DNA of 64,000 nucleotides, from positions 992,001 through 1,056,000 of the forward strand of contig JAWMAR010000578.1 in the NCBI GenBank assembly GCA_036785375.1, in the 5' to 3' direction. Position numbers and translations under genes: made by a program. The notes below the pieces were generated by a model. The model saw nothing but the letters and a program-made list of their open reading frames with translations, was not told the origin of the DNA and did not search any database. Every line of letters starts with the position of its first letter. Within the stretch, counting starts at the first letter, position 1. Positions 1 through 64,000 of this stretch are shown piece by piece. Origin of the DNA: Leucoraja ocellata (taxonomy: Eukaryota).

Positions 1-186
1 CCTTGTCTACTTTGAATTGTTTTCTGCTGTCCGCTTCCATAAATGTCTTCTCGTCCCCTCTCCACCAAGAAACGTCAGCGGTTTCTTTTAATATCGGAAA
101 TTTGCAGAACATGGAATCACTTCTGCCGCTGGAGACCCTCAGGATTGCGGGGAATTGTTCCACTTTGCTCGAAGTTGCTTTTGTCA
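1..186 (-). CDS. Gene A V-domain exon, 5' part (runs off window): ...KVEQFPAILRVSSGRSDSMFCKFPILKETADVSWWRGDEKTFMEADSRKQFKVDK
   Basis: Clear paralog of the V exons of B, C and D (QFP, MFC, VSWWR, KTF.E.DSRK). The homologous acceptor AG reads AC at 188-187; an in-frame alternative AG lies at 179-178. Confidence 0.8.
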
Positions 187-392
187 GTGGCAGAAATAAG
201 TAAATATGATGAAAACATTTGTACATACAGCACCAAGAAAAAGAGCCAATGGATACACAAATACAAAACAATTAGGAAATAATGGTTAGCCAATTGTAGA
301 AACGTTGTAAATTTAATTTACTGTGGCATACTAGTGTAAAATATTGTCAAATATGATTCGCTTAGTGAAATCGGTACAGAAACTAAGCATAC

Positions 393-447
393 CTTGACAA
401 AGCAAAACAAGAAGACCCATGTACCGAACCATTGCTTTCACCGGCAT
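393..447 (-). CDS. Gene A exon 1: signal peptide (MPVKAMVRYMGLLVLLCQ/G)
   Basis: 55-nt ATG..CAAG|gtatgc exon, same length and phase as the leaders of B, C and D, about 200 bp upstream of a V exon. Confidence 0.8.
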
Positions 448-1789
448 ACTGCAAAATAGAAGGGTGTGCATAAGAATAGGTTTTCATAGAATGCCTGAAG
501 CGTGTAACACCAACGCCGTAAATCACATGACTAAGGCATCGTGATGCATTTTGAGTATATTTATGTTTCAGCGAGTATGATCTAGGAAATATGTTTTCTT
601 CGATTTCCTACTCCAAAATGATTTCTCTTCCAGCCATTGTAGGTGCACCGCGTTTGGACAACACATATTGAAATCCATTTACCTCTACCTCATTCTCAAA
701 TTAAGACTTTGTCCTACCGGAGCATAAGATGACAGAGCTGTCAACTACTCAGCCTCGTATATTTCTGTCACAGATTATCCCACCTTGAATGCAGGAGGGT
801 GTGATGACCTTTGAGTTAGTCCCGCTGCGAATTTCTTTCATTTCAGCCAAAAACTCCAAGCCTCAATTGCAGCATTTAAATGAGATACATTACATCAAGT
901 GATGTTGTTGATAAGGATTTGATCATCCACTAGATGGCAATTGGGCGGCGTACCATTAAGAGTTTTTCGCTATTGATTCGGATCGTCTAATTCTTCACAC
1001 AAGGAATTTAGAAAGGGAAGCCCATAGTCAACTGAATCTTTCATTGCATTCTTTTTCGCTTACAATATATAGTGCATTCCTCTGCTACCTTTCTCCGTGG
1101 TACCATATGTGACTATAAGCAAAAATGTTATAACCTCTTTCCATTGTTAAAATTCAGGAATTAACTAGCTCCTTGCTCCCAAGTATTAATCTGTTACATT
1201 CGCAGATATTTGCAACAGCAACTTTCGCGCAAAGGTATTCAAGGGCCAAATGTGCATTACAAAACCCGATTACTGAAGAGAAGGGGACCACATCAACAAA
1301 CAAAAGACGATGCGAGTTTATTAAAGTAAAAGCTTGAATTGTTAGAAATAGAATCGATTATCAAAGAAAAGGAGAAATACGTCCAAGACCACAAAAGACT
1401 TCAGAGAAAAAAATAGAATTGTTTACAGTATGACTGCTAACTTAAAATTGTTGCATTCTTGGAGATTTGAGCACTTGACAACTTGTGATGCCAAATTTTA
1501 AAAGACCAGCATGAGGAAGGTGTATAGTCCATGGAGTTTGTTCCCGGTCAATGCAATGCGCGATGTAACTTTTTAAAAGTTATAATTGTTCAAGAATCAT
1601 CTTTGTAAATGTATTTCCTTTTAGTTATTTCAGGTTCACATTTTCAACACACAAAGAATAGTTATTATGGTAAGATGAATAACAAAACGTGAATCAAAAA
1701 AGGTGACGTGTGAAGGAACATAAGATGATCAAACGTGTGTGCAAACGTAAGAACTTTAAAAGAGGGGGTAGTGGGGAGGGGAGAAGAGG

Positions 1790-3043
1790 GGAGAGGGGGG
1801 ATACGGGGAGAAGGGGAGAAGGGGGGAGAATGGGGGAGAAGGAGTGGAGACACTTTTAAGAAGCCATACAACGTTTAATAAGCCAGAGATACACATATGT
1901 GAAGTTCGGCGGGCATTTAACATTACCGGTGGGTTATCTTTAGTTCTGAAAATTCGTGCTTATGTTTGTTTCCCCCAATGAGTCAATGAAAATGACCGGT
2001 CAGCAAAGGCGATTAACTAAGACTTCCTACGACTACCTCGACTACCTACAACTATATGGTGACCCCACTACGACTGCACCTACGACCACAGGATTATCGA
2101 TTTTCTCCATGGCGGCCAATTTTTGGTCGCAGCAACATTTTGTATGACAACTTGTTCTATTTGATCTTATTTGATTGTGCACGGTGCGTTGATTGCATTC
2201 GTCGAAACAGGGCGGACCACGTGAAGGTTGCAATCTCCCACCCCAAGGAGACTCACCAGAGACAATCAGCGAATATGTGGCGACCATGTGGTGAGCACAG
2301 AGTCTCCTGCACTCGCCAAAAAAAGTCGCCTAAAGGGGCAGTCCCACTGGGGCGACCTAATCTGCGAGTTTAGAAGAGTTTGCCCTCGACTCAAACTCGC
2401 AGCATGGTCGACACGTGGTCCTAGGAGGTCTCTGGAACCATGCCTCAGTTTGGTCGAGGAAACATTTTCAGCATGTTGAAAATTTGTCTTCGGCATGGTT
2501 CCTTTGAACTCGTAGTGCAGTGGAATGGGGTCGCTGTGTAGATATAGGCAGTCGAGGGCAGCCATAGGCAATCTCCTTGGCTGACCGGGCAATTTAATTG
2601 GCTCATTGGCGTTTTATGGGCCAAGGAAAACCGACCGGTAGGTTAAATGCCCGCTAAACTTTATTAAAAAGTTGTCTGGCTTCGTAAAAGTGTCTCCACC
2701 CCCCCCCCCCTCTCCCCTTCTCTCCCCCTCTCTCCCCATCATCCCCCCCCCCCCCCCCCCCCCATCCGCGCTCGCTAAAGGACTTACCGTACACTGTGCC
2801 GTCGTCTTTTACGTTCCTGTTCATCGCGGGTGTGAATTTCAGACTGCGCCCCCCACCCCCGCTTCCCCAGGCCCCCGCTTTTCCGATGTGTGTATGTGCG
2901 GTCGGTCGATCCAGCTCGCGGTTTCATCGCTGACGGTCAATCCAGCTCGAGGTTGTTCAGGAAAGTGCCCTCGAGCTTGAAGGGCGAAGACAGTCGCTGA
3001 AAGGTCGCGTTAGTGGGACAGACCCTTAAGTGGGACAGGCCCT
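1790..3043. mobile_element. PIF/Harbinger-like non-autonomous element (outer), right TIR at 3030-3043
   Basis: Terminal GTGGGACAGGCCCT. Left end not identified; interrupted by a related inner element. Confidence 0.5.
2334..3026. mobile_element. PIF/Harbinger-like MITE nested in the outer element
   Basis: Imperfect TIRs AGGGGCAGTCCCACT.. / ..AGTGGGACAGACCCT flanked by TAA TSDs (2331-2333, 3027-3029). Confidence 0.75.
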
Positions 3044-3149
3044 TATGGGACAGACAGCCTTCCCAGTCTCTCATCATAACTGAAAAATTAATTCCAGGAA
3101 AAAATGTTGAAGTATATATTCTAATTTTATTTCTGGCCAGAGAACAGAA

Positions 3150-3995
3150 AGGAGATTGAGAACATTCAAGCCAACCTTTCCCTCAATGTCAGCAAGACAA
3201 AGGAGACTGTGGTTGATTTCAGCAAGAGACACAGTGCACACCCCACTTATGCATTGATGGCACCGAAGCAGAAATGGTCGAAAGGTTCAAGTGCCTTAGA
3301 ATAAATATCACCAGCAATTTGTCCTGGACCAGCCACGTCGAAACTATGGCCAGAAATGCCCACGAATGCCTCTACGTCCTGAGAAGGATTAGGGATTTCG
3401 GCATGACATCAATAACCCCCACCAACTTCGACAGAGACATTGTAAACAACTTTTTTGGGATGTATTATAGACGGGGTTGGAAACAGCTCCATCCAAGACC
3501 ACAAGAACTTGCAAGAAGTTATGGACGTAACTCAGACCATCACACAAACCAACTTCCCATCCATTGACTCCATCTACACTCCATCTGCCGCGGCAAGGCC
3601 GTCAGGATAATCAAGGACCAGCCTCACACCGGCCATCACTCTTCTCCCCTCTCACACGAGGCAAGTCTTGCAGAAGTTTCCGACGCATATCTCCAGAATC
3701 AGGGACAATTTCCTCCCAGCTGTCATCTGGCAAATGAACGAACGGTCCTCTGATCAGCTAGAGTGCGCTCCTCATCTACCTCATCCATCTCACATAAGAA
3801 CTTTGAACCATCTTTCATTGGCCTTTATCTTGCACTCAGTTTTGTACCCGTTACAATTTCTCTGTGCATTGTTGACGGCTTGATTTTATTCATGTATAGT
3901 ATTTTCTTTGACAGGACAGCACGCACTGAAATGTTTTTCATTGTATTTCGGTAGACGCGACAATAATTTGCTGAAGTAAACTGAACTAAACACAC
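3150..3995 (+). mobile_element. Degenerate Rex1/Babar-like LINE 3' fragment
   Basis: Translates in pieces as LSLNVSKTKETVVDF..VERFKCL..NLSWTSH..YVLRRIRDFGM, typical of Rex-Babar RT C-terminus; ends in a (aactg)-like tail. Confidence 0.65.
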
Positions 3996-4135
3996 GACTT
4001 GGAATTGAAACACAGACTTTTCGGAGCAACTTTACATAAATTTGTCACGCCGAAATAAGCTATTACATAAATTGCTCAAATCGCCGTTCTGATCTGTAAC
4101 GTAAGAAGGCGACATTTTGCTTTTCACCACAAAGT

Positions 4136-4226
4136 GTTTCCACGATGTCATCAGCAAGTTCGCGAGCGCAATTCTAGTCTCGGCTATTTGTGAATTTCTT
4201 ATTAACTCGAGCTGCAGATACATTCG
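4136..4226. promoter_or_regulatory. Paralog-conserved non-coding element upstream of gene A
   Basis: gtttccacgatgtcatcagcaagttcgcgag..ttct..tcgagct aligns with 20071, 34240 and 63840, each upstream of a cluster gene. Confidence 0.45.
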
Positions 4227-4450
4227 CTTAAAGGGAAAACGGAGACGTGCAGCATAAGACAACAACATCCAGGCAGATTACTCCGTGTACTCACCAAATA
4301 TATCAATTTTTGTTTTAAACATACACCTTCTAGTTTTAGACTCCCCTACCATTTGACAAAAGATTTTTGACTATCTCCCCTGTCTATGAACCTCATAATT
4401 CTAGTTTCTTCATTCCACTTCTGTCCCGGAGGTAGAATCAAATTAGCACC

Positions 4451-4825
4451 AACTTACAAAATTCTTAAGGGGTTGGACAGGCTAGATGCAGGAAGATTGT
4501 TCCCGATGTTGGGGAAGTCCAGAACAAGGGGTCATAGTTTAAGGATAAGGGGGAAGTCTTTTACGACCGAGATGAGAAAAACATTTTTCACACAGAGAGT
4601 GGTGAATCTGTGGAATTCTCTGCCACAGAAGGTAGTTGAGGCCAAGTTCATTGGCTATATTTCAGAGGGAGTTAGATGTGGCCCTTGTGGTTAAAGGGAT
4701 CAGGGGGTATGGAGAGAAGGCAGGTACGGGATACTAAGTTGGATGATCAACCATGATCATGTTGAATGGCGGTGCAGGTTCGAAGGGCCGAATGGCCTAC
4801 TCCTGCACCTATGTTCTATTTTTCT
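4451..4825 (+). mobile_element. CR1 LINE (family 1) 3' fragment
   Basis: TYKILKGLDRLDAGRLFP..TRGHSL.., near-identical to the 3' end of the 48143-49951 element. Confidence 0.9.
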
Positions 4826-5169
4826 ACACGGCCATGGTATAATCAAATCTAATCATGATTTTATTAGCGAATTATCTTTATTCCACCCATCATCCTCTTC
4901 AAAATCTTGATATTCAGTAGGCTAACACCTTTCTCTATTTCACAGTTCTGATCAGGGATCCCTCGTCTGAAATATTAAACGTTTTTCCCTCCAGTCTGCA
5001 GTCTGACCTGTTCATCTATCCAACCGTTTTGATTTCCTATTTTTACATCGTTTTGTCTCAGTTTCTATTTCCCATGTCTCATGAAAGGTTATAGGAGAAC
5101 TATTAATTTCCCTATTCGTTTGCAAAATGTAGATTATTACAACATTCGTGATGTATAGAGTCAAGTAGA

Positions 5170-6060
5170 ATTTGGTAGTATCCGGTAGGCGGCGCGACTC
5201 TGGTCAGCAGCGGCCTCTGCAGCCTGTCCGCGTTTTTATTATTTTTTGTCTGTGTTTTTATGTAGTTTTTGTTATTTTATGTTGGGGTGTGTGTGTGGGG
5301 GGCGGGGTTGGGGTGGGAGGGGGGGGGGGGGAACTTTTGAATCTCTCCCTGCACTGGAGACCCGACTTTTTCTCGTCGGGTCTCAGTTGTCGTTGGGGCC
5401 GCAACGAGGAGCGGCCTCCAACAGGAAGAAGCCGGGGACTCTGGTGCTACGACTCACCGTCGCCGTCGCGGAGCTGGCCGAGACCGGAGCGGGTGGAGCG
5501 GTGGAGGAGCGCTGCTGCTGCTGCCGCTGCTGCTGCTGATGCGGAGGCTGCTATTGCGGGTCCGCGGACGGCGGCACCGGGAGCCCGCGGCTCCCTGGAG
5601 GGAGACCGCTTTTCAAGGCTCCTGCAACGGCGACTTCTCCCGCCCGAGTTGCGGGGTCGAAGAGCTCCTGGAGCGGGGCCTAACATCACTGCCCCGCGCG
5701 GCTTGGAATGGCCGCGGGACTCTGCGAGCGCACACCGGGGTCTTTAACACCAAGACCCGGTGTGCGACCTCGCACCACCCGGCGTGGCTTTAATGGCCGC
5801 GGGACAATCGCCATCGCCAGCCGGGGGCTTTGACTTTGACTCTGACATGGGGGGGGGGGGGGGGGGGGGAGAGTGCAGTGGAGAGATAAGCTTTTTTGGC
5901 CTTCCATCACAGCTATGTGATGGATGTTTATGTAAAATGTAATTATGTTGTGTCTGGGGTCTATTTGTGTGTAATGTATGGCTGCAGAAACGGCATTTCA
6001 TTTGGACCTCCAGGGGTCCAAATGACAATTAAATAGACTATTGACTATTGACTATTGAAT
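5170..6060 (+). mobile_element. Unclassified GC-rich retroelement-like insertion with (ctattga)n tail
   Basis: Abrupt GC-rich block with poly-G tracts ending in gactattgactattgactattga; no credible protein. Confidence 0.4.
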
Positions 6061-6583
6061 TTATTGACATATGCATAGGTCTGTACGGTACAGGTCCAAA
6101 TTAAAGTTTGTATCCACCACATGCACATACCCATTGACTCAAACATGGGTGGCTGCAGGATGCTATACCTTAAATGGAGGAAAACCTGTGCGTGACTTTG
6201 TTTACCGTGGGGAGACTGGTGCACAGACAGATCTGGGCCAGGATCCAGTGGCACTAAACAATTTTCACAAACATATTATGGAATGAGGTTCACAAACAAT
6301 TAATGTGTTATTACAGGGCCGTGAAAGAACAGCTGAAGAGTGACGCTGTTTTTCTGAAGCGTTATGGGCTGATTAAAAAAATCAGGGCTTATTTTTACTT
6401 ACCATCAGATACCCTCTACTTTTCAAAGTCGTTCATCATCATGCTGGTTGCAACCGAAGAGCCCCGTGCAAGAGCCTTCCCCGTTTTTTTAATGAGATCA
6501 TCGGTGACCATCATCCAAACTTTGGAAACTTGCATTTCCCTTATACCTGTCACCAGATCTGCTGATATTGGATTTCAAAGTCA

Positions 6584-7035
6584 ACTAGACCAAGTGGGAC
6601 TCGTTGGGCCCCGTTCCCCCATCGCGATATTCCTTCACTCACCCATAGCTCCCAACTGCGCAGGCGCGGCGGATGCTTTTAAAGTTTAAAATGGCAATAA
6701 CGTAAAAAATAAGATCAATGTTTACGCATCTATTCTCCCTCTTCAGTCTCCTATTCCCCTCCTCCATTATCCACCCTCTCCCCAGTCTCCACCAACCCCC
6801 CTCTGCTTCCTCCCCTCACCCCTCCCGCCCCTCCTCATTCTTCCCCCTCCCCTCCTCCATTACCTCGCCATCCCTCTTCCTACCCCTATCCTCCTCCCTC
6901 CCCCCTCATCTCCCAGCATTCCCTCTGCCTTCTCTTCACCCTCTTTTCTCTCTCCTCGTCCTCTCCCAAACCCCCTCCCTCACCTCTTCCTCCCTCTCCT
7001 TTCCCCTACCCTCAGCCACTCCCTCCCTCCCTCCA
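6584..7035 (-). mobile_element. Helitron-like remnant / CT-rich low-complexity block
   Basis: Minus-strand end gggcccaacgagtcccacttggtCTAGT (hairpin plus CTAG), followed by C/T-rich sequence. Confidence 0.3.
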
Positions 7036-7038
7036 TAA

Positions 7039-7178
7039 ACTAGTAGAGTGGATAAGGGAGAACTAGTGGAGTGGAGTGGATAAGGGTGTAACTAGTGGAG
7101 CGGATAAGTGGAGTAACTAGTAGAGTGGATAAGGGAGAACCAGTGGATGTCTTATATCTGGGCTTTCAGAAAGCTTTA
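7039..7178 (+). repeat. Tandem repeat (~4 x 23-29 bp) derived from a CR1 RT fragment
   Basis: actagtagagtggataaggga repeated; the last copy continues as CR1 TSRVDKGEPVDVLYL.FQKA. Confidence 0.7.
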
Positions 7179-7887
7179 TTTGTAACCAGTCGCCCTATCC
7201 CAGAAACAACAGTGCTTTAGGAAGAACATTTGTTTTACTCATTTACAAGCATGTGCCATACAGTCCGTTGATCCATATCCAGCAAAATGGTGTGATAATT
7301 GCACAAAAGGTATTATTGTCTAAGAAATTTGGTGAAAGAATGATATTCCATCTCAGTACTAATTTAAGGCAAGTCCCAAGCTATAGATACTTTCCCCCCA
7401 CCCCCAATCCCTCTCGCCCAATCTTCATTGAACCTACCATTTGACCATTTTTTTCACTCAGCTGCTGTAACGTTTCCTTCCTATCAAAATCTCTGTGTAG
7501 CTAGCATCTCTGTCCCTATCTTCAAATTCCCACTTTGAAATAAAATACCACATTCGACAAACATTTCGCAGCAGGATCGCTATGTAAATGCAAATATATG
7601 GTATCCAAGAAGCATAACTTGAAGCGTTTGCATTTGGAGAAGTTCGATACGGACCAGGAATGAAAGTTAATAGTTATGAATAACATATTGCTGCTTCTAC
7701 TTTGTATATTCTTATTTTAATCTGCAATAGACAAATTCCAACAGTGAGCCTGTCTTTCATCGAAGATGAAAATGGTCACTTGCTTTCTACCCTCTAACAA
7801 TTATTACTATAAATTCTGGACGCAACAAGTGAAACTTTGGGCTTATACTCAAACAAATAGTCTACCATCTAAACCTTATTTGGATTG

Positions 7888-8022
7888 TCAGTTACACGTC
7901 TTTTTTGAAGTATTCACATCTGCGTACACCGTGTATTTGTTCTGTTTGGATGCTGACGTTTTCTTGGGGTTGTCATGTTGCACAGTTGCGTAGGTCAGCT
8001 TGTCATGTCCACCTCTTTTAGT
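7888..8022 (-). CDS. Gene B terminal cytoplasmic exon: TKRGGHDKLTYATVQHDNPKKTSASKQNKYTVYADVNTSKKTCN*
   Basis: ttactttcgcag acceptor, phase 0. ITIM LTYATV and ITSM-like TVYADV; homologous to 43565-43690. Confidence 0.8.
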   Translation of the reverse strand, partial: TKRGGHDKLTYATVQHDNPKKTSASKQNKYTVYADVNTSKKTCN

Positions 8023-8866
8023 CTGCGAAAGTAATTAATGATCGGTGATTAGGCAATCATTCAGTGACGAATTTGAGCATACTGCTTTAAAATAATATTT
8101 TATGCAACCCATCAGTTGTTATTTTTACAATGGTATTGATTTGCAGATTTATTTTTGGCTATACCTTTCTGCTTGATATTGAGTTTAAACGCGAGGAGCT
8201 GTTCTTGTCCCACAAAATAATTATTTTCTTTTTCGTTTATGTCAACTTCGATGTAATTACGAAAGTTAGGAGAATTGGTGATTGCTCAAAATTGTATCCG
8301 CAGTATTAAATATTTGGCATAATACGAAGCCCCTTTTAAAGTGTATTTGTGGGATTGGCGGGAATCCATTTTGCCTGTCGAGCCCAAGAGGTGGTTCGCA
8401 GACTGAAGCTACCGGTACCTCTCCAATAGACACCGCGGCTCACGGCTTCATCAGTGGCACCGAAATGCAATAGAATATAAGTTGGTACTACTTCCTATGG
8501 CTCTGCGTCCCTAGTTTTTGACACGAGTCCCCTATTCGGTGGATAATTTGAACGGCTTGTTTACTCTCTTTTCCCAGGCCATTGACTTGCATTTGTATTT
8601 AATTTCGCCCTGATTATAGAACTGGGTAGGTTTGTGTGTTCCTAGCTTCCCACCCTTTATTTCTTCACATACAATTTACATTTGAATTTAAACCCGAATA
8701 AGGAAAGGCAAATTATATTTATGCTCTGATGAGCAGCGGGTGATAGGTTTTACTTAAATGAAGATTTGCCATTGTGCACTTATATTTTCCCTGCAGTTTG
8801 GAAAAAGCAACTACATTTGGAACAATGCTCATTCCATATCTTAATTACGCTGTCCAAGAGCATTAC

Positions 8867-8977
8867 CTGTGAATAGGCGACATGTTGTTCTTCTTGTAGA
8901 CCATTTGAAAATCCTTTGCTCTCGCTTAAATTCAGTGTAGCATAGGCAGCGGTATGTTCAATTGGTGCTTGTCTCAC
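8867..8977 (-). CDS. Gene B penultimate cytoplasmic exon: VRQAPIEHTAAYATLNLSESKGFSNGLQEEQHVAYSQ
   Basis: cttttctaatag acceptor, CAG|gtaatg donor, 111 nt phase 0-0, two tyrosine motifs. Confidence 0.75.
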
Positions 8978-9124
8978 CTATTAGAAAAGTACATTTCATA
9001 CTGCGGGTGACCAGGCTTATATAGCTGATATGGCACTAGAACTGTAACTGGGGCTGAAAATCGATGCACGCGGGATATAGAGGAATAGATTAACATTTCA
9101 CTTGCTTTCAATGATATTACCAAC

Positions 9125-9790
9125 TATGTCATTTCAAGGAAAGGGGTGGATAATGGTGTTGGTCGAGTTTCCTGGCGATAAACATCACCAATAATTTGCA
9201 CTGGTCCAACCACATTAATTCTAACACCATGAAAGCACACCATTGCCTCGACCTTCCCAGAGGACCAAGGAAAGTTGGACGGTCTCCAAAGTCTCTTCCC
9301 AAATTCCACAGCTGCACTGTCGAAATAATTATATGGGGATGAATCCCAAATTGGTTTAGCGACAGCTTTGCCCAGGACCTTAAGAAACGCAGGAACCTGT
9401 GATTGCAGCCCAGCCAACCACGTAAACAAGCTTCCGTCATTCTCTCCTCTTCCCTCGGCGGACAGAATACAAATAGCTTGAAATCGCCTTGTGTAAGATT
9501 TAAAAACGGCTTTATACTCGATGTTATCAAGTTACTAAACAGGCGTCAAGCAAGCTAATGGTGCAATCCTGATCTGTGATTTACCGCGTTCTGGTCCTTG
9601 CGCTTTTAAAATGTGGAATTTCTCTTTAGCTGTAACACAATATTTTGCATCCTGTGTCATTTCCCTTTTTGCACTTGGGTATGGTATGATTGTACCCATA
9701 CATGGTATCCATTTTCCGGATTGCACGCAAAAAAAAGTTTATAATTGAATCTCGGTGTACATGACAATAATTAACCAGTGCCAATACGAA
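9125..9790 (+). mobile_element. Degenerate Rex1/Babar-like LINE 3' fragment
   Basis: Similar to 3150-3995 (FLAINITNNLHWSNHI..KAHHCL..). Confidence 0.55.
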
Positions 9791-9925
9791 TATCAGTCTT
9801 TTGCAGATTTTGGAGATTTCTTCTTCTAAGTATTGCAGAGTGGAAGATGCATTTGTGGGATTCCATTTAGCAGCCAGCACAAAATAGTAATTTTGTGGGA
9901 AGCAGTTTCGATGCCATGTAGGCCA

Positions 9926-11155
9926 TATAGAAACATAGACACATAGAAACATAGAAATTAGGTGCAGGAGTAGGCCATTCGGCCCTTCGAGCCTGCACCG
10001 CCATTCAATATGATCATGGCTGATCATCCAACTCAGTATCCCGTGCCTGCCTTCTCTCCATACCCCCTGATCCCCTTAGCCACAAGGGCCACATCTAACT
10101 CCCTCTTATATATAGCCAATGAACTGGCTTCGGCTACCCTCTGCGGCAGAGAGTTCCAGAGATTCACCACTCTCTGTGTGAAAAAAGTTCTTCTCATCTC
10201 GGTTTTAAAGGATTTCCCCCTTATCCTTAAGCTGTGACCCCTTGTCCTGGACTTCCCCAACATCGGGAGCAATCTTCCTGCATCTAGCCTGTCCAACCCC
10301 TTAATAATTTTGTAAGTTTCTATAAGATCCCCTCTCAATCTCCTAAATTCTAGAGAGCATAAACCAAGTCTATCCAGTCTTTCTTCATAAGACAGTCCTG
10401 ACAGTCTGGTGAACATTCTCTGCACTCCCTCTATGGCAATAATGCCCTTCCTCAGATTTGGAGTCCAAAACTGTACGCAATACTCCAGGTGTGGTCTCAC
10501 CAAGACCCTGTACAACTGCAGTAGAACCTCCCTGCTCCTATACTCAAATCCTTTTGCTATGAAAGCTAACATACCATTCGCTTTCTTCACTGCCTGCTGC
10601 ACCTGCATGCCTACTTTCAATAACTGGTGTACCATGACACCCAGGTCTCGCTGCATCTCCCCTTTTCCTAGTCGGCCACCATTTAGATAATAGTCTGCTT
10701 TCCTGTTTTTGCCACCAAAATGGATAACCTCACATTTATCCACATTATACTGCATCTGCCAAACATTTGCCCACTTACCCAGCCTATCCAAGTCACCTTG
10801 CAGTCTCCTAGCTACCTCCTCACAGCTAACACTGCCCTCCAGCTTAGTGTCATCCGCAAACTTGGAGATATTGCCTTCAATTCCCTCATCCAGATCATTA
10901 ATATATATTGTAAATAGCTGGGGTCCCAGCACTGAGCCTTGCGGTACCCCACTAGTCACTGCCCGCCATTGTGAAAAGGACCCGTTTACTCCTACTCTTT
11001 GCTTTCTGTTTGCCAGCCAGTTCTCTATCCACATCAATACTGAACCCCCAATGCCGCGTACTTTAAGTTTGTATACTAATCTCTTATGTGGGACCTTGTC
11101 GAAAGCCTCCTGGAAGTCCAGATACACCGCATCCACTGGTTCTCCCCTATCCACG
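9926..11155 (-). mobile_element. CR1 LINE (family 1), 5'-truncated RT, in gene B intron
   Basis: 373-aa ORF with YLDFQEAFDKV, GVPQGSVLGP, FADD; (catagaaa)n tail; small internal deletion near 10403. Confidence 0.95.
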
Positions 11156-11586
11156 ATATCCGGTTAAATGGCCCTTCGTTAAGGATCGAAGCCAAAACTG
11201 CAATTAACACGTTAAAGAACGGCTCAAGAAAGCAAATTAAATTCTCGACAAAGGTTCTTTTCATTTTTATTTTAATTACCGTACCGTATATTTTTAAGTA
11301 TTCCTGCCACCAGAACTAATAAAGGCTCATATTTTCATCCTAAACATCACCTTTCACTTTAGAATAAATTAGGATATGATCTGGCATGGAATTGTCAAAA
11401 GATGTTGAAGCAGATACAACAGGAATTTTCAAATTATTAGTGGATGTATACTTGACGTAACCTGAAAAATAAATAATGGTTTCATCCTGCCCTAGAGTAT
11501 TCCACGATACTATAGAATAAAACTGATTTATAATATTCTGCTACGAATAATCCCTATTTTGAAACAAGAGGAGACATTTCACCTAC

Positions 11587-11630
11587 CGGCTCCCCGTTCG
11601 GACGTATTCCTACAGAGGTTACGTTATGGC
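11587..11630 (-). CDS. Gene B first cytoplasmic exon (44 nt): (G)HNVTSVGIRPNGEP
   Basis: ttcattcctctag acceptor, CCG|gtaggt donor, phase 1 to 0; same length and phase as the gene D exon at 51491-51534. Confidence 0.7.
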
Positions 11631-12275
11631 CTAGAGGAATGAAATAAGAGTTACATAAAAACAACTTGAATTGTAAAGATTGATCTGTAGATTTTGACAT
11701 TATTCTTCTCATTTTAATCAAATTTACTGCAGAAAATAAGAACGATTGCATTTTTAAATATCAGATGGTGCTCAGCAGCACCAATTGCCACAATTATACC
11801 AATACAACGCATCTTGTACTCTTTCGCGATGTTGCGCCCACTGGACCTAAATTTTAACTGAAACTTTAAAATTGTAATGGTTTATGAGGAACCGTGTCCA
11901 TGTCGAAACAGCAATGTAATGTAAACATATGGAGATGTTTGGTTTTGCTCATTGCCACAGAAAGCCACAGTTGTTTTTTCCTCAAAATCGTAATCTTCCA
12001 TTGCATTAATTATCAATCACACTGGATTTGAAAAATTCCTTATATTTGAAAATATATGCATAGGTGATAATTGAATACATCCAATTCCAAGCTGAAATAA
12101 TTGAATTTGAAGATCCATCATATTATCACACACATATATCAAAACCGGCTTCAGAAATGTCTTTACATGTCCATCTACGTTTCCTTTTCTCCTCTGTGAG
12201 CAAACACCATTGACAAATCCATTCTCGTTTTAACCATAGAAATGATTATTGTATGATTATTATCAAGATTCTTAC

Positions 12276-12386
12276 CGTGCCATATCTTTAAGCTGAGTCT
12301 TATCACGATTATAATCAGAAATAAAATTACTGATCCACCTACTGCATATACGATCATCTGTTTGCGATCAATTCCTGATGAAGCAA
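12276..12386 (-). CDS. Gene B TM exon: (V)ASSGIDRKQMIVYAVGGSVILFLIIIVIRLSLKIWH(G)
   Basis: ttttcag acceptor and CACG|gtaaga donor; hydrophobic stretch. The upstream acceptor (exon start 12401) gives V-S-stop. Confidence 0.8.
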
Positions 12387-12906
12387 CTGAAAATTAAGAA
12401 ACTGTAAAGAATTTATACATTTCAGAACAAATATACAAACGGAAGTCAACAAGGCAAATCATTTCGTAGGTGCATTTTAATACCCACATCGGAAAGTTTG
12501 GAAGGTATATCATGAGGCACCAGATGGAAGATAGTAATGGAATCCACAGGACAAACAATTGCCGTTGTATTGTGCCCATGTGTGGAAAGCTGCTTACTGA
12601 CGTTAAACGGAATTTAGGCTTTATCTTCATATATTTAACCAGACAGTAGATATATGCATATCCCAGGACGTTTTTGATCATTACAATCATTATATCAATT
12701 CAGTTTGTCAATTCATCTCACACGGATTTCCTTACAAGAACTGATGGAGTGCAATTCATTTTAAACAGCATGCAAGTGTTGCTTTCATGCAAATACATGC
12801 GAGCCACATTTACCCTTCGCTCCGTGTACGGAAAGCTGTCCAGTTATTAATCTGATCGAATTTGATCTACCGCCCCAATATCATGTGTAACTGGCTCCAG
12901 TCTTAC

Positions 12907-13200
12907 CTTGGCCCAGGGTATAACTGAAACTGGCCGCCACCTTCAGAGAAACATGTGATACCAGACAGGTGTAAATATCTTTGCCCTCCACAGGCTGCGT
13001 TATTTCCAAAGAACTAGTAGCCACAAACAATCCTTCTTCGCTCGTTTTTTTCACAGTTTCGATTCCAGTGCGAATTTCCTCGTTATTTCTTAGCCAGATT
13101 ATTTCTAATTTCTCCGGATAAAAGGCGTCAGTTTTGCACACAAGTTTCCGTGGGGAGCCAAGTCCTTCAGCAGGAACAATTGTCAAGGGAGTTGGGGGAT
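12907..13200 (-). CDS. Gene B C1-set Ig domain exon
   Basis: LVCKTDAFYPEKLEIIWLRN..YTCLVSHVSL: C1 motifs CxxxxFYP, W and YxCxVxH; 294 nt phase 1-1. Confidence 0.9.
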
Positions 13201-15211
13201 CTTAAGCAAAGAAAAAAAAATATCTGTGTTCGCTTTCCATTTCATTGCAAATATTTACATTTTATCTCGCCACCGAGTCGTATTTGTCAATACCAAATTA
13301 TTTAATTTTTAAACTTCCCAGTTTGTCGTTCATTTATACTCCCTTTCCTAGCGGATAACCGGACGAACTCCGCCAAGATACAAAGAGGGTGAATTTAAGG
13401 AGTGCCAACATAATTTAAGGAGTTCCAAAATAAACTCTGTTCTGAATGGACGTTCCCCGGTATCGCGCGAAAGTTTTTGCCAGAAGCCTGCCGTGATTAT
13501 TTAAAAGTGGCCATGTTCGGATCATTCATATGTTGCAAAAGAAATGGAGCCATCATAATCGAAATATAACAGATTTGTATAGTGTGGTGACAGGAAGCGG
13601 TTATACATGAAGATTAATGATGAATCCCGTTAGCACTTTAAGTAGTATATGGATTAAATCTCCTCACCTTGGTCAAAAAGACCCACTTCAACATGTAATC
13701 ACTACTCTACTCTACTCACTCCGACCTGCGCGAGATAACCACATGAGGTGTTGGCGCAGTAATCAACCAGAACCAGAACCAGATATGGGTTTGAAATGCC
13801 GATCACAACCATTTACCTGCATGTGAACCAAGTGCTGGAACACCTACCTTTCTCGCGCATTGAATGCTTTTATTGAAACACCGTGGTATATATTACAAGC
13901 AATCTACGAGCGCACTTATTCTATGTCAGTATGTAGGAAAGAACTACAGAAGCTGGTATAAACCGAACAACAACATCTCTTCGGAGAACGAATGGGTGAC
14001 GTTTCGGATCGAGGTTTGAAGAAGGGTATCGACCCCAAACGTCACTCATTCCTTCTACCCAGAGATGCTGCCTGCCCCGCTGAGTTACTCCAGCATTTTG
14101 TGTCTCTATACAAATCAGTTCCATCTGTTGTGCCAACTTGGCGACAGTGAATCGACATCGTTAGATCGGCGTTAATGATGATAGCTGGCAGAAGCCAAAC
14201 GAGGGAAAAGAACAAGCTCTGTTTCTCGCTGTGCAGATTCTACTCATTTAGGTCTGCACGTAAAAGGCCCTATATTTGGCATTTATTAACGCGAACTCCT
14301 TCCGTACGAGCTGCAGCCGGTGTCTAACTGGACGGGGAGTTGATTGTTGGGTTGCTTTGTCCGTTTATTACAAATCTTTAGAAAGCTTGACTTAATTCAC
14401 TTAATCAGGATTATCTTTAACGATGAAATAAATGTTACTGTTTATTCCCGGACTTTAAATAATTTCAGTTGCGATGTTGTTTACTTCTTTTTTCCCCCGT
14501 ACGGTGCCAAATTGCTTGAATAGACTGAGGTTATGCCTGACAAAATTAGTGTCAAGCGATTTCAAAAAAAAGAAAAAATATTTCATTGAAGTAGCTTGGA
14601 ATCAGCAGCGATGAGTCCCACATGTTGGAATACCAAGGTCCTTGGGTTGCAGCAGCACATTGGTCTTATGAGGTTCTAAAGCTGTCGATGTAGAATTAGA
14701 GGCATGACAGACTCTACCATCGACGTATTAAAATTGCTCCTACTCTCTTTTCTTAGTGATGAGAAACCTGGATATCACACTCCAGCCACTCAAACTAACA
14801 GGAATATTATTTAAACATCTCATTGCAAAACATTTCTAACCTCAGAATGAACTCCTTCCATCTCAGCATTTACCCGCTCTTAGCGATACATCCATCTGGG
14901 AGATTGGCCTAAAATTCGGGACCGCTAAATGAATGGGCTGCGCCCATTCATAGCGGCAATGAAAAGGAGTCTCGCATAGTATCGTACAATGAACAGAATA
15001 ACCCTCAATACCCACGCGTCCCACAAGTGCTACTCGACCTGGTGATTATGTACATTGTGCTTTGTTTCATTTTGAATTACTGGTCCCTGTAATTTAAAAT
15101 TGTTATTACCGGATATTTATCAACAGGCGATTTTTCATATTATCCTCGCGACTAGACTTTACAAATGACATAGAACTGAAAATTGCTTATTTCCCTAACA
15201 CACACACTCAC

Positions 15212-15517
15212 CAAATACGGTGATCAGGCTGCCACTTCCATTCCCGATAATCTGATGCTTGAACTTCACTTGACAGTAATACAGGCCGGAGTCAGCGACA
15301 CGCACATGTTGGAGAGTAAATATTTCCCTTCCAGAATCTATCGTAAATTGTTTTCTACTGTCCGGTTCAAGGAATGTCTTCATGCCGTCCCTCCACCAAT
15401 TAACGCCAATAGTGTCTTTCGATATTGGAAATGTGCAATACATGATAGCATGTTCACCGCCGCCAACGTCCAAGATGGCAGGGAATTGGGACACTCTGGT
15501 CGAATAGACTTCGGTAG
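15212..15517 (-). CDS. Gene B VJ-type V-set Ig domain exon
   Basis: MYC..VNWWR..DSGLYYC..GNGSGSLITV (J-like GxG G strand); 306 nt phase 1-1 with cag/gtgag boundaries. Confidence 0.92.
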
Positions 15518-15710
15518 CTGTCGGGGAAAAAGCAAGAACAATTGAAACATTTGTAAACACTGGACAGAGAAAACAGGAACCAACTGTCGAAAAGCACGAA
15601 ACAACTATAAACCCACGAGGGCCTAATAGATGAACCTAATAGCTCGAAACCAGGTCCGAATTTTCGAAAAATAATACTTAGACCAGAAATGGCACACATT
15701 TTAACTATAC

Positions 15711-15765
15711 CCTGCGTTAGTATGACCAGAAGAGCCATGGACCAAACTCTAACTTTCACCGACAT
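15711..15765 (-). CDS. Gene B signal peptide exon (MSVKVRVWSMALLVILTQ/G)
   Basis: 55 nt, CAGG|gtatag donor, hydrophobic core. Confidence 0.85.
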
Positions 15766-16916
15766 ATTACAAGAATAAATTGCCAACTTGTTGTTAGTTT
15801 ACTCAAAACTTGCTCTGCGGAAAAGGAAATTATGAGTAAATATATGAAACGTGACCGTGACGTAATATATCCCACGACTGTGGCTCGTGCGGCGGGAGAG
15901 GTCATAGTTCGGCCCATTCCCATTGTAACAAAGCCTTCCAATACTTCCTGAAACGTGTTCACAACCTCCTCCCGTAGCATCGAGATTTTTACTCGGAATT
16001 AAATATGCATCAGCTGCCTACTCAGTTAATTGTCACAAATCGTTCCGCGTAGAAGGTAAGGAGTGCATGTGAATATTTAGATGCACAAACGTAAACACCC
16101 ACCTTCCCTTGAATCTCCCTCCCTTCCCAATGGGTGTTGTGCTCTTTCGCTCTTTCGATTATATACATTCAAACAACAATCACCCATTTCGTTTCTTCCT
16201 GTTCAGCCCTCACCATCGCCATCCGCAGCTTTCTATTGATTATGTTTCCATCTGACGTTTTTAACACTAACTCCGGTTGCTATTCCTACAAAACCAAATC
16301 TCCATGCTGGTTTTTGTTAACTAATATTTCTACTATTTACATAAACACAATTGCAGCAATATTCTATGGGGAGTCCAGCAGAAAATTGGCGCCAAGCCGC
16401 GACAGCTAACGTATGAATGAAATCTATGTTTTTTCTTCCGATAATGCCCAGTAGAGCAATCAACTTATGCTGTTGACATCCACACAACCCAGGAGAATAG
16501 GGGCTGTAAATTAATCGAATGGGCCAATATAAATTAGGGAGATTTAAACCAAACTGTTAATCTTATAATTTCCTCCAAAGTATTGTTTTAAAAATCGTAG
16601 AAATGAAGGATTACTTAAAGTTTGGACTACAGGCAAGAAGCCAACGTGGTGAGCGAGGCGGTTTGAACTATTTATGTTTTCCCCGTATCGTGGTTATACT
16701 CACATTCCTCTGCACAAACCAATGATTTTGGCTTCAGAACACACATTAAATTGCACGAGCAGAAACCTGTTGTAGACCAAATGGTTAAGTAATTTTCGTG
16801 TAATTTAAATGTTTGATGCGCCTCACTTAGAGACCTTGTGCCGTTCAATGGAAGGACATAATATTCCAAATATACACAGTAATTCTCTGGATATTTTTTA
16901 AATTACTGAAATCGGG

Positions 16917-17219
16917 CAGGACCGTATCGCAGTAGTAGAGTTGCTGCACTTACAGCGCCAGAGACCTGGGTTCGATCCCGACTGCGAGTGCTGTCTGTAT
17001 GGAGTTTGTACGTTCGTCCCGTGACTAGCTTGGGTTTTCTCTGGGCGCTCCGGTTTCCGCCCACATTCCAAAGACGTACATGTTCGTAGGTTGATTGGCT
17101 TCGGTAAAGATTGCAAATTGCCCCTGTCTTGCAGGATAGTGCTAATGTACGGGGTGATCGCTGGTCGGCGCGGACTCTGTGGGTCGAAGGGCCTGTTTCC
17201 GCGCTGTATCTCTAAACTA
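16917..17219 (+). mobile_element. tRNA-derived V-SINE (HE1-like)
   Basis: B-box-like GGTTCGATCCC, V-domain-like GGAGTTTGTACGTTC..CTCCGGTTTCC..CCACA, CR1-like 3' end; duplicate at ~31373-31674. Confidence 0.8.
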
Positions 17220-18197
17220 TTGCTAAAAATACTGTTTCTGAAAATGGCTTCTATTTGAACTTCCATGTGAGGATTGCGTAATATTCGGGTTTTAAGTCTG
17301 TCCACATTAACCGTTCAAACGAAGAGCTGCAACAAGAACATTCCGGTTTGTGATGCTGGTCTTGAAGATAATGAAGTCTGGACTCAGATTTAAAGCGGCA
17401 CGTTGTTTCTTGTTTAGTGAAGACAGCAGTGTAAAGAAACCAGCGGCAGTTCGAGAAAACCTCAGTACACGGCAAATCTGACAAATTAAGGATTTATGTG
17501 CATGTTTACAAGCTACTGTCAGCGATGAGCTGTTCTGCAATAATGGGCCAATAATAATCTTACAAAATGGATTTGAAGACATTTTATTGTCACATTTTGA
17601 GGTAATGCATCGGTATATTCCCATTGTTTAATAGAAAAAAATATTGTGATACCGCAAGCGACTACTGAAAAAGATCATGTTTGCATTATTAATTTAACTT
17701 CGATTAAATGTTTCCAAGACGGCTCCTATATTTTTAAAGTTTCATTAAATTAGATTCATTTAGTAAACAGCAGGCGCGGAAAGCTTTGGGCAACATAATT
17801 TTGTTTTCCATAACGTTAGACCCTTACATTGTTGATGACCTCATCGCAGATACGTTTTCCAAATATTATTAACAATGTCTGATGGGAATAATTGGTTAGA
17901 TTGCGTTTTTATTCTCCTTTCGACAAGATGTGTTGGATTGCCATTGACAAGAAAATACTGTTTTCTCCCGTTTGGTGGAATTGACTGGAATCCTGCAACA
18001 GGTCAGATTGCGAAATAGAACTAACGTCTCGAGTTGATCATTTCTGTGATAATATAGAAATATTTACTGTTTCTCTTTCTCCACAGATTGTCCTCGACGA
18101 CCTAGAATTCACAATATTTCGTGATTAATTTCAGATTTCAAAGTATCTGCAATCTAGCATTATCCAGTAATTATCTTGCCAGAACTTTTCCAAGTGA

Positions 18198-18497
18198 TCG
18201 CAGCGGTAGAGTTGCTGCCGAACAGCACTTGCAGCGCCAGGGACCCGGGTTCGATCCCGACTACGGGGACTGTCTGTACGGGGTTTGTACGTTCTCCCCG
18301 TGACCGCGTGGGTTTTCTTTCTCCGGTTTCTTCCCACACTCCAAAGTCGTGCAGGCATGTAGGTAAATGGCTTGGTAAATGTAAAACATGTCCCTAGCGT
18401 GGGTAGGATAGTGCTAATATGCGTTGATCGCTTATCGGCGCGGACTCGGTGGGCCGAAGTGCCAGTTTTCGTGCTGCATCTCTAAACTAAATTAAAC
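18198..18497 (+). mobile_element. tRNA-derived V-SINE (HE1-like)
   Basis: Same structure as the SINE at 16917; duplicate at ~32645-32945. Confidence 0.8.
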
Positions 18498-18900
18498 AAA
18501 ACTGGAATTTAGATGTAGACTGAAAATGTAAATGCATTAAACGCATATCCCCGACGGTCATCAATTGCGACATTATGCCAGTCAATCTGCATTCTCCTTA
18601 TCCATTCGAGCGCCCACTAAAGTCTATGGACTTTATAGTTATTGCCAGCAAGTTGCCTCTAATTACAGGCGATATCTTCTTTTTGTAAATACAATCATCA
18701 CAACTTGTCAAATGTTGTATGGAGTACGTACTAAGCGCACCCACATAGGTCAAGTGCACAGGGGTAGTCTTTCCAGTAATCCTCATGGATATATTTCAGC
18801 TCCTCTATGCCGGAGAGGCACCACACGTCTCTGCTCTTCTGAGCAAAAGTGACAACGCGTCAACCATATGAAATACCCGGGACTCCAAGCAGTCAAGAAT

Positions 18901-19167
18901 ATAACCATATAACCATATAACCATATAACAATTACAGCACGGAAACAGGCCATCTCGACCCTTCTAGTCCGTGCCGAACACATAATCCCCCCTAGTCCCA
19001 TATACCTGCGCCCAGACCATAACCCTCCATTCCCTTCCATCCATATAACTATCCAATTTATTTTTAAATGATAAAAACGAACCTGCCTCCACCACCTTCA
19101 CTGGAAGCTCATTCCACACAGCTACCACTCTCTGAGTAAAGACCACACAGCTACCACTCTCTGAGTA
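18901..19167 (-). mobile_element. CR1 (family 2) 3' fragment, specific to unit 1
   Basis: (taaccata)n tail; AAGAAT TSD at 18895-18900 and 19168-19173; empty site at ~33341 in unit 2. Confidence 0.9.
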
Positions 19168-19274
19168 AAGAATGATGAAACAGATAATATTTTTGAATCA
19201 TTTCGTTTCATCTTGACTTATAATGCGTCAGGTAATGGCACATCGTTCCATGCTCTCAGAGAAAGGGTAACATT

Positions 19275-19705
19275 GAACAAGATTGCTCTTTATTCTTTGG
19301 AGCGCAGAAGGTTAAGGGGGGACTTGATAGGTCTTTAAAATTATGAGAGGGATAGACAGAGTTGACGCGGATAAGCTTTTCCCGTTGAGAGTAGCGGAGA
19401 TTCAAACAAGAGGACATGATTTGAGAATTAAGGGACAAATGTTTAGGGGTAACATGAGGGGAAACCTCTTTACTCAGAGAGTGGTAGCTGTGTGGAATGA
19501 GCTTCCAGTGGAAGTGGTGGAGGCAGGTTCGATTTTATCATTTAAAAATAAATTGGATAGGTATACGGACGGCAAAGGAATGGAGGGTTATGGTCTGAGT
19601 GCAGATAGATGGGACTAGGTGAGAGTAAGTGTTCGGCACGGACTAGAAGGGCCGAGATGGCCTGTTTCCGTGCTGTAAATTGTTATATGGTTATATTATA
19701 TAGTT
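19275..19705 (+). mobile_element. CR1 (family 2) 3' fragment shared by both duplication units
   Basis: MRGIDRVD..TRGHDL..FTQRVVAVWNELP; copy at ~33450-33875. Confidence 0.9.
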
Positions 19706-20070
19706 ACATTTAAAAATCAGCCATTTAATTGCCATGAAGAAGTTTACCTCGTATTTATTTTTTCCCCAGAACGAACACGAAATAATTAAGGAAAGACCAA
19801 TAAAGGAAAGAGGGGTCTCAACCCGAAAGGTCACCCATTCCTTCTCTCCAGTGATGCTGCCTGTCCCGCTGTGTTACTCCAGCATTGTGTGCCTTCCTGC
19901 CAAATAATGAAGATTACAGTACAACCTTAGAAATGTATCATTGCCGGAGGCAGACTTTTAAGAAATGGTCTTAAATTAAACTTCTTGTTCTACACTTAAG
20001 TTTCCAAGGTGATAACGCGAGCTGTCGGTGACTTGTTTGTTTCAGATAGGCACAGCGTTCGACCGCAAGC

Positions 20071-20292
20071 CTTTCCATGACGTCGCCATCAGACTCGCGA
20101 GAACAGTTCTATTCTCATGCTGTGTGTTATTTCTATCTTGTCAAGCTAGAAATGCAGTGGTCAGTTAGTTAGTCAGTAGATGATTAGTTAGTCAGTAGAC
20201 GATGGAAAAAACTTAGTTCCGTTCCATCTTTTTTATAGAAACGTTGCAGAAGCTCGCATGGACCCATTCGTGTTTGCGAATTACAAGCAGAA
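20071..20292. promoter_or_regulatory. Paralog-conserved non-coding element upstream of gene B (copy at 34240-34445 upstream of C)
   Basis: ctttccatgacgtcgccatcagactcgcgag..catcttttttatag..gcgaattac aligns with 63840-64000 and 4136-4226. Confidence 0.5.
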
Positions 20293-20623
20293 GTCTAAAA
20301 TTAAATCTGATTGGAAGGGCATAACGCTTCGTCCCAATGGAACAAATAAGAGGCATCTAAAAAGCGCATAACAAGGACGGCGTATACGCATATACATAAT
20401 TTAATTTAAATATGCAGATTTATAATTCGCAGTTGAAGTAGTGAGAATCGAACGTTATTTGCCGCTATTTGCTTTCATCTCCGAAAGCAAATAGATCATA
20501 AAACATACAACAGTTAAACACTGCAACGGGTCTCTCGGACTAGTATGTCTACGCGGAACATGATGCGAAGATAAACTAATCTCCTCTATTTGCATATGAT
20601 GCACATCCCACCATGCCTTATTT

Positions 20624-20651
20624 CTGAAGAAGGGTCTCGACGCGAAACGTC
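20624..20651 (+). ncRNA. Minimal hammerhead-ribozyme-like core in a Penelope-derived repeat (copy at 34761-34788)
   Basis: CTGAAGA-a-GGGTC-tc-GACgC-GAAAC-GTC. Confidence 0.5.
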
Positions 20652-21142
20652 ACCCATTCCATTTCTCCAGAGATGCCGCCTGTCCCGCTGAGTTCTCAAG
20701 CTTTGTGTGTCTATCTTAGATTTAAAGCAGCATCTGCAGTTCCTTTGTACATATTTATATGCCTATCGAAAAGACCCTTCAAAAACTGCTGTCTTATCTT
20801 CTCCCAGCACCCGTGGTAACGCGTTCCAGGCCCTTTCCGCGTCAAAAACTGGCCGATAACACTCAAACTCTGACGTTAAAGCAATACCTTCCTATCTTTC
20901 ATAGGTTCTGACGAACAACACTATCCGTGCCTCTCGTTATTTCCAATTCTTCAGCCAGGTGGCCAGTCTCAGAAGAAATCACGCGGAGCGTTTTATTGTC
21001 ATATGTCACAGATAGAACTACGGCATTCTTATTTCCAGTAGCACAACAGAATATGTAAACATAGTACACTGTGAGCAAAACTATAAACAGGAAAAAAAAG
21101 TCCAGTGTGTATATATAACATACATTTACACACACACATATA

Positions 21143-22265
21143 TCTATATTACTAAAAGTCTGATCTTGACCACTTCCTGTTGTTCTGTATATTGATTTTT
21201 AGAAAAAAAACGCTGCCACTGATGGCTGTGATTTTTGGCCATCTTACTTAGAGTCCCCTTCCGCTGCGCAGGACAAGAGGATTTTTCCCATCGATTAAAA
21301 ATAAAGGAGTTATTAGTGTTTTAAAAATGTTGAGATTCTCTCTCCTGAAGCGACTATGAAACCCGGAAGTGTTGAGTGCCTCAGTCAGTCTCTGCAAGAT
21401 GGGGGAGCGAGAGGGTAATGTCTCTCAATCTGAACTGTAAATAAAACTGAAAACATGTCTACTAAACTGTGAGTGGTTTTACTGACCTGGCAGTGCCCTT
21501 AATGTGGTTTGAAAATATAGTTTGGAAATGCTAAATCTGTGCTGCCTTTGGGTTGGAAATGCTAAAGCTGTGTTGCCTAATTAAAGTTGCCTTGCCTAAT
21601 TAAAGTTGCATAATTAAAGTTGCCTTGTCTAATTAAAGCTGCCTTGCCTAATTAAAGTTGCCTTGCCCAATTAAAGTTGCCTTGCCTTCTATATAATAAA
21701 TGTCTAATCTTGACCACTTCCCGTTTACGCTTTGTATTGATTTTAGCAACAATGCTACCACGTACGGCTGTGATTTTTGGATATCTTACTCAGAGTACCC
21801 CTCCACTAATCAGGTGCCGAGGATTTTTCCCATTAATGAAAAATAAAAGTTATTATTAGTGTTTAAAAAAATGTTGATATTCTCTCGCCTGTTAATCACG
21901 CCATGAAGGCGACGCCCCTTCTGGTGGGAGGGGGTGGGAGGGACTATAAAACCCAGAAGTGTGGGCGTGGCTCAGTCTCTGCAAGATGGAGGAGGGAGAG
22001 GTCACGACTGCTGTCTTTAGTGGCCTTGCACCCTGCTTGAAATGGTATGGAACTGCACTTGAATTTGGTGGCCTTGCACCCTGCTTGAAATGGAATTTCA
22101 AGGAATAGCAGTGAGTCAACTGCCAGTCCACCAGCCGTGAGTGAGTGAGCTGCCAGCAAAACAGGCATGTGTGACCGAGCCGCCAGCCCAAGAATCCATT
22201 CGGTCCACTATGTCCATACTAGCCCTCTGGAAACCAGTCCCTTCAGACCACAACACCATACTAGC
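21143..22265 (+). mobile_element. Helitron-like non-autonomous element with duplicated 5' module (copy ~35283-36424)
   Basis: Starts a|TCTATATT.., module repeated at ~21687, ends near ..ATACTAG; contains a 19-bp minisatellite. Confidence 0.45.
21579..21687. repeat. 19-bp minisatellite aattaaagttgccttgcct x6
   Basis: Direct reading; the unit-2 copy at 35716-35843 has 7 units. Confidence 0.9.
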
Positions 22266-22309
22266 GCTCCAGAAAGCCCCCCACCCCATTGTCCACCAAT
22301 ATTGGTATT

Positions 22310-22500
22310 TGTTGAGTGGTGGGTTACTTGAAGTTGGAGGTCAATATTCATACCGCTGTGGGGTAAGCTTCCCAAGCGACATATTCGGTGCTCTTCCTCC
22401 AATTTGCACTGAGCCCCACGCTGATGGGGGTGTTAAAGTGTTTAGTAATGGGAGATCTGGTAGGTTTATGTGGAGGTTTATGCTTCGCTACTAAACTGTG
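22310..22500 (-). mobile_element. Penelope-like element remnant (GIY-YIG C-terminus); copy ~36480-36660
   Basis: PITKHFN.. and LEEEHRICRLGSL..SGMNID resemble PLE endonuclease-end motifs (HFN; E..LIFRLG.L.P.GLN). Confidence 0.6.
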
Positions 22501-24628
22501 GGAAATCGATTTCCTGTGGTCATTAGGAATAGTACTTAGCGAAGAGAATTTGCAGATAATTGTCCTGGTCAATCTTGTGGATAGTTGATTTTGAAATAAA
22601 TTATCCAGATTTGCAGGTGCGGCCCGCTGCTTGAGTCGGTGGCACAAGTTCATGGAAATTCAGGTGTCAGGGGTTATGGGGAGATGACAGGAGAGTGGAG
22701 TTAGGAGGGAGAGATAGATCACCCATGATTGAATGGCGGAGTAGACTTGATGGGACGATGGCCTAATTCTATTCCTATCACTTATGACCTTCTGACAAGT
22801 TAAACTCATTCACAAGAGTTAATGTTATTAAACTATTCACAAGAGCAGTAGATTATAATTTCAGATAAGGGGAAATCGCGCTAGTGAGAAGCGAGAAGGG
22901 ATAGGCAAACACGAATAAATTGCTACATCATCCCAAGAGCAAGATTATACATATGGCCTGTGGCACACTCTGGCATTCACATTATTTCACTAAGTCATAG
23001 GTGCATCAGTGGAAAGAATCATAAACCGTTTGCAATTTGTGCACAGTCTTGATATTAGTAAGTTGCATCACCATCCAGTGTGGACGATTTAATTCACACC
23101 TTTAGTTGAATACAGCACAATGGATTTAATGTAAACAGAAATCTGCCTATGTAACTGACCAAGTGACATACATTTCTGAAGGTCAGTCTGAAGACGGGAT
23201 CTAAACCGAATGGTCGTCTCTCCATTTGCCTCAACAGATTTTGCCTGCCTGCTGATTTCTTGCAGTTCAAGATTCCAGCGCCTTCAGTCTCTTGTGACAC
23301 CATATATTTTTTCGTAATGAATTATCAGGATCTATTGAAAATCATAATTCATCCATGACGAATCGGTCGTATTTGATTAAATGACATTAGTTTTCCATCT
23401 ATTTATCTGATTGATTTCATAATGAGACGTACAGGATGAATACAGTGACAAGTGGGCGCACTGTTTCAGCATCCAGAACACAGTCCGCAGGGAGCTGCAT
23501 GGACGGTTACTACACATTAAGATATTTGAGACTGCCATTGCTGGGATCTTGAGGAAAACAGCAAAGCGGTGGAGGAACTCAGCAGGCGAGGCAGCATCTG
23601 TGGAGGGAATGGGCAGACGACGTGTCAGATTAGAACCCTTCTTCAGAATAGTGTGGATTAAACTGGAAGATACCTGGGGTGGGACGAAACCGATCCAGTG
23701 ATAGGTGGATGCAGATGATGGGTGAAATTGTCATGTCGAGAAGGCGGCGGTTGTATATGTAAAAAGGGAAGGGTGTGTGTGTATGCGCGCGTCTGTGTGT
23801 GTGTGTGTGTGTGTGTGTCGCCGGGTGGGGTTGGGGGGGGGGGGGGGGGGGGTGGATCTCAGAACACGAGCGCTCAGTCCGCCAAGGTCTGCTGGTGCTT
23901 CCAGTCACTACATGCTGATGCACGTACTGATTTGCTTTGCTTTTTACGTGGAACATATGAAGTTACCAACACTAATGTCTGGGCAAATGGAACCATCCGT
24001 GCAGAACTTACATCTTCTGTTCCACTGTAGGTGGCTATGCCACTGACGTCACTGAGGCGCTTTGCTCCGCCGGGCTATCATCACATGACTGACTAATTCC
24101 ATTTCATTACAAGTGTATTCAATGGTAGTGCCCTTGATTGGTTGATGGGTTTCTTCGGATTTCCTTCTCTGGTTTGTGTTGACGTTAGTGTATTTCGAAA
24201 CAAATGAGAGGACAAAGGCTCAGGTGCATTGAAAAAGCATGGAATTTAATGAAGGGAAAATATATTGGTTGCACAACTGAATAATCGGCGGGTTTTTTTT
24301 AAATCAGACATCATTAAGTGACATGTTATCACGAACGGACGTGGCCATAGTTTCTTCACAAAGCACCAGCGACATTATTCACATTTGAGAACAGAAATAA
24401 AATAAACAAATACGATTTTTAAAATATACAACAAATGCAAATTGGCACTTTCATCCCTGCTTTCAGAAAGTGTTGGATGCTTGTTAGATGATGGTCATTT
24501 ACACCAAAACATTGACTCAATGCAGGTGAAAACGACCTGCAGCTCCCACGATTGTTACCATGGGAGTTCATTAGCTTGGCTGTAATGATCAGAAAGTAGC
24601 AATATTTCCGCCTGCAATTATTCACAGT

Positions 24629-24778
24629 CTACAGCTTCGATTTCCAGCTTCGCTCCTTCTTTAAAACATTTCCATCTGCATAAGGTACATGTTCCTCTTT
24701 CTGGTTAAATGTTACTGCTGATTGGAGTTGAGTAACTGCAAATCGACATGATATAACGTAGAATCTATCATCTTTAGT
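24629..24778 (-). CDS. E-derived terminal cytoplasmic exon, now downstream of gene C: TKDDRFYVISCRFAVTQLQSAVTFNQKEEHVPYADGNVLKKERSWKSKL*
   Basis: ttactttcacag|ACTAAAG acceptor, as in the B and D terminal exons; EHVPYAD matches D's EHPVYAD; ITIMs degenerate. Confidence 0.55.
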   Translation of the reverse strand, partial: TKDDRFYVISCRFAVTQLQSAVTFNQKEEHVPYADGNVLKKERSWKSKL

Positions 24779-26002
24779 CTGTGAAAGTAATTTATATCGG
24801 CCATTAGTCAATTACCCTCTGGTGGCACAAATAATACGATTTTGAAACAAAATACTACCAGTCTCATAGAGAATGTATATACACTTCAGGATTCATACTA
24901 ATCCATGAGACTGCACCAACGTGCAAACAAATATGGAATTGCTATCCGTCATCTTTAATGATACACGGGCACGGGATTAAAAGTGCTTTACTGCAAGTTG
25001 GGGAACTGCTTCTAATGAGTTGAGAAAACAGTAGTTTATTCTAAAACTGTATTGCGCGCTACTGCTGGGATGGATTATTCTGTGTTTTAGTTTTGTTTGG
25101 TTGAGTTAGCGATCTTCCAGTGATCTGCCAGTAGCAAATTGTTATCAGATTTTTTTTTGCCATTCTTCATTAATTTTCTTTCCCTGATTTCACTTAGTGT
25201 TGATCTTCGGCGCTACTAATCATTCCTGGCCCACAGAACAACATTAGCTTTCTTCGTTATTGCTGATCATTTGTATGGACGTAAATGGAATCTGCTTTAG
25301 GGGGCAGACGAATAGTAAACTTAAAGTAGCAAACATTTAATATTACGTATTAAAAATGCTGATAATGCAAAGTACAATTTTAAGATTCGCTGATAGACAG
25401 TTTAACCTATATTCCCATGGGGTAAATTCTACGTTGAACCTGCCTGCACAATTGTCAGGAAATCAACGGTCGCTAGGAAATAAGAGTTGTTCATATTGTC
25501 CTTGGGCTGAAATCATCCAACATTGTGTACTCTTCTTATCGAGACCACACACAAGATTAGAAGTTGTTCAACCAGAGCGGAACACAAGTCTCGGCATCTG
25601 CATACAATGGTGTCTGTTCTTGTGCTTCTAGTGCGTAGTGGTGGAAAGATTGGTGAAAGCAGGGCCGGGCGTGAACGCTCTTTCCTTGACCCCATTCCAA
25701 ACTTGGTAGATTGAAAGTGTTATCACTGCACTCTGCTTAATATCCCTCGGCTTCGGCACCACTACCGAATTTCGGTGAATTCAATAACCGATGGAGACAC
25801 CAAAAATAAACGACGATTGAAACATTGACATGGGAAGATGTAAGATTTATATCTTAAGTTTTATTTTTGTCATTATTAATGGTCAGCTTTATTCTCAATT
25901 ATTTTATTGTTTTGCAATCGAATAGCATTTACTGCCCTTGGTTTTTTTTAACCACCATTATGATTAATACCGAAAATAGTGTAAAATATGTATAATTCTC
26001 AC

Positions 26003-26101
26003 CATTTTGTGCCTTTAATTGGAGTCTTATCAAGATAATGACCAAAACTAAAACTGCCAACACACCCACTGCGCATCCGATAATTAGGTTTTTATCTGCA
26101 T
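26003..26101 (-). CDS. E-derived second TM exon downstream of gene C's own TM: (D)ADKNLIIGCAVGVLAVLVLVIILIRLQLKAQN(G)
   Basis: ccataag acceptor after a pyrimidine tract, AATG|gtgaga donor, 99 nt phase 1-1; homologous to the D TM exon (LILGCVLGVLAIL..LRIKATN). Confidence 0.7.
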
Positions 26102-26280
26102 CTTATGGATCAAGAGAGAAACAGGAAAAACGTGAATGATATAATATATAGGAAATATATACACATTTAGGAATTTAGCGATAACACAGAACACCTCAAT
26201 GGTTTATTAGCCTTTGAGCTTCTTGCTCCATGATTGATTTGTGATTTTGAAACATTGATCTCTCATTACGAATAAACACG

Positions 26281-26313
26281 GGCCTACTCCTGCACCTATT
26301 TTCCATGTTTCTA
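26281..26313 (+). mobile_element. CR1 family-1 3' tail filler at the duplication junction
   Basis: ggcctactcctgcacctattttccatgtttcta matches the CR1 end ggcctactcctgcacctaatttctatgtttcta. Confidence 0.8.
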
Positions 26314-26740
26314 TGTACTCTTTCGTGATGTTGCGCCCACTGGACCTAAATTTTAACTGAAACTTTAAAATTGTGATGGTTTATAAGGAATCGTGTCCAT
26401 GTCAAAACAGCAATGTAATGTAAAAATAAGGAGATGATTGGTTTTGTTCATTGCCACAGAAAACCACAGTTGTTTTTTCTTCAAAATCGTAATATTCCAT
26501 TGCACTCATTATCCATCACACTGGATGTTTGAATAATTCCTTATATTTGAAAATATATGCAAAGGTGATAATTGAATAATCCAATTCCAAGCTGATATAA
26601 TTGAATTTGAAGATCCATCATATATTATCACAGACATATATCAAAACCGGCTTCAGAAATCTCTTTGAGCAAACACCATTGACATATCCATGCTGTTTTT
26701 AACCATAGAAATGATTATTGTAAATTACCAAGATTCTTAC

Positions 26741-26851
26741 CGGGCCACATCTTTAAACTGAGTCTTATCACGATTATAATCAGAATTAAAAGTACTGATC
26801 CACCTACTGCATATACGATAATCTGTTTGCGATCAATTCCTGATGAAGCAA
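26741..26851 (-). CDS. Gene C own TM exon: (V)ASSGIDRKQIIVYAVGGSVLLILIIIVIRLSLKMWP(G)
   Basis: Duplicate of 12276-12386; the upstream acceptor (exon start 26866) gives V-S-stop. Confidence 0.8.
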
Positions 26852-27371
26852 CTGAAAATTAAGAAACTGTAAAGAATTTATACATTTCAGAACAAATATA
26901 CAAACGGCAGTCAAGAAGGTAAATCATTTCGTAGGTGCATTTTAATACCCACATCGGAAAGTTTGGAAGGTATATCATGCGGCACCAGGTGGAAGTTAGT
27001 AATGGAATCCACAGGACAAACAAATGCAATTGTATTGTGCCCATGTGCGGAGAGCTGCTTACTAACGTTAAACGGAATTTAGGTTTTATCTTCATATATT
27101 TCACCAGACAGCGGAATACCGCATATCCCAGGACGTTTTTGCTCATTACAAACACTATATCAATTCAGTTTGTCAATTCATCTCACACGGATTTCCTTAC
27201 AAGAACTGATGGAGTGCAATTCATTTTATGCAGCATACATGTGTTGCTTTCATGCGAACAAATGCGAGCCACATTTACCTTTCGCTCCGTGTACGGAAAG
27301 CTGTCCAGTTATTAATCTGATCGAATTTGATCTACCGCCCCAATATCACGTATAACTGGCTCCAATCTTAC

Positions 27372-27665
27372 CTTGGCCCAGGGTATAACTGAAACTGGCC
27401 GCCACCTTCAGGGAGACATGCGATACCAGACAGGTGTAAATATCTTTGCCCTCCCCAGGCTGCGTTATTTCCAAAGAACTAGTAGCCACAAACAATCCTT
27501 CTTCGCTCGGTTTTTTCACAGTTTCGATTCCAGTGCGAATTTCCTCGTTATTTCTTAGCCAAAATATTTCTAATTTCTCCGGATAAAAGGCGCCAGTTTT
27601 GCACACAAGTTTCCGTGGAGAGCCAAGTCCTTCAGCAGGAACAATTGTCAAGGGAGTTGGGGGAT
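27372..27665 (-). CDS. Gene C C1-set Ig domain exon
   Basis: LVCKTGAFYP..W..YTCLVSH; open 294-nt exon with intact splice sites. Confidence 0.9.
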
Positions 27666-29686
27666 CTTAAGCAAAGAAAAAAAAATGTATCGGTGTTCGC
27701 TTTCCATTTCATTGCAAATATTTACATTTTATCTCGCCACCGAGTCGTACTTGTCAAGACCAAATTATTTAATATTTAAACTTCCCAGTTTGTCGTTCAT
27801 TTATACTCCCTTTCCTAGCGGACACACGGACGAACTCCACCAAGATACAAAGAGGGTGAATTAAAGGAGTGCCAACAGAATTTAAGGAGTTCCAAAATAA
27901 ACTCTGTTCTGAATGGACGTTCCCCGGTATCGCGCGAAAGTTTTTGCTAGAAGCCTGCCGTGATTATTTAAAAGTGGCCATGTTCGGATCATTCATATGT
28001 TGCAAAAGAAATGGAGCCATCATAATCGAAATATAACAGATTTGTATAGTGTGGTGACAGGAAGCGGTTATACATGAAGATTAATGATTAATCCCGTTAG
28101 CACTTTAAGTAGTATATGAACTAAATCTCCTCGCCCTGGTCAAAAACACCCACTTCAACACCTAATCACTATACTCTACTCTACTCACTCCGACCTGCGC
28201 GAGATAACCACATGAGGTGTTTGCGCAGTAATCAACCAGAACCAGAACCAGATATGGGTTTGAAATGCCGATCACAACCATTTACCTGCATGTGAACCAA
28301 GTGCTGGAACACCTACCTTTCTCGCGCATTGAATGCTTATAGTGAAACACCGTGGTATATATTACAAGCAATCTACGAGCGCACTTATTCTGTGTCAGTA
28401 TGTAGGAAAGAACTACAGAAGCTGGTTTAAACCGAACAACAACATCTCTTCGGAGAAGGAATGGGTGACGTTTCAGATCGAGGTTTGAAGAAGGGTATCG
28501 ACCCCAAACGTCACTCATTCCTTCTACCCAGAGATGCTGCCTGCCCCGCTGAGTTACTCCAGCATTTTGTGTCTCTATACAAATCAGTTCCATCTGTTGT
28601 GCCAACTTGGCGACAGTGAATCGACAACGTTAGATCGGCGTTAATGATGGTAGCTTGCAGAAGCCAAACGATGGAAAATAACAAGCTCTGTTTCTCGCTG
28701 TGCTGATTCTACTCATTTACGTCTGCACGTAAAAGGTCCTATATTTGGCATTTATTAACGCGAACTCCTTCCGTACGAGCTGCAGCCGGTGTCTAACTGG
28801 ACGGGGAGTTAATTGTTGGGTTGCTTTGTCGGTTTATTACAAATCTTTAGAAAGCTTGACTTAATTCACTTAATCAGGATAATCTTTAATGATGAAATAA
28901 ATGTTACTGATTATTCCCGGACTTTAAATAATTTCATTTGAGATGTTGTTTACTTCTTTTTTTCCCCCGTACGGTGCCACATTGGTTGAATAGACTGAGG
29001 TTATGCCTGACAAAATTAGTATCAAGCGATTTCAAAAAAAAGAAAAAAGATTTCATTGAAGTCAGCTTGGAATCAGCAGCGATGAGTCCCACATGTTGGA
29101 AGACCAAGGTCCTTGGGTTGCAGCAGCACATTGGTCTTATGAGGTTCCAAAGCTGTCGATGTAGAATAGAGGCATGACAGACTCTACCATCGACGTATTA
29201 AAATTGCTCCTACTCTATTTTCTTAGTGATGAGAAACCTGGACATCACACTCCAGCCACTCAAACTAACAGGAATATCATTTAAATATCTCATCGCAAAA
29301 CATTTCTAACCACACCTCAGAATGAATTCCTTCCATCTCAGCATTTACCCGTTCTTAGCGATAAATCCATCTGGGAGATTGGCTTAAAATTCGGGACCGC
29401 TAAATGAATGGGCTGCGCCCATTCATAGCGGCAATGAAAAGGAGTCTCGCAAAGTATCGTACAATGAACAGAATAACCCTCAATGCCCACGCGTCCCACA
29501 AGTGCTACTCGACCTGCTGGTTATGTCCATTGTGCTTTGTTTTATTTTGAATTACTGGTCCCTGTAATTTAAAATTGTTATTACTGGATATTTATCAACA
29601 GGCGATTTTTCATATTATCCTCGCGACTAGACTTTACAAATGACATAGAACTGAAAATTGTTTATTTCCCTAACACACACACTCAC

Positions 29687-29992
29687 CAAATACGGTGATT
29701 CGGCTGCCACTTCCATTTCTGATAACCTGCTGCTGGAACTTTACTTGACAGTAATACAGGCCGGAGTCAGCTACACGCACATGTTGGAGAGTAAATGTTC
29801 CGCTTCCAGAATCTATGGTAAATTGTTTTCTATTGTCCGGTTCAAGGAATGTCTTCATGCCGCCCCTCCACCAATTAACGCTAATATTGCCTTTCGATAT
29901 TGGAAATGTGCAATACATGATAGCATGTTCACCGCCGCCAACGTCCAAGTTGACAGGGAATTGGGACACTCGGGTCGGATAGACTTCGGTAG
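29687..29992 (-). CDS. Gene C VJ-type V-set Ig domain exon
   Basis: MYC..WWR..DSGLYYC..RNGSGSRITV; 306 nt with intact splice sites. Confidence 0.92.
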
Positions 29993-30185
29993 CTGTCGGG
30001 ACACAAGCAAGAACAATTGAAACAGTTGTAAACACTGGACAGAGAAAACAGGAACCAACTGTCGAAAAGCACGAAACAACTATAAACCCGCGAGGGCCTA
30101 ATAGATGAACCTAATAGCTCGAAACCAGGTCCGAATTTTCGTAAAATAATACTTAGACCAGAAATGGCACACATTTTAACTATAC

Positions 30186-30240
30186 CCTGCGTTAGTATGA
30201 CCAGAAGAGCCATGGACCAAACTCTAACTTTCACCGACAT
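30186..30240 (-). CDS. Gene C signal peptide exon (MSVKVRVWSMALLVILTQ/G)
   Basis: Same peptide as the gene B leader. Confidence 0.85.
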
Positions 30241-33200
30241 ATTACAAGAATAAATTGCCAACTTGTTGTTAGTTTACTCAAAACTTGCTCTGCGGAAAAG
30301 GAAATTATGAGTAAATATATGAAACGCGACCGTGACGTAATATATCCCACGACTGTGGCTCGTGCGGCGGGAGAGGTCATAGTTCGGCCCATTCCCATTG
30401 TAACAAAGCCTTCCAATACTTCCTGAAACATGTTCACAACCTCCTCCCGTAGCATCCAGATTTTTACTCAGAATTAAATATGCATCAGCTGCCTACTCAG
30501 TTAATTTTCACAAATCGTTTCGGCGTAGAAGGTAAGGAGTGCTTGTGAATATTTAGATGCACAAACGTAGACACCCACCTTCCTTTGAATCTCCCCCCCC
30601 CCCCCCTTCCCAATTTGTGTTGTGCTCTTTCGCTCTTTCGATTATATACATTCAAGCAACAATTTTGTTCAGCCCTCACCATCGCCATCCGCAGCTTTCT
30701 ATTGATTATGTTTCCATCTGACGCTTTATCAATAACTCCGGTTGCTATTCCTACAAAACCAAATCTCCATGCTGGTTTTTGTTAACTAATATTTCTACTA
30801 TTTTCATAAACACCATTGCAGCAATATTCTATGGGGAGTCCAGCAGAAAATTGGTGCCAAGCCGCGACAGCTAACGTATGAATGAAATCTATGTTTTTTC
30901 TTCCGATAATGCCCAGTAGAGCAATCAACATGCTGTTGACATCCACACAACACAGGAGAATAGGGGCTGTAAATTAATCGAATGGGCCAATATAAATTAG
31001 GGAGATTTAACCCAAACTTTAAATTTCCTCCAAAGTATTGTTTTAAAAATCGTAGAAATGAAGGATTACTTAAAGTTTGGACTACAGGCAAGAAGCCAAC
31101 GTGGTGAGCGAGGCGGTTTGTACTCTTTATGTTTTCCCCGTATCGTGGTTATACTCACATTCCTCTGCACAAACCAATGATTTTGGCTTCAGAACACACA
31201 TTAAATTGCACGAGTAGAAACCTGTTGTAGGCCAAATGGTTAAGTAATTTTCGTGTAATTTAACTGTTTGATGCGCCTCACTTAGAGACCTTGTGCCGTT
31301 CAATGGAAGGACATAATATTCCAAATATACACAGTAATTCTCTGGATATTTTTTAAATTACTGAAATCGGGCAGGACCGTATCGCAGCGGTAAAGTTGCT
31401 GCACTTACAGCGCCAGAGACCTGGGTTCGATCCCGACTGCGGGTGCTGTCTGTATGGAGTTTGTACGTTCGTCCCGTGACTGGCTTGGGTTTTCTCTGGG
31501 CGCTCCGGTTTCCGCCCACATTCCAAAGACGTACATGTTCGTAGGTTGATTGGCTTCGGTAAAGATTGTAAATTGTCCCTAGCTTGCAGGATAGTGCTAA
31601 TGTACGGGGTGATCGCTGGTCGGCGCGGACTCTGTGGGTCGAAGGGCCTGTTTCCGCGCTGTATCTCTAAACTATTGCTTCTGTAAATGGCTTCTATTTG
31701 AACTTCCATGTAAAGATTGCGTAATATTCGGGTTTTAAGTCTGTCCACATTAACCGTTCAAACGAGGAGCTGCAACAAGAACATTCCGGTTTGTGATGCT
31801 GGTCTTGAAGATAATGAAGACTGGACTCAGATTTAAAGCGGCACGTTGTTTCTTTTTTAGTGAAGACAGCAGTGTAAAGAAACCAGCGGCAGTTCGAGAA
31901 AACCTCAGTACACGGCAAATCTGACAAATTAAGGATTTCTGTGCATGTTTACAAGCTACTGTCAGCGATGGGCTGTTCTGCAATAATGGACCAATAATAA
32001 TCTTACAAAATGGATTTGAAGACATTTTACTTGCCACATTTTGAGGAAATGCATCGGTATATTCCCATTGTTTAATAGAAAAAAATATTGTGATACCGCA
32101 AGCGACTTCTGAAAAAGATCATGTTTGCATTATTAATTTTGCTTCGATTAAATGTTTCCAAGACGGCTCCTATATTTTTACAGTTTCATTAAATTAGATT
32201 CATTTAGTAAACAGCAGGCGCGGAAAGCTTTGGGCAACATAATTTTGTTTTCCATAACGTTAGACCCTTACATTGTTGATGACGTCATCGCAGATGCGTT
32301 TTCCAAATATTATTAACAATGTCTGATGGGAATAATTGGTTAGATTGCGTTTTTATTCTCCTTTCGACAAGATGTGTTGGATTGCCATTAACAAGAAAAT
32401 ACTGTTTTCTCCCGTTTGGTGGAAATGACTGGAATCCTGCAACAGGCCAGATTGAGAAATAGAACTAACGTCTCGAGTTGATCATTCCTGTTATAATATA
32501 GAAATATTTACTGTTTAACTTTCTCCACAGATTGTCCTCGACGACCTAGAATTCACAATATTTCGTGATTAATTTCAGATTACAAAGTATCTGCAATCTA
32601 GCATTATCCAGTAATTATCTTGCCGCAACTTTTTTTCCAAGTGATCGCAGCGGTAGAGTTGCTGCCTAACAGCACTTGCAGCGCCGGGGACCCGGGTTCG
32701 ACCCCGACTACGGGGACTGTCTGTACGGGGTTTGTACGTTCTCTCCGTGACCGCGTGGGCTTTCTTTCTCCGGTTTCTTCCCACACTCCAAAGACGTGCA
32801 GGCATGTAGGTAAATGGCTTGGTAAATGTAAAAAATGTCCCTAGCGTGGGTAGGATAGTGTTAATATGCGGTGATCGCTTATCGGCGCGGACCCGATGGG
32901 CGAAGGGCCAGTTTTCGCGCTGCATCTCTAAACTAAATTAAACAAAACTGGAATTTAGATGTAGACTGAAGATGTAAATGCACTAAATGCATATCTCCGA
33001 CGGTCATCAATTGCGACATTATGCCAGTCCATCTGCATTCTCCTTATCCATTCGAGCGCCTCCTAAAGTCTATGAACTATATAGTTAATGCCAGCAAGTT
33101 GCCTCTAATTACAGGCGATATCTTCTTATTATCAATAGAATCATCACAACTTGTCAAATGTTGTATGGAATACGAACTAAGCGCACCCACATAGGTCAAG

Positions 33201-36200
33201 TGCACAGGGGTAGTTTGACCAGTAACCCTCACGGATATATTTCAGCTCCTCTATGCCGGAGAGGCACCGCAAGTCTCTGCTCTTCTGAGCAGAAGTGACA
33301 ACGCGTCAACCATGTGAAATACCCGGGACTCCAAGCAGGCAAGAATGATGAAACGGATAATATTTTTGAAACATTTAGTTTCATCTTGACTTAAAATGCG
33401 CCAGGTAATGGCACATCGGTCCATGCTCTCAGAGAAAGGGTAACAATGAACACGATTGGTCTTTATTCTTTGGAGCGCAGCAGGTTAAGGGGGGACTTGA
33501 TAGGTCTTTAAAATTATGAGAGGGATAGACAGAGTTGACGGAGATAAGCTTTTCCCATTGAGAGTAGGGAAGATTCAAACAAGAGGACATGATTTGAGAA
33601 TTAAGGGACAAAAGTTTACGAGTAACACGAGGGGGAACATCTTTACTCAGAGAGTGGTAGCTGTGTGGAACGAGCTTCCAGTGGAAGTGGTGGAGGCAGG
33701 TTCGATTTTATCATTTAAAAATAAATTGGATAGGTATATGGACGGCTATATGGAGGGTTATGGTCTGAGTGCAGGTAGCTGGGACTAGGTGAGAGTAAGT
33801 GTTCGGCACGGACTAGAAGGGCCGAGATGGCCTGTTTCCGTGCTGTAATTGTTATATGGTTATATTATATGGTTATATTTAAAAATCAGCCATTTAATTG
33901 CCATGAAGAAGTTTACCTCGAATTTATTTTTTCCCCAGAACGAACACGAAATAATGAAGGAAAGACCAATAAAGGAAAGAAGGGTTTCAACCCGAAACGT
34001 CACCCATTCCTTCTCTCCAGTGATGCTGCCTGTCCCGCTGTGTTACTCCAGCATTGTGTGCCTTCCTGCCAAATAATGAAGATTACAGTACAACCTTAGA
34101 AATGTTTCATTGACGGAGGCAGACTTTTAAGAAATGGTCTTAAATTATACTTCTTGGTCTACACTTAAGTTTCCAAGGTGATAACGCGAGCTGTCGGTGA
34201 CTTGTTTGTTTCAGATAGGCACAGCATTCGACCGCAAGCCTTTCCATGACGTCGCCAGCAGACTCGCGAAAACAGTTCTATTCTCATGCTGTGTGTTATT
34301 TCTATTTTGTCAAGCTAGAAATGCAGCGGTCAGTTAGTTAGTCAGTAGACGATGGAAAAAAAACTTAGTTCCGTTCCATCTTTTTTATAGAAACATTGCA
34401 GAAGCTCGCATGGACACATTCGTGTTTGCTAATTACAAGCAGAAGTCCAAAAGATATCTGATTCGGAAGGCATAACGCTTCGTCCTAATGGAACAAATAT
34501 GAGGCATCTAAAATAGCGCAGAACAAGGACGGCGTATACGCATATACATAATTTAATTTAAATATGCAGATTTATAATTCGCAGATGAAGTAGTGAGAAT
34601 CGAACTCAGGTCTCCGAAAGCAAATAGATTATAAAACATACAATAGTTAAACATTGCAATGGGTCTCTCGGACTAGTATGTCTACGCGGAACATGATGCG
34701 AAGATAAACTAATCTCCTCTATCTGCATATGATCCACATCCCACCATGCCTGCAATATTTCTGAAGAAGGGTCTCGACGCGAAACGTCACCCATTCCATT
34801 TCTCCAGAGATGCTGCCTGTCCCGCTGAGTTCTCAAGCTTTTTGTGTCTATCGTCGGTTTAAACCAGCATCTGCAGTTCCTTCGTACATATTTATATGCC
34901 TATCGAAAATACTCTTCAAAAACTGCTGTCTTGCCTTCTTCCAGCACCCGTGGTAACGCGTTGTATGCACTTTCTGCGTCAAAACCTGGCCCAGCATAAC
35001 TCTACACCTTAGACGTTAAAACAATACCTTGCTATCTTTCATAGGTTCCGACGAAAACACTATCCGTGCCTCTCGTAATTTCCAATTATTCAGCCAGGTG
35101 GCCAGTCTCAGAAGAAAACACGTCAAGAGCGTTTTATTGTCATATGTCCCAGATAGAACAACGACATTCTTATTTCCAGCAGCACAACAGAATATGTAAA
35201 GATAGTACACTGTGAGCAATACAATAAACGGGAAAAGAATCCAGTGTGTGTATATATAATATACATTTACACACACACATATATCTATATTTCTAAAAGT
35301 CTGATCTTGACCACTTCCTGTTGTTCTGTATATTGATTTTTAGAAATAACGCTGCCACTGATGGCTGTGATTTTTGGCCAGCTTACTTAGTCCCCTTCCG
35401 CTGCGCAGGACAGGAGGATTTTTCCCATCGATTAAAAATAAAAGAGTTATTAGTGTTTTTTAAATGTTGAGATTCTCTCCCCTGAAGGGACTATAAAACC
35501 CGGAAGTGTTGAGTGCCTCAGCCAGTCTCTGCAAGATGGGGGCGAGAGAGGGTAATGTCTCTCAATCTGAGCTGTAAATAATACTGAACACATGTCTACT
35601 AAACTGTGAGTGGTTTTACTGACCTGTCAGTGCCCTTAATGTGGTTTGAAAATACAGTTTGGAAATGCTAAATCTGTGCTGCCTTTGGTTTGGAAATGCT
35701 AAAGCTGTGTTGCCTAATTAAAGTTGCCTTGCCTAATTAAAGTTGCATAATTAAAGTTGCCTTGTCTAATTAAAGCTTCCTTGCCTAATTAAAGTTGCCT
35801 TGCCTAATTAAAGTTGCCTTGCCGAATTAAAGTTGCCTTGCCTTCTATATAATAAAAGTCTAATCTTGACCACTTCCCGTTTACGCTTTGTATTGATTTT
35901 ATAAACAATGCTACCACGTACGGCTGTGATTTTTGGACATCTTACTCAGAGTACCCCTCCACTCATCAGGTGCCGAGGATTTTTCCCATCGATGAAAAAT
36001 AAAAGCGTTATTATTAGTGTTTTAAAAAATGTTGATATTCTCTCTCCTGTTAATCACGCCATGAAGGCCACGCGCCTTCTGGTGGGAGGGGGGTGGGAGG
36101 GACTATAAAACCCAGAAGTGTGGGCGTGGCTCATTCTCTGCAAGATGGAGGAGGGAGAGGTGACGACTGCTGTCTTTAGTGGCCTTGCACCCTGCTTGAA

Positions 36201-38086
36201 ATGGTATGAAACTGCACTTGAATTTGATGGCCTTGCACCCTGCTTGAAATGGAATTTCAAGGAATAGCAGTGAGTCAACTGCCAGCCCACCAGCCGTGAG
36301 TGAGTGAGCTGCCAGTACAACAGGCATGTGTGACTGAGCCGCCAGCCCAAGAATCCATTCGGTCCACTGTGTCCATACTAGCCCTCTGGAAACCAGTCCC
36401 TTCAGCCCACAACACCATACTAGCGCTCCAGAAAGCCCCCCCCCCCCCCCCCACTGGTCACCAATATTAGTATTGGTTGAGAGGTGGGTTACTTGAAGTT
36501 GGAGGTCAATATTCATACCGCTGTAGGGGAAGCTTCCCAAGCGAAATAGTCGGTGCTCTTCCTCCAATTTGCACTGAGCCCCACTCTGATGGGGATGTTA
36601 AAGTGTTTAGTAATGGGAGATCTGGTAGGTTTATGCGGAGGTTTATGCTTCGCTACTAAACTGTGGGAAATCGATTTCCTGTGGTCATTAGGAATAGTAC
36701 TTAGCGAAGAGAATTTGCAGATAATTGTCCTGGTCAATCTTGTGGATACTTGATTTTGAAATAAATTATCCAGGTTTGCAGGTATGTGGCCCGCTGCTTG
36801 AGTCGGTGGCACAAGTTCAGGTGTCAGGGGTTATGGGGAGAAGACAGGAGAGTGGAGATAGGAGGGAGAGATAGATCACCCATGGTTGAATGGCGGAGTA
36901 GACTTGATGGGACGAATGGCCTAATTCTATTCCTATCACTTATGACCTTATGACAAGTTAAACTCATTCACAAGAGTTAATGTTATTAAACTATTCATAA
37001 GAGCAGTAGATTATAATTTCAGATAAGGGGAAATCGCGCTATTGAGAAGTGAGAAGGATAGGCAAACACGAATAAATTGCCACATTAACCCAAGAGCAAG
37101 AGTATACATATGGCCTGTGGCACACTCTGGCATTCACATTATTTCACTATGTCATAGGTGCATCAGTGGAAAGAATCATAAACAGTTTGCAATTTGTGCA
37201 CAGTCTTGATATTTATTAAGTTGCATCACCATCCAGTGTGGACGATTTAATTCACACCTTTAGTTGAATACAGCACAATGGATTTAATGTAAACAGAAAT
37301 CTACCTATGTAAGCGCTCAGTCCGCCAAGGTCTGCTGGTGCTTCCAGTCACTACATGCTGATGCACGTACTGATTTGCTTTGCTTTTTACGTGGAACATA
37401 TGAAGTTACCAACAGTAATGTCTGGGCAAATGGAACCATCCGTGCAGAACTGGCACCTGACAGAACTTACATCTTCTGTTCCACTGTAGGTGGCTATGCC
37501 ACTGACGTCACTGAGGCGCTTTGCTCCGCCAGGCTATCATCAAATGACTGACTAATACCATTTCATTACAAGTGTATTCAATGGTAGTGCACTTGATTGG
37601 TTGATGGGTTTCTTCGGATTTCCTTCTCTGGTTTGTGTTGACGTTAGTGTATTTCGAAACAAATGAGAGGACAAAGGCTCAGGTGCATTGAAAAAGCATG
37701 GAATTTAATGAAGGGAAAATATATTGGTTGCACAACTGAATAATCGGCGTTTTTTTTTAAATCAGACATCATTAAGTGACATGTTATCACGAACGGACGT
37801 GGCCATAGTTTCTTCACAAAGCACCAGCGAAATTATTCACATTCGTGAACAGAAGTAAAATAAACAAACACGATTTTTAAAATTTACAACAAATGCAAAC
37901 TGGCACTTTCATCCCTGCTTTCAGAAAGTGTTGGATGCTTGTTAGATGACGGTCATTTACACCAAAACATTGACTCAATGCAGGTGAAAACGACCTGCAG
38001 CTCCAACGATTGTTACCATGGGAGTTCATTAGCTTGGCTGCAATGATCAGAAAGTAGCAATATTTCCGCCTGCAATTATTCACAGT

Positions 38087-38236
38087 CTACAGCTTCGATT
38101 CCCAGCTTCGCTCCTTCTTTAAAACATTTCCATCTGCATAAGGTACATGTTCCTCTTTCTGGTTAAATGTTACTGCTGATTGGAGTTGAGTAACTGCAAA
38201 TCGACATGATATAACGTAGAATCTATCATCTTTAGT
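38087..38236 (-). pseudogene. Pseudogene E terminal cytoplasmic exon
   Basis: Copy of 24629-24778 lying downstream of the E TM and C1 exons. Confidence 0.55.
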
Positions 38237-38985
38237 CTGTGAAAGTAATTTATATCGGCCATTAGTCAATTACCCTCTGGTGGCACAAAGAATACGATTT
38301 TGAAACAAAATACTACAGTCTCAAAGAGAATGTATATACATTTCAGGATTCATACTAATCCATGAGACTGCACCAACATGCAAACAAATATGGAATTGTT
38401 ATCCGTCACATTTAATGATACACGGGCACGGGATTAAAAGTGCTTCACTGCAAGTTGGGGAACTGCTTCTAATGAGTTGAGAAAACAGTAGTTTATTCTA
38501 AAACTGTATTGCGCGCTACTGCTGGGGTGGATTATTCTGTGTTTTAGTGTTGTTTCGTTGAGTTAGCGATCTTCCAGTGATCTGCCAGTAGCAGATTTTT
38601 TTTTGCCATTCTTCATTAATTTTCTTTCCCTGATTTCACTTAGTGTTGATCTTCGGTGCTACTAATCATTCCAGGCCCATAGAACAACATTAGCTTTCTT
38701 CGTTATTGCCGATCATTTGTATGAACGTAAATGGAATCTGCTTAAGGGGGCAGACGAATAGTTGATTTAAAGTAGCAAACATTTAATATTACGTATTAAA
38801 AATGCTGATAATGAAAAGTACAATTTTAAGATTCGCTGATAGACCGTTTAATCTATATTCTCATGGGGTAAATTCTACGATGAACCTGCCTGCACAATTG
38901 TCAGGAAATCAACGGTCGCTAGGAAATAGAGTTGTTCATATTGTCCTTGGGCTGAAATCATCCAACATTGCGTACTCTACTTATC

Positions 38986-39615
38986 ATAGAAACATAGAAA
39001 CATAGAAATTAGGTGCAGGGGTAGGCCATTCGGCCCTTCGAGCCTGCACCGCCATTCAATATGATCATGGCTGATCATCCAACTCAGTATCCCGTACCTG
39101 CCTTCTCTCCATACCCCCTGATCCCCTTAGCCACAAGGGCCACATCTAACTCCCTCTTAAATATAGCCAATGAACTGGCCTCAACTACCCTCTGTGGCAG
39201 AGAGTTCCAGAGATTCACCATTCTCTGCGTGAAAAAAGTTCTTCTCATCTCGGTTTTAAAGGATTTCCCCTTTATCCTTAAGCTGTGACCCCTTGTCCTG
39301 GACTTCCCTAAGATCGGGAACAATCTTCCTGCATCTAGCCTGTCCAACCCCTTAAGAATTTTGTAAGTTTCTATAAGATCCCCTCTCAATCTTCTAAATT
39401 CTAGAGAGTATAAACCAAGTCTATCCAGTCTTTCTTCATAAGACAGTCCTGACATCCCAGGAATCAGTCTGGTGAACCGTCTCTGCACTCCCTCTATGGC
39501 AATAATGTCCTTCCTCAGATTTGGAGACCAAAACTGTACACAATACTCCAGGTGTGGTCTCACCAAGAACCTGTACAACTGCAGTAGAACCTCTCTGCTC
39601 CTATACTCAAATCCT
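38986..39615 (-). mobile_element. CR1 (family 1) 3' fragment, specific to unit 2
   Basis: (catagaaa)n tail; TTATC TSD (38981-38985, 39622-39626); empty site at ~25536. Confidence 0.92.
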
Positions 39616-40090
39616 GAAAAATTATCGAGACCACACACAAGATTAGAAGTTGTTCAACCAGAGCTGAACACACGTCTCGGCATCTGCATACAATGGTGTC
39701 TGTTCTTGTGCTTCTAGTGCGTGGTGGTGGAAAGATTGGTGGAAACAGGGCCGCGACGTGAACGCTCCTTCCTTGACCCCATTGCATACTTAGTAGATTG
39801 AAAGTGTTATCACTGCACTCTGCTTAATATCCGTCGGCTTCGGCACCACTACCGAATTTCGGTGAATTCAGTAACCGATGGAGACAACAAAAATAAACGA
39901 CGATTGAAACATTGACATGGGAAGATGTAAGATTTATATCTTGAGATTTATTTTTTGTCATTGTTAATGGTCAGTTTTATTCTCAATTGTTTTATTGTTT
40001 TGCAATCGAATAGCATTTACTGCCCTTGTTTTTTTTTAACCACCATTATGATTAAGACCGAGAATACCGTAAGATGTGTATAATTCTCAC

Positions 40091-40189
40091 AATTTTGTGC
40101 CTTTAATTGGAGCCTTATCAAGATAATGACCAAAACTAAAACTGCCAAGACACCCACTGCGCATCCGATAATTAGGATTTTATCTGCAT
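40091..40189 (-). pseudogene. Pseudogene E TM exon: (D)ADKILIIGCAVGVLAVLVLVIILIRLQLKAQN
   Basis: 99-nt hydrophobic exon about 0.8 kb downstream of the E C1 pseudo-exon. Confidence 0.7.
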
Positions 40190-40305
40190 CTTATGGATCA
40201 AGAGAGAAACAGGGGAAATGTGAACGACATAATATATAGAAATATATACACATTTAGGAATTTAGCGATAACATTTGTGATTTTGAAACATTGATCTCTC
40301 ATTAC

Positions 40306-40875
40306 CATATAACCATATAACCATATAACAATTACAGCACGGAAACAGGCCATCTCGGCCCTACAAGTCCATGCCGAACAATTTTTTTCCCCTTAGTCCC
40401 ACCTGCCTGCACTCATACCATAACCCTCCATTCCCTTCTCATCCATATGCCTATCCAATTTATTTTTAAATGATACCAATGAACCTGCCTCCACCACTTC
40501 CACTGGGAGCTCATTCCACACCGCCACCACTCGCTGCGTAAAGAAGTTCCCCCTCATATTACCCCTAAACTTCTGTCCCTTAATTCTGAAGTCATGTCCT
40601 CTTGTTTGAATCTTCCCTATTCTCAAAGGGAAAAGCTTGTCCACAACAACTCTGTCTATCCCTCTCATCATTTTAAAGACCTCTATCAAGTCCCCCCTTA
40701 ACCTTCTGCGCTCCAGAGAATAAAGACCTAACTTATTCAACCTATCTCTGTAACTTAGTTGTTGAAACCCAAGCAACATTCTAGTAAATCTCCTCTGTAT
40801 TCTCTCTATTTTGTTGACATCCTTCCTATAATTGGGCGACCAAAATTGTACACCATACTCCAGATTTGGTCTCAC
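40306..40875 (-). mobile_element. CR1 (family 2) 3' fragment, specific to unit 2
   Basis: CATTAC TSD (40300-40305, 40876-40881); (taaccata)n tail; empty site at ~26264. Confidence 0.92.
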
Positions 40876-40997
40876 CATTACGAATAAACACGGGTCGTAT
40901 CTAGCCATTGTCTCCGTGTTTGAGCAGCTGTATATTTAAATTCTAACCAGGTTGGACATATACACCCGCTCTTGTCTGCAAGTAATTACAATCTTAC

Positions 40998-41521
40998 CTT
41001 TTTTGACGGTGTAGCTGAGAGCTGCTGGCACCTCAAGGGAAACATGATATACCAAGCAGGTGTAAACTCTCTGCCACAGAGGGTAGTTGAGGCCAGTTCA
41101 TTGGCTATATTTAAGAGGGAGTTAGATGTGGCCCTAGTGGCCAAGGGGATCAGAGGGTATGGAGAGAAGGCAGGTACGGGATACTGAGTTTGATGATCAG
41201 CCATGATCATATTAAATGGCGGTGCAGGCTGGAAGGGCCGAATGGCCTACTCCTGCACCTAATTTCTATGTTTCTATGTTTCTATGTTTAAACGGCGTCG
41301 CCTCAAGCAAGTTTAATTCCTTCCAAAAAACTGGAAACCTCATACAATCCTTCTGCGCTTCTATTTTTTTACCGTTTCTATTCCGGTCAGAATTTCTTCG
41401 TTATTTCTCCGCCAGGAGATTTCTATTTTTTCCGGATAAAAGCTCGCCGTTTTACACACAAGTTTCCGAGACTGCGATGAAGTTCCTTTAACCGGGATGA
41501 TTTTCAACGGAGTTGGGGTAG
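40998..41521 (-). pseudogene. Pseudogene E C1 exon (frameshift, stop, CR1 insertion)
   Basis: TPTPLKII..LVCKTASFYPEKIEISW.. frameshift ..GLYEVSSFLEGIKLA*GDAV[CR1]YTCLVYHVPLEVPAALSYTVKK|gtaag. Confidence 0.85.
41068..41288 (+). mobile_element. CR1 (family 1) 3' fragment inserted in the E C1 exon
   Basis: TAAAC TSD (41063-41067, 41289-41293); removing it restores DAVYTC. Confidence 0.9.
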
Positions 41522-43564
41522 CTTTAACAGAGACAAATATATTATGTATTTTGTTGCCTTGGAAAGGACGTTCACTCGTTTGTCTCACTTGAGAATTGTA
41601 TCAAAATGTTATTATGACGAGTTAACCGCGCTATTGTTTGAACCGTTTTAAGTTGTCCTATTGTTATAAACTGCTCTCTCGTCGGCAGGAAAGTGACGGG
41701 GTAAATTAAAAGCACAAAGAATGCGAGTCTATCAACTAGTGACCCATAAGAAAGGTGCCGCTGCTCTAAATAGGAGTATAAGAGTTAACGCGGGCGAAAT
41801 TGGTATTAGACATTTGTGTTTCCCTCAAAACGAGGTGGTTTGTCGAGCTGTTTTAATTTCAGAGATTGCCACGGGAACAAAATGAAATTGTCACAGCTAT
41901 CTATAATCAAGTGGTTGGGTGTGGATGAAAACTGGGTCTTTGCGAGTGTTTGGGCAGTACTGTATTTTAATGCGCGGGGTGAAGGTTTACGAGGGTACAA
42001 ATTTCACCAGGATAAATGTTTCCCGAACGCGAAGGGAATACTGAATATTTCTCAATCTGGGGAAGTGACACACTGGAAGTTGAGCGTCGCTAAATAAATC
42101 ATCACACGCACTGAAGTGGGGGAACTGAACATGCTCCTTCCCCCATGTTGGAATAACTCAGCGAATCGGCTAGCATCTTTGGAGGTATTGAACGGGTGAC
42201 ATTTCGGGTCGGGACATTTCCTTGGAAAAAGTTGTTCCAGTACTTTTTTTTAGCTCCAGGATAAAAACAACTTTCGTTTCTCGCTTGAAAACTACCACAC
42301 ACATCTGCCCAGTATGAACATTTACGAAAATATTCCATTCGCAATTTGAAGCCGCGTATCCAAACAGATGCAAATGCAATTCGCACAACATTTCAAAATC
42401 AGCACTTCGGATTTAAAGCAGATTCGAATATTATCGCGATAGTTTATTGCAGAGGTGGGGTATTGTGCCTTGGTAAGGGAGAGGTGAACAACTGCTGCTT
42501 GTATATCCATAATGGGTGACTCTGGGCTCCCAATGTATTGTGGGGTACTGTAGGTTAAGAGTCGGGCAGTGGATTTCCTTTTCTCCCCATCTATTGCCCT
42601 CGGCAGCCTATCACTATACCAATCCCATAATATATAATAGTACTTTAATCACCAGTTAATGGTGGTAGATTATCCTGACTTGTACTTCTAATGCTCTGCA
42701 ATGTGAACATGTTATGCCAATGTGGGTTTCCTTCACTTTCCTTCCTCTTTACCGTAAATTGACCCTGGGTTAGCTGAGTAGGAGACGTTGATGGGCATGA
42801 GAGAAAAAAGATGTAGAAAAATGTGGAATAGGACTGCCTAGATATGATATGTGTATGGCCTGCATTTAAGTCATTGTTAAATGCACCAATCTGTTCTTAC
42901 TCCCAGACATAATTCTTTAAAATGTTGTTCTCTAAATTCAGCCATTCAATGAGATTACAGATCTTCTCAACTCGATCTATAAGTATCCAAGTCTTTTCGT
43001 CCAAATATTTGAACAGGTGCAAAAGTCACTTCTCGCAAGGACTTGGAGTGCACCTTGTGGTTCCGCACTGCCCTAATCACTTTAGGGAACAATGCATTTC
43101 TCTCCTGGTTTGTTGGTTGGCAATTTTTTCTGTTTTGTATCAATACAGATGGCAGTCACAACAACTGATAATCTTCAAGCCGTGGATGAATTTGAAAAGA
43201 CAGTTTTAATTAAGTGAAAATAAAATTATTTTTATAAAATTGAAGTAACGGGCATTTTCTTATAGAACGTAAGCTCACTTTGTGAAATGTTGATAACATT
43301 GCACCAAATGTACAGTACAGCAGCATAAATGAGGGAGGATAGGTTTTTATGTTTGCACCTGTATGACACTGGCATTACTGTTCTTGCTTTCGTCTTGGAA
43401 AGCACTGGTTATTAACACGTCGGCTTCCGATTCTGTCAAGGTATTTCCTCTGTTGCAAATGATAGCGATCCTCTTCCCTGATCTGCGATGTGGTTCCTTT
43501 CAATTGGACAGGCAATAAATGGCAAGTGATAAGGTCTTGCATCTTCACTCATTCACAGTACCCG

Positions 43565-43690
43565 TTACCCCTTTGAAATATTTATATCTGCGTAGACTGG
43601 GTGTTCGTTCTTGGGTTTAGGTGCTGATTTAATTGATTTGGAAAACTGCAGAGCAGCGTAAGTAGGCTTGTCAGCTTCGCTTCCTTTAGT
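43565..43690 (-). CDS. Gene D terminal cytoplasmic exon: TKGSEADKPTYAALQFSKSIKSAPKPKNEHPVYADINISKG*
   Basis: gactttcacag acceptor; homologous to the B terminal exon; two YxxL/I motifs. Confidence 0.75.
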   Translation of the reverse strand, partial: TKGSEADKPTYAALQFSKSIKSAPKPKNEHPVYADINISKG

Positions 43691-44339
43691 CTGTGAAAGT
43701 CATTAAATATCGGATGTTAGTAAATACATGAATAGATTTTGTTTTCAAATATCGATCATTGATTAGTATAAGATAGTTACTTTAAGTATTTTTTCTTACT
43801 CCAATTTTTAATTGTATTTATAAAGCAATATTTATTTTTGCACTTAATGTTCATACTAGGTTATTGCTAGTGTAATCTCCTAGGAAGTGTAGGTAAAGAT
43901 TTAAAGTACTACTTTTTCAGTATGCTAATACATTAGTTCGGCGTTCAACTAGCGTTCGGTGTTCCTTCCCAGAAAGCAAGTCGTGTTTATACATGGCCTG
44001 TTACAACCAGGCTTGCAGGGCCGGGTTCCTGGTTATGGACACGACTCGTCTCTGGCACAACCAGGCGATGCAAAAGTCAGTGACCCAGTAGCAGACTAGC
44101 CCATGTGGAAGGAGCCATTTTAAATATTCAATGGCTGTCTGTGTGCTGCTATCGGGTGGGATGGGGCGAACAGGGAGGCGAGTGTCATACAGTGTGCTGT
44201 TATGCAAGATACAGTGAGACATCCAGTGAGTGCAGGTCATTGCTACAGAAAAACAGCTGGGCGCCCTACAAATCCTCCCTCACCTCCTGCTAATTGTGAT
44301 GGAAGTCGCTTTGTGGCCCAAATATGTATGTATCATACC

Positions 44340-47300
44340 TTATCGAGCCGTGAACCTGTCCAAGTGTCTTGTATATTGTAATTGTACTTGCCTCGCACTT
44401 CCTCTGGCTGCTCGCGAATCACCCTTTTGGTGAAAAAGTTGCTCCAAAGGCCCCTTTAATATCCCTCTCCCACCTTAACCCCATTCTCCCTATCCTGGTG
44501 AATAGCTGTATTTTCACCCCAGAACTGTACACAGTACTCAATGTGACCGTACCAACATCTTAGCCAGCAATAACATGTCCCAACTCCTGTACTCAACCTG
44601 ACTCATGAAGACATGCATGCCAAATATTTTCTTCAGCACCCTGTCTACCTGCATCACCATATTCATGGAACTATGTACTTCTAGGTCTTTCTGTTCTACA
44701 GCACTCCCCAGGGCCTACCATTTATTGTATTAGCCCTGTCCAAGTTTGTCTTGACAATGTAAAACCTCTGCATTAAACTCCATGTGCCATTCCTCGGCCC
44801 ATTGTCCCAGTTCATCAAGATTCTTTTGTGATCTTAGATGTGCTGATGAGACGGGGCCCCTCTCAACCAATGAAGCAGCCCCATTTTCAGCTGTTGAGCC
44901 CATTCATTGCAAGATGCATTCATGATCCCCGCATCTCAGTGCTGAGTGGCTGCGCCTGGACAAAGTACAGCTTCTACAGTACTCATTGTCCTGTGACAAT
45001 GCAGTCGCAAGTTCATGGGTACAGAAGCACCAGATTCTCTGATGTAGCGGTAGAGTATAGGCCAACCAGATGAATATCCTTTTTTATATAAAGAAATGTA
45101 ATTGGTCTGAGTTTTTGGATTCCAAGACTAAGAATGGTTGATAAATTCGAGTAGTGCTCAAACATCAGGGTACAAGATTATGCAAAGTCCCCTGTTGAGA
45201 TATTTGTGTCTGATCACTGATTGAGGGTTTGACTAATATTTACCCTATTCACACAGTGGTGCAGCAATAGAGGTGCTGCCCAAAGATTGGTGCTGCCTTA
45301 GTGCCAGAGACCCGGGTTGGATCCTGACCTTGGACCCTGGGTGCTTGCCTGTCTGGAGTCTGTACGTTCTCCATCCTGACTGATGAAGGCCAACATACCA
45401 AAAGTCACCTGACCACTCTATCTGTGACACCACTTTCAAGGAATTCTCCCAATTTTGCTAGCCCTTCCTGTCTCCTCCCTTTCCTTAACCCTCAAGTTGT
45501 CTCCTCCCATCTCCCTGCCCCCCCTGCCCTCGGGCTCATCCTCCCTTTTTCCTTCCTTCTCCCCCCCCCCCCCCCCCCCCCCCCCCCCACTCCTCATCAG
45601 TCTGAAGAAGGGTTTCGGCCCGAAACGTCGCCTATTTCCTTAGCTCCATAGATGCTGCTGCACCCGCTAAGTTTCTCCAGCAATTTTGGGTACCTACAAT
45701 ATTAGATCCCTTTGCTCCACAACACTTCCCAGGACCCTGCCTTTCACTGTGTGGGACTTGTCCTGGTTTGATTTCCCAAAATGCAACACCTTGTGCTTAT
45801 CTGCATTAACAATCTCTCAGCCCATTTCCCTAACTGATCAAATATCTGCGTTATCTACGATACCACCCACTTTAGTGTCACCTGCAAACTTATTAACCAT
45901 GCCTTGTACATTCTCATTCAAATCATTGATACAAACCACAAATAGCAATGGGCCCAGCACTGATCCCTGAGGCATAACACTAGTCACGGGCCTCCAGTCA
46001 GACAAACAACCTTTCGCCATCACCTCTGCTTCCTTCCATGAAGCCAATTCTTTCCAGTACTCCCTGGATCCTATGCAATCTAATGTTTCTCTCCAGTAAT
46101 TTGCCTACCACAGATATTTGGCTCGCTGATCTATAGTTCCTAAGATTTTCTTTGCAATGACATTCAGTACCTCCTCAACCATGAGGAAGAAGGGTCTAAA
46201 GAAGTGTCTCGACCCAAAACGGCACCCATTCCTTTTCTCCAGAGATGATGCCTGTCCCACTGAGTTACTCCAGCTTTTTGTGTATGCTCCTCAAACATAA
46301 TACATACTGTCCTCGAGATTTCTATTATTGTTCCAAGTTCCTCTGTCTCCAGCAAGGAATGTCTGGCGGCCTGGGAGTAAGGGTGTGCCTCGGGGATTGG
46401 TGCTGGATTCATTGCCGTTTGTGTTGCATGTCAATGATTAGGGCCAGAATATAGAAGATTTTTTTGGTAAGCTTGCAGATGACATTAAGTCAGTGGTAAA
46501 GTAGATAATGAAGATGGTCATCAAATATTACAGCAGGATCTTGATCAGTTAGGCATGTGCAGATAAGTGTGAGGTATTGCATGTCGGGAAATAAATCCAA
46601 ACATTTTCTGCAGCTCAGACCTGTTTAATGATGATTTGTTTACCTCAGCCAAGATGCTATTTCTTCTCTAACTTCCCACAGTGTCCTCTGATATATCTGA
46701 TCAGGTCTGGTAGATTATTCTACATTCATACACCTCAGGACATTCAGCACCTCCTCGATCGTAATGTGGGCTGTCAAGACATTTTCATTAACTGTCCCAA
46801 GTTCCCAGTCTTCATGTTAAAAACAGAGGAGAAATACTCGTTGAGTACCTTGCCCATCTCCTGCCGCTCCACGCAGAGATGACCACTTTGGTTTCTGTGG
46901 GGCCCTATACTCTCTAGTTAGCTTATTTTGCCTAATATTTTATAAAATCTGGATTTACCTTAATATTATTTGCAAGCGTTTCCTCTTGACCACCTGTTGG
47001 CCTCCTGATTTCCTTTCCAAGTATGTTCCTGAATGTTCCTTTGCCCACAAACAACCTACTTGAATTAAATTTAGCAAATTCCTGTCTAACACCTTAAAAG
47101 TTGGCCTTGCCCAAATTCAGAATTTGAACTCATGGGTCCACCCATGAGTCTTTATCCATAACTATTTTAAAGTTAATAGAACAGTGAGCACTGGTCCCAA
47201 AAGGGTAATCTATGAACACATCAGTCACTTCCCTTTCCAATTTCCTTTGGGTAGATCAAGCTTTGCCCTCTCCTATGTAAGGCCCCCCTACATATTGTCT

Positions 47301-47830
47301 AAGGTAACTTTCCTGACCATATTTGACAATTTCCATTCCGTCTAAACTCTAGGTGTTATGACAATCCCAGTCTATATTGAGAATATGAAAATCCCAGATT
47401 TGACAACATTAGTCTTGAAGATGCCTGCAATCTCCTGGCATATTTGCTCTTCTAAATTCCTGTTGATTATTTGGAGGTCTAAAGAACGCTCCCAACAACA
47501 ATTTCATATTTCCACCCATATAAACTCACTGAACGACGATCAATAATGTCATCTCGGACTACTGCCATTAAGTTCTCCTTAAATAAAGCAACACTACTTC
47601 CTCTAACTGCTACCTCTCTCTCCTATAACATCTGTATCCTGTCCCTTTCTTAGCCAGGTTTCTGTAATGGCTACAATGTCCCAGTCGCACGTACCCGCTA
47701 CACATTACCTATAGACCTCTCGCATTAAAATAAATACAATTCAATCCAATAGTCTTTCCTCACTCCTTGCCATGCTCCTGCCTATTCTCTCCTCTAAACA
47801 TTCTCTCAGCATCTGTTTCTCACCTGCCTC
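44340..47830. mobile_element. Mosaic of old CR1 remnants with SINE and Penelope fragments
   Basis: Degenerate RT motifs (e.g. 45838-46047 PQGSVLGPLLF..NDL..FAGDTK), SINE at ~45250-45375, Penelope-type repeat at ~45440-45690. Confidence 0.65.
45602..45629 (+). ncRNA. Minimal hammerhead-ribozyme-like core
   Basis: CTGAAGA-a-GGGT-TTCG-GCCC-GAAAC-GTC (stem II closed by a UUCG loop). Confidence 0.55.
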
Positions 47831-47909
47831 AGTCCTGAATTGGATTCCCCCCCCCCCCCCCCCCCCCCCGCCAATCTAACTTAAATCCACCCATGTAATA
47901 TTAGCAAAA

Positions 47910-50205
47910 CCTGAGACAGACACAAAATGCTGCAGTATCTCAGTGGGACAGGCAGCATTTTAGCAGAAAACGGATAGGTGCCGTTTCGGTCCAGGACCCT
48001 TCTTCAGACTGATTGTAGAGAGGGGGGTCTGGAAGCAAAAAAAGACCAGGACAGATCAATGCCAGCAACAGACAACCCAAGACTAGGTGTTCCTGGATAG
48101 GACAATTGTTGTCTAGGGGTGGTGCGATCCCACGAGGGATACATAGAAACATAGAAACATAGAAATTAGGTGCAGGAGTAGGCCATTCGGCCCTTCGAGC
48201 CTGCACCGCCATTCAACATGATCATGGCTGATCATCCAACTCAGTATCCCGTACCTGCCTTCTCTCCATACCCCCTGATCCCCTTAGCCACAAGGGCCAC
48301 ATCTAACTCCCTCTTAAATATAGCCAATGAACTGGCCTCAACTACCCTCTGTGGCAGAGAGTTCCAGAGATTCACCACTCTCTGCGTGAAAAAAGTTCTT
48401 CTCATCTCGGTTTTAAAGGATTTCCCCCTTATCCTTAAGCTGTGACCCCTTGTCCTGGACTTCCCTAAGATCGGGAACAATCTTCCTGCATCTAGCCTGT
48501 CCAACCCCTTAAGAATTTTGTAAGTTTCTATAAGATCCCCTCTCAATCTTCTAAATTCTAGAGAGTATAAACCAAGTCTATCCAGTCTTTCTTCATAAGA
48601 CAGTCCTGACATCCCAGGAATCAGTCTGGTGAACCGTCTCTGCACTCCCTCTATGGCAATAATGTCCTTCCTCAGATTTGGAGACCAAAACGGTACGCAA
48701 TACTCCAGGTGTGGTCTCACCAAGACCCTGTACAACTGCAGTAGAACCTCTCTGCTCCTATACTCAAATCCTTTTGCAATGAAAGCTAACATACCATTCG
48801 CTTTCTTTACTGCCTGCTGTACCTGCATGCCTACCTTCAATGACTGGTGTACCATGACACCCAGGTCTCGCTGTATCTCCCCCTTTCCCAATCGGCCACC
48901 ATTTAGATAATAGTCTGCTTTCCTGTTTTTGCCACCAAAATGGATAACCTCACATTTATCCACATTATACTGCATCTGCCAAACATTTGCCCACTCACCC
49001 AGCCTATCCAAGTCACCCTGCAGTCTCCTAGCATCCTCCTCACAGCTAACACTGCCCCCCAGCTTAGTGTCATCCGCAAACTTGGAGATATTGCCTTCAA
49101 TTCCCTCATCCAGATCATTAATATATATTGCAAATAGCTGGGGTCCCAGTACTGAGCCTTGGGGTACCCCACTAGTCACTGCCTGCCATTGTGAAAAGGA
49201 CCCGTTTACTCCTACTCTTTGCTTCCTGTTTGCCAGCCAGTTCTCTATCCACATCAATACTGAACCCCCAATGCCTTGTGCTTTAAGTTTGTATACTAAT
49301 CTCGTATGTGGGACCTTGTCGAAAGCCTTCTGGAAGTCCAGATACACCACACCCACTGGTTCTCCCCTATCCACGCTACTAGTTACATCCTCGAAAAATT
49401 CTATAAGATTCGTCAGACATGATTTACCTTTTGTAAATCCATGCTGACTTTGTCCAATGATTTCACCACTTTCCAAATGTGCTGCTATCCCATCTTTAAT
49501 AACTGACTCTAGCAGTTTCCCCACTACCGATGTTAGACTAACTGGTCTGTAATTCCCCATTTTCTCTCTCCCTCCCTTCTTAAAAAGTGGGGTTACGTTT
49601 GCTACCCGCCAATCTTCAGGAACTACTCCAGAATCTAAAGAGTTTTGAAAGATTATTACTAATGCATCCACTATTTCTGGAGCTACTTCCTTAAGTACTC
49701 TGGGATGCAGCCTATCTGGCCCTGGGGATTTATCGGCCTTTAATCCATTCAATTTACCCAACACCACTTCCCGGCTAACCTGGATTTCACTCAATTCCTC
49801 CAACTCCTTTGACCCGCGGTCCCCTGCTATTTCCGGCAAATTATTTATGTCTTCCTTAGTGAAGACGGAACCAAAGTAGTTATTCAATTGGTCCGCCATA
49901 TCCTTGTTCCCCATGATCAACTCACCTGTTTCTGACTGCAAGGGACCTACAGGATACGTAATTGTGAACTGGTTACCTGACATTTAGCTGAGGATCGGGA
50001 TTGGGGAGGGAGAAGGGGCAGAAAAGCGAGGGGAGGTGAGTATGTAGAAGTTAGCAAAAAATTGTATAATTAATGTTCATACCACTATCCAAGGGTGAAG
50101 CTACCCAAGTGAATTATGAGGTGCTGTTCCACCAATTTGCATGTGGTCTTACTCTATCAATGGAGGAGGCCCAGGACCGAACCTGCCTCGGGAACTGCCT
50201 CGATA
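47910..50205 (-). mobile_element. Penelope-like element 3' remnant interrupted by a CR1
   Basis: SVLGLLH..(K)LVEQHLI..LGS motif near 50200-50075 and hammerhead-like core at ~47978-48008, on either side of the CR1. Confidence 0.55.
48143..49951 (-). mobile_element. CR1 LINE (family 1), 5'-truncated, uninterrupted RT ORF
   Basis: 580-aa open frame (KSPGPD, NYRPVSLTS, QGSVLGP, FADD); (catagaaa)n tail; GGATAC TSD 48137-48142 / 49952-49957. Confidence 0.97.
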
Positions 50206-50952
50206 TTGGTTCCAAACAGTTCAGGTGCAACCATCCCTATTGTACAGGTCACCTCTGCCTCAGAAGTGATCCACTGCACCAAGAAACTTGAATCCAAAAA
50301 TCTAATTTGTAAGTCGTGTTTGAGAACAATCACGTTGAAAACCAGGCCTAGAAATGGAAAGGTGTCCGTGGTGACAAATTGTGAAAGCAATCCATCAACG
50401 GGGGAGTCGCACCCATGCTGTTTGTACACTTGCACAGGGTGTCAATTCTAAATATAAACAAAGATACAAGGCTATACCTTTGACTTAAAGAAAGTGAGAG
50501 GAGTCAAGAATAGTTGTTAAAGCTGAAGACGTATTCTGCCAGATGGAGGAAAGTGTTAGTTGAGGGGAACTGATTGGATCTCCATAAAAAGATTGGGAAT
50601 GCCCCGAGACCTTCCTGGTGGGGAATGGAGAGAGGTATAAGGGATATGGTGTAGATTGGGCAATGGGGGTTGTAGATTGACTATTGGATGTTAGCCAATC
50701 AGAATGCTTAGTAATAATAACTCTGCCTAGTGCATGCTGTATGGTGTAAGAACTCGCTTACTGTATTCAGTAGTTGCAGCAGAATGAATGTATAATGTAC
50801 TGCATATCTGATACTGGAATGGATATTAAAGATGCTTATACCTTTATCTGAGTGCGAGTCGGGTAATTACATAGTTATTGGGTCTAACCCACTACGTTCG
50901 TTTACCGCTGTTTATTTTCTTTATCAGTTTTATTTTGTGATTTTTCAACGTT

Positions 50953-51310
50953 ATGGCCAATTCCTGTCGAAAACCGAGTCCCCTTGTGTTTTACTGACAG
51001 ATGAGCGATGGCGCATGTTTGAACGTGATTATGCTCACTAAATGACCCCGATGATCTGAAGGCATCGCTACTGCTCAATCTAGCGGGTCCAGAATGCTTC
51101 GTGCAGCCAACTTCGAGTTTCCCCCAACGATAATGGCCAGGTCATTGTGCCAGCAGAATCTATCGACAATCCAACCGTCCTACTCAGAACATTTTAGAGT
51201 TATGTTACCTGCCCCCGAATCGCATCCTTGAGAGAACAAAGTTTTTTGCCCGACAGCAGCAGATCGATGAACATGACAAACGCTTCATCAGTGACTTAAC
51301 GTTAATGATT
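50953..51310 (+). mobile_element. Degenerate Gypsy/Ty3 gag fragment
   Basis: MANSCRKPSPL..WRMFERDY..KASLLLNLAGPE..ELC..NRILERTKFFARQQ..E....FISDL across frameshifts. Confidence 0.6.
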
Positions 51311-51490
51311 TGGAGTGCATTCTTTGAAATTGAAAATAATATTGGTAATTACTCGAAAATGCAAGGTTGATATAAACAGGACAGCTTCCACTGTGCCACA
51401 ATAATTCTAGATTTTACTCAATGAAATTAAAATCTTTGCTAAAGAACATTTTTGAAAAAAAATGGCAATACTAAGAGCATTGCACCCTAC

Positions 51491-51534
51491 CGTTTCTGCA
51501 CTTCGACTTGATTCCATCGAATTTTTATTAACAT
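51491..51534 (-). CDS. Gene D first cytoplasmic exon (44 nt): (D)VNKNSMESSRSAET
   Basis: gttttctttag acceptor, ACG|gtaggg donor; same length and phase as B 11587-11630. Confidence 0.7.
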
Positions 51535-52007
51535 CTAAAGAAAACAAGACAACAAAATGAATATTGTGTCTTTGAAGATAATCAAATGTATTGGCTAAAG
51601 TAAGAACTCCTGATGGCGCCGTTATATTTGAAACCGTTTAGCAATAGCGGTTTTTGCAATCTTGTGTTAGTGTATTAACTTCGCATAGTCTGTAATATGT
51701 AATCGAACATGACTTTGAATTAAATTATCAAATGGTGATAGCGTGTCAGCAGCCGTGTCACATTCCAAAATTACAATGAAAATAAAAAGTGTGGCAAGTT
51801 AGAGCAGGTTGCTCACAAACAAAGTCAAGATCCATATCAAATTCCTTAAGATTCAATAGTTTTAAAGAATAAAATGTAATGTATGAACAATTCCTCTTAG
51901 ATGTGAAATAAAGACGCAGTCGATGAGCGAATAATTCGAATTTTGAAAAAAATAAAATGTTCCAGCACATTTCAATAGTTAACTGTCATAATGTTTTTGT
52001 TATGTGA

Positions 52008-52051
52008 ATGATCACCTAATGATGACCTAATGATCACCTAATGATGACCTA
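52008..52051. repeat. 11-bp tandem repeat atgat(c/g)accta x4
   Basis: Direct reading. Confidence 0.85.
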
Positions 52052-52156
52052 CAATGTTTCTTCTTCTGCACTCGACATTTATTAATTCAATGTTCCTGTT
52101 TTCTGAAATACTGTTAGGATATTAAAGCAATTGGCAAAAATAAATAACGGTCTTAC

Positions 52157-52282
52157 CATTTGTTGCCTTTATTCTGAGTACTATCAAAATTATAATCGGG
52201 ATTAAAATTGCCAATACGCCCAGTACACATCCGAGAATCAGTGCGAGATTAGAGTCTGCAGGAGAAGCAGATACATTTAAAA
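52157..52282 (-). CDS. Gene D TM exon: (V)LNVSASPADSNLALILGCVLGVLAILIPIIILIVLRIKATN(G)
   Basis: ttttacag acceptor, AATG|gtaaga donor, 126 nt; uncharged TM. Confidence 0.85.
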
Positions 52283-52521
52283 CTGTAAAACAGATAAACC
52301 AAGAAACTGGTGAGAAATTAGGAGTCAGGAAGGCAGAGCACTCCGAATGTGTCTTTTTAATCCTTGGTGTACAAGCATTCCAATATATACCGAATGGAAC
52401 GAATTGCATTATTTGCAAGTTAGCGAATAAATATATATCGTCTGCTTTGATCTGTCATTTTCAGCTGACATCTCTTTGTAACCTTCCATATCTCTAGTTT
52501 CCCTTTCCACTGACTCTCAGT

Positions 52522-52549
52522 CTGAAGAGGTGTCTTGACACGAAACGTC
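52522..52549 (+). ncRNA. Minimal hammerhead-ribozyme-like core with compensatory stem-II change
   Basis: CTGAAGA-g-GTGTC-tt-GACAC-GAAAC-GTC. Confidence 0.55.
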
Positions 52550-54217
52550 ACCCATTCCTTCTCTTCGATGATGCTGCTTGGCCCGCTGTTACACCAGCAT
52601 TTCATGTCCATTTTCGGTGTAAACCACCATTTGCAGTTCCTTCCAACACAGATGTATGGTAAACACGTAAACCGTGTCACATAATGATCCAGCGAGCTTC
52701 TCTCTCTGTATGAAAGTTACTTATGAAGTATAAAGTGAGACTTGCTTTTATCTTAGCAGATTCCATATTTTAGGACTGGCATATAGCACCTGATTCTACA
52801 GCTTTTAAGGTGTAACAAAAGCAATTTACATTTCCGTGCGGGATTGCAAGCCTTTAACGTGTTAAAACATTTCAAGAAACAGGCAGGCCTTCCAACAAGA
52901 TTTGCCTCCAAATCGCAGATTATGAGAAATTAGGAGAGTCAAAGCACGAAAACCGGTCATTCCACCAAACTCACCCATGCCGAGCACGTTGCCCAACCGA
53001 GCTAGTCCCAGCTGCCTGTCGTAGGAACTCAACAGGCTTAGTTGCACTGCTGGAGGGAAATTACGTTTCGAGTAGTGACCATTCTTCAGCTACCCTCCGC
53101 AGAAGCTACCTGGGATGCTAAGTATCTCCAGAACTTTGCAGATGCTGGAAACATTTAAAAAGAAATCTCCTTTGCCTCCTACTTACCTGCTCCTGGCACA
53201 TATGATACTTGGTAGAAATGGTAGAACATTTAAGGGGCGGTTATAAGCCAGAAGGGCATTGAGGGGCATAGTGTGGGTAGTTGGTGGCATCATGGACAGT
53301 AAACGGATGAGAATAATTACATTTGAATACAACTAGACGAATATAGTGACATTTCATGTTGGTAAACTTATAAGGACTAGAGAATAAGGTCAGATGACCT
53401 CTCCGGGTGCAAGATTGTGGTCGTTCCTCGATTATAATCCAATTCTTGCCCATTGTTCATACCTTTTGATTTTAAAACACAAATGATCTGGGTAAACTGA
53501 CAAGGCCAGCACATACAGTATTCCCAATTCATACTTGTCCTTCACAGTGTGGCAGTGCAGTGAATCACTGCAGTCCTCTCGAAGATAATTCCAGTGTTAT
53601 TGGGTAGGGAGTTCCAAGATCAAATCCAAGCGACGATACGGCCGATTTATTTACAAGTCATGATGGTGTGTGACTCGGAAGGGAATTTGCAGGAGATGGC
53701 GCGTTCCTATGCACCTGTTGCCCTTGATCATCATTTTCAAAAACTATTGATCTCAGCTCTGAAATACAACATTATGGATCTGTGATGTTCCGAGGTACGG
53801 AATTACAAAGATTCACGTATCTCTGGGAAGTGAAATTTATCGCCTTAATACAAACGTTAAAAGCCGACTTCCTGTCTTAAAGAAAATATGTCTTGTTCAG
53901 AGCAATCTCCTTCCCCATTCGTCATACTATGTCACTTTGTAGTCGAGAGTTGAATGTTTGCTTGCTACACCACGGTCAAGTGCCTGAAAGTTTGCTGTTT
54001 CACACGCACGATATACATTAAACGTATTAATTAATCGTCGCAGTTCTAATTGAGAAAATATAGCGCTAAATGATGCATTAGGTTGCTTGCACATCGATAT
54101 TCTACTGTGAATAAATAGGTTAACATTTACTACTACACGTACAGTATTCGGCCAGATATAATTTCTAAATCGGATCGGAGGTCTCCCTCTGTTCCCAGTT
54201 CTGTTTGCCAGTCTTAC

Positions 54218-54508
54218 CTGGCTTGACGGTGTAGTCAACTCTGGCGGGGACCGCAAGGGAGACATGTGACACTAGGCAGGTGTAAATATCAACGCGCCAG
54301 GTAGGCTTTGTTACTTCGAGAAAACTGGAAGCCACATACAATCCCTCCACGCTACTGTTGTTCACAGGTTCTTCCCCGGTGGAAATTGTTACACCATTTC
54401 TTTGCCAGGATAATTTGACTTCCTTCGGGGAAAAGGCAGCCGTTTGACACACAAGTTTTGGCGGCGAACTGCCATTAACTTGGCTAATGCTCAGGGGAGT
54501 TGGCGGAG
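54218..54508 (-). CDS. Gene D C1-set Ig domain exon
   Basis: PPTPLSI..LVCQTAAFSPKEVKLSW..YTCLVSHVSL; 291 nt phase 1-1. Confidence 0.9.
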
Positions 54509-56008
54509 CTGTAACAGAAGGAAAACAAGTTATGTTGGATGTCTTCTTTCCATGTCAATGAATACTCTGTCATACGGCTTGTGAAGACATTGCAGTATCA
54601 TGACCACATGGGTTATCGGTACGTTCACTTTTAAACTCGTGGATTTGTCACTGATTTATAGTTCGTCTTACCATGGACAGTAAAATACATTCAAGGAACA
54701 CATAGGAATGTGATTTTCGATTTAAGTAATATGCGGAGAATGTCCCATTGTTCTGAATGGAAGTGCCAGATTTAGCGCGCCGAAGAAGCTGACAGCAATA
54801 TTTAGTAATTACGCCAGCAATGACTGTGTGTTACATGTTTGTTGCAAAGAATGATACAGGCCCGGTGTCGCCTTCACGCTGACTATTAAACTCCTATTAA
54901 TTTATCCAATTTTCCTGTCGCATCCATATCAACTGTCCTCATTCTTCTCCACTACAATCAATTATCAAGGGATAATTTACCGCTGGCTACCCTACCAACC
55001 AGCGAAAAGTTGGCAATGGGTAAGTTAGCGTAGCAACGGAAGAAAAACCACGAATTTGCGAGGAGATTGTTAAACTGCACACAGACTAACAAATCCTAAC
55101 GAATCCAGCCCTGTATATATTCACATCTCGCCAATGCATATGGTCGAGGGGCAGGGTTTGGCTACATCTATCGATCTGAGGTTTGGCCCCATAATAGTTC
55201 AAGATACAAGATACAAGATACATTTAATTGTCACATGTGCCAGACTGGGGTTGAGAGTTCAGATGAAGTAACTTTCACAAGGAAAACCTTTCCCAGGCCG
55301 CGATATACGGTATGATTGTACACGGTATGATTGAGTTATACTGACAATTGGTTGATAATAACAAATAAAGGTGATAGAACGTGAAAGTGACTTCCAATGT
55401 GGCAACACATTTTATCTATATCTATGGCCTTTTCTAAATTTGCTCGATATATTGAACGCTCGATTACTTACATGTAAGTAAGATTCTATTGAACCGAACT
55501 CCATATTTGTCATTTACGAACATTGATCTTTCTCAGTTAAATCTAGTCAGTGTTTAGCTGGAAGGACAGGTGTATTGTGAGCCCAGTACAAGCAATTTGT
55601 TGAACATCTAACTTTTAAATCTTCTTACATTCCATTTTTGTACTAACAAGTTATTGAATCAGGATCATTATTGCCTTCGGAAGAGAGTTATGTGTTTATT
55701 CCCAACCTCAGCGAGTGCACTACCAACTAAAACTCAGTTTCTCCATGGCACAAAAACAGATTATTTTATGTGGAATAAATATTTGTTGCTAAGTTCAGTG
55801 ACAGCGCCGTTTTACTTGTAGGCATTTCAACCGAGGGTCGTGTAAATGGAAACCACGATTTGCAAGGACAGGAGCACTGGTGTTTCATCAAAAGACAATT
55901 ACATTCTGTTCGTGCTTTACAGATATTTGGCGGTTAAATAAAAATGCTCGAATACACAAAAATGTAACTCAGCGGGACAGGCAGCATCTCTAGAAAGAAG
56001 AATTGGGT

Positions 56009-56036
56009 GACGTTTCGGGTCGAGACCCTTCTTCAG
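56009..56036 (-). ncRNA. Minimal hammerhead-ribozyme-like core (consensus-intact)
   Basis: Reverse complement reads CTGAAGA-a-GGGTC-tc-GACCC-GAAAC-GTC. Confidence 0.55.
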
Positions 56037-56752
56037 TCTGGAGATGCTGCCTGTCCCGCCGAGTAACTCCAGCGTTTTTTGTCTATCTTTATTACATCCA
56101 AATCATGAGAGCTCCCTTTATTCACACGTTTCCTGACTTTAAGGATAAAACTAATAGATTTCTGAAAATTAGTTATAACAAATACTGGGTAGACAATTTG
56201 TAGCGGTTGCGTCAAAAAGGGTAAGATTGTGTGTGGACTGTGGGTGGACACAGTTCTGGGGAGGTTGTAGCCACAGTTGGCCTGGAATGGTGACTTTTCA
56301 TTATACATAAGAACAGACCCAGACTCAATGTATTAAAATGATTCCCGTGAGGAAAAAGCCGCCATACTTCCCACAGTCCAGATTAAATATCCAAGTGGCT
56401 TGAGCATCTTCACTGAAAAACAATGTGGTCACTGAGCACCGTGGGAATGATGAAGAGTGAATCTGAATCGTGGGCGATAGCAGCGCGACTACAGAAGGAC
56501 AAAGGAAAAGGCCCCTGGAAGCACGAAAAACGAGAACAACCCTCCCTCGCCACACACATGCTGCCCGATCAGCTAATTATTTCCAGACATTTCAGATTTC
56601 AAGTCGGCGGAGTGGTTTGAATTCATAACATAAAATACAGTTATTAGTAATCATCCAGTTTTAACCCAGCGATAAAATGTGATGTTATTCACATTAGAGA
56701 GCATAATTTATACTATAGAGAGCTTACGTTCTCTCCGTCATGGGATACTTAC

Positions 56753-57058
56753 CAATTACAGTCAGCCTGGAGCCAGCTCCATCTCCGATAGATTGCTGCT
56801 GATGTTTCACTTTACAATAATAAACCCCGGAGTCCGCTACATTTGCATTCAGGAGAACAAAATCCCCACTGCCCTTTTTGGTAGAAATTATTTTTCTGCT
56901 GTCTGGTTCTATAAATGTCTTCTCTCCCCATCTCCACCAAGAAACATCAAGAGTAACTTGTTGTATTGAGAATGTGCAGAACATGGACGCATTGCCTCCT
57001 CTGTGGACTGTCAGCTCTTTCGGGAATTGGTCCACTTTGGTCGAAGTTACTTCGTTGG
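56753..57058 (-). CDS. Gene D VJ-type V-set Ig domain exon
   Basis: MFC..VSWWR..DSGVYYC..GDGAGSRLTV; 306 nt with cag/gtaag boundaries. Confidence 0.92.
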
Positions 57059-57264
57059 CTGCCAGAAATTAAGGAAACACACTGAAAACAGTTGCACAAA
57101 CTGGACAAGGAAAATGAATCAAGAGTTGAAAATTACAACAGTAAATTAGAATTAGCGACAAGCGAGCTGGAGAAGCACTGTAACTAAATTCACAGTGGGC
57201 AACTAAATGGAGTATTCTAAAACAGAATTGAATATGATGGACCGGCACATATATCTAAAAGTAC

Positions 57265-57319
57265 CTTGCCAAACTGTCACCAGAAGGGCCATGTACCGAA
57301 ATGATGCTTCCACTGTCAT
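57265..57319 (-). CDS. Gene D signal peptide exon (MTVEASFRYMALLVTVWQ/G)
   Basis: 55 nt, CAAG|gtactt donor. Confidence 0.85.
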
Positions 57320-58189
57320 ATTATAAGAAAGTTGTTGGCCGTTTGTTGCAAATGAGAGAAGTTTCCTAAAAGATCCTTGCAAGAAAGAGTTGCTGGTGAA
57401 TAAATATTTTCCGCTTGTGACCATGACATAGGATGTCACATGACGGTAAAGTGGGTTTCACATTTGGTTCGGTGTTGGTGGAGTACTAGTGTGAGCGAGG
57501 GTCCGCCCCCACTGCCAAGTGAACAGTTTCTATCGGGGTACAATTCTCTCTCAGACTTCCCTGGATCCATGTTCAAATGATTGACTGACCATTCAGAAGA
57601 GAATCGCAGATTTTCCTCATTCGACGTAAGGGACTTACAATCTAATATGAACTTAAAAAAAAATTACCGGGGGAAGGAAGGAGAATGTGGTTGAGAGCGA
57701 AGGGTTAATCAGTCATGATAGAATGGCGGAGAAGACTCGATGGGCTGAATGGTCTAATTCTGCTTTGATTTATGAGTTTATGAATTTATTTCGTCACCGC
57801 ACTTCGGGTTTGATGTCTTTCTAATCTCTCTTATGTTCCATGTCCCGGGGCTTGAAGCCCACTGGAAAAACAACAGGATTAACTAACCCAGATATTTCTT
57901 TCTTTATTTCTTTCGCTTCAACACAGCCTGATTTTAATTGGAATATAAAGCAAGGAAGGATGAACTGAAATGGACGATTAGAAGGACCAAAAGTTGCCAC
58001 CAGACGCTTGAAGAAGGGTCCCGAAACGTCACCCATTCCTTGTCTCCAGAGATGCTGCCTGTCCTGCTGAGTGACTCCAGTATAAAAGCTGCCACAAAAT
58101 GGTTTTGGGGAGTCGGATTACATACAATCCCTTTTAAAAAAATACCTACATTAAAACAAGAGGGTAACGAAGATAGGGGAGGGGTCACT

Positions 58190-59840
58190 CAATGTTGTGC
58201 ATGGAGACGGGTTGAGGCAAAGTACTAAACAGGTACATTGCATCTGTATTGACTGAGGAGAAGGGCATGGAAGACGGTGAGTTCAGTGTCGAGAATATTA
58301 ATATTCAAGGACAGATTTTGGATTAAGATACAGGGGTTTTTAAAAAAACATTAACGTGGATAAATCCACAGGGCCTAATGCGATATATTTCTTGAGAGAG
58401 GCAAGAGCGGAAATTGCAAGAACCTTGACAAAGATTTTAGCATTTTTTCTGGCTAAATGCAATGATCTGGAGGACTGCAGAGTAGCTAATGTTGTTCCAT
58501 TGTTTAAAAAGGGAAATAGAGGGAATTTAACTAATATGGGCCTGGTGCACCACACGTCAATAATAGGGAGGCTATTGGATATGATTCATTTGGATAGGAT
58601 TTACTTCCATTTGGAAGAGAATGGTTTCATTTAGACAGTCAGCATGGCTTTGTACATGACAGGTCATGTTTTTATTAATGCTCCAGATTTTTTGAAGAAG
58701 GAGCAAAGGTGATCCATGACAGTAGAATGGCGGATGGCATCTACATAGATTTTAGGGATGCATTTGATGTAGGCTGATCCAAAAGATCAGGATCTTGTGT
58801 TTTGACAGAGGATTAACAATGATTTCATTGTATGGATTCATAAATGGCTTACTAATAGAAGGCAGTGGGTAGTGGTGGAAGAACAATATTCAGGCTGGAG
58901 GTCTGGATGATCTATTGTACATTTTTGTTGTACTCCGTCCCCTTTGATATCTTGTTTTCACACCCTACCCTTCCATATCTTTGTGTCTCCCTCTCCACTG
59001 ACTCTCAGTTTGCAGAAGGGTCTCAACCTGAAATGTCATCCATTCCTTCTATCTAGGGTTGCTGCCTGACCTGCTGAGTTACTCCAACATTTTGTGTTTT
59101 TCTTTGGTGTAAATCAGCATCTGCAGTTCCTTCCTACACTTAATAATTTCTTTAGCTGAAGGGCAACACTCCAGAGGACTGAAGAACAGCCAATATTGTT
59201 CCTTTGTTTAAGAAGGAAACTAGAGATGATCAAGGAAATTATAGGACTGGGCCTCACATCAGGGATAGATCAGCTATTGGAGTGGATTATTTGGGAGAGG
59301 CTCTATTTGTGTTTGGAAGAAAATGGGCTAATTAAAGACAGTCAGCGTGGCTTTGTACATAGAAGGCCATGTATTATGACCCTGATTGGTGTTTTTGAGC
59401 AGGAGATGAAGGTGATTGATCTGGGTGGGGCAGTGAATGCTGTCTTAGTTTATTTTTGGCTAGACATTTGATTGAATCCCTCATGGTAGGTAATCCAAAA
59501 GATGAAAGTGTTTGGAATCCAAGGTGATGTGGTTGTTGGAATTCAGAACTGACTTACTCAGAGCAGACTGAGTGCTGTGATGGAAGTGAGTTATTTTAGC
59601 TGGATGTCTGTGACCAAGAAAGTTTCTTGGGGATCTGCACTGGGACCTCTGTCATCAGCAATATATAAAAATGATTTGCAAATAAATGGGTTGGTTAGTA
59701 GTTATCAAATAATACCAAAATTGGGAAACTTGTGGAAAAGAGGTTGGCAGTCAAGTTATATGAGGGATTATAATCAGTTGCAGAAATGGACGGAGAAATG
59801 GCAGAATGAGTGTGCAAGTGTGGTGCACTTTGGGAGGTCA
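58190..59840 (+). mobile_element. Old degenerate CR1 fragments (two pieces) with an intervening Penelope-type repeat
   Basis: DKSTGP..VANVVPLFKKG.. and SQRGFV..GSALGPL motifs with many stops. Confidence 0.7.
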
Positions 59841-62800
59841 AATAACCATATAACCATATAACAATTACAGCACGGAAACAGGCCATCTCGGCCCTACAAG
59901 TCCGTGCCGAACAACTTTTTTTCCCTTAGTCCCACCTGCCTGCACTCATACCATAACCCTCCATTCCCTTCTCATCCATATGCCTATCCAATTTATTTTT
60001 AAATGATACCAACGAACCTGCCTCTACCACTTCCACTGGAAGCTCATTCCACACCGCTACCACTCTCTGAGTAAAGAAGTTCCTCCTCATGTTACCCCTA
60101 AACTTCTGTCCCTTAATTCTGAAGTCATGTCCTCTTGTTTGAATCTTCCCTATTCTCAAAGGGAAAAGCTTGCCACATCAACTCTGTCTATCCCTCTCAT
60201 CATTTTAAAGACCTCTATCAAGTCCCCCCTTAACCTTCTGCGCTCCAGCGAATAAAGACCTAATTTATTCAACCTATCTCTGTAACTTAGTTGTTGAAAC
60301 CCAGGCAACATTCTAGAAAATCTCCTCTGTACTCTCTCTATTTTGTTGACATCCTTCCTATAATTGGGCGACCAAAATTGTACACCATACTCCAGATTTT
60401 CTCACCAATGCCTTGTACAATTTTAACATTACATCCCAGCTTCTATGCTCAATGCTCTGATTTATAAAGGCTAGCATACCAAAAGCTTTCTTTACCACCC
60501 TATCTATATGAGATTCCACCTTCAAGAAACTATGCACGGTTATTCCCAGATCCCTCTGTTCAACTGTATTCTTCAATTCCCTACCATTTACCATGTACGT
60601 CCTATTTTGATTTGCCCTGCCAAGGTGTAGCACCTCACATTTATCATCATTAAACTCCATCTGCCATCTTTCAGCCCCTTTTTCCAAATGGCCTAATTCA
60701 CTCTGTAGACTTTGGAAATCCTCTTCATTATCCACAACACCCCCTATCTTGGTATCATCTGCATACGTACTAATCCAATTTACCACACCTTCATCCAGAT
60801 CATTGATGTACATGACAAACAACAAAGGACCCAACACAGATCCCTGAGACACCCCACTAGTCACCTGCCTCCAACCCGATAAACAGCCATCCACCATTAC
60901 CCTCTGGCTTCTCCCATTCAGCCACTGTTGAATGCATCTTGCTATTCCTGCATTTATACCCAACAGTTGAACCTTCTTAACCAACCTTCCATGAGGAACC
61001 TTGTCAAAGGCCTTACTAAAATCCATATAGACAACATCCACTGCTTTACCCTCGTCAATTTCCCTAGTAACCTCTTCAAAAAATTCAAGAAAATTAGTCA
61101 AACATGACCTTCCAGGCACAAATCCATGTTGACTGTTCCTAATCAGACCCTGTTTATCCAGATGCTTATATATATTATCTCTAAGTATCTTTTCCATTAA
61201 TTTGCCCACCACTGAAGTCAAACTAACAGGTCTATAATTGCTAGGTTTACTCTTAGAACCCTTTTTAAACAATGGAACAACATGCGCAGTACGCCAATCC
61301 TCGGGGACTATTCCCGTTTCTAATGACATTTGAAATATTTCTGTCATAACCCCGGCTATTTCTACACTAACTTCCCTCAATGTCCTAGGGAATATCCTGT
61401 CAGGACCTGGAGACTTATCCACTTTTATATTTTTCAAAAGTGTCAGTACTTCTTTTACTTTGAACCTCGTAGTATCCATAGCTACTCTACTAGTTTCCCT
61501 TACCTCACATAATTCAATATCCTTCTCCTTGGTGAATACCGAAGAAAAAAAAATGTTCAATATCTCCCCCATCTCTGTTGGCTCTGCAGATAGCTGTCCA
61601 CTCTGTCTCTCCAATGGACCAATTCTATCCCTCGTTATCCTTTTGCTATTAATATAGCTGTAGAAACTCTTTGGATTTACTTTCACCTTACTTGCCAAAG
61701 CAACCTCATATCTTCTTCTAGCTTTTCAAATTTCTTTCTTAAGATTCTTTTTACATTCCTTATACTCCTCAAGCACCTCATTTACTTCATGCTGCCTATA
61801 ATTATTGTAGATCTCCCTCTTTTTCCGAACAAGATGTCCAATTTCCCTTGAAAACCAGGGTTCTTTCCAATTTTTACTGTTTCCTTTCAACCGAACAGGA
61901 ACATAAAGATTCTGTACTCTTAAAATTTCCCCTTTAAATGTCCTCCATTTCTCTTCTACATCTTTCCCATAAAACAAAATGTCCCAGTTCACTCCTTTTA
62001 AATCCTCGCATCTCATCAAAGTTAGCCTTTCTCCAATCCAAAATCTCAACCCTAGGTCCAGTTCTGACCCTCTCCATAATGATATTGAAACTAATGGTAT
62101 TGTGATCACTGGACCCGAAGTGCTCCCCAACGCATACCTCCGCCATCTGTCCCGTCTCATTTCCTAACAGGAGGTCCAGCACTGCCCCTCCTCTAGTAGG
62201 TACCTCTATGTATTGCTGCAAAAAACTATCCTGCACACATTTTACAAACGCCAAACCATCCAGCCCATTTACAGAATGTGTTTCCCAGTCTATGTGTGGA
62301 AAGTTGAAATCTCCCACAATCACTACCTTGTGCTTATTACTAATATCTGCTATCTCCTTACATATTTGCTCTTCCAATTCTCGTTCCCCATTTGGTGGTC
62401 TATAATACACCCCTATAAGTGTTGCTACACCTTTCCCACTTCTCAGTTCCACCCAAATAGCCTCCCTAGATGAGCCCTCCAATCTATCCTGCCAAAGCAC
62501 AGCTGTAATATCTTCCCTGACTAGCAATGCAACACCTCCACCTCTTGCCCCTCCAATTCTATCACACCTGAAGCAACGAAATCCTGGAATATTTAGTTTC
62601 CAATCACAGCCCTCCTGCAACCATGTTTCACTGATCGCCACAACATCATACTTCCATGTGTCTATCCAGACTCTAAGCTCATCCACCTTTCTTACAATGC
62701 TCCTAGCATTAAAATATGCACATTTAAGAAACCCCCCGTCTCTTATTCTCTGGTTATTTCTTTTTTTTTATTTCTCCTCTTGTGTCCGAGTGCTTCTCTT

Positions 62801-63180
62801 TTCTGCTTCCTGCCTCCCATTCTGTCTACTCGCTTTCTCTATTTGAGTCCCTCGCCCCAACCATTCTAGTTTAAAGTCTCCCCAGTAGCCTTTGCAAATT
62901 TCCCCGCCAGGATATTGGTCCCCCTCGGGTTCAAGTGAAACCCATCCTTTCTGTACAGGTCCCACCTTCCCCAAAAGAAGTCCCAATGATCCAGAAACTT
63001 GAATCCCTGCCCTGTGCACCAGTGTTTCAGCCATGCATTTATCCTCCACCTCGCTCCATTCCTACTCTCACTGTCGCGTGGCACAGGCAGTAATCCTGAG
63101 ATTGTTACCTTTTTGGTCCTTTTCCTTAACTCTCCTCCCAGCTCCCTAAAATCCTCCCTTTAGGACCTCTTCCCTTTTTT
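59841..63180 (-). mobile_element. CR1 LINE (family 2): partial ORF1 (esterase/SGNH-like) plus frameshifted ORF2 (APE endonuclease + RT)
   Basis: ORF1 end NAWL..W..GFKFLDHW..DGFHLN; EN ISETWL, GDFN, SDH; RT QGSVLGP, YADD; (taaccata)n tail. Confidence 0.95.
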
Positions 63181-63839
63181 TACGTCTTGTCTTATTTAGG
63201 GGAAGATGTAGATTTGGCTTTTTTTCCATTTCGTTTTATTACCCTATCTGGATGCGAAGCTTTGTAAACTTGTTAATTCAACCCTCTACTGTTTACAGTA
63301 ATGACAACATGTTCGATGACAATAAAGTGCTCTGGGACCAAAAGTAGATTTAAAACACGTGTTCCCTCGTGTTTCACTAGTTGTTTTCTTTGTTAAGCGG
63401 CTCATCTCTTCTTGCAAGCATATTAACCGACAAATTATTTCAGATTTGTTTTCAGCTGAAATTACTTCAGTGTTTCGAAATGCCCCTCTCTTGTCGTAAC
63501 CGATAATACAGGGGAATGTCAGGATATTTATCCAATTATCAATTTTATAATGATTGCCAATGAAACAATAAGTGGTTTGTCCTTCTACGTTTCAATAGAA
63601 AGATTGGCAACTTTAAAACTTGTTTTGAATTGATATCAAGATAATTGTTTCGTATTTCTTTTTTCCAGAATGTACACGGCGCGCAATTACCAAACATAAA
63701 ACTCGCAGAGCAAATATTTTGGTATCAGAAACAGGGTCTCAAATAAATTACTCAAATTAGACTTCTTCCACTTCAGCGTCAAATTGGATACCGCAAGCAG
63801 TTTGCAACTTCAGATCATCGTACTCTTTGACCACAACGA

Positions 63840-64000
63840 GTTTCCATGATGTCACCAGCAGATTCAAGGTGCATTATTCTTATGGGTTATTTACTCTTAG
63901 TTCGAGCTATGAATGTATTTATCGGGTTCATTGGCTATATCATCTTTTTATAGAGAAGTTGCAAATGTGCATACTCTGGCTACAGCGAATTACATACAGA
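63840..64000. promoter_or_regulatory. Paralog-conserved non-coding element upstream of gene D
   Basis: gtttccatgatgtcaccagcagattc..catctttttatag..gcgaattac aligns with 20071-20292. Confidence 0.5.

What the first reader, a model, noticed from the sequence alone, without database searches (positions are those of the whole stretch)
1..57319. Cluster of non-rearranging VJ-C1 inhibitory immunoreceptors in a cartilaginous fish
Seen: four genes (A-D) and one pseudogene share a 55-nt leader, a 306-nt V exon ending in a J-like G-x-G-S-x-(L/I)-T-V strand, a C1 exon, an uncharged TM and tyrosine-motif tail exons, with no RSS. Known: V(J)+C1 is the antigen-receptor module and is rare among non-rearranging IgSF members (SIRP, tapasin, B7-H6, PRARP); NKp30 has a similar germline VJ domain. 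Inference: this is a lineage-expanded family with an antigen-receptor-like ectodomain and a SIRPalpha-like tail. It is a candidate relic of the pre-RAG receptor or a skate/shark paired-receptor family, evolving by birth and death.
Basis: partly seen in the sequence, partly recalled or inferred. Interest (0 to 1): 0.85.

Follow-up and report, generated by a model that had tools for sequence, protein, structure and literature searches.

The report
Shark/ray VJ-C1 inhibitory receptor gene cluster
This stretch of a cartilaginous-fish genome holds a tandem cluster of immune-receptor-like genes whose outer part resembles one chain of a T-cell receptor or antibody but needs no gene rearrangement, and whose tail carries inhibitory signalling motifs; relatives occur throughout sharks, rays and chimaeras, but no expression was seen in the RNA sampled.

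Summary
On the minus strand lie four genes and one pseudogene. They share a 55-nt leader (4 of 4), a 306-nt V exon ending in a J-like G-x-G-S-x-(L/I)-T-V strand and a splice donor (3 of 3 complete V exons), a C1-set exon (3 of 3) and an uncharged TM exon. No RSS adjoins any V exon.

The tails are less uniform than reported. Only gene B gives a complete seven-exon, 351-codon model with canonical ITIM and ITSM motifs. Gene C is a duplication chimera with two TM exons and a degenerate tail. Gene D has non-canonical motifs and its middle tail exons were not found. Gene A is cut by the window edge.

Relatives are V-C1-TM-tail proteins across Chondrichthyes. NCBI names them inconsistently (SIRP-alpha-like, B7-H6-like, Ig-lambda-like). 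Elsewhere the family includes members with a charged TM and a short tail.

The V fold is closest to IgNAR V, TCR V-alpha, PD-1 and CD79b. The ectodomain sequence is no closer to SIRP than to Ig or UrIg2.

Four RNA runs gave zero reads on B/C exons. Orthology to SIRP or PRARP could not be tested.

First-stage notes, all unchecked, report similar clusters on at least seven other pieces of this genome.

The parts
393..447 (-). Gene A leader exon (55 nt)
   Evidence: ATG..G|gt, 18 codons plus 1 nt; 56% identical to the leader of P0031
1..177 (-). Gene A V exon, 5' part only, cut by the window start
   Evidence: Open in phase 1. It is 60% identical to Mobula P0028 V. The canonical acceptor reads CAC and the next AG lies 9 nt downstream.
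15711..15765 (-). Gene B leader exon (55 nt)
15212..15517 (-). Gene B V(J) exon (306 nt)
   Evidence: AG/GT borders, phase 1-1. Pfam V-set 27.7 bits (cut-off 26) and I-set 27.5 bits. AF2 model has pLDDT 91.3.
12907..13200 (-). Gene B C1 exon (294 nt)
   Evidence: Pfam C1-set 51 bits, E 1.9e-13; YTCLVSH present
12276..12386 (-). Gene B TM exon, TM1 type (111 nt)
   Evidence: Hydrophobic core IVYAVGGSVILFLIIIVI with no charged residue; AG/GT borders, phase 1-1
11587..11630 (-). Gene B cytoplasmic exon 1 (44 nt), inferred
   Evidence: Polypyrimidine tract plus AG, donor GTAGGT, phase 1 to 0. The peptide resembles the post-TM segment of homologues. No RNA support.
8867..8977 (-). Gene B cytoplasmic exon 2 (111 nt)
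   Evidence: tblastn to P0038 (54% over 35 aa, E 1.9e-7) and to P0056; AG/GT borders, phase 0-0
7888..8022 (-). Gene B last coding exon: ITIM LTYATV and ITSM-like TVYADV, then stop
   Evidence: The seven exons give 1056 nt, 351 codons, no internal stop, and AG/GT at every splice junction (the six acceptors and six donors).
30186..30240 (-). Gene C leader exon
   Evidence: Identical to the B leader
29687..29992 (-). Gene C V(J) exon (306 nt)
   Evidence: 92.8% nt and 84% aa identity to B
27372..27665 (-). Gene C C1 exon
   Evidence: Pfam C1-set 46.7 bits
26741..26851 (-). Gene C TM1 exon
26003..26101 (-). Gene C second TM exon (TM2 type, like that of D and the pseudogene)
   Evidence: 65.5% identical over 29 aa to the TM of Heterodontus P0056
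24629..24778 (-). Gene C last exon with degenerate motifs (RFYVIS, VPYADG)
40998..41521 (-). Pseudogene C1 exon, broken
   Evidence: In-frame stop/frameshift, and a 245-nt repeat insertion (41320..41076) relative to B
40091..40189 (-). Pseudogene TM2-type exon (coordinates approximate)
38087..38236 (-). Pseudogene last exon, same degenerate form as in C
57265..57319 (-). Gene D leader exon (55 nt)
56753..57058 (-). Gene D V(J) exon (306 nt)
   Evidence: Pfam V-set 36.9 bits; 66% identical to Heterodontus P0152
54218..54508 (-). Gene D C1 exon (291 nt)
   Evidence: Pfam C1-set 49.9 bits
52157..52255 (-). Gene D TM exon (99 nt)
43565..43690 (-). Gene D last exon (PTYAAL, PVYADI)
   Evidence: tblastx against the B last exon, 46% over 50 aa, E 1.9e-26 summed
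11815..40273 (.). Two copies of a tandem unit of about 14.5 kb (11815-26186 and 26314-40273)
   Evidence: Self-blastn, 92.8-95.6% identity in blocks

Best explanation
The window holds part of a large chondrichthyan multigene family of non-rearranging type I immunoreceptors. Each gene has a split leader and one exon encoding a complete V domain with its own J-like G strand. It then has one C1-set exon, a TM exon, and two or three small cytoplasmic exons.

The V domain is a short V type without a C'' strand. Like IgNAR V, PD-1 or CD79b, it presumably binds a ligand through its BC and FG loops. The C1 domain serves as stalk and probably as a pairing surface.

In the inhibitory form (gene B here), the tail tyrosines (LTYATV as ITIM, TVYADV as ITSM-like) would be phosphorylated after ligand engagement. 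They would then recruit SH2 phosphatases, as SIRP-alpha, PD-1 and LILRB do. Family members in other species with a basic TM residue and a short tail would be the activating partners.

The cluster evolves by birth and death. Three old lineages are present (A, B/C, D). A recent 14.5-kb tandem duplication fused the 5' half of a B-type gene to the 3' half of an older gene, producing chimera C and leaving pseudogene P.

Shown: exons, phases, domains, homologues and duplication history. Inferred: expression, ligand binding, signalling and pairing.
For: - Exon anatomy and phases.
- Gene B reads through seven exons as 351 codons without a stop, with AG/GT at every splice junction (the six acceptors and six donors).
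- Pfam C1-set scores 46.7-51 bits and V-set 27.7-36.9 bits, in 3 of 3 exons each.
- The AF2 model of the B V exon has pLDDT 91.3. Its strands are A, A', B, C, D, E, F and a G strand split at the GxG. C' is a single residue and there is no C''.
- Structural neighbours: by Foldseek, VNAR, CD79b, TCR V-alpha and PD-1 (TMq 0.74-0.81). By VIA-align, skate IgNAR V at Z 14.9, with TCR, CD79b, PD-1 and NKp30 at Z 12.7-13.9.
- Homologues: a V profile found 1031 proteins at E<=1e-3. Of 30 representatives looked up, 24 are named chondrichthyan proteins, 5 are multi-V proteins of bony vertebrates without a C1 hallmark, and 1 is unnamed.
- Full-length searches gave 34 of 2138 and 49 of 7253 candidates. All are chondrichthyan except one unnamed entry, and they include Callorhinchus.
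- G93 and G95 are at least 90% conserved and V100 is invariant in 28 aligned rows.
- Purifying selection on C1 after the duplication: pN/pS 0.25, against 0.75 for V.
- In the V tree, all window genes fall in one 32-row clade (SH-aLRT 90). B/C is sister to a myliobatiform clade (96). A groups with Narcine and Mobula (97).
- Census of TM and tail types.
Against: - Four RNA runs from three studies (X6, X9, X10, X13) were laid at 90% likeness. About 1.1-1.9 billion letters were read per run. Depth was zero on the V, C1, TM1, TM2 and last exons of gene C. At that threshold the equivalent B exons are covered too. On the leader bin, only X10 showed 0.11.
- Only one of four genes (B) has a complete model, and its 44-nt exon is inferred.
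- D lacks detectable middle tail exons and has proline at -2 of both motifs.
- C needs an unseen phase 1-to-0 exon.
- Signalling and ligand are inferred from motif knowledge only.
- The RNA runs carry a different organism code (B) from the DNA holders (A), and no single-copy stretch confirmed that they come from the same species.
Confidence: 0.7

Rival explanations
1. These are the cartilaginous-fish orthologues of the SIRP family (SIRP-alpha inhibitory, SIRP-beta activating) that have lost one C1 domain. They would bind a CD47-like ligand.
For: NCBI names many members 'tyrosine-protein phosphatase non-receptor type substrate 1-like'. The language-model atlas places homologue P0038 nearest clusters named PTPNS1-like (0.97) and SIRP-alpha (0.96). 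Tail motifs of the form xTYAxL and xEYAx(L/V/I) resemble those I recall for SIRP-alpha. Paired inhibitory and activating forms exist in the family.
Against: With the B V exon as query, no SIRP chain is among the best 60 PDB sequences, whereas VNAR, NKp30, PD-1 and amphioxus VJ-C2 are. With the B C1 exon, none is among the best 60, which are IgM, MR1/beta-2m, IgE, UrIg2 and MHC II beta. With the family profile, SIRP-alpha ranks 10th (5.2e-28), below UrIg2 (1.6e-36) and Ig heavy chains. SIRP is absent from the top structural matches. The family has one C1, not two. The two-C1 models P0098 and P0175 carry near-identical repeats, which indicates recent exon duplication. NCBI names are inconsistent.
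Confidence: 0.2
2. [quoted passage not shown] 2019, J Immunol). As I recall, that is a non-rearranging VJ + C + TM + ITIM gene pair of non-mammalian vertebrates.
For: The architecture is the same, by my recall of that paper. I saw only its title in a reference list and one-line mentions in PMC10751288 and PMC11599192, which class PRARP among germline VJ genes.
Against: No PRARP sequence could be obtained, so nothing was tested. None of the 83 hits of the two full-length searches is from a bony vertebrate, but that tool only reaches word-sharing relatives. PRARP is a pair of genes, whereas this is a family of dozens per genome.
Confidence: 0.15
3. The copies in this window are decaying relics without function, even if the family is functional elsewhere.
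For: Zero RNA reads on B/C exons. P is broken. C is a chimera with two TM exons and lost motifs. The middle tail exons of D were not found, and its 8.4-kb intron is filled with LINEs. The canonical V acceptor of A is mutated.
Against: B is intact over seven exons. The V and C1 exons of B, C and D are all open with intact splice sites. C1 pN/pS between B and C is 0.25. The RNA sampling was shallow and the tissues are unknown.
Confidence: 0.2

Closest known systems
SIRP family (SIRP-alpha/beta/gamma)
   Same: Germline V domain with a J-like strand, followed by C1-set domain(s). Single TM. Tail with several YxxL/V/I motifs. Activating relatives have a basic TM residue. It is the nearest named cluster in the protein atlas for a full-length homologue.
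   Different: One C1 instead of two. The V is short, without a C'' strand. Ectodomain sequence and fold are not closer to SIRP than to Ig, UrIg2, VNAR or PD-1. Orthology, synteny and CD47 binding are untested.
PRARP (Fu et al. 2019; recalled, paper not held)
   Same: Non-rearranging VJ + C domain + TM + ITIM tail, the same domain order (by recall).
   Different: As far as I recall, it was described in bony vertebrates as a linked gene pair. Here there is a large expanding family across Chondrichthyes. No sequence comparison was possible.
UrIg / UrIg2 of elasmobranchs (PMC12227049; sections 4 and 7 read)
   Same: Non-rearranging single-exon VJ with a split leader, followed by C1-type domains, in cartilaginous fish. 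UrIg2 (PDB 9dmx) is the best non-antibody match of the family profile, and its V-C1 aligns colinearly.
   Different: UrIg has three C domains and is secreted by liver. UrIg2 has nine C domains plus TM. Neither that paper's text nor its abstract mentions ITIM tails, gene clusters or activating partners.
NKp30 / NCR3
   Same: Germline VJ-type V domain. Human NKp30 aligns over residues 9-99 of the B V exon (E 0.017) and structurally at Z 12.7.
   Different: As I recall, NKp30 has no C1 domain and is activating through a charged TM.
Teleost NITR
   Same: Clustered, rapidly duplicating receptors with a germline V(J) and ITIM or charged-TM variants (recalled).
   Different: The second domain of NITR is not C1-set (recalled). 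No NITR appeared among the looked-up hits.
TCR / Ig light chain
   Same: V(J) + one C1 + TM is the domain order of a TCR chain. TCR V-alpha is among the top structural matches.
   Different: No RSS, with V and J in one exon. ITIM tail instead of a charged TM with a short tail.

Membership tests
Rearranging antigen receptor (Ig/TCR) gene segment | V segment ends in an RSS (heptamer, 12- or 23-nt spacer, nonamer) and J is separate | tested here: not met
   In 3 of 3 complete V exons the J-like strand is in the same exon and is followed by a GT donor. The loose RSS scan found nothing next to V exons.
C1-set Ig domain | Match to Pfam PF07654 above the gathering score, plus the YxCxVxH hallmark | tested here: met
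   46.7-51 bits against a cut-off of 21, in 3 of 3 exons; YTCLVSH in 3 of 3
V-set Ig domain of VJ type | V-set match, GxG bulge in the G strand, and C' and C'' strands | tested here: inconclusive
   V-set scores 27.7-36.9 bits (cut-off 26), but I-set scores about equally. GxG is present and the G strand is split in the model. C' is a single residue and there is no C''. Best structural matches are VNAR, which also lacks C'', mixed with I-set domains.
SIRP family | V + two C1-set domains | tested here: not met
   One C1 exon per gene in the window. Two-C1 models in other species are near-identical internal repeats.
SIRP family | Ectodomain closest in sequence to SIRPs | tested here: inconclusive
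   The atlas says SIRP-alpha-like for homologue P0038. PDB searches rank Ig and UrIg2 above SIRP-alpha. No tree with SIRPs could be built.
SIRP family | Cytoplasmic ITIM-type tyrosines (alpha form), or basic TM residue with a short tail (beta form) | tested here: met
   B has LTYATV and TVYADV. Across the family, 28 proteins have an uncharged TM with motifs and 18 a charged TM without, out of 90 in a crude census. In the window only B is canonical.
SIRP family | Binds CD47; lies in conserved synteny with SIRPA neighbours | not testable with these tools
PRARP | Sequence orthology to chicken PRARP genes | not tested
   The paper and its sequences were not obtainable
Paired inhibitory/activating receptor family | Similar ectodomains on ITIM tails and on charged-TM short tails within one cluster | tested here: inconclusive
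   Met for the family in other species. No charged-TM gene lies in this window. A first-stage note claims one 5.9 kb beyond the window end; this is unchecked.

The most novel reading that the evidence does not exclude
This is an undescribed, Chondrichthyes-wide family that is neither SIRP nor PRARP. It would be a surviving non-rearranging sister of the antigen-receptor chain, with the same V(J)-C1-TM order as a TCR chain and an IgNAR/TCR-like V fold. It would have been retained as a germline paired inhibitory/activating system. That would make it the closest living model of the receptor whose V exon was split by the RAG transposon.
Probability: 0.15. Interest if true: 0.85.

Novelty: new member of a known kind. 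Interest (0 to 1): 0.5.

Why it matters
Germline-joined VJ + C1 genes are actively sought as clues to the receptor that existed before RAG-mediated rearrangement (UrIg and UrIg2; PMC12227049).

This family has the exact domain order of a TCR chain. It is present from chimaeras to rays, is multigenic, and has inhibitory and activating forms. Public annotation gives it half a dozen unrelated names.

A proper description would add a major innate receptor system to shark immunology. It would need phylogeny against SIRP, PRARP, NCR3, UrIg and TCR, plus chromosomal position relative to the MHC and its paralogons, expressing cell type and ligand. It would also test whether such receptors descend from the antigen-receptor precursor or from a SIRP-like gene.

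For this window alone the gain is modest: one intact gene, one chimera, one incomplete gene, one cut gene and one pseudogene, with no expression seen.

Tried and rejected
**Expression.** The single read-laying run covered the whole of gene C (24600-30300) at 90% likeness, so that B reads would also lay. All exons had zero depth. Reads fell only on repeats at 25.4-25.7k, 26281-26316 and 28.2-28.6k. Genes D and A were not tested.

**Transcript contigs for homologues.** The short Logan proteins P0018, P0032, P0035 and P0186 run on past the exon end into unrelated sequence, as an ORF read through into the intron would. They are therefore probably not transcripts.

**Relatives in bony vertebrates.** Two homologous-protein searches returned only chondrichthyan proteins. 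Human SIRP-alpha scores 101 bits against the same profile in PDB, so it was simply not a candidate of that word-based tool. The blank therefore means little.

Trees against SIRP, NCR3, PRARP, XMIV, MDIR, NITR and TCR/IgL were not built, because no tool delivered those sequences as stored proteins.

**Middle tail exons of D, C and P.** Searches by blastn, tblastx, tblastn with homologue tails, and a splice-aware scan found nothing convincing. A relic 'QEQTPLYADAET' open stretch lies at 25627..25584 in C and has a copy in P.

**V-C1-C1 models as evidence for SIRP.** Rejected. The two C1 domains of P0098 and P0175 are near-identical repeats, and P0180 looks like two genes fused.

**Positive selection on V.** V divergence between B and C is 22 of 306 nt. 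This exceeds the adjacent introns (Poisson P 0.0005) but not the unit-wide 5.3% (P 0.09). The nonsynonymous/synonymous contrast with C1 is not significant (Fisher P 0.22). It is suggestive only.

**Literature.** Searches used UrIg; PRARP; PRARP + immunoglobulin; nonrearranging/ITIM/shark/C1 domain; SIRP/cartilaginous fish/VJ domain; antigen receptor precursor; and NCR3/shark/NKp30. None found a paper in the held library describing this family. Fu 2019 (PRARP), Flajnik 2023 (UrIg, J Immunol) and the shark NCR3 paper are not held. Supplements were closed, so prior description cannot be excluded.

Full report
**What is in the window**

The window has no N runs. It is rich in non-LTR retrotransposons. 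Reverse-transcriptase ORFs lie at 10036-11154, 48244-49983 and 60361-61698, and an endonuclease ORF at 61937-62686.

Six-frame ORFs and tblastn with the window's own Ig-like ORFs show V-like exons on the minus strand at about 0.1k, 15.3k, 29.8k and 56.9k. C1-like exons lie at about 13.0k, 27.5k, 41.2k (interrupted) and 54.3k.

Reading the sequence gives exact borders.
- The leader is 55 nt in 4 of 4 genes.
- The V exon is 306 nt in 3 of 3 complete copies.
- The C1 exon is 294, 294 and 291 nt.
- TM exons are 111 or 99 nt.
- All internal exons are in phase 1-1 with AG/GT borders.

The V exons end in GNGSGSLITVF, RNGSGSRITVF and GDGAGSRLTVI, directly before the donor. The J-like strand is therefore germline-joined.

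A loose RSS scan of both strands found four matches against 0.76 expected (maximum 4 in 50 shuffles). They sit at two positions and their duplicates, in intergenic DNA at 22.5k/23.1k and 36.7k/37.3k. None adjoins a V exon.

**Domains**

Pfam places the second exon firmly in C1-set (46.7-51 bits, cut-off 21). The first exon just passes V-set (27.7-36.9 bits, cut-off 26), with I-set scoring about equally.

I folded the B V exon with an alignment of 28 rows. These were 3 window exons and 25 public homologues chosen from those fetched. The model has mean pLDDT 91.3. It shows strands A, A', B, C, D, E, F and a G strand split at the GxG. C' is a single residue and there is no C''.

Foldseek against PDB ranks shark IgNAR V, CD79b, TCR V-alpha and PD-1 first (TMq 0.74-0.81). 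VIA-align against 48,161 representative chains puts a skate IgNAR V first (Z 14.9, rmsd 2.1 over 96 residues). NCAM and titin I-set domains, TCR, CD79b, PD-1 and NKp30 follow within about 2 Z units. SIRP is in neither list.

By sequence against PDB, the B V exon hits:
- I-set domains of Robo and contactin;
- amphioxus IgVJ-C2 (E 1.2e-6);
- VNAR (about 1e-3);
- PD-1 (0.008);
- NKp30 (0.017).

The B C1 exon hits IgM C-mu (3.3e-13), MR1/beta-2m fusions, IgE, UrIg2 (2e-10), light chains and MHC II beta.

**Tails and complete models**

tblastx between the regions downstream of each gene found a shared last exon. Its acceptor needs phase 0, whereas the TM exons leave phase 1. At least one further exon is therefore required.

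Public full-length homologues, laid on the window by tblastn, revealed a 111-nt exon in gene B. It lies at 8977..8867 and reads VRQAPIEHTAAYATLNL...VAYSQ. A splice-aware scan found a 44-nt exon at 11630..11587 with a good acceptor and a GTAGGT donor. It restores the phase and resembles the post-TM peptide of homologues.

With these, gene B reads as 1056 nt and 351 codons without a stop, with AG/GT at every splice junction (the six acceptors and six donors). The join was made only inside a script to count codons.

The last exons differ:

| Gene | Motif 1 | Motif 2 |
|---|---|---|
| B | LTYATV | TVYADV |
| D | PTYAAL | PVYADI |
| C and pseudogene | RFYVIS | VPYADG |

For D, C and P no middle tail exon could be found.

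**Duplication history**

Self-comparison shows a tandem unit of about 14.5 kb: 11815-26186 matches 26314-40273 at 92.8-95.6% in blocks. Each unit runs from a TM2-type exon and degenerate last exon, through intergenic DNA, to the leader, V, C1 and TM1 exons of the next gene.

Gene C is therefore a chimera. Its 5' half is a copy of B, ending with TM1. Its 3' half (TM2 plus the degenerate last exon) comes from an older gene. That older gene's own remnant is the pseudogene, whose C1 is 75% identical to that of B, broken, and without a V.

Between B and C:

| Region | Result |
|---|---|
| Leader | identical |
| V exon | 22 of 306 nt differ; 16 nonsynonymous, 6 synonymous; pN/pS 0.75 |
| C1 exon | 9 of 294 nt differ; pN/pS 0.25 |
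| Adjacent introns | 96.2-96.9% identical |
| C1-TM1 intron | 93.7% identical |
| Upstream 3 kb | 95.1% identical |

The V excess is significant against the adjacent introns only (P 0.0005, against P 0.09 for the unit-wide rate). The V-versus-C1 contrast is not significant (P 0.22). Most of the 16 amino-acid changes lie at or beside the loops of the model. They fall at positions 34-37, 43, 53, 63-65 and 86-91.

**Relatives**

A profile of the three V exons was searched against 1.84 billion representatives. It found 1031 proteins at E<=1e-3, 247 at <=1e-10 and 36 at <=1e-30. The top of the list is inflated by giant multi-Ig proteins.

The single-stretch, full-length matches are proteins of 250-400 residues with leader, V, C1 (YxCxVxH), TM and tail. 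I looked up 30 representatives.
- 24 are NCBI models from Chondrichthyes.
  - Batoids: Mobula hypostoma and M. birostris, Narcine, Amblyraja, Hemitrygon.
  - Sharks: Heterodontus, Heptranchias, Mustelus, Scyliorhinus, Chiloscyllium.
  - Holocephalan: Callorhinchus.
- 5 are multi-V proteins without a C1 hallmark, from gecko, turtle, lungfish, frog and Astyanax.
- 1 is an unnamed Logan ORF.

NCBI's names are inconsistent. They include SIRP-alpha-like (PTPNS1-like), NCR3 ligand 1-like, Ig lambda-like, tapasin-related-like, MHC-like, TCR beta-like, PD-L1-like and 'uncharacterized'.

Full-length searches used Mobula P0038 and then a 16-member family profile. They returned 34 of 2138 and 49 of 7253 candidates. 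All are chondrichthyan except one unnamed entry. These searches added Hypanus and Pristis to the batoid species list. Because that tool needs shared words, the absence of bony-vertebrate hits is not evidence of absence.

The best identity of any stored protein to a window exon is 60-77%. The source species or a near relative is therefore not among the fetched proteins.

**Family trees**

I chose 64 stored proteins that had a species name (59 chondrichthyan family members and 5 bony-vertebrate outgroups). A row was kept in the V tree if its V match spanned at least about three quarters of the profile; 63 passed.

The V tree has 67 rows: 4 window exons, 58 chondrichthyan proteins and 5 outgroups, with 106 columns (quick IQ-TREE, SH-aLRT). 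It puts all window genes in one 32-row clade (support 90) that holds both sharks and batoids.
- B/C is sister to a Mobula/Hemitrygon/Hypanus clade (96).
- A groups with Narcine and Mobula P0028 (97).
- D is unresolved.

For the C1 tree, 58 chondrichthyan proteins had a C1 match spanning at least about three quarters of the profile; outgroups were excluded. The tree has 62 rows, including the pseudogene read with X at its breaks. All four window C1 exons fall in one 26-row clade (98). The pseudogene is nearest a Pristis protein at 77%.

Three lineages in the cluster are thus older than the split among batoids, and the window species is probably a batoid. Few columns limit both trees.

**Paired forms**

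I ran a crude census of the 90 stored proteins of up to 520 residues that carry a C1 hallmark. Isoforms and near-duplicates are included. TM was taken from a hydropathy window and motifs from a regular expression.

| Class | Count (of 90) |
|---|---|
| Uncharged TM with tail motifs | 28 |
| Charged (mostly arginine) TM without motifs | 18 |
| Uncharged TM without motifs | 18 |
| Charged TM with a motif | 7 |
| No clear TM | 16 |
| No TM region | 3 |

The family therefore contains inhibitory-type and activating-type members elsewhere. No charged TM occurs in this window.

**Comparison with known families**

*UrIg and UrIg2* (PMC12227049; outline and sections 4 and 7 read, plus passages found by term search) are non-rearranging VJ genes of elasmobranchs. 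UrIg has three C domains and is secreted. UrIg2 has nine C domains and a TM. Both are expressed mainly in liver or gill. The architecture differs from the genes here.

*PRARP* is cited as a germline VJ gene in PMC10751288 and PMC11599192 (passages only). The original paper is not held, and its VJ-C-TM-ITIM architecture is my recollection.

*SIRP.*
- The family profile scores UrIg2 at 1.6e-36, with V and C1 aligned colinearly. It scores SIRP-alpha at 5.2e-28, rank 10 of more than 10,000.
- P0038 alone scores UrIg2 at 3.4e-14 and SIRP-alpha at 1.8e-13.
- The protein atlas puts P0038 nearest clusters named PTPNS1-like (0.97) and SIRP-alpha (0.96).
- It puts the B V exon alone nearest generic V-set, 'putative antigen receptor', PD-1 and TIGIT clusters (0.93-0.94).

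The SIRP likeness therefore lies in overall architecture and tail, not in the ectodomain sequence or fold.

**Expression**

The look-up of sequencing runs listed three DNA-like holders (organism A) and RNA runs found only by species label (organism B).

I laid four RNA runs from three studies on 24600-30300 at 90% likeness. Between 1120 and 1934 million letters were read per run, which is 5-25% of each. Depth was zero in every bin that holds an exon of gene C. The one exception was 0.11 in a single run on the leader bin.

All laid reads sat on three repeat stretches. One of them is the duplication junction at 26281-26316.

Tissues are unknown. D and A were not tested. The identity of organism B with the window's species could not be checked on single-copy sequence. 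The result is therefore negative but weak.

**Verdict**

The genes belong to a large family found throughout Chondrichthyes. That family is present in public annotation under inconsistent names. It works, by inference, like SIRP or LILR-type paired receptors, while carrying a TCR-chain-like V(J)-C1 ectodomain.

Whether it is an offshoot of SIRP or PRARP, or an independent relic of the antigen-receptor precursor, remains open, because the decisive trees and synteny could not be done here.

I found no paper describing the family in the held library. Key subscription papers and all supplements were out of reach.

First-stage notes of this scan, all unchecked, report similar clusters on at least seven other pieces of this genome and one 5.9 kb beyond this window.

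Noticed in passing
window 24629-30240 (-): Gene C is a duplication chimera with two tandem in-phase TM exons (26851..26741 and 26101..26003). Including both would give two membrane spans. The tail behind them has lost both tyrosine motifs.
   Followed up: partly
window 12386-12403 and 26851-26868 (-): A second AG lies 15 nt upstream of the TM1 acceptor in both B and C (ctttacag|TTTCTTAATTTTCAG|). Using it would add Val-Ser-stop after C1 and predict a secreted V-C1 form. There is no RNA evidence either way.
   Followed up: partly
window 26281-26316: The junction between the two 14.5-kb units lies on a short high-copy repeat tail. RNA reads from all four runs pile up there (depth 460-940) with loose ends on both sides. 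The same motif begins the insertion in the pseudogene C1 (about 41290).
   Followed up: partly
window 25364-25745: There is moderate RNA read depth (up to about 50) with the same mismatches in all runs, so the reads come from other copies elsewhere. The stretch holds an open relic resembling a tail exon (QEQTPLYADAET, 25627..25584), with a copy at 39708..39661.
   Followed up: partly
window 22463-22500 (-) and 23116-23143 (+); duplicates at 36665 and 37274: Two loose RSS-like matches sit about 600 nt apart, pointing away from each other, in intergenic DNA. One has a heptamer with 1 mismatch and a 22-nt spacer. The other has a 12-nt spacer and a nonamer with 2 mismatches. The count (4, or 2 independent) is at the upper edge of the shuffles (mean 0.76, maximum 4), so this is probably chance.
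   Followed up: partly
window 48241-49983, 60358-62686, 10033-11154 (-): LINE copies are present. One has a 580-aa open RT ORF inside the 8.4-kb intron of gene D. One has endonuclease and RT ORFs upstream of the cluster. One is a truncated RT inside the TM-to-tail intron of gene B. The copies at 9930-11158, 38985-39615 and 48138-49378 are 94-99% identical to each other, so they are recent insertions.
   Followed up: yes
stored proteins P0098 (Amblyraja), P0175 (Chiloscyllium), P0180 (Callorhinchus): Public gene models with two C1 domains carry near-identical repeats of one C1. P0180 repeats V and C1 like two fused neighbouring genes. These are likely recent exon duplications or model artefacts, not a SIRP-like d2/d3.
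   Followed up: partly

Follow-up and report, generated by a model that had tools for sequence, protein, structure and literature searches.

Do genes at this locus make both a secreted and a membrane protein by choosing between splice acceptors, or is a stop codon that lies between those acceptors mostly spliced out? The window, a 64,000-nucleotide stretch of the Leucoraja ocellata genome, holds part of a cluster of immunoglobulin (Ig)-type immune-receptor genes, and in two of them, genes B and C, an in-frame TAA precedes the exon for the transmembrane (TM) segment. With a probability of about 0.6, judged from the DNA, the membrane protein comes mainly from two downstream acceptors (AG3 and AG2) via local branch points, and use of the upstream acceptor (AG1) is minor or unproductive.

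Genes B and C and their acceptors

Gene B is built of a leader exon, one exon each for V, C1, and TM, and three for the tail; their ends are canonical AG/GT and their frames open.

15711..15765, minus strand: leader exon, ATG at 15765 (translation, GT donor; resembles homologue leaders)
15212..15517, minus strand: Ig V-type exon (Pfam V-set/I-set; AG/GT boundaries)
12907..13200, minus strand: Ig C1-set exon with a phase-1 donor (Pfam C1-set, E 1.9e-13)
12276..12374, minus strand: core TM exon, GIDRKQMIVYAVGGSVILFLIIIVIRLSLKIWH (alignment and exon-length comparison)
11587..11630, minus strand: cytoplasmic exon 1 (weak tblastn match to homologue tails; AG/GT)
8867..8977, minus strand: cytoplasmic exon 2, with AAYATL and VAYSQT (tblastn E 3e-8)
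7888..8022, minus strand: last coding exon, with LTYATV, TVYADV, and the stop (tblastn E 2e-12)

The predicted product has 347 aa via AG3, 351 aa via AG2, and 220 aa (leader-V-C1) via AG1. By the usual definitions of ITIM and ITSM motifs, the tail has four tyrosine motifs of these types (AAYATL, VAYSQT, LTYATV, and TVYADV). Gene B thus has everything a complete V-C1-TM receptor gene needs, and we infer an inhibitory role from the tail motifs. An open reading frame at 11461-11339 that ends in ILIYSKV was rejected as an ITIM exon of gene B: no homologue matches it, its use would require a non-homologous donor, and the true tail lies at 8977-7888.

A direct sequence check places the C1 donor of gene B after 12907 on the minus strand, in phase 1. 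Three in-frame acceptors precede the core TM exon.

12402..12408, minus strand: AG1, TTTACAG (from sequence; exon 12401-12276 is 126 nt)
12387..12393, minus strand: AG2, TTTTCAG (exon from 12386 is 111 nt, in frame, and adds VASS)
12375..12381, minus strand: AG3, TCATCAG (exon from 12374 is 99 nt, in frame)
52157..52306, minus strand: TM exon region of gene D, with in-frame AGs at 150, 126, and 99 nt (from sequence)

Spliced at AG1, the exon of gene B reads G/TT TCT TAA (the slash marks the joint), with the TAA at 12396-12394 on the minus strand; in both B and C, the stop is read via AG1 and bypassed via AG2 or AG3. The sequence-only reading had reported AG1 (TTTACAG, a 126-nt exon, and GTT TCT TAA) and a second acceptor 15 nt downstream that skips the TAA and keeps the TM segment in frame, and the letters and coordinates of both are confirmed on the minus strand. 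Its count of two tandem acceptors was too low, as AG3 with its 99-nt exon had been overlooked. It had also equated 126 nt with the length of the TM exon of gene D. An AG does lie 126 nt upstream of the TM donor of D (52282-52157), but D has the in-frame AGs at 150 and 99 nt as well, and its exon length is itself a prediction.

Gene C has a similar set of exons, up to a breakpoint.

30186..30240, minus strand: leader exon (translation)
29687..29992, minus strand: V exon, open (from sequence)
27372..27665, minus strand: C1 exon, open (from sequence)
26840..26873, minus strand: block of AG1, TAA (26861-26859), AG2, and AG3 (letters same as in gene B)
26741..26839, minus strand: core TM exon, 99 nt (sequence and homologue alignment)
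26003..26101, minus strand: orphan second TM exon, 99 nt, past the duplication breakpoint (sequence comparison)

The C1 donor of gene C follows 27372, its AG1 and AG2 exons start at 26866 and 26851, and AG3 is at 26846-26840. The arrangement had been described as kept in C. The block is indeed identical, but B and C match at 94.7% over 7114 columns; they are recent duplicates, and what they have in common therefore reflects descent, not independent conservation. The longest run of identity between them in the region (87 nt) lies over the acceptors, but these 631 nt also hold runs of 73, 68, and 59 nt. By itself the stop is not beyond chance, since an in-frame stop arises in the 27 nt between AG1 and AG3 in 31–43% of shuffles (5 segments, 5000 shuffles each).

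Homology between C and B stops ∼430 nt past the TM donor, where a TM exon of another type comes next. Between the TM exon of C and gene B, neither tblastn with homologue tails nor blastn with the tail exons of B found a tail exon, although a very divergent tail could be missed. An inhibitory isoform, proposed earlier for both genes, is therefore applicable to B only, whose tail carries the four tyrosine motifs.

The rule for nonsense-mediated decay (NMD) is a distance of 50–55 nt between stop and last exon junction. Because the AG1 stop in gene B is 273 nt ahead of that junction, the transcript is a predicted NMD target. Portions of four out of 12 raw-read RNA runs (X4, X6, X10, and X13; 1–25% of each) aligned to 11170-16100 gave reads almost all on an intronic repeat; exon depth is near nil (trace depth in one TM-exon bin in run X10 and one V-exon bin in run X13), with no C1-TM joint, so these runs are uninformative on acceptors. 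P0045 (95% to C1) was rejected as splice evidence, being an intron read-through open reading frame that shows no junction.

Homologues and candidate local branch points

The closest proteins are ray and shark RefSeq predictions, up to 71% identical in C1. Cartilaginous-fish proteins labeled SIRP-alpha-like ([quoted passage not shown]) or "NCR3LG1 (B7-H6)-like" (for example, XP_062923465.1 and XP_072135227.1), names that are automatic RefSeq annotation and not tested functions, have the same leader-V-C1-TM layout. Their tail exons match, with LTYA and (L/V)YADV, and their TM exons have 33–36 codons.

Homologue spacing favors the downstream acceptors. Among 43 proteins examined, 32 could be scored for the distance from the C1 Cys to the "GG" of the TM segment, which was 30 (4 proteins), 32 (8), 33 (3), 34 (5), or 35 (12). 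The corresponding distance in gene B is 32 via AG3, 36 via AG2, and 41 via AG1, and 0 of the 32 have a stalk of AG1 length; these are RefSeq predictions from few species that include isoforms of one gene, none above 71% identity in C1. The 11 unscored proteins include TM-less forms, and two distant ones (P0024 and P0025) measure ∼40 and ∼38 by eye. The 99-nt exon aligns gap-free, also by eye, with G-A-D-T-K-x-I-L-A-C-A-V-G-G-S of ray homologues.

Mammalian SIRP-alpha has a V-C1-C1 ectodomain and four cytoplasmic tyrosine motifs. Gene B is like it in its V and C1 domains and its four tail motifs but differs in having one C1 exon per gene. Homologue P0005 matches SIRP-alpha 2wng (E 1.8e-13) via the C1 region, where Ig constant domains score equal or better, and no SIRP is among the 11 PDB matches of the V exon. 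We do not claim SIRP membership, given the single C1 and PDB matches that are generic Ig domains. A homologue search with the V exon gave no matches, and an Atlas search gave generic V-set clusters only. The literature search, with most subscription papers outside it, found no dedicated description of this receptor family or splice.

The branch-point consensus is YNYTRAY, and a sequence that fits it includes the stop codon.

12393..12399, minus strand: TCTTAAT of gene B, which holds the TAA (12396-12394) and fits YNYTRAY (A at -20 from AG3 and -8 from AG2)

A second candidate in gene B, TCTTTAC, has its branch A 19 nt upstream of AG2. PMC4358997 gives yTnAy as the consensus and, for human introns, a distance from branch point to 3' site of mostly 21–34 nt, with AGs ∼12–18 nt past the branch point protected. 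AG2 is 8 nt past TCTTAAT and 12 nt ahead of AG3, a position in the zone where, according to PMC9284458, new AGs often alter splicing, so AG2 or AG3 may be used; both give the membrane form.

Other TM exons of the family point the same way. The tract TTTCT(T/A)A..TTTTC is common to TM exons without an AG at -126, where three second-TM exons read acgg, so the tract is intronic there and cannot be coding. The 15-nt block of gene B is one base from that of one such exon. A TM exon of the family that has diverged by 39% likewise has an AG where AG2 lies, which bears on whether AG2 is a new acceptor. Counting against AG3, there are AGs at -12 and -27 upstream of it; all seven other acceptors checked have none nearer than -23.

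In the mechanism we propose, U2 would bind either TCTTAAT, serving AG3, or TCTTTAC, serving AG2. Because both local branch points are at or downstream of AG1, AG1 would be passed over, and the TAA would likely work as part of a local branch point and pyrimidine tract and not as a codon. AG1 would probably be reached only when an upstream branch point (TACTAAC at -130) is chosen, with scanning across a 186-nt AG-free zone, and in gene B the resulting transcript is predicted to be degraded. The outcome would be a normal receptor plus a minor, mostly unproductive leak, in a young cluster of mosaic copies. Gene B of the window has TACTATC and thus no distant branch A, which counts for splicing at AG2 or AG3.

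Copies in the genome

A genome search for copies gave 13 candidates, all of them matches (contigs C578, C1270, and C26). Seven carry TAA and AG2, on both cluster contigs: three B-type copies with tails and four C-type copies without. Three K-type copies read AAA TTT TCT and have AG1 and AG3. The remaining three, of M type, read AAA ATG TAT and are open from AG1, the only acceptor they have (no AG2, no AG3); a second TM exon lies ∼1 kb downstream. TAA and AG2 co-occur (7 of 13 have both, 6 neither, and no copy just one), and K-type copies have AAA and TCTG where B-type copies have TAA and AG2. In all seven TAA copies, the V, C1, and core TM exons are open, and tails are open in all three B-type TAA copies, as in the two K-type copies with tails. 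An AG at 99 nt is found in B, C, K, D, and X exon types. Two D-type copies (G000:C1270:8930-9055 and 272297-272422) have an in-frame stop of their own (VS-stop) at the 150-nt AG, where AG is followed by TTTCTTAG; gene D of the window has TGG there.

Between AG1 and AG3, copies of B, K, and M types differ from one another at 6–11 of 27 sites (22–41%), against 3–5% in the intron (Fisher P 0.003 to 6e-8), and the 27 nt upstream of AG1 are unchanged in the five copies compared. Short conversion tracts could explain this fast divergence, and so could a variable coding stalk, which would speak for AG1. Birth of the AG series by tandem duplication of a 3' splice site was not adopted, being significant in one of four types (M, p=0.01). 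The comparison of TM exons left out 2 of 15 for lack of a GT[AG]AG donor.

Introns of B and C cluster in the intron tree (support 0.868), in which one 1127-nt intron is represented by its two 250-nt ends. Trees from neighboring segments conflict, which indicates that the copies are mosaics of one another and makes the order of events unreadable. The cluster regions (G000:C578:880001-1114978 and C1270:1-300000) are similar in order and differ in copy numbers, with V exons shuffled among B, C, K, and M types. From the similar gene order, C578 and C1270 are probably two haplotypes with copy-number differences.

Several genes (C, M, and A types) have two to three tandem TM-type exons and no detectable tail (window 26003-26101; G000:C578:947153-947252 and 986981-987080; C1270:29034-29133). 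The tandem exons were apparently left by unequal crossing-over, and mutually exclusive use is possible. A broken family member lies on the minus strand at about 41000-41540 and 40090-40190 of the window, with a TAG and an interruption in its C1 exon and an altered donor at its TM exon. Contig C26 holds another ∼30 C1 exons, more distant members of the family (G000:C26:7.8-8.5 Mb and 11.96-12.15 Mb). Repeated pieces and a long open reading frame at 9930-11158, 48138-49378, and 61937-62767 of the window are presumably LINE endonuclease/reverse-transcriptase fragments, which they resemble.

The AG-free zone and possible use of AG1

Evidence that AG1 may be a real acceptor comes from the intron upstream of it.

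12404..12589, minus strand: 186-nt AG-free zone of gene B, up to AG1 (equally long in all 13 copies)
26869-27054, minus strand: 186-nt AG-free zone of gene C (from sequence)
12530..12536, minus strand: candidate distant branch point of gene B, TACTATC, with T at A position 12531 (TACTAAC in the other 12 copies; putative function)
26995..27001, minus strand: TACTAAC of gene C, branch A 130 nt upstream of AG1 (from sequence)

AG-to-AG gaps of at least 180 nt number 23 among 37,993 in the 605 kb examined, and 13 of the 23 are the AG1 zone. None of 20,000 intron shuffles gave so long a zone, and of 20,000 local shuffles just one did; these features of the zone and its TACTAAC were noticed after looking, not predicted beforehand. 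In 12 of 13 copies, TACTAAC precedes AG1 by 130 nt; the exception is gene B of the window, whose TACTATC is a single copy and possibly an assembly error. In 17 of 18 distinct TACTAAC contexts, all but the AG1 zone, the next AG comes within 68 nt. The 19 substitutions in the zone made no AG, for which the chance level is 6–7%. AG1 itself has a pyrimidine count of 9 of 17; this argues little against it, as one true gene B acceptor scores the same. Taken with the three AG1-only copies, the zone and the TACTAAC suggest that AG1 may be a real acceptor in the clade and that splicing into the stop may take place. A second long AG-free stretch (146 nt; window 13489-13637, minus strand) lies in the V-C1 intron and ends ∼290 nt before the C1 acceptor.

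According to PMC1431707, 165 of 67,334 human introns have an AG exclusion zone of at least 150 nt, and such a zone with a far upstream branch point is the hallmark of distant-branch-point exons. The AG1 intron is like these in its 186-nt zone, with TACTAAC inside it and AG1 at its end. It differs in its short pyrimidine tract, in having local candidates, in a motif that lies 56 nt inside the zone and not at the 5' end, and in the mutated branch A of gene B in the window. The same study estimates that only one-half to one-fifth of zones of at least 100 nt mark distant branch points.

These data bear on the proposal of the sequence-only reading that B and C switch between a secreted and a membrane form. 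In such a switch, a distant branch point would lead to AG1, the stop, and a secreted 220-aa leader-V-C1 protein, and a local one to AG2 or AG3 and the membrane form. Besides the intron features, AG1 is the sole acceptor in the three M-type copies, and seven of the 13 copies, spread over both cluster contigs, pair TAA with AG2. Gene C is the best case, having an intact TACTAAC, no tail found, and an AATAAA 532 nt past the TM donor, such that the stop could be part of a terminal exon and so evade NMD. There is also a known parallel. In human LILR genes, as described in PMC12827074, a soluble isoform seen in transcripts has its stop 3 nt past a donor, in the intron, and premature stops can also arise from alternative 3' sites close to the stem exon. 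Genes B and C are like them in a stop between Ig domains and TM segment and in belonging to an inhibitory Ig-superfamily cluster, but here the stop lies between acceptors and is known from sequence. Nevertheless, we consider a real switch unlikely. The AG1 transcript of gene B is a predicted NMD target, gene C has no ITIM tail found that could make its membrane form inhibitory, TACTAAC is not conserved at the aligned place in D, A, and X types, and other members are AG-poor in the homologous intron as well, with gaps of about 105–110 nt. Simpler routes to a soluble protein are at hand as well: skipping of the TM exon in gene B stays in frame and is annotated in a homologue (P0014 vs. P0015), and read-through of the intron past the C1 donor of gene B gives GKTGASYT and then a stop.

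A more specific form of this proposal is quite improbable. Here branch-point choice would set the form made, and one A/T difference would both create the stop and perfect the local branch point (TCTAAAT to TCTTAAT) that serves AG3. C-type copies would then make mostly secreted V-C1 decoys, and how much decoy a B allele makes would depend on whether it has the distant adenosine.

It is likewise distinctly unlikely that AG1 is dominant in the clade, which would make the TAA copies null or nearly null alleles subject to drift in a birth-and-death cluster. According to PMC1431707, the first AG is taken when scanning starts at a distant branch point, with a competition range of <12 nt, and AG2 is 15 nt further; the cluster also has other broken copies (stops in C1 exons and a lost TM donor). 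But V, C1, and core TM exons are open in 7 of 7 TAA copies and tails in the three of B type, a pattern of limited power in copies this young, and good candidates for a local branch point serve both AG2 and AG3, which are in frame. Least probable, and in our view very unlikely, is the second option of the sequence-only reading, in which a stalk spliced at AG1 suffered a nonsense change and was rescued when AG2 arose. The strict pairing of TAA and AG2, the K-type AAA and TCTG, and the grouping of B and C introns would fit it. But there is no intermediate copy, and K and B types already have AG3 as an in-frame route. Distant TM exons of the family share the T of TAA and have an AG or AC where AG2 lies, so that the B state may be older, and the conflicting segment trees do not give the order of events.

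If the AG1 splice is used, it would work like the soluble LILR isoforms described in PMC12827074; membership in that class needs transcripts, and genes B and C are candidates only. If branch-point choice sets the form made, one base would be both stop codon and branch point, toggling decoy and receptor, and the cluster would serve as a compact natural experiment on how distant and local branch points are selected, with K, M, B, and C types and the TACTATC variant as controls. If the membrane protein comes mainly from AG3 and AG2, as we favor, the locus would represent ordinary acceptor redundancy in a young immune-receptor cluster and a warning for annotation, in that the TM exon has three possible starts, one of them with a false stop.

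Follow-up and report, generated by a model that had tools for sequence, protein, structure and literature searches.

The window analysed here is a stretch of 64,000 nucleotides from the skate Leucoraja ocellata, in which a gene that we call C is read on the minus strand. Its exon order is leader, V, C1 and TM1, derived from the inhibitory gene B, then the 3' tail of a LINE, and then TM2 and a terminal exon derived from the relic E. The leader exon (30186..30240, 55 nt, ATG at 30240) is identical to that of B. The V-set exon (29687..29992) is of the unsplit VJ type and scores 36.1 bits against the Pfam V-set model; this score, the word-indexed search described below and some of the ESM Atlas, PDB and fold searches used a V query with 8 extra intron-encoded residues, whereas the statistics used the corrected V exon. 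The C1-set exon (27372..27665; Pfam C1-set, 46.7 bits) is 96.9% identical to that of B, and TM1 (26741..26851) encodes a hydrophobic core without a charged residue. The B-derived intron that follows (26314..26740), in which read-through reaches a stop after 8 codons, extends for 427 bp after the TM1 donor, in agreement with the breakpoint originally placed about 430 bp past this exon. TM2 (26003..26101) is, as had been predicted, an open phase 1-1 exon of 99 nt with AG/GT sites and 97% identity to the TM exon of E. The terminal exon, T (24629..24778), reads Asp-stop when entered in phase 1 and is predicted to be the last exon and 3' UTR.

The same junction occurs in four genes, all of which retain an open L-V-C1-TM1-TM2 frame with its splice sites. 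In each of the four copies a candidate poly(A) signal, ATTAAA (24245..24250 in gene C, minus strand), lies 374-383 nt beyond the frame-0 stop of T, and the spacing of this signal is alike elsewhere, at 355 nt for gene F and 363 nt for the TMb module. A 52-bp stretch with AATAAA at 26208 (26185..26236, minus strand) is a candidate intronic poly(A) site found in the four junction copies only; a 29-mer taken from it has 4 exact matches in the genome.

Gene B (7888..15765, minus strand), the donor of the 5' part, is an intact V-C1-TM receptor of 351 aa whose AYATL, LTYATV and TVYADV motifs are spread over three tail exons, namely the linker (11587-11630), the middle tail exon (8867-8977) and the terminal exon (7888-8022). 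None of the three is present in gene C, which had indeed been expected to lack B's ITIM exons. Relic E (38087..41520, minus strand), the donor of the 3' part, retains a C1 exon broken by a stop and a LINE insert (40998-41520), a TM exon (40091-40189) and a terminal exon (38087-38236); a leader and a V exon were looked for in E and neither was found.

The family to which these genes belong combines a V-set with one C1-set domain, and its V domain is 41-59% identical to those of shark and ray members annotated in RefSeq as 'PTPNS1-like / NCR3LG1-like' models, many relatives bearing the automatic name 'PTPNS1-like'. The G-strand GxG motif lies within the unsplit V exon and is followed by C1, matching the non-rearranging VJ-C1 gene form, a class (PRARP, UrIg) that has been described (PMC10751288). 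Compared with the PDB, the family profile retrieved SIRP-alpha (2.2e-20) and SIRP-gamma among its top matches, together with UrIg (9.1e-24). The fold search gave generic V/I-set matches (Z 12.7-14.7) with no SIRP among the best 50 matches listed, and the ESM Atlas and PDB sequence searches likewise yielded only generic Ig V/I-set matches. Used as the query in a word-indexed search for longer proteins, the V exon gave none among 94 candidates. Our literature search located no paper dedicated to this V-C1 family, which may be described in the primary literature on PRARP and UrIg outside that search.

The two donors were brought together by a direct tandem duplication of 14.5 kb (92.8-95.6% identity, with private insertions in each copy). 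Copy 1 (11815..26280) holds the 5' part of B and the borrowed 3' part of C, and copy 2 (26314..40890, the last position being approximate) the 5' part of C and the 3' part of E. This single duplication linked the post-TM intron of B to the pre-TM intron of E through a short filler (26281..26316, plus strand), the 31-36-nt 3' tail of a LINE family present elsewhere in the window. The microsatellite-tailed LINE is one that we take to be of the CR1 type. The filler is flanked by microhomologies of 3 nt and 2 nt and is absent from the parental site in all five ITIM B-type genes and in both E copies that retain the intron. Since it sits between two direct copies and the parental sites are empty, we infer that the duplication was LINE-bridged; the geometry, with a LINE 3' end between direct copies, empty parental sites and microhomology, fits such an event. 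Capture of the filler during the repair of a break is a possible alternative. An origin from the LINE inside the C1 exon of E is disfavoured, as that LINE has another sequence variant in 4/4 copies, and a crossover between pre-existing LINEs was rejected because the parental sites are empty. The four junctions lie on two haplotype-like contigs, are 98% identical and form one clade, which is recovered both from the E cassette (FastTree, 1.000) and from the TM1 region (100/100). Once formed, the junction was copied to the four places.

The original prediction gave gene C a borrowed tail with degenerate ITIMs. Its premise holds in that T is 99% identical to the terminal exon of E, with VPYADG in frame 0; what falls away is the translation of this tail, as every splice into T gives Asp-stop. 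With the linker and ITIM exons absent, any splice into the last exon must end in this way. The linker candidate proposed at 25765-25800 does not significantly resemble the linker of B or F, the best local matches lying elsewhere and being equalled by 92/200 and 7/200 shuffles. A donor/acceptor scan for a phase-1-to-0 exon between TM2 and T returned one candidate, which contains a stop, and no open one. The predicted products have 256, 252, 289, 219 and 263 aa, all terminate at most 9 residues after the last ecto or TM exon, and none carries a tyrosine motif. The E-derived 'tail' is thus predicted to be non-coding 3' UTR, and relic E would contribute a splice acceptor and a poly(A) signal, not peptide. 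A homologous Asp-stop terminal exon shared with the Arg-TM genes of the same genome was considered and rejected; the candidate acceptor of these genes reads on and has no significant similarity (112-242 of 300 shuffles scored as high).

The two TM exons had been proposed to be mutually exclusive. We found no mechanism for this: both have the same phase and are in frame together, and the intron between them has 639 nt. A search for an RNA-pairing basis listed 20 inverted repeats, all short and imperfect, counted without a shuffle control. As a matter of judgement only, TM1 alone and TM1 together with TM2 appear equally plausible as the main isoform, each falling somewhat short of an even chance, while TM2 alone and a soluble form are both improbable. 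TM2 is probably a passenger. It varies at the rate of the intron (9/99 versus 119/1224 polymorphic columns, P=1.0).

The V domain of gene C was thought to be a diverged one of its own. It does differ from that of B at 16/101 aa, but the divergence marks a lineage common to ITIM genes, for it differs from the ITIM gene at C26:12153398 at only 1/101. V-exon SNPs would not tell these two genes apart. In the second junction gene on the contig of the window, V is 2/101 aa from B. Over the 5' 3.3 kb, 12 mismatches separate gene C from the intact ITIM gene of C26, and the part of gene C that runs from the intron between C1 and TM up to the breakpoint is 4.7-6.8% from ITIM genes. That C26 gene begins beside a scaffold gap, and part of the near-identity to C could reflect an assembly switch. 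In a tree of the TM region the module labels need 2 changes (0/200 shuffles as low), whereas in the V tree they need 7 (180/200 as low), so that V exons do not cluster by module. V exons are exchanged between tailless and ITIM genes, the 3' modules staying distinct. Positive selection is not shown, pN/pS for V lying below 1 (13 genes, 0.043/0.058; C versus B, 16/233 versus 6/70 sites).

A second, independent rearrangement gave the same design of two TM exons and a dead tail, which is found in 8/13 B-type genes. As to the suggestion of a paired receptor in the making, gene C is not a first step of this kind, given these numbers and the presence in the same genome of family members with an Arg in the TM (activating type). 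A catshark Arg-TM peptide searched against the genome gave one chance match. Inhibitory and non-inhibitory genes are separate genes within one cluster, and the ligand-binding domain is near-identical on the two kinds (1/101 and 2/101 aa differences). The cores of TM1 and TM2 are both uncharged and no tyrosine motif is present, in line with the non-signalling product proposed before and giving no sign of an activating receptor. Gene C is presumably transcribed, the 3 kb upstream of it being 96.8% identical to those of B. In three raw RNA runs (5-25% of each; organism code unlike that of the DNA) depth fell on repeats only, and exons were covered hardly or not at all at 88% likeness; as this filter would also catch B, the near-empty exons are uninformative on C.

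Judged from the sequence, the chimeric origin stands, and on balance we lean towards gene C being a true hybrid, with the ectodomain and TM exons of B joined to the TM and last exon of relic E, whose product likely accompanies the ITIM receptors of the cluster as a non-signalling partner, of decoy or adhesion type; this applies to origin and role taken jointly. Such a product would bind the ligand of its ITIM twin but recruit neither phosphatases nor adaptors. Unlikely, yet a serious competitor, is the view that gene C is a neutral by-product of birth and death, silent or transcribed without a protein of consequence. The intron-like variability of TM2 agrees with it, as do the premature frame-0 stops in 2/10 copies of the terminal exon, the many broken or truncated genes of the cluster, which holds genuine pseudogenes (E, and an A-type V containing a stop), and the fact that the two haplotype-like contigs carry unequal numbers of genes. 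Moreover, unequal crossover in tandem arrays of the same direction shuffles V exons without selection, which counts against a functional reading, and intact frames are weak evidence for function since exchange with functional paralogs repairs frames anyway. Against neutrality, stops occur in 0/4 junction genes and in 0/13 B-type V and C1 exons, and the same tailless design was reached by two independent events, both amplified.

It is also rather improbable that both TM exons are under selection, in a two-pass, hairpin-anchored Ig receptor or through regulated use of the TM exons. The frame and both splice sites of TM2 are kept in 4/4 junction copies, the C1 exon has an acceptor of the same AAG type, two TM exons occur in 8/13 B-type and three A-type genes, and mean pN is below pS over 10 TM2 copies (0.022 versus 0.060); yet the latter values rest on few changes and include E relic copies not expressible as receptors, overall variability equals that of the intron, and two TM segments were seen in 0/65 protein models of relatives scanned. 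We grant the same small likelihood to a KIR-like combinatorial locus, in which V exons would be traded between a single ITIM module and two independent double-TM tailless modules, yielding two-pass hairpin-anchored decoys. This topology had no immune-receptor precedent among the literature and protein models examined; the two-pass isoform, if a real product, would be an unusual decoy construction. We give very little credence to the original version, in which a degenerate linker connects gene C to the borrowed ITIM-less tail, which is then translated, and the TM exons are mutually exclusive. It can point to the frame 0 of T, open for 49 codons in 8/10 copies, and to the somewhat lower variability of T than of intron (7/150 versus 119/1224 polymorphic columns, P=0.050), but linker homology and an open phase-1-to-0 exon are both missing from the scanned interval, as is a steric or frame basis for TM exclusion. 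An assembly artefact of uncollapsed haplotypes is very unlikely in view of the fourfold occurrence of the junction on two contigs. The array is repetitive and one assembly contains both haplotype-like versions, but the duplicated units are 4-7% different with private LINE insertions, the four diverged copies are one clade, and the 52-bp stretch is exclusive to them and the filler in neither parent.

Gene C is thus best read as a non-signalling partner in a paired-receptor cluster resembling those of KIRs and CEACAMs. Each ingredient is already known from mammalian and amphibian clusters, the precedents being KIR2DL3/2DP1, horse CEACAMs and SIRP-gamma. New here is a clear cartilaginous-fish case in which gene content varies, ectodomains are exchanged and ITIM tails have been lost more than once; it suggests that the oldest jawed lineage shows paired-receptor dynamics.

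In the KIR2DL3/2DP1 hybrid, as in gene C, recombination in a tandem receptor cluster fuses a functional ectodomain to the 3' exons of a pseudogene, and both clusters have repeats at breakpoints and gene content that varies between haplotypes. According to that report (PMC2816608), the hybrid KIR arose by in-register crossover, has one TM, retains the ITIM and is transcribed, while gene C has offset breakpoints (hence two TM exons), no readable tail and parental sites both without the repeat. The SIRP family shares with ours a V and C1-set ectodomain and clustered paired receptors, including SIRP-gamma without signalling function; SIRPs have three Ig domains (PMC3716694), and our family two (a single V exon and a single C1 exon separate the leader from the TM exon). 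UrIg and Ig chains match our family profile as well as or better than SIRP. Duplicated inhibitory receptors among the horse CEACAM1 paralogs (PMC5856374) and the Xenopus paired CEACAMs (PMC5112662) lost ITIMs through skipped exons, TM read-through or TM skipping, and recombination or gene conversion maintains the similarity of their ligand-binding exons, as in our cluster. CEACAMs are another Ig family, and the passages considered from both papers describe no tandem second TM exon; nor did those of PMC2110893 confirm that a CEACAM gene of the dog has two TM exons. Moreover the Xenopus partners (PMC5112662) are activating and oppositely oriented, whereas ours would be non-signalling and tandem. 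For the duplication, the closest parallel is the L1-bridged event, in which a short stretch of a LINE 3' end (34 bp long in one deletion) spans distant breakpoints with 1-5 bp of microhomology and a single L1 insertion can produce a direct tandem duplication. Those events (PMC7058536) are somatic, human and with poly(A) tails, and gene C, with its microsatellite-tailed LINE, would be a germ-line case in which a duplication, probably LINE-bridged, created a gene.

The V-set plus C1-set receptor genes of the window are clustered on the minus strand, and the nearest relatives with a name are RefSeq models, generated automatically for rays, sharks and a chimaera, that bear the labels 'PTPNS1-like' or 'NCR3LG1-like'; the TM exon of one paralog matches a little-skate model almost letter for letter. 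Gene B (7888..15765) encodes a full inhibitory-type receptor of 351 aa, whose tail is spread over three exons: a linker of 44 nt (phase 1-to-0), a middle one of 111 nt and the terminal exon. Of gene E (38087..41520) only a relic is left: its C1 exon is broken, and neither leader nor V was found. Self-comparison of the window revealed a direct duplication in which 11815-26280 corresponds to 26314-~40890; the two copies are 92.8-95.6% identical, and each has insertions of its own. Gene C, on the minus strand, has from B the leader, the V exon (true boundaries 29687-29992), C1 and a first TM exon (TM1), the break being located 427 bp into the following intron. Past the break come the pre-TM intron of E, a second TM exon (TM2, 26003-26101) and terminal exon T (24629-24778), both placed correctly by the original prediction. 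Gene C is real and correctly located, and its design is a recurrent module instead of a one-off.

The stretch from TM1 through the junction (26281..26316) to TM2 is present four times at 98% identity, twice on this contig (C578) and twice on contig C1270 of the same genome. C578 aligns inversely with contigs C26 and C1270 at up to 99% identity, and the two versions (C578:898k-1107k; C26:12.13-12.155M with C1270:1-280k) look like two haplotypes, carrying 5 and 8 B-type genes respectively; gene content likewise differs between KIR haplotypes. In trees, the four junction cassettes form a single clade among 10 E cassettes and the four junction genes a single clade among 13 B-type TM regions (support 100/100), while a 52-bp stretch is common to the four copies and absent everywhere else in the genome. 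One clade, a shared private stretch and four diverged copies on two contigs point to a single origin followed by further duplication, which would explain the copies as an assembly error does not; the suspicion of an assembly artefact is thus hardly credible.

The filler between the B and E parts (31-36 nt) matches the 3' tail of the LINE family seen in the window, which we take to be of CR1 type. Its tail end shares microhomology of 3 nt with the B intron, and its truncated end 2 nt with the E intron. No filler is present at the parental sites in 5/5 ITIM B-type genes and 2/2 informative E copies. We infer that the junction may have been formed by a LINE-bridged tandem duplication, since human L1-bridged duplications, in which two direct copies flank a LINE end, are described with the same geometry (PMC7058536); capture of the filler during break repair fits too. 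Other LINE insertions, at 38985-39622 and 40306-40877, are present in E and missing from C's copy, and are younger than the duplication; the latter has a short target-site duplication and its empty site is kept in C. The insert at 38985-39615 is 98.9% identical to 48142-48772, which suggests recent activity, and long reverse-transcriptase-like LINE ORFs lie at 48241-49983 (580 aa), 60358-61725 (455 aa) and 10033-11163 (376 aa).

A pattern search gave 27 terminal-type acceptors, which all start with the same five bases, so that a phase-1 donor joined to a terminal exon reads Asp and then a stop. Judged from the sequence, the T tail would be readable through a linker only. A degenerate linker had been proposed, but in the TM2-T interval no significant match to the B linker, B middle exon or F linker was obtained (53/200, 92/200 and 7/200 shuffles reached the same score), and the only cryptic phase-1-to-0 candidate contains a stop. 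Translation of the borrowed tail is therefore most improbable. T has 7/150 polymorphic columns against 119/1224 in the intron (P=0.050), with a premature frame-0 stop in 2/10 copies. It is followed in 4/4 copies by ATTAAA at the family's usual distance, and so is able to act as last exon; AATAAA at 26208 is a candidate earlier transcript end.

The predicted products are TM1-T (256 aa), TM2-T (252), TM1-TM2-T (289), a soluble C1-T (219) and a TM1 read-through (263). None contains a tyrosine motif, and both TM cores are uncharged. No feature enforcing mutual exclusion of TM1 and TM2 was found in the C sequence, which leaves this part of the proposal unsupported. A selected two-pass form using both exons is weakly hinted at by TM2 (pN 0.022 vs pS 0.060); it is nevertheless improbable, as the polymorphic columns of TM2 are at intron level (9/99 vs 119/1224, P=1.0) and a TM scan of protein models found two TM segments in none of 65 relatives (67 collected, 65 scannable).

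The 13 B-type genes comprise 5 with the ITIM tail, 4 with the C junction and 4 with a second, independent module (G000:C578:947186-948403; C1270:27881-29099, 190634-191849 and 232335-233550), in which the B TM is followed by a break ~89 bp into the intron after the TM donor, inside a LINE, and then by another TM exon, TMb, and a tyrosine-free terminal exon. Module labels are clustered on the TM-region tree (2 changes; 0/200 shuffles as low), whereas the V tree shows no such clustering (7 changes; 180/200 as low). The V of C differs from that of B in 16/101 residues, and pN 16/233 with pS 6/70 shows no positive selection. It is one residue from the V of an intact 357-aa ITIM gene on C26, which has no gap from V to tail, so the divergence is not specific to C; the two share a 3.3-kb tract with 12 mismatches, to be taken with caution as it begins at a scaffold gap. 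In the other C578 junction gene V is two residues from that of B.

Gene A (V exon at 1-200 of the window; also G000:C578:985930-990675) likewise carries a pair of TM exons. Near the start of the second one, TMb, there is Arg in 4/7 copies and Cys in 3/7, and the terminal exon after it has both tyrosine motifs deleted; TMb could yield an activating-type isoform, against which a devil-ray model with an ITIM has Arg at the same position. In gene F (43565-57319) a linker and terminal exon appear to be present, the middle ITIM exon of B is unmatched, and the tail would bear two motifs, PTYAAL and PVYADI. Four F-like genes with open leader, V and C1 (G000:C578:930115-933684 and 1067943-1071174; C1270:42788-46354 and 244075-247644), with no TM or tail match downstream, may encode secreted V-C1 proteins or be truncated copies. 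Further clusters of this family (G000:C26:7.82-8.50 Mb and 11.96-12.08 Mb; C105:6.08 Mb) hold about 23 V-exon paralogs that are more distant, at 33-45% identity.

Many of the 65 scanned relatives have ITIM-like tails, and several a short tail with Arg near the TM start. Two intact-looking V-C1 genes with an Arg-bearing TM on C26 (11.96-11.98 Mb; L065 6692-6799 and L066 5902-6009 in stretches from there) resemble short-tailed catshark members and are candidate activating receptors. Pairing is therefore not new in the family, and of the paired receptor in the making originally envisaged, the non-signalling C is supported and the first step to pairing is not. We lean towards gene C being a non-signalling partner of the cluster's inhibitory receptors, a neutral member that would have been added to an already paired V-C1 family. 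That it is a neutral by-product is rather unlikely, yet open frames can persist through exchange alone and the cluster holds true pseudogenes.

Elasmobranchs have non-rearranging VJ-C1 genes (PMC10751288), among which the part of that paper at hand does not name the skate cluster's family, and our search of a literature library found no paper on it. As a neutral family member of partner type, gene C is comparable in design to SIRP-gamma, as far as the latter is outlined in PMC3716694, but does not have the three Ig domains of SIRP; the family profile scored 2.2e-20 to SIRP-alpha vs 9.1e-24 to UrIg, with no SIRP among the 50 fold matches listed. Loss of the ITIM has a precedent in horse CEACAMs, where TM read-through, exon skipping or secretion is described (PMC5856374). 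Paired CEACAMs are reported to exchange ectodomains between inhibitory and non-inhibitory genes (PMC5112662), the same pattern as in this cluster, although such exchange arises in tandem arrays without selection as well. The reuse of relic E is paralleled by the hybrid KIR2DL3/2DP1, in which 3' exons of a pseudogene are described as recycled (PMC2816608).
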